Part shown: positions 1 to 64,000 of the stretch, piece after piece | How the letters are laid out: each line of letters starts with the position of its first letter | How positions within the stretch are numbered: position 1 is the stretch's first letter | Assembly: GCF_964194155.1 (NCBI RefSeq) | Contig: NW_027596118.1 | Span: forward strand, 806,001-870,000 | Direction of reading: 5' to 3' | DNA from: Cetorhinus maximus | Taxonomy: Eukaryota | Length of the DNA: 64,000 bases | Translations under genes and position numbers: made by a program | The notes under the pieces: model-generated | Database searches by the model: none | The model's input: only the letters and a program-made list of their open reading frames with translations | Told to the model about the DNA's origin: nothing

Positions 1-1900
1 TTAATATATTAAAGGAACACAAGTTTAAAGAAATTAACTATGATTATTAAAATAACAAGTGAAATTATTATTTAGGCTGCACAAATATTTCCAGATTATT
101 TAGTGATTAGCACAGGTCTATGCAGAATAATAAATATTTCATGAACACAAAGGTTAAATATGATTATTAAGTATTCAATACGATTCGTAAACATGACATA
201 AAGCATTAAATATTTAGATTGCTGCTTGACTATTGATAGTTACAGACAGGGAAAGAGTAATAATGGACTATTTAATGAATATGTTGATTTCGAGAACAAA
301 CGCGAATTTTGATCAATTAATTATAAATAGTGAATACCTGACGTATTATTTAGGCAGAAAAAAGGGAAGTTTACATCAGTTATGTTATTGCTATTAAGCT
401 AAGTTATTCCATATATTTTGCAAATGTTTTCCTATTATTAAAGATTTAGCCAGGATAATAAAGAGTAACTTGTGCTAATTTATTGGAACAACACAAATTT
501 TCATAACTACGGTTATTAAAATTGCAGTCGAGTTATTATTTAAGCTATGCTAATTCTTACAAACCATTACAATCATATCAAGACTAACAGATCAGTTATT
601 TGAGAATTTGTGATTGACAGAACAAACACATGTTTAAAAAAAATTAAATGCTTTTAAATATGAATCCAAGTTATTATTAAATGCAAACTTTTTTTTATTT
701 AGAATGAGCTGTTGTTTACTGATTAATATAGATCAATAGCAAAATATATTAAATTCAATATCAAAATTGAATAAATCTGCTGAAAGATTATTAATTGGCA
801 GAAGGCACACAAGTTTAGGCAAATGGAATATTATTACCATGTGTTAAGGGGCAGAACAACCACAAGTTTTTAAGAAGTAAAAGTGATTATTATATTTTTT
901 AATTGACAGAAATATGAAGATTAATTAAATCAGCCACAATATATTAAATTTGAAAATGAAACAATTGTAATTAATGAACTAACGGTTTCAAAATGTATTT
1001 AAAAATGTCCCCTCATGTGACTGTGTCACAAGAGATGGGACATGGTTTTATATTTATGAACATTAAACAACCTATCAACAGATATTAAATTAGATGAACA
1101 GAACAAATGCAAGTTTAAATGAAATCTGATTATTACATCTGCCAATTGATTCAAACGCAAGTTTAGATAAATTAAATATTAAGATCAGGTACGTTAATTG
1201 ACACAACAAGCACGTTTTAAATGTGATGACTGTGTTAATCTTTGGGTAAACAGAACGAGTTTAGATGAATTTAATTCTGGTAATAACTATATTAAATGGC
1301 AGACGAGACACACGTTTAAACAACTTGAACACAAAAGCGAAAGAGGTTCAAGAACAGAACCACCAAAGTCAGTTTAGATAAATTAAATCTAATTATTACA
1401 TATGTTAACTGACAGGACAAATGTCAGTTTAGAAAAAGGAAAACATTTTATTTAACAAGTTAACTGATTGAACAAACTCGAGTTTAGGCTGAATGTGTGA
1501 ACTGATATTAACACAATATTAGACGAAGTAAATATAAACATTAAAAATCTCAATTGACAAATCAAACAAACATGTTTCAATGAGATGATTAAATGTGTTA
1601 ATCGACAGAGTGAAAAAAACACCAGTTTGGACAAACTGATCAATGAGCCTTAAATGTTGCAGTTAAATTAATAGGTTAATTCACAGAACAAACACAAATT
1701 TCAACTGAATATGATTATTAAAACTGTTCAATTGAGGTAAATGTAAGTTTTATACAAATATTAACATTAAATCTGTTTAAATGTGATTGGAATTCAATAG
1801 ATATTGAATTGATATGAATTTAATATTGAAATGAAACCCGCCAAATGATGAATTGAAGCTTTGAATTGTAATTATCTGATAGAAAGTATCAGGATTCCTC
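1..1900. repeat. AT-rich degenerate tandem repeat, about 55-bp period
   Basis: Recurring TAATTGACAGAACAAACACAAGTTTAGATAAATTAAATATGATTATTA-like units (e.g. near 611, 791, 1095, 1195, 1405, 1680); no credible ORF. Confidence 0.6.
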
Positions 1901-2137
1901 AGGGAAATTGCTGAATGTTGGATTATGTTAATATTTGGGGGAATTAATTAGTATTTTTGAACATCTGAGTTTAGGGGATGTTAATGGTTAATTGACGATT
2001 TTCGGTTGCCCTCCGGCTAATTTCTATCACTTATTGGATAATCCTCCCTCTGAGGCCCCGAGAGAAGCTGCCTCCGTGACCAGGCCGCAAAAAGAGCCTG
2101 GGCCTCTCCCGACGGTGCAGGGGGAGTTAGGCCGCAC

Positions 2138-2183
2138 CCTGCACGCGCCGCCCGGCTGCAGAGCGGATCACCACCGCCGCCAT
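2138..2183 (-). CDS. Candidate first coding exon (MAAVVIRSAAGRRVQ), gene unidentified
   Basis: AAGATGGCGGCG start context inside the CpG island, followed by a possible donor G|GTGCGG at 2137. Without splicing the frame stops after 18 codons. The Ala/Arg-rich peptide resembles a targeting sequence. Confidence 0.3.
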
Positions 2184-2330
2184 CTTAGGTAAGGCTGGGA
2201 CCGGAAGAGGCGATCTCCATGGGCGACAGCAGAAAAGTGCGGGGCTTCGGGCACAAATGACGTTAGCGCGATCGACAGATGCGCTGCCATCCCAAGAGGG
2301 AGGGAGTTGCGCGCGCAGCCAAGATTCCCA

Positions 2331-2349
2331 TGGCCACCAGAGGGTGACA
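2331..2349 (+). promoter_or_regulatory. CTCF-like motif
   Basis: TGGCCACCAGAGGGTGACA closely resembles the CTCF core CCACCAGGGGGCGC and lies at the edge of the CpG island. Confidence 0.4.
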
Positions 2350-2350
2350 C

Positions 2351-2990
2351 CAACCCAGAGTGAAAATAGAGGAGGAAATTAATTAATAAATTAGAGAGAG
2401 AGAGTAACGAAGTGTGAAAATAGAGGAAGAAATTAATTAATAAATTAGACAGAGAGTAACCCAGTGCGAAAGTAGAGGAAAAATGCAAATAATGAATTAG
2501 ATAGAGACAGAGACAGCAACCCAGTGTGCAAAGATAGGAGGGATGTAAGTTTTAAATTAGAGAGAGGGAGGGAGATCAATGCAGTGTGCTAATAGAGGTG
2601 TAAAAATGAATAGCGAGAGAGAGAAAGCAAACCAGTGCATAAATATAGGGGGATGTAATTAATAAATTAGAGAGAGGAGGAGAGACAGAGCACCATAGTG
2701 TCCAAATTCTGGAGGAACTTAATTAATAAATTAGAGCGGACAGATTGAAACCTAGTGTGTAAATAGAGGATTAATGTAATTAATCAATTAGAGAGAGAAA
2801 CACATTGTGCAAATGGAGCGGGAATGTGATTAATATGATGCAGAGATAGCAACCAGTGTACAAATAGAGGTGGAATACAATTAATAAATTCTACATATAC
2901 AGAGTGAAAGCAACTCAGTGCGCAAATAGAGAAATGCAAATAATAAAGTAGAAAGAGAGAACAATTAAAAAAATTAGAGAGAGAGCAAAT
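2351..2990. repeat. Degenerate minisatellite, about 55-60-bp unit, about 11-12 copies
   Basis: Repeated CAACCCAGTGTGCAAATAGAGGAGGAAATTAATTAATAAATTAGAGAGAGAGA-like units. Confidence 0.8.
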
Positions 2991-3059
2991 ACCACTTCCT
3001 GTCTTTTGGCAGTCTAACAATTTCCATTGTTTTTATCTGTCAGAAATATAGATTGATTC

Positions 3060-3400
3060 ACTCAGCATGTAGTCCTGGACCTTGGAATGTGGCAGAATGG
3101 AACTTTCGCTCGAGTACAAGTATTTGCACTGGAGGACCAGCCGGTTTCAGGCAGAGCAAAGAGCTGCTTTCATCAAGTTGGTGATTCTCCAGCTGCAGCT
3201 GACGTCTGTCTCAGTGTTTGTCCCTGGAAAAGCCGATGGAACACAGAGTCCTGTGTCACAGAACTGCTCGGGATGAACCCCATCAAAAAACACTGCATCT
3301 CTCTCCAGGACATTGCAAAGGTGCAATCCACAAGGAGGTGAACAACATTCTCTTACGATTTAATGCACAAAAACACCACATGGCGGAAGCACAGAGGATG
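3060..3400 (-). mobile_element. L1/Tx1-type LINE ORF2 C-terminal fragment
   Basis: Minus-strand translation across frameshifts gives ENVVHLLVDCTFA..WREMQCFL..FIPSSSVTQDSV..FPGTNTETDVSCSWRITN..KVQDY. This matches the Cys/His knuckle and tail of Tx1-like ORF2. Confidence 0.75.
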
Positions 3401-3554
3401 CTGAAGGTGAGAGACAGAAAATTACGTTTCACACAAAGCGGGGTGGCCGGGGGGAGGAGTTGCAATAACATGGAAAAGATTAAATGCTGGAGTCTGTGTG
3501 TGTATCTGTGTGTGTCTTGGTCAGCAGTTCAGGTACTTGCTTATTATTTATTCA

Positions 3555-3650
3555 TTCTCTGGATGTGGGTGTTGCTGCCTATGCCAGCATTTGTAGACCA
3601 TCCTTAATTGCTCCTTGAGAAGGTGCTGGCGAGCTGCCTTGAGCAATCTA
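3555..3650 (-). mobile_element. 3' tail of the second (Zenon-like CR1-group) LINE family or its SINE
   Basis: Reverse complement matches the tails at 16738-16808 and 55950-56040. Confidence 0.65.
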
Positions 3651-3999
3651 CATTCTGCTAGATACTGCCAGAATTACAAAAACCCAGAAACACTCAGACA
3701 CACACACACACCTTTAAAAATCAACCCTCTGCAGGATAACTGTCAGAGTGACAGAGAAACAAATACCTTTAGCAATATATACTGCCTGAATCTCACACAC
3801 ACACCACACACACCTTTACCAATCCCCAACGTGTGTGTGTTCGCGATCCCTGCTGTGTGTGTTTTCCCCTGTGTGTAATAATACATTCATTATTCTGTCT
3901 GTAATTACCAATTGTCAGTCAGTCAACAAGCCTAATATTTAACATCTTAGGTACATAGTTGAGGATTTTGTTGAATATTTAACAATCATATGTAATCTT

Positions 4000-4520
4000 T
4001 GTGTGCTTTAACTGTACACTTTGAAAGTCCCTGTCTTATATTGAGCTGTGACGAGTCACTCTCTTTAGGAGCTGCTGCTTTAAGTATTTAACTCACTTAA
4101 AATTATGCTAGCTCTAGGTCTGAAACTGACTCTCACACCAAAGCTAAACTGGAATCAGCTTTACCATTCAAATTCTCACATTGAACCAAAATTCCAAACA
4201 TACTCACCCTTGGCTCTGTCTCAGAAATTTCCACCCTTACTTCTTATGGCTGGTACCTGTTAAACTGGTTATCTCAAGGTCAGAATCAGACTCTTACTCT
4301 AATATTACTCTCATTCTAAAATTAAACTTGTATCAGATTTAACTTTTGAATTATCACTTTAAACCAGATTCACCAAAATACTCATTTCAGTGTCTGTCTC
4401 ACTCAGGCTAATGTCTCCCCTCACTGATTGTGTGTGCATTACTGGTTGTGCACTTTAAAAGTCCCTGTCTTATATTGAGCTGTGAAGAGTCACTCTCTAG
4501 CTGAGCTGCCTACTGCTGTC
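4000..4520 (-). repeat. Left arm of inverted duplication (two promoter-like cassette copies)
   Basis: Reverse complement aligns over about 500 bp with 6170-6730; the motif GTCCCTGTCTTATATTGAGCTGTGA occurs at about 4027 and 4461. Confidence 0.8.
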
Positions 4521-5009
4521 ATCAAAAAATATTCAGGCAAGGGTGATTGACAGTGAACTGCCAAAAAGTCAGTTGCCTGTTGAACTAGGCTGCTGACCAA
4601 TGTGTGCTGCGATGTTTGAAGGTGAGACTGCCATTGGTTGATCCCGCTCCTGGGTGAGGGTGGCAGGGTCAATGAGGTAAAGGGGGTTACCTCAGGAGCT
4701 GGTGGTTTAAGAGGGATTCAGGCCATGAAACCTTCATGTGTGGATTAGGAGTTCAGGGTGTAGTTCCATCTCATGCATTATGGTTTTACAGTCTGGCCGA
4801 CTCCCATCCAATAGGAGGGCAAAATCTTTCTTTCACTGATAACACACCTCTCAAATCAAATGGATTCACATCTCTGGGTGCCAGATGTCACAGATTTATT
4901 CAGCAAACATTAATCAATGAATTAAACGCAAGAGGCAAAGATTCAGACAAAAAGCTGCCAATTTTTGGATGAGAATTCAAACGGGTTAGTCTGCAGTTCA
5001 GAATACAGA

Positions 5010-5345
5010 TCAATCGGAGCATACGGACATGGGAGTGAGGAGCAGGATTAGGCCATTCAGCCCCTCGAGCCTGCTCCGCCTTTCAACAAGATCGTGGCTG
5101 AACTGCTTGTGGCATCATCTCTTTCCTGATTGTGCCCCCCCCCCCCGCCAACCCAATAACGATTTGACCCCCTTGTCGATCAAAAATATGTCCAACTCAG
5201 CCTTCAATATGTTCAATGTCCCGGCCTCCAGTGCTCTGTGGGGGAGAGAAATCCATTCCACAACCTAACGACTCTCTGAGAGAAGAAATTCCTTCTCATC
5301 TCCGTCTTCAACGGGAGACCCCTTGTTCTGAAACAGTGCCCCACC
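5010..5345 (-). mobile_element. CR1 LINE 3' end fragment
   Basis: Encodes RTRG..LK..EMRRNFFSQRVVRLWN, the CR1 ORF2 C-terminus, followed by the CR1 3' UTR motif GGGCTGAATGGCCT. Confidence 0.85.
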
Positions 5346-5367
5346 ACCCCCGCCCCCCCACCCCCAC

Positions 5368-5804
5368 CCTTAGTGTCCAGTTTGTTTTTCCCGATGTACA
5401 TCACTTGGACTTCGGCATTGGTCTGGTCACAATCCACGTTGCTGAGGTCCAGAACCGCTGTAACATCGAGAGGACAATGCTTCAGACACACCCACACAAA
5501 GCCGCTGGGCAGGGTTAGAGATGGGAGTGAGAACTGGGTACAGAGGTGGATTGGAGGCGAAGGGTTGTGTAGGGGTCGGAGAGAGTGCAGGGACAAGGCT
5601 CGAGGGTCAGACTCTGTCCACTCCCCTCGCTGACAGACTGAATGAATCTCCGTGATGAAGTGGTATTGCGATAAGATTATCCTCAAATTGAGTTGACAAG
5701 TCAGGTACCTGAGTCTGATGATCCAACTCTGACAAAGGATGGACGCCGAGTGGAATCTCGACTACTTTGTTCCTCAGATCCCTCGTTGTGTGATGTCTCC
5801 CGGC
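5368..5804 (-). pseudogene. Two candidate exons (5626-5804 and 5368-5504) of an unidentified, probably decayed gene
   Basis: Acceptor-like sites TATCACAG (5805) and CTAACCCTGCCCAG (5505); donor-like GGGAGT (non-canonical) and GTGGGG. The second exon is open as GFVWVCLKHCPLDVTAVLDLSNVDCDQTNAEVQVMYIGKNKLDTK with coding-like codon use. Confidence 0.35.
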
Positions 5805-5839
5805 CTGTGATAGCGAAAGGTAATGTTACTCAAGTGCTT

Positions 5840-6070
5840 GCTGAACCCCCAAATCCCCGAAGCGCTGTACCCCAAAACCCCGAAAACTTAGAACCCCTCA
5901 AACCCCAAATATTCTGAGCCATGAAACTCGGAAACACTAAACCTCAAAATCACTGAACCACAAAACCCACAAACACTGAATCCCCAAACTCCACTGACGT
6001 TGGAACCCCCAAACACCAACTAAGACTGAATCCCCAAAACACTGAAAACCCAAACGCCAAAACCCTGAAC
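5840..6070. repeat. Low-complexity CCCCAAA/CACTGAA degenerate short repeat
   Basis: Repeated ACTGAA.CCCCAAA.. units. Confidence 0.6.
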
Positions 6071-6169
6071 ATTGTTTCAAGTTTACATTTAGAGAGATAG
6101 ACAGATTCTGAGATGAGCAGCATTAGTGGCAGTTAACTGTCTACCTCCGTTGTCTGATTAGTTTTTGAT

Positions 6170-6900
6170 TACTGTAGCAAGAAGCTGAGATGGAGAGTGA
6201 CTCATCACAGCTCAATTTAAGACAGGGAACTTTACAGTAGGCAGTCAGTAATGGACACACAGTCAGTGAGAGGAGACATTGGCCTGAGTGATACACAGAC
6301 TGAGTGAGTATATTAGTGAATTTGGAATTTGCTTCAAAGTGAGAATTTGAATGGTAAATTTGTTTCAATTTCAATTTTCGAGTAAGAGTCTGATTCTGAC
6401 CTAGAAATATTCTGTTTAGCAGGCAGTTGCCTTAGGAAGGGTGGAGATTTCAGCGACAGATCCAAAAGTTAGTATGTTTGGAAATTTGATTCATTTTGAG
6501 AATTTGCATGGTAAATATGTTTCAAGTTCATTTTTAGAGTAAGGGTCAGAATCTGGCCATGGACTCGCAGATTTTTAAGTAAGTTAACTGGACAAACAAT
6601 TGTCTCAGGATTAAATCACCTTTGCCTGAATAGTTTTTGACGACTGTAGCAGGACCCACAGGTAGAGAGGGCCTCATCACAGCTCAATATAAGACAGGAA
6701 CTTTTACAGTGTGCAGTCAGTCATAACACACAGTCAGTGTGGAGATACATTGGCCTGAGTGATACACAGACTGAGTGAGTATATTTAAGAATTTGGTTTA
6801 AAGTGAGAATTAAAATGGTAAATGTGTTTCAACTTCATTTGTGGAGTTAGTCAGATTCCGGCCTGGAACCAACAAATGTTTAAATAAGTTATATAGTTAC
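6170..6900 (+). repeat. Right arm of inverted duplication (two promoter-like cassette copies)
   Basis: CTCATCACAGCTCAAT(A/T)TAAGACAGG at about 6201 and 6674, each followed by ...ACACAGACTGAGTGAGTAT (about 6295 and 6765). Confidence 0.8.
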
Positions 6901-7099
6901 AGCAAATGTCTCTGGTTTTAATCACCGCAAGAGAACTTTTAATTAGGAGGAAAATTTAGAAAATTATTCACATAATCATTTATGCAGTCTGAAACCCACC
7001 AATGTGACCCTGCTCTGTTAAACAAATCGTGAAACTAATACATGTCGGAGAGAGAGTAATGGAGGGCATTTTCTGATGGAGACAGATAGGGACAATAAC

Positions 7100-7650
7100 G
7101 TCTTGGAACCATAATCTGGGGCAGACACAGGGACGTAGAAAGTGAGAAAGTGACAAACAAAATGTAGGAGATTCCGGCATTTAATGGGAAAGAGAGTGAC
7201 AAGTACGTGAAAATAGAGAGGGAGAGGGACAGATGTAAATCGAGTGATGGTATGTGACAGAGAGAACCAAACAGGGATTGTCAGTGAGGGTGAAGGAATG
7301 GGAGTAAAAAATTGTTTGAGAGAGAGTGACAACAGAGAGTGAGAGTAAAGGAATATGAGTGAAAGAGAAAGGGTGTGTGACAGATTGACAAACATGGAGT
7401 GAGAGTGAAAGAATGTGAGAGAAACAGAGATATTGTGAGAGACAGTAACAATCAGTGGGTCGGAGTGAGAGTGAAGCAATGTGCGAGAAAGAGAGATGGT
7501 TTCAGGGAGAGTGACAAACAGGGAGTCAGAGTGAAAAAATGTGAGAGAAAGAAAGATGGTGTGATAGGGAGTGACAACAGGGAGTGAGGTTAAGATTGAA
7601 CGAGTGCGAAACAAGATGGCTTGAGAGAGTCACAAACGGAGTGAGTGTGG
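7100..7650. repeat. GA-rich degenerate minisatellite, about 60-bp period
   Basis: Recurring GAGAGTGACAAACA.GGAGTGAGAGTGAAAGAATGTGAGAGAAA-like units. Confidence 0.65.
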
Positions 7651-8242
7651 GGTCTGAATGTTCCTGGTCCCATTAGTGCCTAAAGGAGGGGGCTACTCTT
7701 GTGAGAGTGTGCAGACAAATAGAGCGGCGGGTTACCTCTTCTTCAGTATAGAAATGGTTATTTGGTGATTGATGTAAAGAACAATGAGGGAGCCTCCATG
7801 TTGTGGCAGATTCGTAGCCACCGATTACCAGGGCTGTGCAACTTTCCCGGTGGGGCTGCCCCAGCGCCAGAACTACCGGCACTCTTAGTAATGAGGCTCC
7901 ATGGGGAGTTCCCACTATTCAGCATCTCACAGTGAGCTTCGCAATGGACAATTAGGAGACGGCCTCCAGGAAAGATTGTTCCCTCATCTCACAATCCCAA
8001 CATCAGTACTCGGGACTCTGATTGGGTCCCGAATTCATGGTTCCGAAGCTCGCGGGAATAGTCAGGTCACAGGGAGAAGCGGAGAGAGAGATAGAGACAG
8101 ATTGAGCTGAAAGGAATTCAGATGATGTGTGAGATGTGGATGGAAGTGAGCTCTGTCAGTTGGTCCTTTTCATTTCCCAGTCACTGTGTGAATCCTGAAA
8201 ACCGGATCACGTTATTTCAAATTGCATTCTAGTTCCATCCAA

Positions 8243-8592
8243 TGTGTCTGTGTGTGTGTTTGTGCGTGTCTGTGTTTGCATCTGTGTGCGTGTGCGTGTG
8301 TCTGCGTGTCTTTCTGTGCGTCTGAGTGCGTGTGTGTGTATCTGCTTGTCCGTCTGTGCGTCAGAGTGTGTGTGTGTGTGTCTGCTTGTCCGTCTGTGCG
8401 TCAGTGTGTGTGTGTGTCTGCGTTTGTGTGTGTGTGTGTGTGGCTGTGTGGATGCATATGAGAGTAGTATTTGTGCGTGTGTGGGTATGTGCCTGTGTGC
8501 ATGTATGTATGCGGGGGAGTGTATCTATGCGCGTTTGTGCCTCTGCGCCTGTGTATGTGTCGGTCTATATTTATGTGTGTCAGTGTATGTGT
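8243..8592. repeat. Degenerate (TG)n microsatellite abutting assembly gap 8593-8764
   Basis: TG/CG-rich dinucleotide run followed by Ns. Confidence 0.9.
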
Positions 8593-9159
8593 NNNNNNNN
8601 NNNNNNNNNNNNNNNNNNNNNNNNNNNNNNNNNNNNNNNNNNNNNNNNNNNNNNNNNNNNNNNNNNNNNNNNNNNNNNNNNNNNNNNNNNNNNNNNNNNN
8701 NNNNNNNNNNNNNNNNNNNNNNNNNNNNNNNNNNNNNNNNNNNNNNNNNNNNNNNNNNNNNNNNTTCCTGACACTGCTAATGTTCATCATTTCTGATCAT
8801 GTGGTTTGTAACTTGCTGCTGTCTGATGTTGGTGAGTGTCTGTCGGTGTAACTGACAGAGGGATTTCAGAGAAATTTGTTGTGCTTTTACTGGCGAACAT
8901 TTAGATTTGATTTAATCACATTTATCTTTATTGATTCGCCTCAGCATTATTAAAGTACTAAAGGATACAATTAAAGAGCCCAGTGGAAGGCGGTGCAGGA
9001 GAAATATTTCGCACGAAGTTTCAAACGCCATTTTTATTGATATTGTTGCTGTTCCCTTGGATGTTCAGGAGAGCACATGTGGAGGGACTTGGCGGTGAAC
9101 CTTTGCACTCTCACCTTTTCTCCCTGCGCCAATGGGCGGAGCCGGCGGGAACCTTCGCT

Positions 9160-9450
9160 CCAACCCCGTCCATTGTGCCCGACAAAGGAAGCAGGACCAG
9201 GCCCTTTCCATTGTGCCGTCATCAATGGGCCAAGATCACTCCCCCGTTCATTGTACAATCTCAGGGCCCTCCACTCTTTGTTATGACGTCATCATGGGAC
9301 TAGGTCCTGCCCCCTGTCCATTGTGCAGTCACATGACCCACCTGCCATATTGTGCCGTTGTCATGAGGAACAGATCTCACCCCCTAGGCATTGTGCAGCC
9401 ACAGGTGCCGCAACTCCCGTTATGCCCTCGTCATGGGAAACAGCACCAAC
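9160..9450. repeat. Degenerate GC-rich tandem repeat 3' of GPCR gene A
   Basis: Repeated CCCC.TCCATTGTGC and GTCAT(C/G)A.GG motifs at about 35/70-bp spacing. Confidence 0.5.
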
Positions 9451-9667
9451 CGCCCCCCCCCCCCACCCACCGCCCACCTGCTCCCCGGTAACTGTGCGGA
9501 TTAGGTGCCTCACCTCAATACTCTCACCAAGGGGATCAGGCACCTTCCCCACACCCCATACCGGAGGCGGAGCTATCCAACTCCTCCAGTCACTCTGTCG
9601 AACGGCACAACAGCCCCACCCACTGGGAATGTGAATTAAAATGAGAAAGTGCTGGACTTTCCCTGAG

Positions 9668-10581
9668 TCATTTCTTCTCACCTTTTTGAAAGAATTCCAC
9701 GATTGGTGCAAAGGGACAGTTCAGTACCTGCTTCAATTGCTCCCTGAATTTTGTCAGGGTCAGGGCATAAATACAAGAATTTGTGGAGCAGCTCAGGAGC
9801 TGCAACATGAAGCCCAGTTCCTGTACATAAGGATGGAGTAATATGGAGTCATAACCCAAATTATGCATCCGGATCCATACAGAATACGCCGCAAACGTTG
9901 CCCACAACAGGAGGAAATTTGCCGAGATAGAAAACAGTAAAATCATGGATTTCCTTCGACTCTCCATCTCCGGATCTCTGAGCCCCTCTCCACTACTCTG
10001 AGCCAGGAGTCTCCTGCGGGCTCTGCTGCTCACTAAAATGTGTCTGATGGTGAAAACATTGAGCAGCAGAATCAGGACAAATGGGACACAGGGAGTAAGA
10101 ATGTAATGGACAAACTCGATTGTTACCCAAACCGTAGACAGGTAAACATCTAGCATTACAGAACAAAACCAGGGCAGGTTCATCAGTTGATAAAATCCTG
10201 TGAACATGAAATACCAGAAAAGGTTATTTAAAAAGCTCAGCACAGTCACTGTTCCAAGAACCGCAGCTGCTGTCTTTTCGGTACAATATCTACATTTCAA
10301 AGTTCGGCAAGATATAGCTACAAATCGGTCAAAAGTGAAAGTGACAGTGAACCAGACTGAGCAATCAGTGGCTGCATAAAGCAGCACGGCATGGATATTA
10401 CAGATACGAAGGTAGTACAAGAAATGAAACTGCTCCCGATGGACAATTGGAATATGCCTCAACACCATGTCGAGTATAATCACCATTAGATCCGCCGATG
10501 CCATAGCCAACAGGTAGTAAGTAACACATTTGGAGAGACCACATTTTCCCCGGGAAATGATCAGAATTGTCAGCGATATAA
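9668..10581 (-). CDS. GPR139-like: GPR139/GPR142-like class A GPCR, paralogue A, exon 2 (uninterrupted frame, end of TM1 to C-terminus)
   Basis: Acceptor TTTCCCTTGCTCGCAG ending at 10582; motifs YLLAMASADL (TM2), FTFDRFVAI (TM3), TPCVPF (TM5), RRKSMILLF..LLW (TM6), GFMLQLLSCSTNSCIY (TM7); about 304 open codons. Confidence 0.92.
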
Positions 10582-11149
10582 CTGCGAGCAAGGGAAATAA
10601 ACAGGAAAAGAATACATTAGGTTAGCATAATGGTTTCGTTGATCACATATTGTAATTTTCGATGGTGCCACTGTAACCATTAATACATTTAATTGATTTT
10701 ACCTGAAAGAACAAATAGTGGAGTTTTAAAATGTTGTATGTCTGGCGAGATTAAATGTTGAAAGCACAATACTGACATTGTAGAACTCAATTTTATTGGA
10801 GGTGCAGGAGCACAGCGACTTTGGGTGCCTGTTCCCAATATTTGAACACGTCAGGCGAGCTTAACCGAAACGGTTAATAAAACAGCTGGGACCTTCCACT
10901 TGATGAATGGATGCAAACTCCATAAATCTCCTCCACAACTTTTCAAAACACTTGTTTCGCCAAACATATTGTATTCTGCCGAATAATGTGCAGCTCACTT
11001 TCGAAGTAACGTGAATAATTTGTAGAGGGTAGAGAGGAGACAGGCAAGAATGGCACCGCAGGTGAGTGATTACAATAACATGGATAGATGGGAGAAGCTT
11101 ATTTATTGTCAAGAAGAGTGCAATCACAGAATGGGTGCAGCATGGAAGG

Positions 11150-11735
11150 TTGATATTCAGCACATCTTATCCATGCTGGTCCACTGACGGAGCAATTCGC
11201 TGGTGTCAGCGTATTCCAGATTAGGGTTTGCAATAAAGGTTTTCCTCAGGGGGACATCGCCTCTTTTTCAAATTACCTTACATCCATGCACTCTGATTCT
11301 CGATACTTCCAACATTGAAAGGGTTTCTCCATACCTACTTTTTCCAGACCGTTTATCATTTTAAATATCTCTTCAAGTCGCCCCTCAATGTTGTGTTTTC
11401 CAAGGAGAACAACCACAACTTTTCCAATTCATCTACACGACTGGGATTAATCATCTCAGAGCAAATTGTCGCCTATCTTTTCTGTACCATCTTTAGTGCC
11501 TTAGCATTCTTGTTAAAATGAGATTTCCAGAGCTGGGCACAATGCTCCATCTGAGGACGAAACTGCGTTTTATGGAGGTTTATCATCTCCATCTTCCTTT
11601 CGTACTCATAGAGCTCAGGATGCGCTAAGATTAATGAACCACTGTCTCAAAATATCCTCCCACCTTCACTGATTCACGCACATGTACATACAGATCACTC
11701 TGCTCCTGCACCAATGTCAGAATTGTGTGCTGAGA
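11150..11735 (-). mobile_element. Decayed CR1 LINE 3' fragment in the intron of paralogue A
   Basis: Antisense of CR1 ORF2 tail motifs (LRGDLKEIFK; CAQLW). Confidence 0.6.
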
Positions 11736-11799
11736 AAGTTACATTAACATGTTCAACATTTTGACCAGTTGAGCGAAATTGAAGGAAGATGCAGTTATC

Positions 11800-12560
11800 T
11801 TTCCGTTTGCTGAATGGGTGATAAACGGATGGCTCAGATATAATCTGATTGGCAGAAGGAGCAGAGGTCTCATTTGAAATACACTGGCCACTAATGCGGT
11901 GCTGCCAGATTTAATAATGCATTTAAAACGTGAATTTGTTAAACATTCGAGGGCGAAAAACTCTAAAGAGGTGAGGGGCAACAATATAAGAATGAAAATA
12001 TTCGCTTTCGGCCTACCAGCACATGTAACTCTCTGAGGACAGGGACGGTGGTTAAACGGGATTTGATTCCAGTTAGGTTACAGGCAGCAGAACGTGGTAT
12101 CTGTTGAGTTTTGTAAAGGTTGTAACCAGGAAGTGAACTTTGAACAAGGTGGTGGTCTGGGGCGGTGCGGATGGGGGGGAGTGGGGGTGGTCGGTGGTGA
12201 GTGAGAGGAGGATATTTTGGCTCGGATGACATTGTAATAGATGAGCATATGGGTCTCAATTTGAAAAAAAAATGCCCAGATTGTGTGTTTATGCAGCAGA
12301 TGGGTCGAGGCAGGATTGGAGACATGTGATTGTAGGACGATGGTCGTGGGCAGTATTTCGGAAAGGTGTATATTGGGTAGGAACTGAGCTCAGGCCATCA
12401 GCAAACGCTCTGGTTAAGCATGAGGCATTGGGCTGGGTCGCGATATTGTGAGGGGGTGGGGTGTGTGGCTGGTGGAGGATGTGTGGATGGAGGACAGATT
12501 TTCGGATAGTCAGGTGACACTGGCTTCGATCCTCACAAGGCTCAACTGAAAAATAAGAAA
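11800..12560 (-). mobile_element. Decayed L2-like LINE fragment
   Basis: Minus ORF contains QQIPRSAACNLTGIKSRLTTVPVLRELH, resembling the L2 ORF2 motif Q.IQN.AAR.LT..K...HITPVL..LHW. Confidence 0.5.
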
Positions 12561-12722
12561 AAGGAGCAGCTAATCAGTGAAATGTGGCTTCCAGATATAA
12601 TAGCTACACAGAGAGACATCCAGGGATATCAAATGAACGGAAGACACGAATGTGAATTTCAAGCACAGCATTGCAACTGAACATTCTTTACGTACTTAAA
12701 AACTGGAGAGAAAAAGACTTAC

Positions 12723-12901
12723 GAGGCACACTAACAATAGCGAGCATTGGATAGTAAAAACATTAAATAACCTTGAAGAACCATTGGGACCCGATATTTG
12801 AATACGATTCCATAATAAATCGTCAACAGATAGTGAACATACCAGGGTAACCCCCAGCCTCTTGTATGATATAAATCGACTGTTCTCAGGTCCTGATCCA
12901 T
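12723..12901 (-). pseudogene. GPR139-like: Paralogue A exon 1, frameshifted
   Basis: Ends YYPMLAIVSVP-C|GTAAG (phase 1, compatible with exon 2). The ATG at 12901 (MDQDLRTVD...) is one base out of frame with YYP, with the lesion at about 12756-12770. The YYP frame has TAA three codons before YY. Confidence 0.8.
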
Positions 12902-13270
12902 TGTTCAAACATTCCAACCTCGTCTCAGATTCTGATCTTTGTTGTAAAAACCCAATCTATTGTTCTCAGATTCTGATCCTTTGTTGTAAAATTCCAAACT
13001 ATTGTTCTCAGATTCTGATCCATTTTTGTAATATTCCACTCTATTGTTCTCAGATTCTGATGTATTTTTGTAATATTCCAATCTATTGTTCTCAGATTCT
13101 AATCGATTGCTGTCACATTCTAAATATTGTTCTCAGATTCTGATCCATTGTTGTTACATTCTAATCTATTCTTCTCAGATCCTGATCCATTGTGGAAAAA
13201 AAATCCAAGCTGCTGGTCTCGGATTCGGACAGATCAATATAATAGTACAAACTATTGTCCTCCGATTCTA
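12880..13270 (-). repeat. 42-bp minisatellite (about 9-10 copies); consensus encodes MDQNLRTIDWNxTT
   Basis: TCTCAG anchors at 12884, 12923, 12964, 13006, 13048, 13090, 13131, 13173 and about 13217. The same unit is in frame in paralogue B exon 1. Confidence 0.9.
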
Positions 13271-13499
13271 ATATAACTTCACCCTCGCTTTGGAGCTGCT
13301 GCTCCGTGACAGTGCCGTATTGATTATCCGTGTTATAGGATGAGATGGCTTATTGGAAGCATTCGCATTTTAATTGAAAAGGTGTTAGCTTTATTGGCAC
13401 AATTAAAGTCCATGGAGACTGAAACTATTATGCCACAAAATAAAAGTGTCACTTAAGCCCTTTCTATTGTACACTAATTAAACAGCTTTTTTGCAGCTT

Positions 13500-13880
13500 T
13501 TGTGGGGATGTCTGAGGTTTTACGAGGGAAGGAAAGGTGGAAATCGTGGACACACTAACCAGTATTCTTCAATCCACCTTGGATATCGGACTATTCCCAA
13601 AGTGTTGTCAATGTTGCTCCCTGTTTATCGAAGGGCAGATGGATAAAACTTGTATCTGCCGATCAATCAAAGAATTGTTAGTGAAACGTTGTGTTATATG
13701 AGAGACTCAATAATTTGGGGTAAAATGAGTTTGTTGATAAGAAACCACGGGTTTATAAATAACAGCCAGAAAAGACACATTAATGGAAAAAAAATGCCTC
13801 TGACAAACTCCATTGGCATCGTTGATGATGTATCAGGTAGGGCTGATGATGAAAGTGTGTTTTTTGTTAACTATACTGGC
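13500..13880 (+). mobile_element. Decayed CR1 RT fragment
   Basis: Degenerate IVDTLTSILQS..NVAPLF and LTNSIG..DDVS motifs of CR1 ORF2. Confidence 0.5.
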
Positions 13881-14849
13881 TAAGAATGACAACGTGCGAA
13901 TTACCGTATTTGTTGGGAAACAGCAACAGATGGTTCAGCTACGCAAGCACAATTTCCTGAATGCTACAGTATATAATCCGAGATGGTACTCGCCCAAATT
14001 TGTTCCTTCCTCCAGAGAATTATCATAGAACATAAAAACTTTTGAAGCTATTGACTTCTTTAGGGATCACCTAGAATGCCAGTGCTATGTCGCTTGCTTT
14101 ATATCTTCTCAGTTCCAGCCATCCTCAGCCTTAAGACTTCAAATTAACATGTATTTAGGCGACTCATTCCCTTGTTCTCTTTTCTCCTCAATATTTCCAT
14201 GTTAATCCACGGTTGGCTATATTTTGACACAAGGCTCTGTGAGGACCACTGTAGATGTTTTTTTCAGTTTCAAACCAGAAAACGTTCCAGATTATTTTTC
14301 CTCATGCAATCCGTGCTGACATTAACGTCACTTGCACTCCACGTGATGAATCTTGGGTTTAGAATAATCGCTGCTCACTGCGCAATCCTAAGTAAGTGTC
14401 ATCAACTGGTTATTTTCTCACAGTGAACATTCGAAGGCACCTGTCCCAGTTGCAGCTAAACAATCTCATAAAACAGGCAGATCAATAGAAGCCAGAGATT
14501 CTCACAAAACTGCACACATCTCCGAGGGGCATCTTCAGGTGTCTTCTCAACTAGACCTTTAGTTTATGTATCCTTAAATGGAAAATGTTTCACTGATATG
14601 AAGCAATACATAGATCTTACAGACCTTCAGTTTTCATCGATTATGCTTGAACTAATTTAGCTCTAATTCTTTTTTAAAAATCTGGACCGTCAGCCCTGAG
14701 AGAAAGGATGGTAACCACCATTTCTACACAAAAACAGCCAAGGAGAAGTCATCCATTGTTTACTACCTGCTGCTTTATGACTCTTACCTTTCTAATCCGG
14801 CCTGTTAAATTTGGCCTGAGGGGCCAAATGAGCTGCTTTCATATAGCAG

Positions 14850-15077
14850 CTTGTTCTGGTCTGGATTGCACTCTCTGGAAATATGGTGGATGCAGGTTCA
14901 ATCGAGGCTTTCAAAAGGGCGTTACATGAATATTTGAATAGAGACAATTAGTAGGGTTATTGGGAAACGGCAAGTGGATGGCACTGAACAATAATGCTCA
15001 TTCAGACAGCCGGCGTGGTCACGATGGGCAGAATGGCCTCCTTCTGCACCATTGCAATTCCGTCATTCTATGATTCT
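14850..15077 (+). mobile_element. CR1 LINE 3' terminus
   Basis: GATGGGCAGAATGGCCTCCTTCTGC...ATTCTATGATTCT terminal motif. Confidence 0.8.
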
Positions 15078-15224
15078 GAATTTACCTTCACGCGTCCAAA
15101 CATTTGACAGTGAGAGCAATTTATTGTCCGCACCTCAATGTTGTGTGTTAAATGCGGCGTGGGGGAGACGGGGTGGGATAGGAAAATGCGGGGGGGTGGG
15201 ATGAGGAAAGTCAGATGTTCATTT

Positions 15225-15460
15225 TTGAGGGAGTGCCGCATTGTCAGAGGGTCAGCACATAGGGAATGCTGCACTGTCTGAGGGTCAGTACTGAGGAATT
15301 GTTGCACTATCGAACTATCAGCACTGAGTTATCACTGAGCTTTCAGAGATTCAGCATAGAGGGAATGCCGCATTGTCGGAGCGGAAGTACTGAGGGACCG
15401 GTGCATTGTCGGAGAATCAGTACTGACGGTGTGCTGCGCTGTCAGAGGCCAGTGCTGAGT
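15225..15460 (+). repeat. 33-bp minisatellite (about 7 copies), DeuSINE-domain-like unit
   Basis: TACTGAGGGAGTGCCGCATTGTCAGAGGGTCAG-like units. Confidence 0.75.
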
Positions 15461-16469
15461 TAAAAGCCCGGTATATCACCTTTCCTCCCTCTGTCTACCT
15501 GGTATATCACATTGGCGGAGCCCCGCTGCTGGTGTGTTTGTTATTATAGAATTCCGCAATCATGATCCTGGAATCTCACCCACACTCGCACGTTGTACCT
15601 ATTGTAATTTCACACTTCCCCGGTGCACCTGGAACGGGTACATCCCCCACTGTACCTGCTATATTACCTTCCTGCACTGTTGTGCCTGGAATACCCCCTA
15701 CCTCATGTAACTGTATTTTCCCTCGCACTACCGGCAATAAACATCATCCCTCCTTGCTGCTGCTGCTTTTGTTGATGGCCTGATTGCTCTCACAACCAGG
15801 GATTTGCGGGACCACTGATGACGCTCCCCTTCCCTCTGTTCTCCAGTCTGTATGGGTCTCTGTGCAGCGCTGCCAATTAACAGCTTATGGAACAGACTCT
15901 TTCCGTTTGTTCTGTGACCGTAACGGCCGCACATCCTCCCACTCCGCCCTCTGCCTGGTGTCAGCCCAGCAAACATCCCCTCTGCCGATGGAAAGAAAAA
16001 TAATATGGAAACGTAATGGACATCCTCAGTCTGTCAATGTTCAAATTCTCGGGTGGATTAAAGAATTGGAAGAAAACGATATTTCAGCACATTCTTCAAC
16101 TGCTCCCTGAACTGAACCTGGGTCACGGTGTTAATCCCAGTGTTTGTGCAGCAACTCAGGAGCTGCAGCATGAAGCCCAATTCCATCACAATATAATCTA
16201 GATCAACTTGCACATTCCCCAAGAACGATATCCGGCTCCACATAGGAAAGAATATTAACATTTCCCACAATAGGATGAAATTGGCTGAGATAACGAGCAG
16301 TAAAATCATGGATTTCCTCCGACTCTCGACCTTTGGGTCTCTGGGACTCTCCCCACTGCTGTGAACCTGGAGTCTCCTGCGGGCTCTGCTGTTCAGTAAA
16401 ATGTGTCTGACGGTGAGAACATTGAGCAGCACAATCAGGACAAATGGGAGACAGGGGGTAGAAATTAAG

Positions 16470-16808
16470 TGGGGCGATGGTGTAGAGGGATTGTCACTGG
16501 ACCAGAAAACAAGAATCATGGTCAGGGAACAGGCGTTTGAATCCCGCCCTGGCAGATGTTAGAATTTGAATTGAACAAAAACCTGGAATAAAAAGCACAT
16601 TGATGACCATGACACCATGGCCAACTGTGGCAAAATCCCACCTGGTTCACTAATGCCCTTTAGAGAAGGAAATCTGCTGGGCAATATGAGCCTCCAGACC
16701 CACGGCAATGTGGTTGACTCTTAATTGCCCTCTGAACAAGGGCAATTCGGGATGGGCAATAAATGTCAGCCTAGCCAGCGACGCCCACGTTTCATGAATG
16801 AATAAAAC
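16470..16808 (+). mobile_element. tRNA-derived SINE inserted in paralogue B exon 2
   Basis: A-box-like TGGTGTAGAGG (about 16478), B-box-like GTTTGAATCC (about 16535), body CTGGTTCACTAATGCCCTTTAG, and a LINE-derived tail ending TGAATGAATAAAA. It interrupts HHIL/TPC of TM5. Confidence 0.88.
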
Positions 16809-16852
16809 AAGAATGTGATGGAGGAACTCGACAGCTGTCCAGACGGGAGATG

Positions 16853-19800
16853 GTTTTGGAAAGAGTGTCATGCAGTCAGCGTCACCGTGAAGACGTCTGG
16901 AAAGAGTATCCTGCAGATATTTTTGAGAATAAAAATAGTGACATCAAAAAAGAGCGCGATGGAGAGATCAGAACCAGCGCGAGTGCGGGGATGCTTCAAA
17001 AAGTGACGGCAGCACAAAGGTGAGAGCTGATTGGTGAGTCACGGGGAAGTGTATTCCCCTGGGTAAGCTAAGGAAAGGTAATTTAAAATACATAAATAAC
17101 ATAAAGTTTATTTTTTACAGTATTTAACTTAAAGTAAAGAACGGTTTTTTTTTTCAAACTAGAGGCACGGCAGGGCAGCTCAGTCCCATGTTATGTACCG
17201 CCTTCAACATGTGGGAAGTCTTAGACGCTCCTTACTCTCTGACCGACCACATGTGCAGGAAGTGCCGTCAACTGAAGCTACATGAGCTCCGAGTTTCAGA
17301 GCTGGAGCGGCAGCTGGAGGCACTGAAGCGCATCGGCGAGGCTAAGAGTTTGGTGGCTGGAACGTTTTTAGGTATGGTGACCCCAAAGCAGACAGAGCTG
17401 GATTGGTAACCATCAGTCTGAAGAGATGTGTCAGACAGGTAGTTAGGAAATCCCGAGGGTGCATATCGCTCGAGAACCGTATTTCTGTGTTGGAAAACGG
17501 TGAGAGTGACGGTTCGACTGGGGAGTGCCACCACGCTCATGGCACTGAGTGGCTCAGCTGCACAACGGGGAAGGAAAAAGAGGGGAAGAACAATAGGTGC
17601 AGGAGGGTCCATAATAAAGCGAACAGACAGCCGTTTCTTAGGCCATTGACGTGACTCCAGGATGGTATGTTCCCTCCCTGGTGCCAGGATCAAGGATGTC
17701 ACTGGCTGAAGGGCATTCTAAAGTGGGAGGGCAAACAGACGGTGATCGTGTTACATATTTGTACCAACGACATCGCTGCAAAGAGGGATGAGGACCTACA
17801 AAAAGAATTTAGGCATCCAGGAAGCAGATTAAAAACAGGACCTCAAAGGTAGTGATCACCGGACTTCTTTCAATGCCACGCACTGGTGAGTATAGAAGTA
17901 GGGGATTAGTCCAAATGAATGCGTGGCTGGTCAGAAGGTGCAGGAGAGAGGGCTTTCTATTTATCGCATATTGGGACGGTTTCTGTGGGAAGTGGGACCT
18001 GTACAAGGCAGACAGGAAGCATCTGAACTGCAATGGGACCAACATCCTTGCGGGGAGGTTTGCTGGTGTTGTTGGTGAGGGTTTAAACTAACTTGTCATG
18101 GGGATGAGATCCTGAGAGGTGGTTCAGCAGGGGGAGTTGCACAGCCAAAATAAGTAGTGAGAGCAAGTGAGTCTTGAAGGCATATAAATATAGGCCAGTT
18201 AAGGCAGAAGCAAGTTTGGCAAGGTTGGATGGTATTTATTTTAATGCAAGGAGTCTGACAAAAAAGGCAGATTTGACAGCATAAGTTAACACATGGAAGT
18301 ATGATGTCCTTGCTGCCGCAGAGACATGGCTGTGAGAGGGGCATGATTGGCAGCTCAAAATCCCAGGGTATAGGGTCTTCAGGCGAGACAAGGAAGGGGG
18401 TATAAGAGGAGGGAGTTTCGCAATATTGGTCAAGGAATCAGTGACAGCAGTAAGGAGGCTCATAGAAGGCTCCTCAACTGAATCCATATGGATAGAACTG
18501 AAAAAACTAAAAAGGAGCAATCACATTGCTGGAAGTGTACTACAGGCCGCTAAACATTCATAGAGAAATGGAAGAGAAGATATCTAGGCAAATTATAGAG
18601 CAGTGTAAAAATAATAGGGTAGTAACATTGGGTGATTTCAAATTCCCCAACTTTAACTGGGTTAGTCCTAGTGTGGTAGATTTAGAGGGCTACGAATTCT
18701 TACAATGCACCCAGGAGAGCTTTTTAAGCCAGTACATCGAAGGTCCTACAAAGGAAGGGGCGGTCCTGCACTTAATTTTAGGAAATGAAGCCGGGCATGT
18801 GGACGAGGTATCTGTGGGGGACCGTTTTGGGCATATTGATCATAAATCCGTTAGATTAACGTTGTTATGGAAAAGGACAAGGGAGTGCCAGAAATCAGAG
18901 TTCTAAATTGAAGGAAGGTCAATTTTAAGAAGATCAGATATGATTTTACCAGAGTGGGCTGGGAGGAGCTTATTTTAGGTAAATTGGCATCAGAGCAGTG
19001 TGACTCATTCAAGATGGAAGTTGGGAGAGTGCAGGACCAGCATATTCCAGTAACAATAAAGGGCAGGAGCAATAAATCCAGGGAAACCTGGATCTCGAGG
19101 GATATAGAGGATTGGATAAAGAGAAAATGAAAGGCTTATGGCAGTTAACGAGAGCTCAAAACAGCGGATGCCCTAGAAGAGAATAGAGTGTATAGGGGGC
19201 AACTGAATAAGGAAGTTAGGAGAGCAAAAAGGGGGTATGAAAAATCATTGGCAGGAAAAATAAAGAAAAATACAAAGTTATTTTACAAGTTCATTAGGAG
19301 TAAGAGGTTAAGTAGGGAAAGAATAGAGCCCATTAAGGACCATTTTGGAAATGTGTGTGTGGAGTCGGAAAACGTAGGTCAGGTTCTAAATAAATGACTT
19401 GTATTTGTGTTCTCAAGTGAGAGGGGTGATAGAAATCATGCAGAGGTGCTGTGAGATAATTAAATAAATTAGCACAGAAAGGGAAGAAGTTCTAAGCGGT
19501 TGACAGGCTTAAAATAATATGAATCTCCAGGACCAGATGAAATTGATCCCAGGCTTTGAGTGAGGCAAGCGGGGAGATAACAGGGACTCTGGCAATAATT
19601 TTCAACACTTTTCTGACCACAGGAGAGTTGCCAGAGGAGCCAAAGTGGCACCGTTATTCAAGAAGGGAGGATGGGATATACTAGGGAACTAGAGGTCAGT
19701 CAGTCTAACAACAGTGGGTAAATTATTGGAAGTAATTCTGAGGGCGATACTTTATCTACACCTGGAGAGGCAGGGTAAATCAAGGACAGTCAGTTTGGTT

Positions 19801-21067
19801 TGGTTAAGGAGATGTTATGCCTGAGTAATTTGATTGAATTTTACGAAGACGTGACCAGGTGTGTAGATTATGGCAATGCATTTGATGTAGTCTACTTGGA
19901 CTTCAGCAAGGCTTTTGATATGGTCAGGAGACAGATAACGAAGGTAAGAGCCCGTGGGATCCAGGGCAATATGGCGAATTGGGCCCAGAATTGGCTGAGT
20001 GGCAGGAAGCACATGGTGATGGTCTACGGGGGTATTTGTGACTGGATGACTGTGTCCAGTGGCGTTCCACATGGGTCCGTGTTGGGTCCCGTGCTGTTTT
20101 GGGGATATATAAACGATTTAGATTTGAATGCAGGGGGGTTGATTAGTATGTTCGCGGATGGCACGAATATTTGTGGGGTGGTAAGTAGTAAGATTGATAG
20201 CCTTAGATTACAGGAGTATAGAGACAGGCTGATCAGATGGGCTGAACATTTTCAAATGTAATTTAATCCAGATAATGTTGAGTTTCTGGACTTGGGCAGG
20301 ACAATCAAGACACGGGAATATGAGGAATGTTAGGATCTTGGGAAGTACCGCGGATCATAGGGATCATGGTGTGCATGTCTAGCAGTCTCTTCATGTAGTC
20401 GGGCAGGTTGATAAGGTGTTTAAGAAAGCATATGGGATACCTGCCTTTATTAGACGAGGAATAGAATATAAGAGCAGGGAGGTTATGCTGAACTGTAAAA
20501 AACGCTGGTTAGGCCACATCTAGTGTATTGCGTGCAGTCTGGAATCCGCATTATAGGTAGGATGTGAGTACATCAGATTGTAGAGGAGATTTACGAGGAT
20601 GTTACCTGGCCTGGATATTTTTAGTTAGGAGGAGAGTTTGAATAAACTGGGGTTAGTTTCACTGGAGCAGAGGAGATTGAGAGGGGACATTATTGACGTG
20701 TATAAAAATATGAGGGGCAGAGATAGCGGAGTCAGGATGTTACTTTTCCCGTTCGTGGATGGACAAATAACGAGGGGGCATAGATTTAATGTAAGGGGCA
20801 GGAGGTTTAGAGAGAATGTGAGGAAGAATTATTTCACCCGGAAGGTGGTGAGAATCTGGAATTCACTGCCTGAAAGGGTGTTCGGGGCAGAAAACTTCAT
20901 AACATTTAAGAAGTATTTGGATGTGCACTTGTGATGCCCTGGCATACATGGCTATGGACCTATTGCTGCAAAATGGGATTAGAATAGTTAGGTACTTATT
21001 TGACCGGCGCAGACTCGATGGTCCGAGTTTTCTGTGCTGCAGACCACTTTGACTCTATTAATCTATG
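16853..21067 (+). mobile_element. Near full-length CR1 LINE (4.2 kb, inactivated)
   Basis: ORF1 Cys-rich/coiled coil (MWEV..CRKC..LRVSELERQL) and esterase-like (HICTNDI, HLN..GT) motifs. ORF2 APE (FNARSL, ETWL, YYRP, GDF.FP, DH) and RT (VYLDFSKAFD, GVPHGSVLGP, FADGT) motifs and tail FTRKVVRIWNSLP. Short ATG duplication at both junctions. Confidence 0.95.
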
Positions 21068-22129
21068 TCTGAAATTCTAATAATAGAAAAAAGAATCACG
21101 GGTTGTTCATCAGCAACTAAGAATCTGGTAACATGAAATAGCAGAAAATATTCTTTAAAAGGCTCAGCGCAGTCATTCCTCTCAGAGCCATTTTCACGGT
21201 GCAATATTTACTTTTCAGTTTCTGGAAATAAATGGCCACAAACCGATCAAATGTGAAAGTCTCTGAACCACACACAACGTCCAGTGGCTGCATAAAGCAG
21301 GACGGCATGGATATGACACAGACGCATGGCCCACAGGAAATGAAACCATTCCCAATACCCAATCAGAATGCTTGTAAATAACAACTATCAGTTTGCCTCA
21401 AGGCGCTGACATTTTCCACTATATTGCTGCCTGCAGTGCCGTATTGCAAGTATTGTACATGCAATAATAGACTGAAATGTCTCTGATATGGTGGGAGACA
21501 ATAGAGATTAAATGGCAATAACTATGTTACTTAAATTGCTGAAATCGGCTGTTAATCATAATCCTGTCCTCCTGGATACTTGAACTGGTATAAAAACTTT
21601 GCAATCTCCAAAATACTTGTAATTCTGATGAAGAAGAAATAATTCAGTTCAACATGGTTTATAGAATTAATAGCCATATACAGTGAGACTTACCCGGGAT
21701 GCCAAAAATAGCGAGGATGGGATAGTAACCCCCCTGAATCAGCTGAAGTGTCCGATAGATCCGGCTTTCCACTGACATCCGATCATAATATGTAGAAAGT
21801 TCATAAAGCGCCTCCAATGAACTCCTACTCATTGTTGTAACATTCCGATCTATTGTCCTCAGATCCTGATCCATTGTTGTAACATTCCAATCCATTGCTC
21901 TGAGAATCTGATCCATTGTTGGAACTTTCCAATATGTTGTTCTCAGACTCTGATATCCTCTCTCCCTGTCTTATAACCGCGGGTCCCTGTTCCTCAAGGA
22001 GCTGATGCCCCCGCTGACAATATGAGGTAACACAATGTTGCGACTCCCTGATTAACAACAGTGGGAAGCCCCCCTGTGAGTTATTTAGGATCTATGGAGA
22101 CTGACATTAATTACAGCCACTGAACAAAC

Positions 22130-22960
22130 AGGCTCATTTAACCCGTTCAGTCCAAATATACTTGCACCACACTAAATTGGAACAGTTAGCTGGTCCGTCC
22201 GTCCGTTTTTGATGGACGTAATAGTGTAAAGAGAATAGTGTGAAGCAGAAAATCGGGCAAATGTAGGAAGTGTTTAGTATAAATATCGGGTGGACATAAG
22301 CAAGTCGTTGAAGGTGGCAGCGCAAGCCTTTTAGAGTATTAAAATAGCAATATATTTTTATTGATAAACAGAATCAGAGTTTACAAAACTAAGAAAATCA
22401 GACAACATATGTGTAAATCTTGGTGAAGCCTCAGCTGAAGTACTTGTGTCTAATTCTGGCGAGCGTTTTTCAGGAAAGATGTGAGGGCCTTGGAGAGGGT
22501 GCAGAGGAATTTTACTGGAATTGGAACAGGGATGAGGGGCTTGAATTATGTGGAGAGACTGGAGAAGCTGGGATTGTTTTCCTTCGAGCAGACGAGGCAA
22601 AGGGTACGTTTAATAGAGGCATTTAAAATCACGAATGTTTTAGACAGAGTAAATAAGGTGAAACTGGTGATACTGGAAAATCAGTCAGTGACCAGCACAG
22701 GGAGTTTTAAAGTGATTGAAAAAGAAGCATAGCGCGGTTGAGGAGCTGTTCGTGCAAATAAATCTGAAATGTCCTTCCTGACAGGCTGACGAATGCAAAT
22801 AAACATTTAACTGTGAAAATAGAATTGGATGAGCACAGGCAGTGGATATTTGCACAGCTAATGGAGGGGAGGAGAGGAGGGTTGATTAGATAGGTGTGGC
22901 AGAGTCCAAACGTTCACGATGGGCCACATGGCGTCTTCCTCAAATGTATGATTCGATGGC
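22130..22960 (+). mobile_element. CR1 LINE 3' fragment
   Basis: ALERVQRNFT...LEKLGLFSFEQ; terminal GATGGGCCACATGGCGTCTTCCT...ATGATTC. Confidence 0.85.
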
Positions 22961-23089
22961 TCTGTTCCGTCAGAGGGCATAGGGAGCGAAAATCATGTTT
23001 ACAGATGATTTTTTAACAGAATCATCGAAACAGAGGCTGGTCATAATTGTATGCTGATGGATGCAAGAGCGGAAACAGACACACATACT

Positions 23090-26000
23090 CCCTCTCAGGA
23101 AATAGTCTTAAGAACTCCTCTCAGAAACTTCTCTCCGGAACCCCTCTGAGGAAGTTCCTCTTGTCATGCCGTACATAGAATACTTCTTAGTAAAATTACT
23201 CCTTCCAATGTGTATCACCTCACACTATTCAGGATTAATTTCCATCTGCCAGTTAACTGCCCATCAGACCATCCCGTCTAGATCTTCCTGTAACACAAGA
23301 CACTCGACCTCACTGTTGACCACCCGGCCAATATTTGTGTCATCCGCACACATACTAATGCTGCCCACCACATAGTCATCTATGCAGCTATCTATCCTCT
23401 CATGAACTCCTCTCAGGAACCACTCTCAGGAAGTACTCTCAGGAACACCTCTCAGTAAAAAATCTCCATAACTCCTCTCAGGAACTCCTCTCAGGGTATG
23501 CTCTCAGGAAACCCTCTCAGGAAGTTCCCCCAGGAAATCCACTCAGGAATTGCTCTAAGGATCTCCTCCCATGAACTCCACTCAGGAACTCCTCTCAGGA
23601 ACCCCTCTCGGAAATCCAGCCCAGGATCTTCTCGAAGGATCCCCTGTCAGGAAACCATCTTAGCAATTTCTCTTAGGATCCGCTCTCAGGAACTTCCCTG
23701 TTAAACCTGTCTCTTGAAGCGCTCTCAGGGTCTCCTCTCAGGAAACCTCTCAGGAATTCCACTCAGTAACGCCACTCAGAAAGCCCCTTTAGGAACCCAT
23801 CTCAGGGACGCCTCTCAAGAAACCCTCTCAGGAACCCTTCTCAGCAACTCGTTTCAGGAGCACATTTCACGAACTCCTCTCAGGAACCCCTCTCATGAAC
23901 TCCTCACAGGAGCCGACTCTCAGTAACTCCTCTCAGGAACTCCTCTCAGGAATGCCTCAGAGGAAACTTCGCATTAACTCCCCTCAGCAACTCGATTCAG
24001 GAACCCCTCTCAGGAACATCTCTCAAGAACCCCTCTCAGGAACTCTTCTTAGTAACACCACTCAGTAACTTCTCTAAGGAACCCCTCTCAGGAACCCCTA
24101 TCAGGATCTCCTCTCAGGACCTCATCTCAGGAATCCCTCTCAAGTACTTCTCGCATTAACTCATTTATGGAACCCCTCTCCAGAACTACCCTCAGTATAT
24201 CCCTCCCAGGAACCCCTGTCAGGAACTCGTCTAAGGAAGACCCCCACCCCACCCCCCAGGAACCCCTGTCAGGAACTCCTCTCAAGAACAACTCTCAGGA
24301 ACTCCTGTCAGGAAATCATCTCAGGGTCCCATCTCAGGTTCTCTGTTCAGTAATTCCTCTCAGGAATCCCTCTCAGGAAACACAGTCAGGAATTCATCTC
24401 AGGGATGCCTCTCAGGACCCCCTGACAGGAACCCCTGTCAGTTAATACCCGCTGTCACTTTGCTCATGACGCCTCTCAGGAACTAATCTTAGGAACTCCT
24501 CCCTGTATCTTCTCTCTGTAAACCGTCTGAGGAACACGTCTCAGGAACTCCTCTCAGTATCACCTATAAGGAACCACTCTCAGGAACCCCTCTCAGTAAC
24601 TGCTCTCTGGAACTCCTAACAGGAACACCTGTGAGAAACAACCCTCACTAAATCCTTTCAGGAACACCTCTCAGGGACTCCCCTCAGATGAATCCGTCTC
24701 ATGATCTCCTCTCATGAAACTCACTCAGGAACATCTCTCAGGAACTCCTCTAAGGAACACCACTCATTAATTCTTTTAGGAACCCCTCTCAGGAACCCCT
24801 ATCAGATTCTCCTCACTTGAACGCCTGTCAGGTACCCCTCTCAGGATCTCCTCTCAGGAACTCATCTCAGGAATCCCTCTCAAGTACTCCTCGCATTAAC
24901 TCCTCTATGGAACCCCTCTCCAGAGCTACACTCAGTAAATCCCTCCCATCAACCCCTGTCAGGAACACCTCTAAGGAAGCGCTCCCGCCCCCACACCCCT
25001 CCCACACAGGAAGCCCTCTCAGGAACACCTCTCAAGATCTACTCTCAGGAAGGCCTGTCAGGCAATCATCTCAGGGTCCCATCTCAGGATCTCTGTTCAT
25101 AATTCCTCTCAGGAATCCCTCTCTGGAACCACAGTCAGGAATTCATCTCAGGGATGCCTCTCAGGACCCCTTATCAGGAACCCCTCTCAGTTAATACCCT
25201 CTCTAACTCTCCTCATAACTCCTCTCAGGAACTAATCGCAGAAACTCCTCCCAGTATCTTCTCTCTATAAACCCTCTGAGGAAAACATCTCAGGAACTCC
25301 TCTCAGTATCACCTATAAGGAACCACTCTCAGGAACCCCTCTCAGTAACTGCTCTCTGGAACTCCTATCAGGAACCCCTCTCAGAAACACCCCTCTGCAA
25401 CTCCTCTCAGGAACCCCTCTCAGGAAAAGCTATATGGGACCCCCTTCAGGAACCGCACTCAAAAACTCCGCTCCGGAACTGCTATCAGGAACCCTTATCT
25501 GAAACAACAATTACTAAGTCCTATGAGGAACATCTCTCAGGAACGACTCTAAGGAAATCCTTTCAGGAACACCTCTCAGGGACTCCCCTCAGATGAATCC
25601 GTCTCATGATCTCCTCTCATGAAACTCACTCAGGAACATCTCTCAGGAACTCCTCTAAGGAACACCACTCAGTAATTCTTTTAGGAACCCCTCTCAGGAA
25701 CCCCTATCAGATTCTCCTCACTTGAACGCCTGTCAGGTACCCCTCTCAGGATCTCCTCTCAGGAACTCATCTCAGGAATCCCTCTCAAGTACTCCTCGCA
25801 TTAACTCCTCTATGGAACCCCTCTCCAGAACTACACTCAGTAAATCCCTCCCATCAACCCCTGTCAGGAACACCTCTAAGGAAGCGCTCCCGCCCCCACA
25901 CCCCTCCCACCCAGGAAGCCCTCTCAGGAACACCTCTCAAGATCTACTCTCAGGAAGGCCTGTCAGGCAATCATCTCAGGGTCCCATCTCAGGATCTCTG

Positions 26001-29000
26001 TTCATAATTCCTCTCAGGAATCCCTCTCTGGAACCACAGTCAGGAATTCATCTCAGGGATGCCTCTCAGGACCCCTTATCAGGAACCCCTCTCAGTTAAT
26101 ACCCTCTCTAACTCTCCTCATAACTCCTCTCAGGAACTAATCGCAGAAACTCCTCCCAGTATCTTCTCTCTATAAACCCTCTGAGGAAAACATCTCAGGA
26201 ACTCCTCTCAGTATCACCTATAAGGAACCACTCTCAGGAACCCCTCTCAGTAACTGCTCTCTGGAACTCCTATCAGGAACCCCTCTCAGAAACACCCCTC
26301 TGCAACTCCTCTCAGGAACCCCTCTCAGGAAAAGCTATATGGGACCCCCTTCAGGAACCGCACTCAAAAACTCCGCTCCGGAACTGCTATCAGGAACCCT
26401 TATCTGAAACAACAATTACTAAGTCCTATGAGGAACATCTCTCAGGAACGACTCTAAGGAAATCCTTTCAGGAACACCTCTCAGTAACTCCACTTGGAAA
26501 CCACTCTCAGGAGCTCTTGACAGGAAATCCTCTCAGGAACCCGTCTCAAGAACTCCTCTTAGGAACCCCACTCAGGAAGGCATCTCAAGATCTCCTTTAG
26601 GAACTCCCCGCAGGAACTCCTCTCAGGATTCCATCTCAGGAACTCCACTCAGGAACCCCTCTCAGGATCCCATCTCAGGAACTCCTCACAGAAGCCCCTC
26701 TCAGGAAATCCTCTCTGGATCCCTCTCGGGAATTCATCTCAGGTACTTCTCTACTGAACTCCTCTCATGTTCTCTTTTAGGCACACCTCTAAGAAACTCA
26801 CCTTAGGAACTACTCTCAGGAATTCCTCTCAGAAACTTCTCTATTGAACTCCAGTCAGGGACACCTCTCAGGATCTCTCCTCATCAACCCCTCTTAGGAT
26901 CTCCTCTCAGGAAGTCCCCTCAGCAGCTACTCTGAGGAATAACTCTCTGGAATCCCTCTCAGGAACTCCTCTCAGGAACTTAACACAGGAACTCCTCTCA
27001 GGAACTCCTCTCAGGATCCCCCTCAGGAGTTCCTCTCACGTGATTCTCCATTGAATTCCTCTCAGCAACTACTCTCAGTTTCTTATTTAAGCACACCTCT
27101 CAGGAACTCCTCTCAGGGCTCACTGTCAGGAATACCTCTCAGGAACTTCTCCATTGAACTCCTCTGAGGAACTCCTCTCAGGGATGCCTCTCAGTAACCC
27201 CTCACAGTTACAACATCTGTAACTCCTCTCATAACGCCTCTCAGGAACTTATTTCAGGGACTCCACACAGCAACGTCTCTCAGTAAACCCTCAGAGGAAC
27301 CCCTCTCAGGAAGCTCCTCTCAGTATCGCCTCAAAGGAACCGCTCTCAGTAACCCCTCTCAGTAATTGCTGACTGGAACTACTATCAGGAGCCCCTGTCA
27401 GAATCAACCCCCAGTAACTCCTCTCAGGAACAAATCTACGGAATTCCTCTCAGGAAATCCTCTCATGAACGCCTCTCAGTCACTCCTCTCAGGAAATCAT
27501 CTCAGGAAGTTCTCACAGGAACCCCGCTCAGTAATGCCTTTCCGGTTATCCACTCATTAGCTCTTCTCAGGATCGCATCTCAGGATCGCCTCTCAGGAGC
27601 TCTTCTCACTTACCCCTCTCAGGAGCTCCTCTCAGGAAGCACTCTCATGAACTCCTCTCAGGCACTCCTCTCAGGAACCCCTCTCAGGATCTCCACTCAG
27701 GACCTTCACAGGAATTCATCTCAGGAACATATGTCACGAACGCTCTCAGTAACTCCTCTCAGGAACCCCTCTCAGGATCCCCTCTAAGGAACCCATTCCT
27801 GGAATTCCTCTCAGTAAAACCTCTCAGAAAACCCTCCCGGAAACAACTCTTAGTAACTCCAATCAGGAACGCCTCTCAGAGACTCCTCTCAGGAAACCCT
27901 CTCATGAACCCGAATCACGATCTCCTCCCAGTAACCCCTCTTAGGATCTCTTCTCAGGAACCACTCTCATGAACTCCTCTCAGTACCTCCTCTGAGGAAA
28001 ACCACTAAGGAACACTTCTCAGGATCTCCCCTCGTGAACCCTTCTCAGGAACTACACTCCGGGCCGCCTCTCAGCAACTCCTCTCAGGAAACCCTCTCAG
28101 TACCCCCTCTCAGGAACACCACTTTCGAACCCCTCTCAGTAATTCCTCAAAGGGTCTCCTCTCAGGAACCATTCTCTGAACCTTATCAGGAACGCCTCTC
28201 AGTAACCACTCTAAATAAGCCCTCTCATTAACTCCTATCAGGAACACCTCTCAGAAAAAAAACCCTCAGTAACTGCTCTAGGGAAGACATCTCAGGAACT
28301 CCATTCAGGAACTCCTCTCAGGATCTCCTCTCAGGAACTCGTCTCAAGAATTTCTCACAGGAAACATTCGCTGGAAAACCCTCTCACGAACCACTCTCAG
28401 TAACTTCAATCAGTAATTCCTCTCAGTAACTCCTATCAAAAACCCTTCTCATAAACAGCCATCGGTAACTCCTCTCAGGAACTCCTCTCAGGAACTCCAC
28501 ATAGGAATAATCCCAGGGAAATCCTCCCAGGAACTCCTCTGAGAAAATCATCTTAGTCTCTCATAACGCCTTTCAGGAACTCCTTTCAGGAACACCCCCA
28601 GTAACGTCTCTCAGTAAACCCTCAGAGGAACAGCTCTCAGGAGCCACTCTCAGTATCCGCTCTAAGGACCCCCTCTCAGGAACCCCTCTCAGTAATTGCT
28701 CCCTGGAACTCCTATCAGGAGCCCCTGTCAGAAACAATCCTCAGTAACTCCTCTCAGGTACAAATCTATGGAATTCCTCTCAGGAACTCCTCTCATCAAC
28801 CCCTCTCAGTCACTCCTCTCAGGCACTTCTCACAGGAACCCCACTTAGGAACGCCTCTCAGTAACGCATCTCTGTAACTCCCTCTGTAACTCCTCTCCGG
28901 AACTCCTCTCAGCAACTCCTCTCAGAAACACCTCTCAGGAACCCCGCTCAGGAAGTCCCCACAGTAACAACACTCAGGAAACCCTCTCATGAACACTTCT

Positions 29001-31800
29001 CAATAATTCCTCTCAGGAAACACTGTCAGGAACTCCTGTCAGGAACTCCTCTCAGGAGCCCCTCCAACGTCTCCTCTCAGGAACGCCTCACAGGATCTCC
29101 TCTCAGTAGCTCTTCCCAGGTACCCATCTCAGGATCTCCTCTCAGGATCGCCTCTCAGGACCTCTTCTCACTTACTCCTCTCAGCAGCTCCCCTCAGGAA
29201 GCACTCTCATGAAGTTTTCTCAGACACATCTCTCAGGAACCCTTTAGAGGTTGTCCACTCAGGAACCCTTCCCATGAATTCCAAGCAGGAACACATGTCA
29301 CAAACCCCTCTCAGTAATTCCTCTCAGGAACCCCTCACAGGAACCCCTCTAAGGAACCAATCTCAGGAACTACTCTCAGAAAAACCTCTCAGAAAACCCT
29401 CCCGGAAACAAACCTTAGTAACTCCAATCAGGAACCCCTCTCAGGATCTCTTCTCAGAAGCCACTCTTATGAACTCCTCTCAGTACCTCCTTCAGGAACA
29501 CAACTAAGGAACACCTCTCAGGATCCCCCCTCATGAACCCCTCTGAGGAATTCCTCTCTGGACCTCTTCTCAGTAACTCCTATCAGGAACCTCTCTCAGG
29601 AACACCTCTTATGAAACACTCTCAGAAATTCCTCAAAGGCACACCGCTCAGGAACCACTCTCTGAACCCTATCAGGAACGTGTCTCAGTACCCACTCTAT
29701 GTAACCCCTCTCATTAACTCATATCAGGAACACATCTCAGAAAAACCGCTCCGTAACTCCTCATGCAAAAGCATTTCAAGAACTTCACTCAGTAACTCCT
29801 CTCAGGAACTCCTCTCAGGAACTCCACACAGGAATATCTCCCGGGAAAGCCTCCCAGGAACTCCTCTCAGAAAAATATTTTAGGCTCCCCTCTCCAGAGC
29901 CCAATTCAGGAACTTCTCTCTGGAACCCATCTCAGGAATTCCTCAAAGGGACTCCTCCCAGGAACTCGCCTCTGAACTGCTCTCATGAACGCCTCTCAGT
30001 AACCCCTCTAAGGAAGCCATCTCATGAACTCCTCTAAGGAGTCATTCTCAGGGACCCCTCTCATGATCGCCTCTCAATAATGTTACTCAGGAGCTACCTC
30101 TCAGGAGCTACCTCTCAGTTTCTTCTTGCAGGAACCCCTCTCAGGATCTCCTCCCAAGTAGCCTCCATAGTAACTACTCTCAGGAATTCCTATTAAGAAC
30201 TCCTCTCAGTAAATCCTCTCAGGAACCCCTCTCAGGATCTACTCGCAGGAACCTCTGTCAGGAACTCCTCTCAGTAAACTCATATCAGAAATCCCTCTCA
30301 GGAGCCCTCGTCTGCAAAATGACTTAGGAGCCCCACTCAGCAACTCCTCACACGAAACACTCTCAATATCCCCTCTCAGGAACACCTCTCAGGAACCCCT
30401 CTGAGGAACAGCTCTCAGGGCCTCCTCTCAGGTACCCCTCTCAGGAACTCCACACAGGAAACGCACTAAGTAACCCCTCACAGGAATCCCTCCCAGGACA
30501 GCTTTCAGGATATCCTCTCACGTAACACTCTCAGGAAGTTTTCTCTGGAACACCTCTCAGGAACCCCTCTCAGGGAGTCCTCTCAAAAACTCCTCTGAGG
30601 TACTCCTCTCAGGGACCCCTCTCAGGATCTCCTCTCATCAACCCCTCTTTGGATCTCCTCTCAAGAAGTCCATTCAACAGCTTCTCTGAGGAATAACTCT
30701 CAGGAAACCCTCACAGGAGCTCCTCTCAGGAACTCCTCTCAGGAACTCCACACAGGAAACCCTCCACAGGATATCCTCTCAGGATCATTCTCAGAAATTC
30801 CTCTCAGGTATTTCCCTATTGAAATCCTCTCAGGAACTCCTCTCAGGTTCTCATTTAGGCACACCTCTCAGGAACAACTCTCAGGAATTCCTCTCTGGAA
30901 CTTTTCTATTGAACTCCTCTCAGGGACGCCTCTCAGTAACCCCTCACAGATACTACCCTCTGTAACACCTCTCATAACGCGTCTCAGGAACTCCATTCAG
31001 GAACTCCTCCCAGTAACGGCTCTCTGTAAATCCTCAGAGGCACACCTCTCAGCTGTGCCTCTCAGTATCCCCTCTAAGAAACCCCTCTCAGGAACCCCTC
31101 TCGGTAACTCCTCTCTGTAACTCCTTTCGGGAGCCCCTGTCATAAACAGCCCTCAGTAACTCCTCTCAGGAACATATCTCAGCAATTACTCACTGGTACC
31201 CCTCAAATGAAATCCTCTCACGAAATCCTCTCAGCAACTCCTCTCATGAACCCCTCTCAGTCACTCCTCTCAGGAACTTTTCACACGAACCCCACTTAGG
31301 AACGCCACTCAGGAACTTATCTCTGTAACTCCCTCTGTAACTCCCCTCAGGAACTCCACTCAGCAACTCCTCTCATCAACTCCTCTCAGGAACCCCTCTC
31401 AGGACGTCCCTTCAGAAGCAGCACTCAGTAACCAGTCTCAGGAACCACCCTACGTTACCCCTTCAGGAACTCCTCTCTGGTACTCCTCTCAGGAAGAACT
31501 CTCAGGAACACCTCTCATGTACTCCTCTCAGGAACTCCTCCCAGGAACTCCTCTCAGGAACTCCTCTCAGGAACTGCTCTCAGGAAGCCATCTCAGAAAC
31601 TCCTCTCAGGAACACCTCTCAGAAACTCCTCTCAGGAACTCCTCTCAGGTTCTGCAAACAGTAACTTATCTCAAGAACCCCACTCAGGAACTCCTCTCAG
31701 GAACTCTTCTCAGGAACTCCAGTCAGGAACTCTTCTTAGGAACTCCTCTCAGGAACTCCTCGTTCGAACCTCTCTCGGTAGCCCCACTCAGGAACCCCTC
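23090..31800. repeat. Satellite array, 13-bp monomer CTCAGGAACTCCT (several hundred diverged copies)
   Basis: Continuous tandem array; spurious ORFs show the 13-aa period LRNSSQELLSGTP; contains a 905-bp tandem duplication. Confidence 0.97.
23160..23390 (-). mobile_element. Internal CR1 RT fragment embedded in the satellite edge
   Basis: Minus-strand ADDTNIGRVV..LQEDLD..W..EINPE.CEVIH motifs. Confidence 0.75.
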
Positions 31801-32531
31801 ACAGTGCCTCTGCTCCGAGTCAACCCTCCATCAAAATGTTTTGATGAAGATGTTGAACTGATTGCTCAGGACTGATATAAAATAAGACTTTGTTTTATTT
31901 GGGGCGGTTCCTATCTTGTTGAGAGGCTGTTCGGAGAACACACCTTTAAACCAACACCTCTGCCAACATCTCTGCCTTACCGCGTTCCCTTCCCGTCCTG
32001 CACTCAGACAACTTTAGCTGCTCTCCCCCATGTCACCCCAGCTTATCCTCAATCAGTCACCCCATTACAACTCGTCTCCCGCAGCTCCCACGGCACCCTA
32101 GCACCCCGTAACACTCCTCTTCACCCCATCAACACTAATTTCCCCATTCCACCATGATGTCTCACCGAACGCAATTTTCCCCCATCAACACAGCTATTCT
32201 TGTTTCCAGACTAGGCTCCCTGCCGTCATGCCCGGATATCCCCATCAACCCATATCTTCATTCATGAATCTTGTTGCCTCAATAGCCTCAGCTTCCCCCA
32301 TCGACAGTAGCTCCTCCATCACCTCTCGCTCCCCCATCATCCCTGCTAGCCCCAAACCTCTGACTTCCACCCTCAAACCATCTTTTATTCTCCAAGAACT
32401 TCCACTTAATTCTTCCTGCCTTCCCGCGTATCATCAACCGTCTGATCAATCAGGTAGAATGATTCTGAAATGCTCAATAAGTGCTGACGAAAACTTGTAA
32501 GTTTGGTATTGTACATTTCTCTTCCGCTCAG

Positions 32532-33366
32532 CTAACATAGTGACGATTGTGTCACATTTGCAGAAAGTGTGGTCTCTCCAAATGTGACACTCGGCAAATG
32601 GTGACTATGGCAGTGGCAAACCTGGTTTCTTCAGCCTGATATTTCGACACTTTCTGATTGTTTTCTAAAAAGAGTTATGTTTCTTGAACTCCACCACCGT
32701 CTGAAATGCCAATACTATCAGCCACTGACTGTTCTGCCTGGTTCACAGTCACTCGCACCATTGAAAGCTCTGTAGCCATTTGTTGCCAAAATCTGACATG
32801 TAAGTATTGTGCTGGAGAAACAGCGGCTGATGTTCGGGTAATCATAACTTTTTTGCGCTGTTTAAGGAACATTTCCTGATATTTATTGTTAGCAAATGAG
32901 TATTGGCTGGCGACAAAAACCCGCTCTGTTTAGTGACAACAAATGACCTGCATTTTCTGGCCTGGAGAATAATCGAGTTCCTCAATCACATTCTAACCCT
33001 GGAGAGGCGATTTGCCCGGCTTCTGCTGCTCAATGGTTTCACTGTCAGGCACGGGTTAGTGACCAGCACAAGCTGCAGGAGATGCCAGGCTATCAAACAG
33101 ATGGAAAATCGAAGTGAACTCAACATTTTACTTTTGTCCTCTCAGCCAATTGCATCAGGTTATGGTCAACGTTTACGGTTTATTCTCTGTGATGGCAGAT
33201 GTTGGATGCGTTGTCTAGTTTTATGTTTCCAGGCAATTTTGTGCAAGTGTTTGGCTTCATTCTGCAGCTCCTGAATTGATGCACAATCATTTGCATTTAT
33301 ATTGTGACTCAGAATATGTTGCGATTGCATTTGAAGAATGTGCTGGAAAATGATTGAAGTAACTGA
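32532..33366 (+). pseudogene. GPR139-like: GPR139-like paralogue D, heavily decayed exon 2
   Basis: Acceptor TTTCTCTTCCGCTCAG ending at 32531, then (A)NIVTIV..KCGLSKC..MAVANL, ATDCSAWFTV, AICCQNL.CKYC, EFLNHIL, LNGFTVRH, GFILQLL, LKNVL, with many frameshifts and stops. No exon 1 found. Confidence 0.85.
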
Positions 33367-33869
33367 AACACTGTTGGTGGGCAGCATTGTCTAATGCTAA
33401 TTCAGGTTTTCAGCGTGTGGAGGGGCTTGCCAGCAATGCAAATGAGGAAACGTGGGCTGGTCGCAAATGGTAACATTGTCTGTTGAACAATTGGCATTTA
33501 CAAAATGAAGGTACCTCGGTCTGATAAGACATCATAGTCTCCAGAATAACAAGCACTCCCATTGGGCAATCGACTGGTCCACTTTCCTTCTCCTTCACAC
33601 CAATTGTACAAGGAGCCCTCCCAGCAGCATCACCCAAACATCCCAGCACTCCAACCGCCACCCCCCCCACCCCCCACCACCCAACTGCATTTGGCCAGCC
33701 CACATGTCCATTATAACACATTCCACAATTGGCCCTTGCATATGTTGCACATATTTTGGGGACTGATGAGGTGAGTTACTTAACTCAGTGCTCCCAGACC
33801 CCGGCCTGGTCTTGTAGCAAAAACAGCAATCGCTTTACTGATGAACATGAATGGTAAATGTGATTTTAC

Positions 33870-34545
33870 AAAATGGGACTTTGTCTTTGTTAAATCTCCC
33901 CACGAGCCTCCACGCATCTTGCCTCATCCATGTCTCCCATTTTTATCATCCATTGCCTTCTCTCTCACCTGCTTTCCTGGTTTCCCCTTGAAGAGTTTTA
34001 TAATGTTCACCTGAACCATCCCATCCCGTAGCAATTTCCACATCCTCACGACTCACTGGACATGAGGTCCCTGCTGAATTCCCTATTGGATAATTTTCTG
34101 ATTGTCGTACATTGTTGACGATTTAGTTGCGTCCCTCCCCATCAGAGGAATTATTCTCTCTGTATCCAATCTCTCAAAATGCCTGCATTTTAGACACCTC
34201 TATTGTGCCAACCCGGAGACTTGTTCACACTTTTCCAGAGAGAAGAGGAGAGCTTGAAAACTCCTCTTGATCTGTATGCCCGCACATTCCTGGCATCATC
34301 TTTATCAATCCTCTCTGCGCGAGTTCATCTATATCGCTTTTATAACCATGCATGTTGACGATGCGCACAATTGTCCAAGTTTTGTCAACAAATGTTTTAA
34401 TCTGGTTCAGCATATCTTTCCGACTTTTCAATTCTATCCCCAAGGCATGTAGCCTAGTCTTTGGTTTGGATTTTTTTTAACGCCCTGTCAACATATAGGT
34501 CAATTTGTAGCGATTGATGCATTTTTACTCCGAAATCGTTTGTAC
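33870..34545 (-). mobile_element. Decayed CR1 3' fragment
   Basis: Minus-strand GIELKSRKDMLN..ELAQRGLIKMMPGM. Confidence 0.65.
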
Positions 34546-35206
34546 CTCTACCCCTTAGGGAGGAAAGATGGAAGAAGAAGAGCCTCGTTTTCTTGTGTCA
34601 CTGGGATCAGTTCTGGACAGCGGGCACATTTCAGGGTATGTGGGTTGAATCGGGGGCCACTATCGTCATAAGTGAAAGGGGTTTTTGGGGGTGGTGGTGA
34701 GGCATGGGACAAGGAACACATGTACAAGCCAATTCCGTTTGCTGGTGAGGCGGGCTTCATGACCGTCTGCTGTTGCCGATGTGGAAGCTTGAACTGAAGC
34801 GCCAGTTGAGCCCTCATTTAGCGTCAGGTGACATCTTGGTGAAAGGGATTTAATCCAGATCCTCAAAGTGACATCACCTAAAAATAGAGAATGTTTGTGC
34901 TGCTATGCCATATTGGACGCCTTGTAGAATTGTCATAGATGATATCAGTGGAGACTGGGTAGGTCCACAATAACTAAAATGCTATTATTTGCTGTCTCTT
35001 TAAAGGGCCCGGAACTGAAATGATGGGTTTACATTTGGAGAGGGGTTTAATGGTTATGGGATAAAATTGGAGTGATGGTGTTCAGCACACATCAGACAGC
35101 TGTCAGTTGAAAGAAGGGACATGCTTGGTGTGCGAAATCGATTCCTCCTGTTCCAATCAATATTGATCTACGGTGGCTACTGTGAAATATGCTAACCTCC
35201 ATTAGG

Positions 35207-35347
35207 CTCAGTTCCAATAAAGATCATCTGTGCTCCAGCTATCTCATTGTGACTCTGAGGTGCTCAAGAGAAGACCTGGAAAGCTTTATTATTGGTACTT
35301 GGATTTCTGGTGCACTACCAGCACAGATGCTCTTTATTGGAACTGAG
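35207..35347. mobile_element. 141-bp element with 28-bp terminal inverted repeats (MITE-like)
   Basis: CTCAGTTCCAATAAAGATCATCTGTGCT (35207-35234) versus AGCACAGATGCTCTTTATTGGAACTGAG (35320-35347), one mismatch. Confidence 0.65.
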
Positions 35348-36059
35348 GAGCAATTATGTAGTTAATAATAACATGCACACAATGATGATTGTCTCCACTT
35401 TGAGCAAGATAAAGAGACAGTCACCCGAGCCGGGTACTTGTTAACCAACAGAGAGACCGATCTGTGTAATGATTGAACTGGAAGAGGTTTAAAATAATTG
35501 TTAATGATTTATAAGGTAAGAGAGAATCTCCGGAGAGGAGCTCCATTTATCCCATGGACCAGCTCCTTGATCTTCGAAATAGCTGCCGAATACCGGCCAC
35601 TCTATCTCTTCACAATCTCTTTTTCTCAGCCGTCGTTCTTTTTTCCGTTCTTTTACGTCCACAACCCCTCATTTGTGATTTAACATTGCACCTTCTTCCA
35701 TTACCCTTTCAGGAATCATCTTACAGGTCACATGGACAGTTTCTGTATAAATACTTTTTCCACATCTTCCAACGGGTTATCTGCCAATTACCTTCAATGT
35801 GTTTCACCCGATCATCCAAAATCCCACACTGATTGCCACTATTGGAAGAAAGGCAGATGTCTCCCTTGGGGTCGATATTGATCATTTGACCAGCATCAGC
35901 AAAACATATTACTTGGTTATTAACTCACTGATGAGTTTCGATGCTTGAAACATTAACGACAGTAACTCATTATATGTTCAGAGCTCTGGGGCAGCCCAAG
36001 GACGGCAATGGTCTGCAGTAATTCACCCATTTCATATGTTCGTTTTCTGCATTTCCCCT

Positions 36060-36235
36060 CATCTCTCTCTCTCTCTCTCTCTCTCCCTCTCTATCTCTCT
36101 CTCTCTGTCGCTCTCTCGCTCCGTCGCTGTCCTTTTCTCTCCCTAACCCCTTCTAGCTCAGTCTCCCTTCCTCTCTACTTCCTCTCTCTCTCACTCTCTC
36201 GCTCCGCATCTCCCTCTCGGCGCTCGCTCCCTGTT
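36060..36235. repeat. (CT)n-rich microsatellite
   Basis: Direct observation. Confidence 0.85.
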
Positions 36236-36289
36236 CTGCCGCGTGTTGACATAGGCATAACAGGTATCACTAAGACAATGCCTAATAGC

Positions 36290-36725
36290 ATAATATTATT
36301 CACTATACATTCAAGATTCATTCTATATACACGTGTTAAACCTCTGAGCTGGCAAGCAGTCAAGGCATGCTCTTTATTTCGTGAAAGATTAAATAAATGT
36401 TCATTAGTTACCCATAAAGTAACTACCTCTTCATTAATCTGTTTAAAATTCTCTCGGGCTTTTTGCAGTGTCCAGGGACCATAGGTGCTGGAGACATCAT
36501 TTCTGCTTGCTTCATCTGAAATATGTTTTCCTATCCCGATCAATTTATTGATAGTCCCCGCATGACCTTCCAAAACTGTAGCCAGGTTACGAATTAACTG
36601 TATCATGTCATGGCCTGTATTAAATTGGTTGTTGTGAATTCCCTGTCCCCGTTTAAAATGTCCTTAAGCTTGGAGATCAAGGACCGGACATTCTGGTCAA
36701 TAGTGTACAGGTCAGTTGAGTTAAC
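36290..36725 (-). mobile_element. Putative retroviral/LTR-element envelope (class I fusion) fragment
   Basis: VNSTDLYTIDQNVRSLISKLKDIL (frameshift at about 36620) then MIQLIRNLATVLEGHAGTINKLI...LTACQL. This is a heptad-like helix after an NSxD motif; not CR1 sequence. Confidence 0.4.
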
Positions 36726-38110
36726 CGAGATCCTTTTGCACTGAAGCATTCTGAAGTTTCTCTCCATTTAAATAACATGTCGCCTTTTTACTCTTCCAAA
36801 CAATATGTATATGCTCACAATTATTCCTGTTAAACACCATCTGGCAAATTTTCTTCCATGCACCTAACCTGTCCATCTCAATTTGTAAATATTGTATATC
36901 TTGATTACAACTTGCTTTCCCACTTATTTTGGTTTCAGCTGAATTTTTAGCTATAGTGCCTACTATCCCTGAATCCAGGTTATTCATAAAGTTTGTAAAT
37001 AGTTGGGCCTCAATGACCGAACCCTGACGAAACAAATTATTTACAGCTTGCCATCCAGAAAAAGACTCATTATTCCGACTCTTTGCATTCTGTTAGTTAA
37101 TGAATCCTCTTTCCAAGCTAATATATTACCCATCGCTCCGTGTGATCTTACCTTGTGTATTAATCTTTTGTGCGGCCCCTTTTCAAAGGCCTTCTGGAAG
37201 TCCAGAAATACAGCATCCACAGTATCTCCATTATCCACTTTGTTTTTCACAGGTTCAAAAAACTCTAGCAAATTACCCAAACAGGATTTACTCTTCATAA
37301 AACAATGCTGACTCTGCTCGATTCTATATCGACTTTGCAAATACCCCGTTATGAATTACTCAATAATGGATTCCAACAATTTCTGAACGACAGACATTAA
37401 ACTGGTCTATAGTTTCCTACATTCTGCCGCCCCCAGCCTTTCTGAATAAGGACGTCATATTAGGATTGTTCCAATCCACTGTAACCTTTTCAGAATCCAG
37501 GGAATTTTGGAAAATAATGACCAATACATTCACTATCTACGCTGCCACATCCTTCAGGACCCTGGGATTTAGGTCCACAGGCCCAGGGGACTTGTCACCC
37601 TTTAATCAAAATAGTTTGCTCAGTACTTTTTCTCTAGTTCTGGTAATTGTTCTAAGTTCCTCGTTCTCTGTACCCTCTGCTCTACATGTTACGATAGGGG
37701 TGGCACTAGTTTCCTCAACTGTGAAAATTTGGGCAAAATTTTGAGGCAAAACATATAGTGCAATTTCTGCGTTCACCACTATTAACTCCCCAGTCCTACC
37801 CTCCACGGGACCAGCATTCACTTTAGCTACTCTATTTCCTTTTATATAATTATAGAAGCTTTTGATATCTGTTTTTACATTTTGTGCTAATTTTCCTTGG
37901 GTCTTTTATGCTTTTTAATAACCCTCTGTTCATCGTTAAAGTGTCAAGTGTACAAAGTGTAACAAAGTTACAAGTGTAAAACTTGTCACTGACCTTTGCA
38001 TTTTGGTATGCCTTAGTTTTGGACTTTGTGTCACATTTACCTTCCTTGTTTAGCCATGGATGATTTTCCCCCCTCTTAGCATCTTTCTTCCTCATTGGAA
38101 AGATTGTTCA
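36722..38110 (-). mobile_element. CR1 ORF2 fragment (RT), 3'-truncated
   Basis: KSCLGNLLEFFE, VFLDFQKAFEKGPH, QGSVIEAQLF; ends at VQKDLG. Confidence 0.9.
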
Positions 38111-38675
38111 CTTTATTTTTGCGATTGTCACGAAGCATTTTTGATAATGGTATTTAGACACATTTATGTGACTGAATGTGTTGCCAAGGTCGATTATCAG
38201 TTTACATATTTAATGCAGCTAAGAGCTGGGGGTTTTAGGCCACGTCGAGGGAAAATGTACCCTTGGCTCCAGGTCTGTTGAATCAGTTTTGATTTATTTT
38301 TCCCAGTTTTTTTTTTCTCTTCCCGGTAGATTAGTGATGCTTTTGTTACTGCCGCGAGGAAAGTGTTATCCTTCAAATTGTGTTATTTGCTACCTGAAGC
38401 GAAAGGCAGCAACAGAGGTGATGGGCGTCATATCAGATCCGATGTTAAGGAGGATTTGTCAGGCGAAATTCCCAGTTTTATTCGGGTGCAATACTCGGAT
38501 CTCGCACGTGTAAATGCATGGGGTTTCTATGTTTCTTTATAATTCACAATCTCGTCTTTCTGCTTCACAGTTGCCCTTATCAATGATCCGACAGTGGATA
38601 TTTGTTGCAAGAAGCACTTGTATTTCAGCCCTTCATGTTCAAATCTTTCTATCTATCCATCCATCTATCTATTTA

Positions 38676-38996
38676 ACTAAAACAAAAAACAAAAATACCT
38701 GGAAAAACTCAGCAGGTCTGAGAGCATCTGTGGAGAGGAAGACAATTAAAGTTGCGAGTCCGTTTGACAGTGATCACTGGCCTTCTATCCAGCTCTACCT
38801 GCCCCAACCCCCCTCTCTTAAACCAGCTTATATTTCACTTATTTTCTATTTTCACTTAGTTCTGTTGAAGAGTCATACGAGCTCGAAACGTTAACTGTGT
38901 TTCTCTCCACAGATGCTGTCAGACCAGCTGAGTTTTTCCAGGTATTTTTGTTTTTGTTTTGGATTTCCAGCATCCGCAGTTTTTGCTTTTATCTAC
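38676..38996. mobile_element. Penelope-type pseudo-LTR remnant in inverted arrangement, abutting gap 38997-39279
   Basis: 38680-38760 is the reverse complement of about 38880-38960; homologous to the Penelope terminus at 63175-63355. Confidence 0.8.
38858..38896 (+). ncRNA. Minimal hammerhead-ribozyme-like motif (variant core)
   Basis: AGTT-CTGTTGA-AGAGTCATACGAGCTC-GAAAC-GTT-AACT, with helix I AGTT/AACT and palindromic ACGT helix III. The core deviates from CTGANGA. Confidence 0.5.
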
Positions 38997-40449
38997 NNNN
39001 NNNNNNNNNNNNNNNNNNNNNNNNNNNNNNNNNNNNNNNNNNNNNNNNNNNNNNNNNNNNNNNNNNNNNNNNNNNNNNNNNNNNNNNNNNNNNNNNNNNN
39101 NNNNNNNNNNNNNNNNNNNNNNNNNNNNNNNNNNNNNNNNNNNNNNNNNNNNNNNNNNNNNNNNNNNNNNNNNNNNNNNNNNNNNNNNNNNNNNNNNNNN
39201 NNNNNNNNNNNNNNNNNNNNNNNNNNNNNNNNNNNNNNNNNNNNNNNNNNNNNNNNNNNNNNNNNNNNNNNNNNNNNNNGCTCTCTCACTCTCTTGCTCA
39301 TTCACTCGCTCGCTGCATTTGCCGCACGCTCTGTCTCCCGCTCTCTCTCTCGTGTACAACTCTCTCTTCAAATCAATCATTCCATTTGAATGTCTGTCTA
39401 TCTGTGCATCTATGTGTCTGTCGGTCTGTCAATCTAACTATCTTGATGATTAATTCTCCCGGCTATTCGACATGTGAGTGCGCTGCAAAAAAAAAAATTG
39501 TCAGTGTGATATCACGTGTGAGATTAGATCAATCTATACTTGCACAATCGATTTCCAAATTCTGCATAAAATGTCTGTTCAGCGGAATAAACTAACTTAA
39601 CCCGCGCTTCCTTGTCCTGAAGGCGCTGGACTCTGTTCTCCACAAATGCTGAAATCACTGGATGATTCCTCCATTTGGTTGCGCCGAAGGTTTGTTATTT
39701 TGTTCAAAATCATGTTTTCAAACGTATCCTTTCATGTGGCGGGGATGTGGTTAGATTGGCCACAATTTATTGCTCGATCCAAATTTCCCTTGAAAAGGTG
39801 AAGGTCTCCTACCTTCCTGAAATTGTGTATTTCATCTGAGTGACGTCAGTGGCATTCCCTCGGTACCTAGAATGAAGTCCGTCAGGCTCAGTGTGATTTC
39901 AGATGACTGAGGAGTCCAATTCTGTACCTACATGTTCTTCCGCCGTGGGACACGTTTTTTGCACTTTCAAGTGGAAATGAAAGGTCCAGGTTGGTTCACT
40001 TCTCCTTGTTGTGACTCGGCCTTTCTCCATTCTTTTGAGTCGCTGAACCTCGGAGCGGTTTTCGATTTGATTGTACACGTTGTGCCAGGCCGAGAGACCG
40101 GCAGCATTCTCCTCCCGCTACCTGGTGTTAAGGCCTCCGTGCTTTAGGGAGACCTGGAGAGTAGGCTTACAACTTTCTCTTTGGCCGCGCTTTGGACGAG
40201 GAATGCTAAGTAGCACATGCAGGTAAGGAAAGGCTCCCCTTTCCCGAAAAATGTGCCCGACGACCGCCACAAATCTGCCACATTTGTGCAGGATTTTGAC
40301 TGGGGGCCATAACAGTTTTGCCCCGGTCCCCAATCCTCCTTCCCCACTGGGCTTTTCGCCTGAAGCAGGCCTGCGAACCCCATATTTTAGTACCAGGATT
40401 CCGGTGCGCCAGATGTATGCTTCATATGGTGCAGGCACGCCACTTTGCT

Positions 40450-41500
40450 TCTAGGAAGGTGATGTCAGGACCCTATGCAGTGGGATCCAGCTTGCAATCT
40501 CTGAGTTTGTCTTTGAGATTTCATGCATCCTGTAGTGGAGCTCCCCGTGCTCACCGAGTGTGGCGTTTTGGTACGTAGGCATTTTCCAGATGAACCGCAT
40601 GACCTACCCAGGGAACCGGGGCTCTAATGAACATATTTTCGATGTCAGGTATGCTGCACTTTGCAAGATCATCGGTTTTGCGGATTTTGCCCTTGCCAAC
40701 AATCGTTGGAAATGGTTCATGGACATTGAAGTTGGAAAGTTTTCATTTGCTTTCTATGAGGCCGAAAGATTATGCAAGTCTCGCACTGATATGGAAGTGA
40801 TATAAAAATCACTGCCTGGCAGGACTCGATATTCCATCTGAGGGAAAATCCATGTTTGATTTGCAGAAGTCAGTGAGTGAAGCCTGCCAAGTGCCGAGCT
40901 TGTTTTTGTCAGGCGGAGGGTAATTTGCCCATCCAGTTAGTGCCCTTGGAGTGCATGCTACCAAGTTAGCAATACTTCCGTACTGAACAGAGTGGTGCGT
41001 TGTTCAAAGCGGCTGTGGTATCTTGGAGCACGTAACCAGCAACGGTTTGATACAGCATCTCTATCCTCAGATATATTGTCAATCGAAAACATTCTGAGTT
41101 TGCAGCAAAGCGCTCAGCACGCAGCTGAATGTCTCCGGATCCTGAGCCATGAGTGCGCATTGGTCCGCGAATAAGACTTCCCTCTGTAGCTTTCCAGTAA
41201 CCTCTGTGCAAGGATTTAACTTTGGCTCTTTTAAAAGGCTGCCTGTGGTCCTGAAATAAATGTGTAATCTTGTGTTAAGCTCTTTGAGCGCATGCTTGGA
41301 GAATGACCGATAAATATATGACAAACAGAGCTGGAGCCATTAAACAGCCTCATTTGGCGCCGCAAGTGACATGAAATGGGTTCACAATGACGAACCACTT
41401 TGCATCGCTCTGATTATGACGCCATCACCAAAGAGCAAAAGACACTGATCATCTGTTCAGGGCTGTCGCATATTCATGGCTGAGTTGGATATTTCATTGA
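40450..41500 (-). mobile_element. Decayed RTE-clade LINE RT fragment
   Basis: HIYFRTTGSL...REVLFADQCALMA, matching RTE I.YRT.G.L..RELLFADDCAL. Confidence 0.7.
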
Positions 41501-42869
41501 CCAATAAGGGAGACTAGGGTCATGAGGATGTACGTGTTGTGAGGGAGGTGGCGGAGGTGGCCGGTGTACTGCACTGGTTGGGTGAGAGCAGGCAGGATAG
41601 CGGGGCTGAGGCCACGATCAGGTAAACCATGAGCTTTCCGAGTTGCAGAACAGGCTCAAGGGGCCGAATGACCTACTGACCTTAACTATTCTGTTTTGGG
41701 TGCTTGTTTGAAATGCAGCCCACAGTAAAGCCGGAGGCGCCGTCGGTTCGGGTTCATTATACTCAGTGCATCCATCTGCTAATGATTGTCTGCAGAAGAC
41801 ATTTAAGGGCCACGAGTTAAATGTAAAGCGTGGAATACGCTCCAAGCTATGTACTCTAGATATCCAATTATTTTATTCCAAAAATTGTTTTTCATTCAGT
41901 TCAAACATCAGTCTGGATGGAGTTTGTGAGTGGGTGAGCAGGAGGATTGCATGGCTTGGGGAATCGTTACTGAGGGTGTCTGGGGTCGGATTGTCTTGAA
42001 CGCATTATTTTGAAATATTTCGGTACAGAAAACAAAAGCCTTCTCCAGACACTTTCTGTTGCGCATCAGGTCACCACCAACACCAACCTTCCAGTTCCTA
42101 TGGTTGCGTTTATAATTTCCAGGCAGAATGGTGCAAATTTATGTACAACGACACAGAATGTAGGTCAAGTCACTGACGGAAATGTCATTCCCAGAGGAAT
42201 CCACCGAAAGATCTGGGCAGCGTATGAGTTCCCTCTGGAAGATTAAATGACAAATACATACATCAGCCATGTGCCCTGTTGGAACATAGAATGGGTCCCG
42301 AAACACAAAACAGTGGTGAGCATCTGAAATTTCCCCACTACTTCCTCTGGCGGTTCATGCGAATTGAGGTTCCTCGAATAATTTTGATCTAAATTAGTAA
42401 CGATTTGATTCTCAACATCGCTCTGTGGGTCAGTCATTTCCCGCCGTGACTATCCACTTTGGGATCTACCCGATGCTCGTTAAAATATAGCCCTTTCAAT
42501 TGTATTGACCGCACAGATAATTGCAATGTTCGACGTTTCATTTCGAAACGGTTCCTTTCACAATGGGAGCGACTGACGTAACCTGTTTGTTAAATGACTG
42601 AAACTAATTGATTTCTTTAGGGGACATGAATGCGTTCATGGGGATTTATCTGCTGCCTACATAACAGTCTCTTTGACTGTCACATTTCATGTTTTCCAAA
42701 ACGCTCGGTGTATCTGTTTCAACAGGAGTTAACGCTTCTCACCGAGGATATAATTTGCTGCACTTCATCAGATACGGGCCATTTACAAACCCATTCTCGA
42801 ATCTGTCGTTTTCCGATGTACGTTTATTAACATGCTCTCGGACTAACAATATCAATTTCTGTCCTTCTT

Positions 42870-43160
42870 TGCATTCATGGATGAGGGCAACGCTAGCAAC
42901 GGCAGCATTTGTTGCCAATCTGTAATTCCCCTTGTAAAGTGGGTGGTGAGCTGCTGCGGTCTTTGTGGTGTAGTTACATCCACGGTATTGTTAGCGGGGG
43001 GACGGCGGGTCCATTAATTTGACGCACAGGCTGTGAAGGAACGGCGATATTTTTCCGAACCAGGGCGATGAGTGGTTTGGAGAGGAACGTTCAGCTCCTG
43101 GCGTTCCCATGGTCATGTTGCCTTTGTCTTTCTAGATCGTATCTTCCGTGGGTTTGATTA
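42870..43160 (-). mobile_element. 3' end of the second LINE family, just upstream of paralogue E
   Basis: Reverse complement of the tails at 49600-49900 and 55760-56040. Confidence 0.7.
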
Positions 43161-43413
43161 GTTAACGAAGGGCTCCATGTGAGTCAAAGGTAACAGGTTT
43201 CCCCTGTTCCCTGCTACGAATGCTGTCGTGCCAGTTTTCCCCGGGTGCTCCAGATTGATTAATGTGGCATCTCCTTCCAAATCTTTTGTGATTTTAACGT
43301 GTTTCTCTTATTTTCCTGAAATGAATTTAAAGAAGAGGATTTCTACGTTTCGGCTCACACGTTCATTCCATCTTGTGCATCCATCTCAGCAGAAAAGACA
43401 TCTCCTCATAAAG

Positions 43414-43483
43414 ATGGGAGAACTGATACTTCACCAGATAAAAGCCATTTACTATCCTATTCTTGCGGCTATTGGTGTTCCTG
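43414..43483 (+). CDS. GPR139-like: GPR139-like paralogue E, exon 1
   Basis: AAGATGG start; MGELILHQIKAIYYPILAAIGVP-G|GTAAG, phase 1. Confidence 0.88.
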
Positions 43484-43999
43484 GTAAGAGCCCAAATACA
43501 ATCATTACCCGTATAAAAGGATGTTGATGTTCTTCTCAAACGCCGGTTCCGATAACATGGGATCGTTTCTTTACTGTTGGGGCGTTATCAAAGCAGGAAT
43601 GTATGTTTAACCATAACGTGAACAGATTTCTTCCTGTTGCTGTATCTTTCACTCCGTGGTATCCACTGATGACACCATATTCTTGCTTTACGGAATGACA
43701 TGTAACAGGTGGGCTCTGCAATAATTATCATAATCAAGTGCATAACCGAGTTTCAACTTGTAGAAAACACAATCTGTGAAAATCTGTGCAGAGGCAAATT
43801 CTCATTCTGCAAAATTCCGATTGAAATACTTGACGCCTTTGCTTGTTTTTCATCCATTTTCCAATATTTAAAGCAGCGGAATTCCTGTCAAATCACATAC
43901 TTATTACCAAAGCGATGCTTTTACAAATCTGTATGCAGAGAGGATATCTAGAAGTCTCGGTGAAACAGATTACTGTGTGTGCTGAAGACATTCCGATGT

Positions 44000-44425
44000 C
44001 TTACTCACTTGTCTATTGAAATATATGCATTTCAAAAGCCTCAGTTATCGACCACCGTAATGAATTTAGATGAAGTCACTGAATTAACGCAAAAGGTGAC
44101 AGGCAAGTTTTGGTCGTGAAGCTTCCACAAGCAACAAGTTGACAATGACCAGATGACCCTTTTTGTGGGATTTGGCAGAGGTTTAAATAGTGTTCAGGAC
44201 GCAAGGGGCTACGACAATGTTGTTCGGCGAAATAGTAGCATGGATTCTTTGACGTTTACCCTGTGATTCGATTTGACATCTGTTCTGAAAGTTATTACAT
44301 CCGATAGTGCAGAACTACTTCACTATGGCAATGAAGCATTAGCCGAGAATTTTCTTCTCAAGTACTGAAGCCAGACGTAAGTATTCAAACATCTATCTCA
44401 GCACGCAGGTTGCTAACTGAGACAT
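44000..44425 (-). mobile_element. Old SINE (DeuSINE-like), decayed
   Basis: Antisense of degenerate GTACTGAGGGAGTGCTGCACTGTCGGAGGTG..CTTTCAGATGAGACGTTAAACC domain at about 44265-44330. Confidence 0.45.
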
Positions 44426-46438
44426 GAGTGGTCCGATTTCGACGATTGTGCGGAAGAAAGGCTCTGCCTCCGGGACCATGATTAAATGTAGCAACAGATT
44501 GTGGTGGAGAAGGTGGCAGCGCCTTCATGTTTACTTTTCACTTTTTTGTTTCTTGCCTGAGCTTTCAACGGAAAATATTTTTGGAAAAACAGTTTCTGAG
44601 AGAAGGTGGTCTTGAGCTTGTAGCCATACCGACTTTCTGTTCACAGCATTACACTCTTGCTAACTTATCTAACTTGCTTTGAAATGTAGAAAACTAATTT
44701 AATAAACGTCTACATCAAGTTATTACATATATGGCAGCTACAAATTATTTCAGTGAGATTCACTTAGAAAGTCCATTCTTCAAAATTCAAGTGGACGTTG
44801 ACTAAGTAAACAACAGAAATCATAATCCAACCGTGATTATCTGAGGCTCACGTCAATTTTGCTTGACTTATATAGATCATTTAATTTCAGCAGTAATCAG
44901 TATAAATGTCTGATGTTAATCTTCTGTATAATAATGCAGCATTGAATAACTTCACTAATTCTCTAAAAAGGTTCCTGCATTTAAAAAAAAAGAAATATAC
45001 ATTTTACCAAATAATGCTAAAATTCATGAGTTTTATGAGCTTTGCCCATCTGAAATGAAATAAGCTGTAGAGTATAATAATTTAAACATGGGTGTGTTAG
45101 GAGTTAGGTCTTTATCTTCAGGTAATCGACAATTCGTAATTTCACTTTTCTGAACATATGTTAGTCTTCAGACTCAAATCGATGTGCCCACCACGGTCAA
45201 TCATTATCGCAATCTTCTGCACTTGTTGGCCAACCAAAATCTATTTTCAGCTTCACATTTCAAATCACTTCACACTGATGCTGTGCTTCAGACGCAAGCG
45301 AATCCCTTCTGCCCTTTTGGCAACAAAGTGATTTGTTCTGCAGCCGATCAATTAATGGGAACTCTGTCCTGTCTACTCGGAAGCAAAACGCTACTTATGA
45401 CCTCACTAGTATCAAATTTTCGAATTGCTCATTCACTATGCTTTGCAAGAAATGTTCTCCTATGGCCAATAAACATTGCCCACTTAATCTGATAACAATA
45501 TCACCGTTCCCAGTCAGCCATTAAACTGCCCTCTTGATCAGAACTGAGTGCACCCATTCTGCATAGCAATGTTCCTTCAGTCTTTCTGCAATGAATTAGC
45601 GATGCATTGACCTGAAATAATCCAGCACAATGCCGAGCCAGCATATCAATCTCACCTTACTCAGTCTGACTTAAAACACATGACTGATCAATTCTCATCC
45701 CCGAATAAAACTTCTCCCTGGGAACGTGCATACGAATGTCACCTAGTAACGATTGGCATTGTACCGCCACTGTGATGACGCCTATGTAAACTTGCATTCG
45801 GCCTCATCTAAGCTGGTCTTTTATGTAGCTCAGTGACAATTTTTTGGTCCTCTGTTTTTACCATTTCATCTTTACCCTCACAAGTGTTCAGACTATGATC
45901 GTGCCCCTGAGCAATATTTTACCTTCAAGCTGTAAGTTATGTTGCAAAGTAATCCTTCCCAGTACTTATTCACATCTATAGACCACCCAGCAGTCATTAC
46001 GCCACTGCCTCCTCCAGAGTATATCTCTACTTGGCCTAGATTCTGTTTTGCGTTTTGATTTCCCATTTCACATTGTACCAACACACATGAATTGACCATT
46101 TACACCTTCCATTTACCTTTTAAAATCGACCATGACCAGCCGTTTGTGTGCATTCAAATTGTCCAGGTCAAGTTCGCCCTCAGCAATCTCAATCGTTATT
46201 GTACAATAGTTGTCCAGTTTGCCTTGAAGATGTTCCTTTCAAAAGTCGAATTATCGACTGATGTTTCTCTTCCCTAAGCACTTTCTCGAGGTCCCGTTAA
46301 CATTTAAAACATATTCACCTCGGAAAGCAGACTGTCCATATTTGGGTCAAATGCACGATCCTTTGCTGCAACAGGAAGAAAATTAATCACGTTCATCTGT
46401 GTTGTCTCTCTCAAGCTCTTTCAATCTCTCTCTTACAG

Positions 46439-47328
46439 TTAATGTTGTTGCGATTGTGATTCTTTCCCGAGGAAGGTGTGGCCTCTCCAAATGTATTACC
46501 CACTATATGATCGCCATGGCCGCGGCGGATCTCCTAGTTGTTTTTTCTGAAGCCATACTGAAGAATACGCTGGATATTTATTTCCCTGTTTTATTCTTGA
46601 CCATGAGTACGTTGTGCCAACTAAAATTGACATTGATTAATGTAGTCACATCAGCCTCTGTCTGGTTAACTTTGGTGTTCACCTTCGATCGTTTTGTGGT
46701 CATATGTTGTAAGAAGCTGCGAAAAAAATAGTGCACGGGTACAACAGCAATAGCTGTCATATCAGTGGTGAGTGTGTTGAGTTGTTTGGTAAACATTCCA
46801 TGGTACTTTGCGTATGAACCTGTGTATATAATGGACAATGTTATTCATGGTTGTGTCCTAAAGCAGACATTTTTCCTTTCTGCTGAATGGGTCGCATTTG
46901 ACTTGTTTACCCTTACCTTGACTCCATGTGCTCCATTCGTTCTAATTTTGTTGCTAAATGTTTTGACTGCTAGACGTATTTTGGCGGCCAGTAAAGTTCG
47001 CAGGAGTCTCCGCGGTTGCAGCAATGGAGGACATCACAAGGACCCTGAAATAGAAATCCGAAGAAAGTCCATTATTTTACTCTTCAGTATAACCGGCAGC
47101 TTTATATTGCTCTGGACAACACCGGTTATATATATTATTTATCTGCGTGTAACATTCACATCGAATTCTGCCGCAATTGAGCTTGAATCAGTTGGATTCA
47201 TGCTCGGGGTCCTCAGTTCCTGCACAAATACATTCATTTATGTGCTGGCACAGGCTAAGTTCAGGGAAGAGCTGAAGAGCGGAATGCAGTACCTTGTGAA
47301 AATGTGCGCAAAATTAAAGCTGAATTAA
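46439..47328 (+). pseudogene. GPR139-like: GPR139-like paralogue E, exon 2 with a single in-frame TAG at 46729-46731
   Basis: Acceptor TCTCTCTCTTACAG ending at 46438; VNVVAIVILSRGRCGLSKC..AMAAADLL..FTFDRFV..KK*CT..TPCAPF..RRKSIILLF..GFMLGVLSSCTNTFIY. The same frame continues on both sides of the stop. Confidence 0.9.
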
Positions 47329-48974
47329 AGCTGTAAACCCATTGACCTTTACAGGAGGACATAAACTTTGTGCCCTGAAAGAACTCATGTTAGCAAAATG
47401 TCTGTAACAACGCTTAAGCACTCTCGATAAAATAATATCCTACTAAAAATGCTCTTTTATAATATAATGCCAGATTTAACTCATTTTCACAGCATACTGT
47501 AATCAATGGTGAATTGTAAGTTGTGATAATAATAATAACAAATAATAATAAAAATACTGAACAGCCCCTGTTAGCGTTGCAGCGTTTGAAATGGTGAAAT
47601 GTGATGCCAGGTTCTGACAGCCTTGTGTTCATTGGAACAGTTGTTCTGATCAACAAGTGAACACCCCAACATCACCAACTGGATCACGATAAGTGACAAA
47701 TGTAACATAGACAAGCGTCACAAATTTCCTACAGCGTCTATTCTGGGCCAAAGAGTACATAGGGGGAATTTTCAGTAAAAGTTTCATGAAGTCTGGGACC
47801 CTCCAAATATCGAACAGTTGCACAATGAGCTGCTTCTCAGAGTTCCATATACCTCACGTGTTTAAAACCAGGAAGGCCTGGTCATCACGTGTTTTGTGAA
47901 AGGACGAGCATTGGTGCAATTGATCACTCATTCCCATGATCCATTGGGCTGAGAGACGGCTCCATAACTTAGATTCAAAACTTTTAAATTCGATTTCCCT
48001 ACGATTCATTTGAAAGCGCAAATAGCTCATATTTATTTTTTTCACGATTAATGGGGCTACCGCCTCCCCACATGCTCATTCACAAGACCCTCTGTTTCAT
48101 ATTATCTGGTCGTTTCACACACACAGCCACCAAATGGCTGTTATCATAATTCTCGAATGTTTTAATATGTTTAACTTGATATCCACTCATCAATATAGCG
48201 AGTGACGCTTCAACCAGGTATCAGCACGAATTCCCAGCCAAGAAACGTCTCATCACACATGGCCCTACCATCTACTTCCTTCTGTGTATACCTGTGTATA
48301 GAATGTGAAAAAAAAATAATGTAATTATTCTCGTCGCATATTCTTTTCATATACCTAACTTAAATGCCGTTTGTAGAACGCAAACATAGTCGGGATACAG
48401 CACAGAAGCGGACCATTTGTCCCGTCCTTTCCTTATTTTCCCTCTAAAGGAAGATGCAGCCGGCAGCCAATCTTCCGGCTTCTCCCTGTTATCTGGGTCA
48501 TTCGCTTTTCTCAGATATTAATCCAAAAACGTCTTGATCATTCTTAATTAACCACCCTAATCTCGCGGCAAAATGATTGGCCAGAACAACTGCCAATTAA
48601 AGTGGCATTAAATAGAAAACTACAACCGCTGTCCTTGAATAAATTAACATTAAAAACAAGACAGACTCGCTCATGGCATGAGGGGTATAACTGACAAGAA
48701 ATACAATTATTGACAACCATTAATTGCTCTTACAGCAAAGCATACGTGATCCGTCTTTTCGAGCAGCTAAAGTGTTTCTGATATCTTGGCACTGGCTGCT
48801 TAGGGTCTGAATTACTAAATACCCAAACCGCCGGCTCAGCTACCACTCTTTTCTAAATGTTTGCTCTGGCTTTTCGGCGCCTGCACTTTCTAAGTATGCA
48901 CCCGACTGCTCAGCTCCCAGTCCTTTTAGTTCCTGAGGGAACCTGAGTTCCTCATGGTAGATTCCGAGGCTCAA

Positions 48975-49905
48975 CGATGTTTAGCTCCCTCATCAATGAC
49001 CTTCTCTCCATCATAAGGTCGGAAAGGGGGATGTTCGCTGATGATTGTTCAATTTTCAACACAATTCGTGACTCCTGAGATAATGAGGTTGTCCATTGCC
49101 AATTGCAGCATGTTCAGGCTTTGGCTGACATGTGGCAAATGACATTCACACCATAGAAGTACCAGCCAAAAGAGAAAACCAAACCATCTCCCGTTAACAT
49201 TCAATGGAATTACCATCACCGAAAGTCGCACTATCAGCATTGTAACGGTTATCATTGACCAGAAACAGAACTGGATTGGCCAGAAAGCACGACGTTGACA
49301 AATGCAGTTGAGATGCAAGTAATCCTGCGGCGAGTAACACACCTCCTGACTCCCCAATTACTTTCCACCATCTACAAGGCACAGGATTGGAATGCAATGG
49401 TATACTCTCCACTTGCTTGGATGCGTGCAGCTCCAATAGCGGTCAAGAAGCATGATAGCATCTGGGACAAATCAGCCTTTGATTGACACCACATCAATAA
49501 ACGTTGACTCCCTCCACCACCGACGAACAATAGCAGCAGTGTGTACTATCTGCAAGGTGCACTGCAGGAATTCTCGAAGTCACCTTAGATATTACATTCC
49601 TAACCCACGAACGCAACAACCTAGAAGGATAATGGGAAGCAGGTGTATGGGAACACAACGATCTGGAAGAAATCCACAAAGCTACTCACCAGCCTGATTT
49701 GAATAGATATCCCTGTTCCTTCATTGTCGTTGCTTCACATTCCAGGAACTCCATCCCTAACAGCACTACGGGTGTAGGGTTGCCAGAGGGACTGCTGCGA
49801 TTCAAGAAGGCAGCTCACCACCACATTGTCAAGTGTATCTACGTCAGGGCAATAAATGCTGTTCGAGCGATTGACGCCAAAACCCCCTTAATGAACAATA
49901 ATTAA
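48975..49905 (+). mobile_element. Second LINE family (Zenon-like CR1-group) 3' fragment
   Basis: INDL..GMFADDC..SLHHRRTIAAVCTICKVHC; tail shared with the SINE at 16470. Confidence 0.8.
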
Positions 49906-50439
49906 TTATCATGGCTGCACAGCTACTGCGTTTCCCACTTCTACAGTCTGACAGCTCTGTTCTACTATAGTCAAATCACTGTCATAGATAATGTTTCTTA
50001 TAAAACTATGCTCCAACTATTTATGTTCGGCACTTTTATAAATCCCTGCTCTGGGGGAAGAGAACCTTTCACTTTTCAAGCTGTGTTTTGATTATCTAGC
50101 TGCCACTATCTCGCTCTAGCTCTTTTTAAAACTCTCCTCTGGCAACTCAGCTCCCGCTCTTTTTACATTTCTGCCCTAGCGCCTCAACTGCCGCTCTTTT
50201 AAAGAAAATATCACCTGTTCGTGCTCATCTCCCCGCTCTCTCTAAATCTCTGCTCTCACTGTTCAGCTGCAGCACTAAAGGAGTAATGAAACCTGCCCTG
50301 ACTGCCAAAAGTCTAGCCAGGAATTGGAGACGGTTGAGTTTAATTAAGAATGATTACTGGTTTGTAACACCATGCCTTTACATAAGAAGATGCTTGAACA
50401 AACTATTTGCATTTTGATATCACAGAAGAGAAGAGTAAT

Positions 50440-50995
50440 GAAGAGAATACATGGCTAAGTGCATTTTGTGATATTAATTGACAAATTATCGCAGCTAAGG
50501 CTGCTTAAGAACATTTAGGCTCATTAAAGAGGATATAAGCACGGATTGTGGGAGGGGGAGGGTTCGCTTTCCAATTACACCCAATTCGGTAATGCACAGA
50601 AAACAGATCGTGTTTGTTATCGTTGTGTTTCAATCTGGATGATGGGAGCAAGTGGTGTTCCCCACGAATCCGGGTTTGTTATATTTTTGCTCGATATAAA
50701 CCAGTAGGATCTTGGAATACAGCACAACGTCTCAAAATGTGTTAGTGATGCACACATGGTGGGGTGGAAGTTAACCAGTGAGGATGATACAAATCCGCTG
50801 CAATAGGACATGGAGAGACGAGCAGAATAGGCAGGAGATTAGCAGATGCAATTTAATGTATTGCAATGTAACATAACACAATTTGGCAGAAGGGGTAGTG
50901 ATGGGAAATAGAGACGGAATGTCACTGTCCTAAAGAATGTGATAGAATGGAGGGACCAAGGTGCAAGTGCTTCGATGTTAGAGTGTGGCAGATAG
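50440..50995 (+). mobile_element. Decayed CR1 RT fragment
   Basis: SGVPHESGFVIFLL, VSDAHMVG, LQ.D..RL..W motifs. Confidence 0.6.
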
Positions 50996-51027
50996 AGCCG
51001 CACCTCGCGTATGGACAATAGTGGCGA

Positions 51028-52905
51028 CAGGGCCTGGCACCGCGCTTTGAGGGCGGGATATGGACTGCGCTGAGTGACCTGTCAATGCGGGCGACCTTTC
51101 ATTTCTGAGTAAGTTTGAAGGCGTCTGTTTAAGTGACGCAAATGAGCGGCCCTATTCGTATTTAGGATTCAATGGCTAGCACGAGCGGAGACAGAGAAAA
51201 TGGGGGAAATATTGCTCGGGTGGGAAGAAAAGACAGAAGAAAAAACGAGAGAATGATAAGACCCTGAAATGTTCTCCGGAAAACCAGAAGACTTTTAAAC
51301 ATTTTTTGGAAAATCTGCAAAATATTGAATTAATGCACTCCAGCGAATGTACCACCGAGGCCGAGGAAGAGGACGTTAGTGCTAAACGTTCACAGGCTGA
51401 TGAAATAGCGAATTCTCCCGACGCGCTTCCCACTGAAGAAGTATGGTCCAAAAAATTGGCCAGATTTAATCAACAAGAAGGCGATAGACATTGCAGTGAG
51501 GAGGGAACCTCTGAAAATAATGAGCAGTGCCTATGTCTTTCCAATTGCTGATGAGAGCGAAACCTTTCAGAAGACTTAAGCTCACGGGAAATGCCAAACG
51601 GGGAAATTTGTGCAACAAATTGCCTGGTGTATATGAAAAATCGCTGTTGCGGCTTTTTGATTCCGCTGCAAATTGTACGGCTCAGAAACTGCACAGAAAT
51701 TATGCAAGGAATGTTGCAGTGCCTGGAAACATCTCAATCATAGACTGCAATGTCATCGAATTATCTAAGGAGCATATTCAAAACGGAACAAAATGAATTG
51801 AAACAAAGCGAATGTTCCCAGAAATGAAGGCACTGGATGAGTAAGCACAGAAATAAATAAACAAGGTGAAGAAAAAATGACAAGCAACGTTGACAGGCAT
51901 CATAGCAGCCGTTCAGTTCTAGTTGAGCAAAACTCAGAATTTCGTTGAACACATGCACGACTTTATGAACACAACAATGCATCCTTTCTTGGATTAATCG
52001 TCATCAGAGCTAAATTGGAGCCTGCTTTGCAAGGATATGTCCCATGCATCAAAAACTAATACACTCCTGACCATTATATTGGACCTCGTATACAAAATGA
52101 GCTAATTTCGATGATGGCGTCGCAGGTGAAGAAAATAAACGTTATTGTAAAGGTGGAGGCTGCAATACTCCTTGCGCTAATCCTTTTCAGCAACCCTGGC
52201 CTGAGTGATGAAGATCAGATATTCCTTGTGCTTCGTTTGGTTGATCTGACTTCTGAAGATATGAATCAAAGGGAGGATTTCATTCATTTTTTGCTGATTT
52301 AAGACAAAAGTTGGCAAGGCCTGTCTGATTCTCTCAATGATGCGCCAGATGGGCTTGGTCTTCGAATCACTGACTGTAAGGGGCAGGGACACAACAATCC
52401 GGTAAACATTAAGGATCAGCTACGAGTAGTACAGGCGTGCCCCCTTCATCACAACTGTCGAGGCTCTTGCACTCCATGAGACTGCCACAACTTACATCTG
52501 GTATTGGAAGATATGGGAAAGTGTAGTTCTAAAGCCATGATAATGTTTTGGAGTTGTGCAGCGAATTTAAAGAATTATTTCAGTTTGAAATAATGGATGA
52601 CAAATATTGAGAGCAGATGCTTCCTTTATAACGTTAAATTCATTGTCAGACAGTTCGTGGAATATCGAGTGTAGAGTGGGAATGCAATATGTTACCAAAC
52701 AGCTGATATCAGGAAGGCATTGATTACAGTTGCTGAAGAATGCGACAACTCGAACGTTAAAATCGAGGCTTAGTCCAGGATCAACTACGAAGTCGAAGCT
52801 TTCGAATTTCGCTTTGCAACGGTTGGGTGGCACGAAAGCATATTCGCCACAAGCATTGTGACCTAGAATATTCCATCCTTCAAAATTCAGCTTCGTGCGG
52901 CTTTA
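51028..52905 (+). mobile_element. hAT-superfamily DNA transposon remnant (Tip100/ZMYM1-like transposase)
   Basis: Starts CAGGGCC; degenerate motifs HYIGPRIQNELI, DQIFLVLRLV, DCKGQGHNN..NIK, CHNLHLVL, LNSLSDSSW, FEF....WHE, colinear with hAT transposase. Confidence 0.75.
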
Positions 52906-52914
52906 GCATTTCGG

Positions 52915-54330
52915 AGGTATAGGCGAAAACGGAAAGCAGGCTGCATAGCGCTCTTAATAAGGGAAGATATTATTGGCAGGAGCAGATCTTTCATCAAACG
53001 ATGATGGGACAATTTGTGAGGAGCTGGGAAACGGCAAGGGGATCAGGTTTTGCTAGGCGTTGTTTATAGGCCACCAAGCAACGGTGCTACATTGTAGCAC
53101 GGTATATATCAGGAAATTCGAATTAACATGGTTAAAGCAGGAAAATGAGAAAGTTGGTTTGCAAAAAGACCGTGGTTAAACAAATCAGCACTAATAGCCT
53201 GGAAGATGAATTCATTGAATGTATAGGAGATTGGTTTCAGAACCAGTACGTTGAGGAGCCAACTCGGGATCGAGCTAGACAGGATTTAGTGCTATGCCAT
53301 GAGAAAGACTCATGGGATTTCCATGCTTTCAAGTAGTCTTTGGGAAATAGTCACAATAAAGTGAAAGAATTTGGCAATAAGTATGAAAGCGATGTGCTGA
53401 ATTCTAAAACTTCGTTCTTAAATCTGAGGAAAGGAAATTATGAATGTAAGAGAGGCAAGTTGGCTATGATGGATTGCAAAATTATAGGAAAAGATTTGTC
53501 AGTGGAAATCAATGGCGAGTATTTAAGGAAATAATGCACTTTCTACCTGAGACATGCATTCATCGAAAGCTCAAGCACACACAGGGAAAGAAAAATCAAG
53601 CGTTGTTCCCAAATGAAGTTAAATATTGCATTACATGAAATGAAATGATTTATCGTGGAGCAAGAAAAAAAGTGGTAATTCTGAGGGTTGGGGAAAATTT
53701 AGAACCCAGCAAAGGAGGACCAAGGAACTCATTTAGAAATGGGAAGAGAATGGAATGCAATCCAGCGAGGAACATTAAGAGCAAATCTGGTAACTTTACA
53801 CGTGGGTACAGGAATATATAACGTGGAGAACAGCGAAACAGCATAGAAACAAAACAGTAACTTTTCGCCTGTCGTCACCGAAGAACATACAGAATATTTC
53901 CAAGATAAGATAGGCAACCAAGGGACTTGTGAAACTGGGGAGTGAAAATAAATAAATTCTTTTAGTGAAAAGTTAGTACTTGAAATGTGAACTGGATTGA
54001 AGGTTAAATAATTCGCTGGACTAGAATTGCTTCATCTCAAGAGTGCTGAAGGAGGAGGCTAAAGAAACAATGGATGCATTGGTTGTTTTCTTTCAAAATT
54101 CTTTAGGTTCTGGAAAGCCTCCAGCGAATTGCAAAGTATCAGATGTTGCATCACTATTTAAGAATGGAATAAGCGGGACGAGGGAGAACTGCAGACATGT
54201 TAGTTTAACATAAGTGGTATGGAAAATGTCATTATCTATTAGTACGGATGCGGTAATTGGGTATTTAGTAAAGAATAGTAAAATTGCGCAGTGTCAACAA
54301 GGATATATGAAAGGGGAATCATGTTAGAAA
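52915..54330 (+). mobile_element. CR1 ORF2 fragment (endonuclease to RT start)
   Basis: LGVVYRPP, EFIECIGD..QYVEEPTR..DLVLC, NCRHVSLT. Confidence 0.8.
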
Positions 54331-54339
54331 GACAATTAA

Positions 54340-56040
54340 ACAACTCAATGCATAAGGAGGCTACACAAATATCCACAACTCCAATGCTGCGAGGGCCCAG
54401 CACATCAGTCGAAAATGTAAAGCTGTAGCATTCGCAAAGATCTTCCTCCAGAGGAAGCGAGTAGATGACCCATCTTAGCTTCCTCCATGGGTTCCCAACG
54501 TCACAGATGATAGTCTTCAGCCAAGTTTCTTCACTCTCCGTGATATCAGGAAGCCGCTGAAGTCTGGATACTGAAAAACGATGGGCACTGAGAATATTCC
54601 GGCAATTGTACTGAAGGCTTGTGAACCGTTACAGATTCAACACTGGCATCTACCCAAATATGGGAAAAAATCGCCCAGGGACGTGATACATAACGACGCT
54701 GCACAAACCCTACCCGTTTATTAACTGTCGCATCAGCCTCCATTTGATGATCAGGAAAGAAATGGAAGGTTTCATCAAGCGACATCTGATCAGCAGTACT
54801 CTGCTCACTGAGGCTCAGTTTGGATTCCACAAGGTTCACTCTGTTCCCAACAGCATCACAGCCATGGTCCAAACATGGGGATAAGAGCAGAACTCCAGAT
54901 GTGAGGTGACACTGACCACACTTAATTTCAAGGCAGCATTTGACCAGGTGTGGCATCAAGGCGCCCTCAAATAAATTGAGTCAATGCGAATCAACGGGAA
55001 AACTCACCGTGGGATGGAGTCATATCTTGCACAAATTAATATGGTTGTGGTAGTTGCAGTTCATTTATCTCAGTTCAAGGTTGTCACTGCAGGAGATGCC
55101 CAGGACTGTGCCTAGTCCTCAGCACATTCAGCTGCTTCATCTATCACCTTTCATCCACCAAAAGACCTAAAGTGGGGATGTTCGATGACGATTGCTCAAT
55201 GGACAGAACATTTGCAACTCCATAAATACTGAGCCGTCCATGCCCAAATATAGGAATGTCTGGACATTATCCAGGCTTGGGAAGAAAAGAGTCAAGTAAC
55301 GTTCACGCCACGTACGTGCTAAGCAATTTATATCTCCAAAAAATAATCTAACCATCGTCCCTTAGCATTCAATGATATTAGGACTTCCGGACACACCGAT
55401 ATCATCACCCTAGGACCAACTGTTGACCAGTAACTGAACTGGCCTAACCCTACAAATACTGTGGCTACAAGAGCAGGCTAGAGGCTAGGAAATCTGCGAC
55501 GAGTAACTCTCAAGCTGATTCCCCAATGCTTGGCCACCATCTACGATGCACATCGCAAGAGTTCCCGGATCAGTGCTGCTCCAACAGCACTCAGGAACCT
55601 CAAAACCATCACGACAAAGCTTGATTGGCAGCCCTTCAATAGGCGTTCGTTCCTTCCACCACCGATGAACAGCGACGGCAGTGCTCACCAGCTACAATAT
55701 TTTCCTCAGGAGTACACCACTCTACCTTAGACAGTACATCCCATATTCAGAGCAGCTGCCATCTCGATGTACAAGAACAGCAGGCACATGGGAACACCAG
55801 CACTTGCACGTTTTTCTCCCCGCCACTCACTATGCTGGCTAGGGGCTATCACCGTTCCCTCATTGTCGCTAGGTCAGACCCTGGAGCTACCTCCCTAACT
55901 GAAAAGTGGGTTTATCTGCACCACATGCACAGACAAGGCTCAAGAATGTAGCTCCCCACCACCTTCTCCAGGGCAATCAGGAAGGGCAGAAAATGCTTCC
56001 CTCGCCAGCGATGCCAACATCCCATAAAAGAATAATAAAA
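54340..56040 (+). mobile_element. Second LINE family (Zenon-like CR1-group), RT to poly-A
   Basis: KAAFDQVWHQGAL, FSCFI..L, GMFDDDC; ends with the shared tail and an A-rich end. Confidence 0.8.
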
Positions 56041-59000
56041 ATATAGACATTTTAATGAGGTGAGTATTTTTTCCAACTTTTCGTCACTATGTGGCATTCT
56101 GTGAGTAAACTAAGTAGTAGTTTAGGGTGAGTAAGTCTATGTCGTGGAATTCATTCAATGTAGAGTTAGAAATATTTTTGGTACAGCAGGGAATTAAGGG
56201 TTATGGACCCTGTCGGAAGTTGGCGTACAGAGATCTTGCAGGTCAGTTATGACCTTAATGAATAGTGCAGCAAGATAGAAGTGCCGATTGACCTGCTCCG
56301 CTACATTCAAATCTTACATTTTCCAAAATTTTGAACAATATATACTTGTATTTACTCCTGTAATCCAATCCTTTTACAAATAATCTCAACGTGTCATCTG
56401 CCCGATTAATTGATTTGTTTACACGCAAGCCCTCACGTTTCACACGTTTTAAATATTATACTCTGCTTTCATAATATTAGGGCGGAAGTCAATGACTTCA
56501 CACTTCGACACATGACACTTCATCTAACATCATATTGACAGCTCAATTCATCATTCTATATTTTTCTGCAACCTTTCGTTTCTCCCCCTCATCTTGCTTT
56601 TCTGCAAAGATCAATATCATCAGCAAAGGTAGACACGTAATTCTTTGTCTCTTGTATCGCATCATTAAGGTTGATTTTAAGAGCCATTCAACAACTTTCA
56701 GCCTTTTGCACAGGAACAGGATAAGGTCAATCTGAGCGTCCGGCATTTTAGAATTGAAATTCAATGCCTCGATCCAGTTTCGCAGAAATAGAAGAAGGCT
56801 ATTCAGCCCTTCTTGTGTTTGTTACAGACGAGCAGGCGGAAGACATTCAGCCTCTGTCGATCCTATTACACAGGGAACAAGGGTACCCAATTCATCCTAT
56901 TTTCGACCTGATAAGACCGGAATAGGGGAATGTAATTTAGCACCCACAGCCTGTAGCCGTGGAACTATGGGGAATGACTGTATGCAAGCAATAATAACAT
57001 CGTTGGAATACTCAATACAGCCCCTAATGGATTCCACAAGTTTGAAAAACGATGCTCCTTTTGTAGAATTGCTTATGTTGCGGGATATCGATGTTGATGA
57101 TTTTTTTGTTGTTGTTGGTTTTCATGACATGACAGTAACCATACGGAAGTTGCGATGGGTGTATAAAATTTACATCCAGTGTACCTGGTCAAGTATTTTA
57201 AACTTAAATGTAGGCATCTATGTGGGCATGAAAGCTGAGCGAGCTGAAGCGAACGGCATATTAGGCTAGGGCATAGATCAAAGGAGAAACAGTGGCTGAC
57301 AGTTCATGAGGCTTTTCAGAAGAGTCAGAATAAGTATATCTCTGCAGTAAAGGAAGATTCTTAAGGGAGGACCCACCCTCCACGGATATCTGAAAAAGTT
57401 AGGGAAAGCATCGAACTGATGGAAAACGAAATAGACCGTGCAAAGTTTGCTGCCAGGTTAGATGATCGGCCAGATTAAAAGGGACATCAAGGAATGACTA
57501 AATAGTTACCACGAATAAGAAATTAGAGTATGAGGGGAACCAAGCTACAAAATGTAACATGTATGTTACTGTTGAAACAGTTGCAACAGATTTTTTTTCG
57601 AAAGGAAAAGAGTAAATAACGAGAGTGAAATTCCCATTCTGAGTTATAAAATTGAGTTAATATTAGCTAAGAAGGAAATGGCGAATGAAATGAATGCATA
57701 TGTTGCTCCTGTATTCAGGACACAAGTCACACAAAGATTCGTCACCCACTCAATGTATTCTGCCAGGAAACGTGCAATGTCAGAAGGCTAACCTGTCTGG
57801 AAGTGTCTTAGGAGAAGTCACTAGACTCAGTGCATTGAAAAGTAAAGGAAATCCTGACCCCGTGCTGCTATTGTGACGTTAAACATATCATTCTGCTCGA
57901 TCAGAGAGCCAGCTGGTAAAATTGGAAAGCAACATTCCAGCTGAGGGTTTGCTGTCAGGCGAGTTGGATTCGAACCCTGCACTCAGTCAGTCTAGAACCC
58001 TTTTTGACAATGACATTGTCAGGAGAATAACGACACTCAGTCAGACTATTAATCACTGTTACATTGAAATACAGGCTGCCACTTTTGAACATCAAGAGAG
58101 CTAATCCAGTGTATTACGTCTCGCGGCACCGTTTCACTCACCTGCAATAATGACCATCACAGGCTAACCAGCTTTTAGTAACCGGGGAGGGGAGTGGCTA
58201 CCTTCGCGCTTCTTCCGTCCTCTGTGTCGCTTTCTGGTAACACTGAAAGTTCCAATCGTGACTTTTGTGGGGATTTCAGGAGAGGGCAGCCGTGGATTGT
58301 CCCTGTAAAATTAGATTGGGAACGGTTTCCCTCTGTCAGAATGCAGGGAATGGTGACTTTCTGTCCTTTCAAATCGACTCCTGTCTTCTGATGAGGAATA
58401 TCCGAGAGTGGTAGCTGTCCTGTTCTTTAAATCAGTTCAAGCATTGAAAATAAATGGACCTATCCGTATTATTGTGCCGTTCTCGTCTGCTAATTCATAT
58501 CGATTCTTCCCTGATAAAGGAGGTAGATTTTAGGGTTGAATGGAATTGGGAGAGCCCTATGGGCCCGGATATGGAAGATCATAAAAAGTGGGAGACAGAC
58601 ATTTGGAAGAAAGGGGGTGTCCTCCAATCGTTCGGATGTGACTGAACATGTTAACCCAGGATCTGTTCTGCAGCCTCAGCTGCCAGTTCAGTAAAATGCA
58701 CATAAGTCCCTGATGCAGCAACATGGAGCTTTATATCAAAGATTGCTGATGGTGCTCAGTGAGAGGGTGACTAAATTATCGAGATATGTGTGGATAATTT
58801 GGAATTTGCTTTTAAGGATTAAACGGGTTCGCAAATCTTTGAGAATACAGGCAAAGTCTGAGAGAGCGGGAGCCATTCACATACGCCATATCCGTGCCGA
58901 ATTTATGCGGATGAATTAAAGTTGCTGCACAAACACGTTAATTTATGCGGTGAGTCAGTCCAAGATCAGACAGCAGTTAAAGACCCTGGTGAAGTATCGG

Positions 59001-59234
59001 TTACGCACAGAATTCAGAGACTCAGCCAAATCAGGAGCTCCGCCCGCTGTCTGACAGGCAGCACAGCCAAGATGGAGCTTCACCCAGTCACTCACACAAC
59101 CACTACCCCAAACCCCCATCTCCACAGCCATTCTATTAATTCACGCACCCCGTTATTGAAAGCCACCTCATCCAATCGGAAAGTTAAACCAGGTGAAACG
59201 ATTCACTCAGCCTATTAGGTATTGCAGCTGGGGA

Positions 59235-60975
59235 GTGGACATTTGCTGGTGCTGTTGGTGCGGGTTTAAACTAATTTGGCAATGGGATAGGACACAGAGT
59301 GGATGTAAAGCAAGATGTGATTTACACGCAAGTATAGAATAAAAACCAAGTCAGCGGGAGGACAGGGAGTATATAGTTAAGGTAAGGCACAAAGGAGCAT
59401 AGCAAGGATGGATGGCACTGATTTTAATGCAAGGAGTCCTGTGAGTCGGGCAGATGAATTGAGGGTGTTGATTAACACAGGGAATATTTTACTTTTCCTC
59501 CCACAGAGATCTGGTGAAGGAAAGGGCAGGGCTGGCAGCTCAATATTCTGGGTACGGAATCCACAGTCGAGACGAGGCCGGCGTTGGGGGAAGGGAGGTC
59601 GGAATAGAGGAGTTGGTATCACAACATTGATCAATGAGTCAATTGCTGCAAAGAGGAAGGATGATACCTTAGAAGGTTCCTCAGATGAGGCCATGAGGTT
59701 TGACCTTAAATTCAAAAAGGGGCCAATCACTTTGCCACCCCCAAACAGCCAGAGAGATAGAAAGGCAGACATGTAGGCAAATCACAGAGAAGTGCAACAA
59801 TTACAGGGTAAAAATAGTGGGAGGTTTGCACTTCCCCCTATGAACTGGGATATACAAATTGTGGAAGGCTTAGAGGGGGCTGAATTTTCAAAATGTACCC
59901 AGGGAGTTTTTTTATCCGGAAAATATGAATCCCGCAAGAAATGGAGCGGTGCTGGGCCTAGCATTTGGGAACAAAGCTGGGCGACTGGTAGAGGTTTTAC
60001 AGGGGAAGAATTTCGCTGATTATGTCCATAATTGAGAATGATTTAAGGTAGATATTGAGAAGGTTAAAACGTACCAGATATAAAGCTCCTGAAATTGGGT
60101 GAGGCTGTTTTTAAAAATTTAATACACGATCCTGGCAAAATGGACTGGGAGCATCCAATTGTCCAAAAACTTGCATCAGGGCAGATGGTGTCTTGCAGAA
60201 ATGAAATAGTCAGAGTGTGGGGACAAAATATTCCAGAGAGCCCTGGATTTCGAGGAATGTAGCGGATTGGATAAGGATACAAATGAAACTCCTTGTGGAA
60301 GCCGAGGGCTCGAAACAGCCGAAGTCCTAGAGGAATATGGAAAGTGTGTGTGGTTACTTAAAGAAGGAAATTAGGAGAAGGATGAGGAGGCATTGGAAAA
60401 CACTGGCAGGTAAAATAAAGTAATGATAAAAGGCGTTTTATAAGTATATTATGGTCCAGAGGATAACCAGGGAAAGAGCAGCGCGCATTAGGGACAAAGT
60501 TGGCCATTTGTGTGTGGACTTGGGAGACTTGGATGGGCTTTTAATTGTGCACCTTAAATCTGTATTTAATGTAGAGAAGGGCAGTTTCGTTACAGAAATT
60601 AGGATCCTTGACTGTGATGCACTTGAACAATTTAGGATTGAGAGGGAGGAGATATTAGATGTTTTAGCTGACTTTGAAATAGATAAATCCCCAGTCCCAG
60701 ATAAGATGTTATCCAGGCTGCAGTGCAAGGCAAGGAAGGAGATTGTAGGGTCCCTGACATTAGTTTCAAAATCCAGCCTCGCCACAGGAGAGTCCCAGAG
60801 GACTAATGGACAGCGAATGGGGTATCATTATACAAATTAGGTGCCGATAATCCAGGGAGCTTTAAACTAGAGAATCTAAAATCAGGGATAGGGAAACTTT
60901 CGGAAAAAAATTCTCCGGGAGAGGTTTGAACTCCGCTTGGTGAGGCAAGGATTAATCAGGGATAGTCAGCATTAT
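59235..60975 (+). mobile_element. CR1 fragment (end of ORF1, ORF2 endonuclease region)
   Basis: DFNARS, GVGITTLINES, EFSKCTQ, DKSPVPD motifs; colinear with 18050-19790. Confidence 0.85.
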
Positions 60976-60979
60976 TAAT

Positions 60980-62700
60980 GTGGATTGCCATTGACCTTTT
61001 CCGCAGTTAGTCTAAACATTCTGGTTCAGTTAATCTGTACAAGGACTCTTGAAGAATTTTGATCCAGTTTGTACACTTCATTTCCAAGAATGAGGTCCCG
61101 CAGTGCCTCACTTCTCTTGGAAGTGGAAACACAATGCAGTAGAAATGTTTCCTGAGCATAATTTAGGAACTGCTACTATCCCTGTCTACATTCGAGAAAT
61201 TAAACTCCCTCATTTTAAACATTCTACAATGTTTGCACCTCACTGTAATTTCCTTGCCAAGTTCTTCCACCACATCCATCCCACTTCTTCGTGACATATA
61301 GACCAATAAATGTAATCACATCTATTTTGCTCCGTAGCTCTAGAGAAATAGATTGTGCCCTTGCCCCTTTGGGTTATCCTGTCTCTCCTGCACTGCAACA
61401 CTCTCTTTAATCATGTCCACCAACCCTCCTCCATTTCTTGCTTAACTAAATTTCTTGAAAAATTTCAATCCAGGAGTATTCCAGACACAGTGCAGACCTT
61501 CATTCAACCAGGTCTTTGTTGTGCCCAGAAAATCATACATGGACATGGAAACCTGCTTGTGTAATTCACCCACCTTAGTTACCACAGCGTGAAAATTAAC
61601 GCAAAATGACATAGGCCAGAATTAGACTTTAATACTTTCTGTTTAATGTGGCCATACGTATTAATTTTTTATTCCATAATCAAGTGCCATGTATCCCTCA
61701 CAATATCCTGGAAGCATTGTCATTCATCTACGACATTGTTCCGTGGTTTCCACTTCACAATTCACGTTAGTTCAAACGCTCCCCAGTAGCACAGCTAGAA
61801 CGCCCACAAGATGCTCTATATAGGTCCAAATATACCCGCCTGTGCTGAACCCTTCTCCTCCAGAGCCAGCCTCAATGACATAAGAATCTAAAGCCCTTTC
61901 TCAAGTTCCATCTTCCTCGAAGCACATTCATTTTTTTGATCCTTCTATTACGATACTCCCTTGCTCGTGACACTTGGAGTAATCTAGAGGTTAATATATT
62001 TTAGGCCCTGCTTGCGAATTTCCTACCTGGATCCCAAAATGCAGACTGCATGGCCACAGCACTCCTTCTGCCGACGCCATTGGACCCGCTGTATTTTCTG
62101 TCATTGAAAGCTTTCCTCTCAAAAGGCATTTGTAGCCGATCACAGACATCGATCTTGGCGCCTGGGAGGCAATACAACACCCTGGACTGAAAGGGCCAAA
62201 GTGATGCTTACCTACTCCCTAACGTTAGAAACAACTAACACTAATGTTCTTCTATGCATCCTTTTTAACCCCATTTATAAATGAGCCATCAGTGATGCCA
62301 TAACTCTGCCTCCTGTTGCGCTCCTGAGAGAAACCAGATTGTCATTAGTATTCCAATCCAAATCAATCTAAATTCTCATTGTGGAACGTGTGGCAGACAG
62401 ACTGCCTGCCAACTATGTTTCCTTATCTGAATGGTTGGTGGATATCTATTCCCTATGTCAACACATAGACGTAAGCTGCAAGGTGACCACATCTATCAAT
62501 GCAAAGCCCACAAATCTGTCAAGAGCCTGGATTAAGTCCATCGATTCCAGCTGCCGATGAATTTCAGAAACCGAGAGCTCAAGATGCTGCCTTCGATGGC
62601 ACTTCCTGCAGAAATTATTATCCAGGACACAGGGGAAATTTTGGAGTTTCCACATTGCACATACCGTACACTCCATAGTTTGGAGAGGTCTGCGATTCTT
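60980..62700 (-). mobile_element. CR1 fragment (ORF1 and start of ORF2), opposite orientation
   Basis: MECTVCAMWKL..FCRKC..LELSVSEIHRQL, homologous to ORF1 at 17188. Confidence 0.8.
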
Positions 62701-63169
62701 CCGTGTCTTCGTTAAGATTACTGACGCAAATAAAACTACCCAACACGAAGATAACGTCCCAATACTATTAGATCTTTCCGCTATGAATAAAGCTTACTGA
62801 TGCTGCTAAATACGGATGATACTTAACACACCTTACTTGAGAATAAAATGTTAGACTGAGAGGTTATTCACTAGTTACTCATTGTTAATACATAATAGTT
62901 TTACCGCTTTGAGGCTGCAAGTTGCTTTTGGTTAAGTCCCTAAACGTTCATACCCATCGACCAAGCAACGTACTCATGACATTCGATTTCACACCTTGCA
63001 TTTTGCCTCTCAACATTCGCTCGACATAATTGCCAGTCAATGGCCATCGCCAAGTGGGGGGAACGTCATTATCGCCAGCTGGAGTTCCACGACGTTACTG
63101 TCACTGAATCCCCAACTATCAACATCCTGGAGGTTACCATTGACCAGAATTGAACTTAACTAGCCAAAT

Positions 63170-64000
63170 ATATATAAAAAACAGAAAACTACTGTGGATG
63201 CTGGAAATCCAAAACAAAAACAGAATTACCTGGAAAAACTCAGCAGATCTGGCAGCATCGGCGGAGAAGAAACGAGTTGACGTTTCGAGTCCTCATTATC
63301 CTTCGGCAGAACTGAGTAAAGTTAGGAGAGGGGTGAAATATAAGCTGGTTTAAGGTTGGGGTTAGATCTAAGGTTGTTGAATTCAATATTCAGCCCGGAA
63401 GGCTGTAAAGTGCCTAGTCGGAAGATGAGCCAAGTGGACACTCCATAGGGAACGTTCCCTCCGGGACACCCTGGTCCATTCCTCCATAACCCCCTACTCC
63501 TCAACCCCCACCTATGGCACCTCCCCATGCCCACGCAGAAGATGCAACACCTGCCTCTTCACTTCCTCTCTCCTCACCGTCCAAGGGCCCAAGCACTCCT
63601 TTCAAGTAAAGCAGCATTTCACTTGCATTTCCCCTAATTTAGCCTACTGCATTCGTTCCTCCCAATGCGGTCTCCTCTACATTGTAGAGACCAAACGCAG
63701 AGTGGGCGACTGCTTTGCAGAACACCTGCGGTCTGTCCACAAGAAAGACCCAAACCTCCCTTTCGCTTACCATTTTAACACACCACCCTGCTCTCTTGTC
63801 AACATGTCTGTCCTTGGCTTGCTGCATTGTTCCAGTGAAGCCCAACGCAAACTGGAGGAACAACACCTCATCTTCCGACTAGGCACTTTACAGCCTTCCG
63901 GGCTGAATATTGAATTCAACAACTTTAGATCTTAAACTCCCTCCCCCATCCCCACCCCCTTCCCGTTTCTTCTCCCTCCCTTTTGTTTTTTCCAATAATT
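63170..64000 (+). mobile_element. Penelope-like retroelement 3' part with GIY-YIG endonuclease, preceded by an inverted copy of its terminus
   Basis: YCIRSSQCGLLYIVETKRRVGDCFAEHLRSV..HFN..EQHLIFRLGTLQPSGLNIEF on the plus strand; the same C-terminus and pseudo-LTR lie on the minus strand at 63175-63430. Confidence 0.92.
63275..63313 (-). ncRNA. Minimal hammerhead-ribozyme-like motif (variant core) in Penelope pseudo-LTR
   Basis: Minus strand AGTT-CTGCCGA-AGGATAATGAGGACTC-GAAAC-GTC-AACT. Confidence 0.5.

What the first reader, a model, noticed from the sequence alone, without database searches (positions are those of the whole stretch)
9668..47328. Tandem cluster of divergent GPR139-like receptors evolving by birth and death: candidate uncharacterised receptor repertoire
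Seen: four paralogous 7TM genes in 38 kb share one exon boundary. The YYP..P|x phase-1 donor is present in A, B and E, and the matching acceptor in A, D and E. Intracellular motifs are conserved (SRGKCGLSKC, FTFDRF, RRKS.ILL, GFML.LLS), while the N-termini and ECL2 are strongly diverged. Established: mammalian GPR139 and GPR142 are single-copy receptors activated by aromatic amino acids (Trp/Phe). Clustered, pseudogene-rich GPCR families with variable outer surfaces are typical of chemosensory and immune receptors. Inference: this is part of a lineage-specific expanded family that may serve as an undescribed chemosensory or immune-sensing repertoire in cartilaginous fish. Such genes are often auto-annotated as probable GPR139, so their function is the novel part, not their existence.
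Basis: partly seen in the sequence, partly recalled or inferred. Interest (0 to 1): 0.8.

Follow-up and report, generated by a model that had tools for sequence, protein, structure and literature searches.

The report
Huge orphan receptor family in sharks
These four broken receptor genes belong to a family of over a thousand related cell-surface receptor genes and gene remnants in this shark genome, distant cousins of the brain receptor GPR139, which may be a large undescribed set of chemical sensors in animals thought to have very few.

Summary
The four 7TM paralogs and their shared phase-1 intron are real, but none is a clean gene here: A has a stop in exon 1, E a stop in exon 2, B and D are fragmented. 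The window is one piece of a segmentally duplicated array (104 A-type, 144 E-type matches). An exact TM3 motif occurs 1,189 times in the genome (control 0). Many copies are intact and under purifying selection (omega about 0.5 in helices; exon 2 open in about 85% against 2-11% stop-free if neutral); the outer loops vary most. Named relatives come from sharks, rays and a chimaera. They are not GPR139: this genome holds a separate, conserved GPR139, the tree rejects joining them (p-AU 1e-42), and the Trp/Phe-pocket residues R6x51 and N7x38 are lost. The family is sister to low-copy orphan genes of salamanders, coelacanth, fishes and reptiles, probably the published 'GPR210'. Ten literature searches found no description of the expansion. 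Best reading: a birth-and-death receptor repertoire for environmental, probably peptide-like, cues, parallel to nematode srw. No expression data were found, so sensory versus immune or reproductive use is untested.

The parts
9668..10581 (-). Gene A exon 2 (end of TM1 to C-terminus), open frame of 303 codons; N1.50 replaced by Ile
12723..13200 (-). Gene A exon 1: 42-nt coding repeat (N-terminal stalk) and start of TM1; broken by a frameshift and a TAA at 12,765-12,763; donor CCTC|GTAAGT; intron 2,141 nt
16058..21400 (-). Pseudogene B exon 2 remnants (21,369-21,099; 16,850-16,809; about 16,560-16,058), frameshifted and interrupted by LINE endonuclease/reverse-transcriptase DNA
21694..21916 (-). 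Pseudogene B exon 1, open, 74 codons with three 42-nt repeat units; donor CCGG|GTAAGT
23395..31761 (.). 13-bp satellite (about 644 copies), part of the duplicated module
32532..33355 (+). Pseudogene D exon 2, acceptor intact, several stops and frameshifts
38292..38483 (+). Further family fragment (TM1-TM2), decayed
42763..42807 (+). Exon-1-like fragment, weak match (E 0.029)
43414..43483 (+). Gene E exon 1, 23 codons plus 1 nt, short N-terminus; donor CCTG|GTAAGA
46439..47328 (+). Gene E exon 2 with one premature TAG at 46,729-46,731; close sister copies elsewhere are intact
58902..59030 (+).

Best explanation
The window holds four mostly dead members of a very large cartilaginous-fish family of two-exon class A GPCRs. 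The family arose from one orphan receptor gene of the GPR139/GPR142-related group (the sister branch, probably the published GPR210) and multiplied by tandem and segmental duplication from before the chimaera/elasmobranch split to the present. Shown: size, tree position, purifying selection on helices and inner loops, variable outer loops, frequent gene death, loss of the ancestral pocket arginine. Inferred: intact members are surface receptors that share one signalling route (conserved DRF, ICL1, ICL3 end, TM7) and differ in what they bind at the outer loops and pocket, so that together they form a repertoire for environmental chemicals, most likely peptide-like, in sensory cells (nose, taste, skin or gut). 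This would repeat what nematode srw genes are thought to have done from FMRFamide/myosuppressin-type receptors.
For: 1,189 exact motif matches, control 0; 35 of 40 A-type and 19 of 20 E-type exon 2 sequences carry that motif. Open exon 2 in 87 of 104 A-type, 123 of 144 E-type and 23 of 40 hand-picked other loci (24 by script, one dropped for an internal deletion); neutral simulation gives 11% and 2% stop-free. Complete two-exon E genes in 12 of the 13 copies where exon 1 was found, of 20 fetched. omega 0.67 (A) and 0.55 (E), both below 1 at p<1e-4; helices 0.51/0.47, inner loops 0.63/0.51, outer loops 1.06/0.77. In A, M2a beats M1a (LRT 51.9), with 5 of the 7 sites at posterior above 0.9 in ECL1-3 and one at the top of TM6. 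Entropy over 120 shark proteins is 1.3-2.0 bits in ECL1-3 against 0.26-0.77 in helices. Pocket positions 3x32, 3x33, 5x43, 6x51, 7x38 differ among subfamilies. Named members in sharks, skates, rays and Callorhinchus. Precedent: srw (PMC2576165, passages); GPR139 is linked to FMRFamide/AST-B receptors (PMC12208981, passages). Known shark chemoreceptor families are small: 34 V2R and 4-9 each of OR, TAAR, V1R in catshark (PMC10116579, passages); only 1 strong intact OR match among 23 in this genome (mammal-biased model).
Against: No expression or ligand evidence at all. None of the four window copies is intact. The amplified module carries pseudogenes and satellite with it, so recent copy number need not reflect selection. 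No positive selection in E (LRT 0.3), and the signal in A may come from gene conversion (incompatibility test p=0.0125). omega of 0.55-0.67 is high. In A-type copies exon 1 has collected several separate stops (20 of 33 lack a start 15 or more codons before the donor) and N1.50 is lost. Within the A-like clade the TM3 pocket face is nearly invariant (entropy 0.26), unlike odorant receptors (recalled). Outer loops are the most variable part of most GPCR families, so that pattern is not specific. Catshark olfactory neurons look accounted for by TRPC2/Go microvillous cells with V2Rs.
Confidence: 0.5

Rival explanations
1. Immune or barrier sentinel repertoire: the receptors sit on leukocytes, mast-like cells or skin and gut nerve endings and detect microbial, parasite or damage peptides, a working parallel to mammalian FPR and MRGPR families.
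For: Fast turnover, possible positive selection on outer loops in A, a length-variable glycosylated N-terminal stalk. Cartilaginous fishes lack MAS1 and relatives (PMC8455134, passage).
Against: No expression data; about a thousand loci is far beyond known immune GPCR clusters (recalled); no neighbouring immune genes seen in 264 kb (only family copies were mapped) or among 10 window ORFs scanned.
Confidence: 0.22
2. Reproductive family: ampliconic, inverted-repeat arrays of testis, sperm or oviduct receptors used in gamete or mate recognition, or driven by genetic conflict.
For: A copies often lie as inverted pairs about 70-85 kb apart on contigs filled with the array, an arrangement known from mammalian ampliconic testis genes (recalled). 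A snail expansion of FMRFamide-like receptors was linked to reproduction (PMC11589774, abstract and passages).
Against: The family is spread over many large contigs (C6, C11, C16, C19-C24, C29, C32, C34, C40) in deep subfamilies shared among orders; sex linkage not shown.
Confidence: 0.1
3. Mostly passenger amplification: a modest number of working receptors caught in satellite-rich, duplication-prone regions; most copies are redundant or dying, and some are assembly duplicates.
For: 0 of 4 intact in the window; pseudogenes B and the satellite are copied with A; near-identical copies at 99.6%; C16:1-5 Mb mirrors C20:0.5-5 Mb in motif order; high omega; decaying exon 1 in A.
Against: Stop-free fractions far above the neutral simulation; omega about 0.5 in helices; 1,901 proteins at E<=0.001 in a collection clustered at 90% identity, the best 120 all from sharks where named; 131 clusters at 50% identity with E<=1e-30. 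Seven copies of identical or near-identical protein cannot be two haplotypes.
Confidence: 0.13
4. Expanded GPR139/GPR142 orthologs that sense Trp/Phe as in mammals.
For: Database names; human GPR139 is the best solved-structure match to the family profile (51 bits, E 1e-12; next PAFR 43.8); same phase-1 intron; H5x43 and W6x48 kept in the A-like clade.
Against: A separate GPR139 exists in this genome, 83-95% identical to shark, bird and mammal GPR139; A and E are 24% identical to it; AU test rejects family+GPR139 (p 1e-42) and family+GPR139+GPR142 without the sister genes (p 5e-7); R6x51, N7x38 and E3x32 are lost and a TM3-ECL2 cysteine pair absent from GPR139 is present.
Confidence: 0.03

Closest known systems
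GPR210A/B orphan clades near GPR139/GPR142 (Rinne et al. 2019, PMC6504862; passages and one supplement searched)
   Same: Described as an orphan with three subtypes in coelacanth, gar and fishes beside GPR139/142. The nearest outside relatives found here are such low-copy genes: a salamander gene (P0234), a conserved gene of shark, ray-finned fish, coelacanth, amphibians, turtles and squamates (P0237 group) and a teleost gene (P0268); they join the family at 100/98, 98/94 and 100/99.
   Different: Those genes appear low-copy and keep R or K at 6x51; the cartilaginous-fish branch has about a thousand loci and has lost it. That paper has no occurrence of 'shark' or 'cartilaginous'. The match to the name GPR210 rests on distribution and position; the Ensembl accessions could not be checked.
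GPR139 and GPR142 (Trp/Phe-activated class A receptors)
   Same: Best solved-structure match, full-length alignment (hhalign 97.6%), same phase-1 intron before N1.50 (shown for this genome's GPR139), non-canonical TM7 without P7.50.
   Different: About 21-24% identity, separate clade, pocket residues R6x51/N7x38/E3x32 lost, TM3-ECL2 cysteines present, longer ICL3, about a thousand loci against one GPR139 motif match.
Nematode srw putative chemoreceptors (PMC2576165, passages)
   Same: Large, clustered birth-and-death expansion from FMRFamide/myosuppressin-type receptors, proposed to sense environmental peptides; Srw/Srx Pfam labels occur on GPR139 proteins and on neighbouring Atlas clusters.
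   Different: An independent expansion in invertebrates; genes A and E match only 7tm_1, not Srw, in Pfam. A parallel, not membership.
Vertebrate OR, TAAR, V1R/ORA, V2R/OlfC and T2R chemoreceptor families
   Same: Scale, clustering, pseudogene load and outer-surface variation resemble them.
   Different: Not related beyond class A: no 7tm_4 match for A or E, the one OR row falls with the outgroup, and the genes have an intron in TM1. TAAR, V1R, V2R and T2R sequences were not in the tree.

Membership tests
Class A (rhodopsin-like) GPCR | 7tm_1 profile match and core motifs D2.50, D/ERY-like, P5.50, N7.49..Y7.53, TM3-ECL2 disulfide | tested here: met
   60.2 bits, cut-off 30.5; D2.50 120/120, R3.50 119/120, P5.50 118/120, C3.25 and ECL2 Cys 120/120; P7.50 replaced by T/S; N1.50 lost in A-type
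GPR139 orthologs | Groups with vertebrate GPR139 in a tree | tested here: not met
   (p-AU 1.2e-42); a separate true GPR139 in G000
GPR139 orthologs | Ligand pocket F3x33, H5x43, W6x48, R6x51, N7x38 (PMC5430874) | tested here: not met
   among 120 A-like proteins R6x51 is L/F in 111, N7x38 is F/Y in 114, E3x32 is L in 117; W6x48 kept in 120, H5x43 in 115, 3x33 Y or F in 117
GPR139 orthologs | Activation by L-Trp/L-Phe | not testable with these tools
   needs a cell assay
GPR139/GPR142/GPR210-related group | Phase-1 intron just before N1.50 in TM1 | tested here: met
   family donors/acceptors and the acceptor of this genome's GPR139 fall at the same place; not checked for GPR142 or the sister genes
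GPR139/GPR142/GPR210-related group | One clade against other class A receptors | tested here: inconclusive
   98/90, but the 9 outgroup rows were amine-, somatostatin-, chemokine- and OR-like (labels from recall of their sequences); TRH, neuromedin U and PAF receptors, which also match the profile, were not in the tree
GPR210 clade | Nested with the coelacanth/gar/fish orphan subtypes next to GPR139/142 | tested here: inconclusive
   nested with such genes at 100/99; identity of those genes with the paper's Ensembl accessions not verified
Chemosensory receptor repertoire (works like OR/V2R/srw) | Large clustered family with birth-and-death turnover and purifying selection on intact members | tested here: met
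Chemosensory receptor repertoire (works like OR/V2R/srw) | Diversified ligand-facing surface | tested here: inconclusive
   outer loops most variable and pocket differs among subfamilies; positive selection in A only, with a recombination signal
Chemosensory receptor repertoire (works like OR/V2R/srw) | Sparse expression in sensory cells and response to external ligands | not testable with these tools
   no RNA holder listed
Odorant receptors (OR) | 7tm_4 profile match, intronless coding region | tested here: not met

The most novel reading that the evidence does not exclude
Cartilaginous fishes have a further, undescribed vertebrate chemoreceptor family of several hundred working genes, built independently from a neuropeptide-type orphan receptor of the GPR139/GPR210 group, which outnumbers their known olfactory receptors about tenfold and could account for much of their chemical sensing; one branch carries a length-variable, N-glycosylated repeat stalk.
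Probability: 0.4. Interest if true: 0.95.

Novelty: new variant of a known kind. Interest (0 to 1): 0.8.

Why it matters
Cartilaginous fishes are described as poor in GPCRs (PMC8455134) and as smelling with a few dozen receptors (PMC10116579). A family of about a thousand loci hidden under the automatic name 'probable GPR139' contradicts the first statement and offers a direct test of the second: map existing shark tissue RNA-seq to these genes. If sensory, it is a new vertebrate chemoreceptor family and another case of this receptor group being recruited for outside cues, as proposed for nematode srw. If immune or reproductive, it is still probably the largest class A family of these animals. 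It also means that 'GPR139' labels in shark, fish and amphibian annotations cover at least four different lineages.

Tried and rejected
Expression: one search for RNA runs with an intact E-type exon listed 6 runs, no RNA holder; the one guessed RNA run laid nothing. Neither bears on expression. The catshark atlas supplement (PMC11979771) could not be read and bioRxiv supplements are closed; the Squalomix tandem-cluster supplement (10.1101/2025.06.08.657570) and the catshark tissue tables may list these genes. Single-sequence search of solved structures was not discriminating (GPR139 E 1.6e-4, below muscarinic and 5-HT1E receptors); the profile was needed. Literature searches that found no description of the expansion; the library lacks most subscription papers. 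PMC11886862 had no passage on GPR139, FMRFamide or srw. Rejected: sequencing or assembly error for the stop in A (the same TAA is in at least 10 other fetched copies); a regular tandem macrosatellite (the 264 kb mapped is a patchwork of direct and inverted blocks at about 85-96%); the long open frames at 24-31.8 kb (by-products of the 13-bp satellite). Four 10-kb probes of C40 away from 17.8-18.2 Mb and two of five C60 stretches held no family match. Two scripts mis-parsed some loci and were replaced.
Full report
OBSERVATION. Six-frame translation and tblastn find four 7TM paralogs and three further fragments in the window. A exon 2 (10,581-9,668, minus) matches Pfam 7tm_1 at 60 bits. None of the four is a clean gene. 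A has a TAA two codons before the FYYP motif and a frameshift in exon 1. B has a good exon 1 but a frameshifted exon 2 split by LINE DNA. D has several stops. E has one TAG at 46,729-46,731. A and E are 42.5% identical.

GENOMIC SETTING. The window is G000:C60:806,001-870,000. A search with A exon 2 gave 5,517 candidates; of the 130 scored, 104 are 84-100% identical, and 87 of these are full length without a stop (counted by hand from the table). A search with the second half of E exon 2 gave 4,197 candidates; of 150 scored, 144 are 70-100% identical and 123 of them have an open frame over the whole exon (counted by hand). Both sets lie mostly on the same mid-sized contigs; 15 of them, whose lengths searches give, sum to about 16.5 Mb, and C40 holds copies at 17.8-18.2 Mb. 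In 264 kb of C60 the module of A, pseudogene B and the satellite recurs three times, direct and inverted, at about 85-96% identity, with other subfamily members between. So the cluster is one unit of a segmentally duplicated array, and dead genes are copied with live ones.

SIZE OF THE FAMILY. An exact DNA pattern for the end of TM3 gave 860 matches and a slightly wider one 1,189, with 0 for the reversed control both times. The wider pattern hits 35 of 40 A-type and 19 of 20 E-type exons but only 23 of 59 divergent database members carry the motif, so it undercounts loci; near-identical blocks, perhaps partly assembly duplicates, inflate it. Of 40 loci that I picked by hand from the first 100 listed, 24 passed a script test for an open exon 2 and one of these has an internal deletion, leaving 23 of 40; exon 1 was not checked for them. 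Several hundred coding genes is a fair inference, not a count. Contigs of three unnamed DNA runs lay on gene E in hundreds of variants at 90-100% identity (481, 471 and 325 records), which fits many real copies, though two runs may be the assembly's own sample. In public proteins, gene A finds 1,901 relatives at E<=0.001; the best 120 are, where named, all from sharks and nearly all called 'probable GPR139'. A profile finds 131 clusters of 50% identity at E<=1e-30; the 22 family representatives looked up that bear names (2, all but one unnamed protein, 10) come from sharks, skates, rays and Callorhinchus, so the family predates the chimaera/elasmobranch split.

WHAT THEY ARE RELATED TO. Human GPR139 is the best solved-structure match to the family profile (51 bits; PAF receptor 44, neuromedin U receptor 34), and this genome's own GPR139 has the same phase-1 acceptor before N1.50. 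But that GPR139 is a separate gene, found once by motif, 83-95% identical to shark, bird and mammal GPR139 and 24% identical to A and E. The closest outside relatives are low-copy orphans: a salamander gene, a conserved gene found from sharks to squamates and turtles (no mammal or bird among the 120 listed), a teleost gene and amphioxus genes. In a tree of 55 of 73 prepared rows (18 dropped for run time; LG+G4, no mixture model) the 22 family rows form one group (100/99), sister to the salamander gene (100/98), then the conserved gene (98/94) and the teleost gene (100/99); GPR139 and GPR142 form their own clade (100/100); the amphioxus rows join the family side with weaker support (94/83). AU tests reject family+GPR139 (p 1e-42) and family+GPR139+GPR142 without the sister genes (p 5e-7). 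Rinne et al. named three coelacanth/gar/fish subtypes beside GPR139/142 'GPR210' (PMC6504862, passages); these are probably the sister genes, but I could not match accessions. The outgroup lacked TRH, neuromedin U and PAF receptors.

POCKET AND SURFACE. Residues needed for Trp/Phe activation of GPR139 (PMC5430874, passages) were mapped by alignment. W6x48 and, in the A-like clade, H5x43 and an aromatic 3x33 are kept; R6x51, N7x38 and E3x32 are not. R or K at 6x51 is present in all 7 sister and amphioxus rows, so its loss marks the expansion. The family has the TM3-ECL2 cysteine pair that GPR139 lacks. Over 120 A-like proteins entropy is 1.34, 1.78 and 1.95 bits in ECL1-3 against 0.26-0.77 in helices; across subfamilies the pocket positions also change.

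SELECTION. With my own codon-model code on fixed trees, omega is 0.67 for 39 A exons and 0.55 for 20 E exons, both below 1 (p 4e-5, 3e-11); by region 0.51/0.47 in helices, 0.63/0.51 in inner loops, 1.06/0.77 in outer loops. These sets were chosen for open frames. A site model finds positive selection in A (LRT 51.9; 7 sites above 0.9, five in outer loops) but none in E; A also shows a recombination signal (p 0.0125), which can fake this. Neutral simulation on the same trees leaves 11% (A) and 2% (E) of copies stop-free, never 84% in 300 runs; frameshifted copies may be under-listed in the searches, stop-bearing ones are read through. Complete genes: 12 of the 13 E copies whose exon 1 lay within 10 kb, of 20 fetched; 13 of 33 A copies with a located exon 1 have a 20-residue start, 20 do not, and three more of the 40 have a long open exon 1. 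The window's A belongs to a recent branch whose exon 1 is broken while exon 2 stays open; either it died recently or uses another start.

A CODING REPEAT STALK. The A-like clade has a 42-nt (14-residue) repeat in exon 1. An A copy 183 kb upstream has an open 255-residue exon 1 with 15 units and 8 N-glycosylation sequons; 42 of 120 database proteins show at least one unit. The N-terminus thus ranges from about 20 to 255 residues.

HOW IT MOST LIKELY WORKS. Shown: a very large, old, still turning-over family under purifying selection with a conserved inner face. Inferred: a repertoire that feeds one signalling route from many ligands. Its root among FMRFamide/AST-B-type receptors (PMC12208981, passages) and the srw precedent (PMC2576165, passages) point to peptide-like outside cues. 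I give 0.5 to a sensory repertoire, 0.22 to immune or barrier sensing, 0.13 to mostly passenger amplification, 0.10 to a reproductive role, 0.03 to GPR139-like Trp/Phe sensing. No expression data could be had.

NOVELTY. Ten searches found no paper on the expansion; passages of the catshark, whale shark, shark olfaction and Squalomix tandem-gene papers do not mention it, but their supplements were not seen and subscription papers are not in the library. The genes are annotated in public databases. Verdict: real, larger than first read, misnamed, function open; interest 0.8.

Noticed in passing
window 23,395-31,761: An 8.4-kb satellite of a 13-bp unit (about 644 copies, with a 905-bp higher-order repeat) that travels with the duplicated receptor module and gives long spurious open frames.
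   Followed up: partly
G000:C60:634,661-635,420 (locus L023), and window 12,874-13,200, 21,830-21,954: Coding 42-nt minisatellite that builds a length-variable N-terminal stalk with N-glycosylation sequons; 15 units and 255 residues in one open copy.
   Followed up: partly
G000:C16:1-5 Mb and C20:0.5-5 Mb (listing): The motif variants appear in mirrored order near the ends of two large contigs: a multi-megabase duplication or an assembly artefact.
   Followed up: no
P0237 group, P0234 group and P0268: At least three low-copy orphan receptor lineages in non-mammalian vertebrates are annotated 'probable GPR139' though they are not GPR139; some records of the P0237 group are named TMEM183A isoforms, hinting at a fixed neighbour.
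   Followed up: partly
A-type copies L042-L081: Exon 1 carries several separate stops near the start of TM1 while exon 2 stays open, and N1.50 is Ile in the window copy and in white shark P0002; an alternative start or first exon is possible.
   Followed up: partly
G000:C29 and small contigs (last 26 rows): A second amplified subfamily, about 69% identical to A, forms its own array of near-identical copies.
   Followed up: no
window 63,364-63,932: A 168-residue frame flanked by a 66-nt inverted repeat; looks like a GIY-YIG/Penelope-type retroelement end by recall, no Pfam match.
   Followed up: partly
window 4,011-4,563 and 6,127-6,850: Nested inverted repeats of 50-177 nt at 73-87% complementarity about 2 kb apart, probably an old transposon pair.
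   Followed up: no
G000:C7:5,432,008-5,432,841 (L172): The only strong intact match to the odorant-receptor profile among 23 matches in this genome.
   Followed up: partly

Follow-up and report, generated by a model that had tools for sequence, protein, structure and literature searches.

A variable-number N-terminal repeat in a subfamily of shark receptors, best read as a duplicated leader-plus-start segment

The window (the whole stretch of 64,000 nucleotides that was analysed, from contig NW_027596118.1 of Cetorhinus maximus) is shark DNA. Class A GPCR genes are clustered in it, each made of two exons that a phase-1 intron in TM1 separates; A and B are read from the minus strand and E from the plus strand. 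The exons, their remnants and the pieces between them are as follows.

9668..10581, minus strand: A exon 2, intact, from the end of TM1 to the C-terminus, with Pfam 7tm_1; four Carcharodon proteins are closest (85-87%)
12723..12901, minus strand: coding part of A exon 1, running from the ATG of the last repeat unit up to the GT donor; at 179 nt it has one base more than a phase-1 intron allows
12763..12774, minus strand: lesions of A exon 1, an extra base near 12773 and a TAA at 12765-12763 in the family frame (VI*CFYYP)
16041..16646, minus strand: 3' remnant of B exon 2, about 4.4 kb from the 5' remnant
about 17200-20900: pieces of LINE endonuclease and reverse transcriptase that separate the two B exon 2 remnants; a related copy lies at 59242-60518
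21070..21369, minus strand: 5' remnant of B exon 2, with no homology found to the first 42 codons, gaps of 2 and 9 bases, and stops
21694..21916, minus strand: B exon 1, open, 223 nt, phase-1 donor intact
32535-33345, 38268-38483 and 58902-58982, plus strand: degraded remains of this receptor family; no unit was detected close by
43414..43483, plus strand: E exon 1, 23 codons, no unit
46439..47328, plus strand: E exon 2, interrupted in frame by a TAG at 46729-46731

The assignment to class A comes from A exon 2, which scored 59.7 bits against Pfam 7tm_1 (cut-off 30.5), and from the model of protein P0018, which shows seven long helices. A exon 2 was 84-87% identical to Carcharodon proteins and about 71% identical to those of the next genera; in a search with this exon, 119 of the 120 matches listed (the best 120 of 1816, E <= 0.001) carried shark names. 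The stem encoded by B exon 1 was closest to Carcharodon P0002 (72% over 46 residues), and E, with 49% identity to its nearest rows, was assigned to a different subfamily. The window also contains a satellite of 13-bp units at 23395-31761 (about 644 copies, with a strong C skew).

We observed a 42-bp tandem unit in the first exons of A and B. Tandem Repeats Finder reported it at 12874-13200 (7.9 copies, 81% matches) and at 21830-21954 (3.0 copies), and the individual units could be placed as listed here.

12860..13276, minus strand: A array, ten unit-lengths (eight clear), an ATG heading four units, three upstream ORFs
starts 13276 and 13234, minus strand: degenerate A units, 28 and 29 of 42 bases agreeing with the consensus
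starts 13190, 13148 (41 bp), 13107, 13065, 13023, 12981 (41 bp), 12940 (39 bp) and 12901, minus strand: the remaining eight A units, 32-40 of 42
21833..21958, minus strand: B array, an ATG-less unit at 21958 and intact units at 21916 and 21874, followed by an ATG at 21832 (M-S-R-S)

Chance gives a best match of 23-26 of 42 in 20 shuffled windows. Upstream of E exon 1 the best match over 40000-43500 was 21 of 42, i.e. at chance level, and no unit was found there. The array is present in A (ten unit-lengths) and B (three) and absent in E, as the original prediction had stated. It had also described 41-bp units and TAG codons that break the frame in A, and this was confirmed: two units are of 41 bp and one of 39 bp, TAG occurs in units 13276, 13190 and 13107, and TGA in unit 12940. 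Only the last A unit runs into the rest of exon 1 free of stops, while in B the units follow one another head to tail in frame. The further claim, that an intact unit supplies both an ATG and a glycosylation sequon, held for part of the array: the two occur together, with the sequon readable, only in units 21916, 21874 and 13023, and not in the other 10 of the 13 units of the window. The sequon is missing from the last A unit (12901), whose start is the only one to share its frame with the remainder of exon 1. The upstream ORFs that had been foreseen are there as well, three of them (9, 11 and 32 codons), starting at the ATGs of broken A copies. The 42-bp unit in turn consists of two 21-bp subunits, which agree at 15 of 21 bases.

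Predicted GPR139-like receptors of nine genera of sharks (Carcharodon, Heterodontus, Scyliorhinus, Mustelus, Stegostoma, Rhincodon, Heptranchias, Pristiophorus and Cetorhinus) carry the encoded 14-residue unit at their N-terminus. The unit persists in squalomorph and galeomorph sharks, and it marks one subfamily of a large receptor family that is mislabelled GPR139 in databases. A spread of the unit beyond GPCR first exons, named beforehand as an observation that would speak against the idea, was not seen: all 47 matches of a repeat-only search were N-termini of shark-named members of this receptor family, and none of 775 shuffled N-termini gave a unit call. A search with B exon 1 against the 50% representatives returned 33 matches, 31 of which were family first exons when judged by eye; the matches to P0148 and P0150 were dismissed as unrelated low-complexity sequence. 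Against the longer proteins the same exon gave no match (7 candidates), a weak null result since other searches do find relatives. No ray or chimaera name appeared among the unit-search matches, from which absence does not follow, as the searches favour multi-unit genes.

Copy number ranged from 0 to 9 in the 120 proteins of at least 290 residues (eight named shark genera and one further row), the zero-copy class including gene models that lack a true first exon; many receptors had none or one. The expected variation among paralogues was seen even at close range, as unit number differed in 37 of the 53 protein pairs that are at least 90% identical in their 7TM part. In a tree the paralogues clustered mostly by genus. 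Units of one gene resembled each other more than units of different genes did in Heptranchias (0.92 vs 0.85), Scyliorhinus (0.81 vs 0.58) and Stegostoma (0.72 vs 0.59), and this excess was absent in Heterodontus (0.63 vs 0.63); the Heptranchias and Heterodontus consensus sequences are nevertheless identical at 12 of 14 positions. The spacing was 14 residues in 112 of 125 intervals and 13 in 10 of 125, figures taken from predicted gene models, in which the gene caller selects for in-frame spacing. A 13-residue variant of the unit in Scyliorhinus P0130 and P0159 has been amplified up to eight times.

The interval 12400-13600, i.e. A exon 1 and its flanks, was covered by many divergent contigs (runs X2, X5 and X6), and A-like loci are therefore multi-copy. 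Some contigs in runs X2 and X6 skip 207-208 bases (about five units) of the A array and, given this multiplicity, are possibly paralogues. Summed contig depth in X2, X5 and X6 was far higher over the units than over the flanks, which we took to reflect many unit-bearing contigs and not copy number.

GPR139 and GPR142 are class A orphan receptors activated by L-Trp and L-Phe, and GPR139 is to our knowledge a single conserved gene without such a repeat. The shark proteins carry the database label 'probable GPR139', and among solved structures human GPR139 was the sole match of a repeat-bearing relative, a weak one (2 sequences, E 9e-13, 51 bits). In the available part of one study, R6x51 is described as unique to GPR139 and GPR142 (PMC8807744). 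None of the 125 named proteins with a TM6 motif had this residue (F in 59, L in 57; position set via the GPR139 alignment), and 7x50 was T in 131 of 137, not F as in GPR139. Since the R6x51 signature is absent, the shark receptors form a family separate from GPR139. They share with GPR139 and GPR142 an aligned W6x48, but the shark genes are many and lineage-expanded, and their extracellular parts are variable. In being additional GPR139/142-related subtypes outside tetrapods they resemble GPR210A/B, orphan subtypes of coelacanth, gar and some fishes (PMC6504862, in the part available). The word 'shark' does not occur in that paper, and neither 'shark' nor 'cartilaginous' occurs in the passages of PMC12208981. 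The literature searched, i.e. titles, abstracts and passages of open papers, contained no description of this receptor family or repeat, and shark genome papers may list the family in their tables.

Across 62 proteins, conservation was high in TM3 (0.96) and TM7 (0.91), and low in ECL2 (0.63), ECL3 (0.58) and the N-terminal stem (0.47). Variable extracellular parts on conserved helices are, as far as sequence comparison goes, what one expects of a repertoire that has diversified in ligand binding. Divergence is faster in the stem than in either the unit or the upstream block, and diversifying selection on the stem is possible. OR, TAAR and V2R are birth-and-death chemoreceptor families, and the shark receptors are like them in having clusters, many pseudogenes, lineage expansions and variable extracellular loops on a conserved core, although they belong to another GPCR lineage.

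Coding repeats of variable number are known from GPIb-alpha (13 residues), PSGL-1 (10 residues) and DRD4 (16 residues). There, as here, in-frame tandem units alter the length of a flexible, often glycosylated region. Those repeats, however, are internal to the protein and differ from allele to allele of a single gene, whereas the shark unit varies between paralogues, includes the start codon and appears to derive from the 5' leader.

The original prediction took the unit for a coding VNTR through which paralogues tune how long the ectodomain is, how many glycans it bears and which start site is used, a role that would call for selection. Several observations agree with this. In-frame arrays reach 9 units; the 13-residue variant of Scyliorhinus retains both frame and sequon; the hydrophobic residues stand at perfect heptad spacing; and the sequon is present in 75 of 115 distinct units, with at least one N-terminal sequon in 79 of 83 unit-bearing genes, which fits selection for some glycan. 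We examined the 115 distinct units for selection on the peptide, excluding Heptranchias, whose last units are truncated and whose copies are nearly identical. The unit offers internal controls, as N4 and N11 share a codon, and so do T7, T13 and T14. The sequon residue N11 was retained at 0.86, compared with 0.83 for the non-sequon N4, and T13 (as T or S) at 0.71, compared with 0.72 for T7 and 0.78 for T14; the most frequent replacement of T13 was Pro, with which the sequon is lost. The replacements were also indifferent to chemistry. Of 397 replacements, 343 lay one base away from the consensus codon, and their excess similarity over the neutral expectation was +0.12 BLOSUM units (95% -0.09 to 0.33), compared with +0.83 (0.66 to 1.01) at exon-2 sites of equal variability. 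Once mutation types were fitted, the BLOSUM62 coefficient was 0.01 (95% -0.21 to 0.12) for the unit and 0.46 (0.35 to 0.56) for 95 equally variable exon-2 sites; the counts are non-independent on the tree, and the unit test has 14 sites only. Hydrophobic heptad positions received hydrophobic replacements in 22 of 28, 34 of 47 and 19 of 24 cases, but in 5 of 12 at L5. In the protein-only comparison the stem had a value of 0.53 and the unit 0.75.

The sequon residues are kept no better than their controls, and the claim that the sequon or the peptide is under selection found no support here. Also against tuning, many genes have none or one unit, and the last A unit and the Carcharodon orthologue P0001 are without a unit sequon. 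We consider tuning of the ectodomain quite unlikely, and the case for it is weak; a slight selection to keep some glycan, or on how long the tail is, may nevertheless act. Counted on the coding strand, A-to-G and G-to-A changes in the units of relatives were about 2-3 times as frequent as T-to-C and C-to-T.

The repeat tail is probably disordered, to judge from the models. In AlphaFold pLDDT is below 50 over residues 1-61 (35-43 in the repeat), compared with about 70-90 in the 7TM bundle; the Atlas model had a mean pLDDT of 0.45 with mixed look-alikes. Coiled-coil Pfam matches fell below their cut-offs, and an Atlas feature search gave no usable match. The idea of a tethered-tryptophan agonist was dropped, as R6x51 is absent and W10 is freely replaced.

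The unit might alternatively be kept as a nucleotide element, a cassette for start-site choice, transcription-factor binding or translation control, whose copies set expression and whose peptide is a by-product. In nine window units the departures from the consensus were spread over the codon positions as 16, 15 and 11, the 21-bp subunit corresponds to two helical turns, and the three upstream ORFs of A all begin at unit ATGs. A and B are 81% identical in the unit, compared with 65% at the four-fold sites of exon 2 (39 of 60), 57% in the upstream block and 59% in the stem, a difference that may reflect constraint on the nucleotides or gene conversion. The word AACAAT, which we take to be a SOX-type site, occurs 7 times in the 417 bp of the A array, 3 times in the 129 bp of B and 64 times in the 64 kb. 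Set against these points, the excess of the unit over four-fold sites has a p value of 0.12 and gene conversion gives the same pattern, the residues overlapping AACAAT (T7, I8, T14 and M1) are not the best kept, and a search of Rfam over 9000-23000 found no family. A role as a nucleotide element appears unlikely to us. In the consensus AACAAT recurs about once per 21-bp subunit.

The register of the array bears on its origin. Upstream of both arrays lies a block that can be aligned between the two genes.

13278..13543, minus strand: A upstream block, 57% identical to the B block over 261 aligned bases, abutting the first, ATG-less unit
21960..22230, minus strand: B upstream block, ending in an A/G-rich tract that adjoins the first unit

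In both A and B the first unit has no ATG. Among the 14 proteins that show an A/G-rich upstream tract only 1 has a Met-headed first unit, as compared with 117 of 143 inner units; the figure of 1/14 hinges on the tract filter, and 10 of the 32 proteins with a visible extension have a Met-headed first unit. Contig loose ends from three runs that link A/G-rich tracts to the unit lacked an ATG at its head in 4 of 6 cases, with two unclear (judged by eye). At the other end, 44 of 69 genes have Met directly after the last unit, where the consensus reads M-D-R-S-L and several genes have their start. With an ATG-less first unit and a Met after the last one, the natural register of the repeat is 39 nt of leader plus an ATG. 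Conservation in 7 proteins (21 pairs) was 0.47 for the unit, 0.42 for the upstream block and 0.29 for the stem. This register, together with a conservation like that of the upstream block, accounts for a peptide that looks conserved and yet is chemically neutral.

The upstream block is probably a promoter or 5' leader. In P0112, P0125, P0138, P0145 and P0183 an upstream ATG opens a frame of about 46 codons in this ~265-bp block, continuous with that of the units; the frame is broken in A and B. The block is possibly a promoter or an older coding extension. A TATA-like word before the B array was dropped from consideration, as paralogue contigs have other bases there.

We therefore favour, with confidence a little better than even, the reading that this shark-wide N-terminal repeat of variable number is a duplicated leader-plus-start segment, near-neutral at the protein level. 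The repeat would be a tandemly duplicated piece of the first exon in one shark subfamily of GPR139-like class A receptors. In the simplest gene, the upstream block and the A/G-rich tract would be followed by one ATG-less copy and then by ATG-GAT-AGG (M-D-R-S). The piece could have been multiplied by slippage or unequal crossing-over, aided by the ATGGAT common to both ends. Each copy would bring 14 stop-free codons ending in ACA-ACA-ATG-G, and thereby a new in-frame start in strong context; with an added copy, what had been leader would be translated as a flexible N-terminal tail, which happens to contain an N-V-T that may be glycosylated. Because the downstream ATG remains, copies may be gained, lost and mutated almost neutrally, and damaged upstream copies would become upstream ORFs. 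Duplication of a leader along with its start codon is a simple route from 5' leader to coding sequence, and the repeat looks like a tolerated by-product of duplication, not a tuning device.

In this reading translation would begin at the first ATG. Alternatively, transcription or translation might begin around the last ATG; most units would then never be translated, and the long N-termini would be artefacts of gene callers that pick the longest frame. All the proteins are predicted, and several come from DNA, since their frame runs on past exon 1 into intron sequence; the evolution of the units resembles that of the flanking block, and P0001 starts at its last unit. Under the scanning model, on the other hand, the first transcribed ATG in strong context should be used, and the unit ATGs do have A at -3 and G at +4; the B array, moreover, adjoins the coding stem without a break. 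We regard untranslated units as highly improbable. Expressing these receptors requires a choice of which ATG is used.

Instability of the array had also been proposed to drive pseudogenisation, and the positions of the lesions do not bear this out. The lesions of A lie some 90 bases past the downstream end of the array, and in B and E it is exon 2 that is damaged; the array is therefore not the cause of the breakage in A, B or E. One contig of X5 and two of X6 lack the extra base of A; it may be private or an assembly error, and the TAA would in that case interrupt the frame. In Carcharodon the orthologue P0001 has an open frame beginning at the corresponding last unit.

An effect of copy number on expression, if there were one, would give a receptor repertoire a built-in dial of a rare kind. 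Such a selected expression dial in sharks could work through intact copies that shift the start upstream and add a glycan, and through damaged copies that act as strong upstream ORFs, lowering the receptor without destroying it; array-bearing first exons might also be re-paired with other second exons, as B exon 1 with A exon 2 over 11.1 kb. We find this decidedly doubtful, and the present evidence favours a by-product.

The pairing itself is a lead from exon structure. B exon 1 (21916-21694) and A exon 2 (10581-9668) are both intact, lie on one strand and are phase-compatible, and their own partners are broken. Judged from sequence, they may form a single live gene over an 11.1-kb intron. Carcharodon P0002 shows the same exon pairing, being the closest relative of the B stem (72%) and having an exon 2 of the A type (85%). 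The remnant of B exon 2 is nearer to Scyliorhinus proteins (69%).
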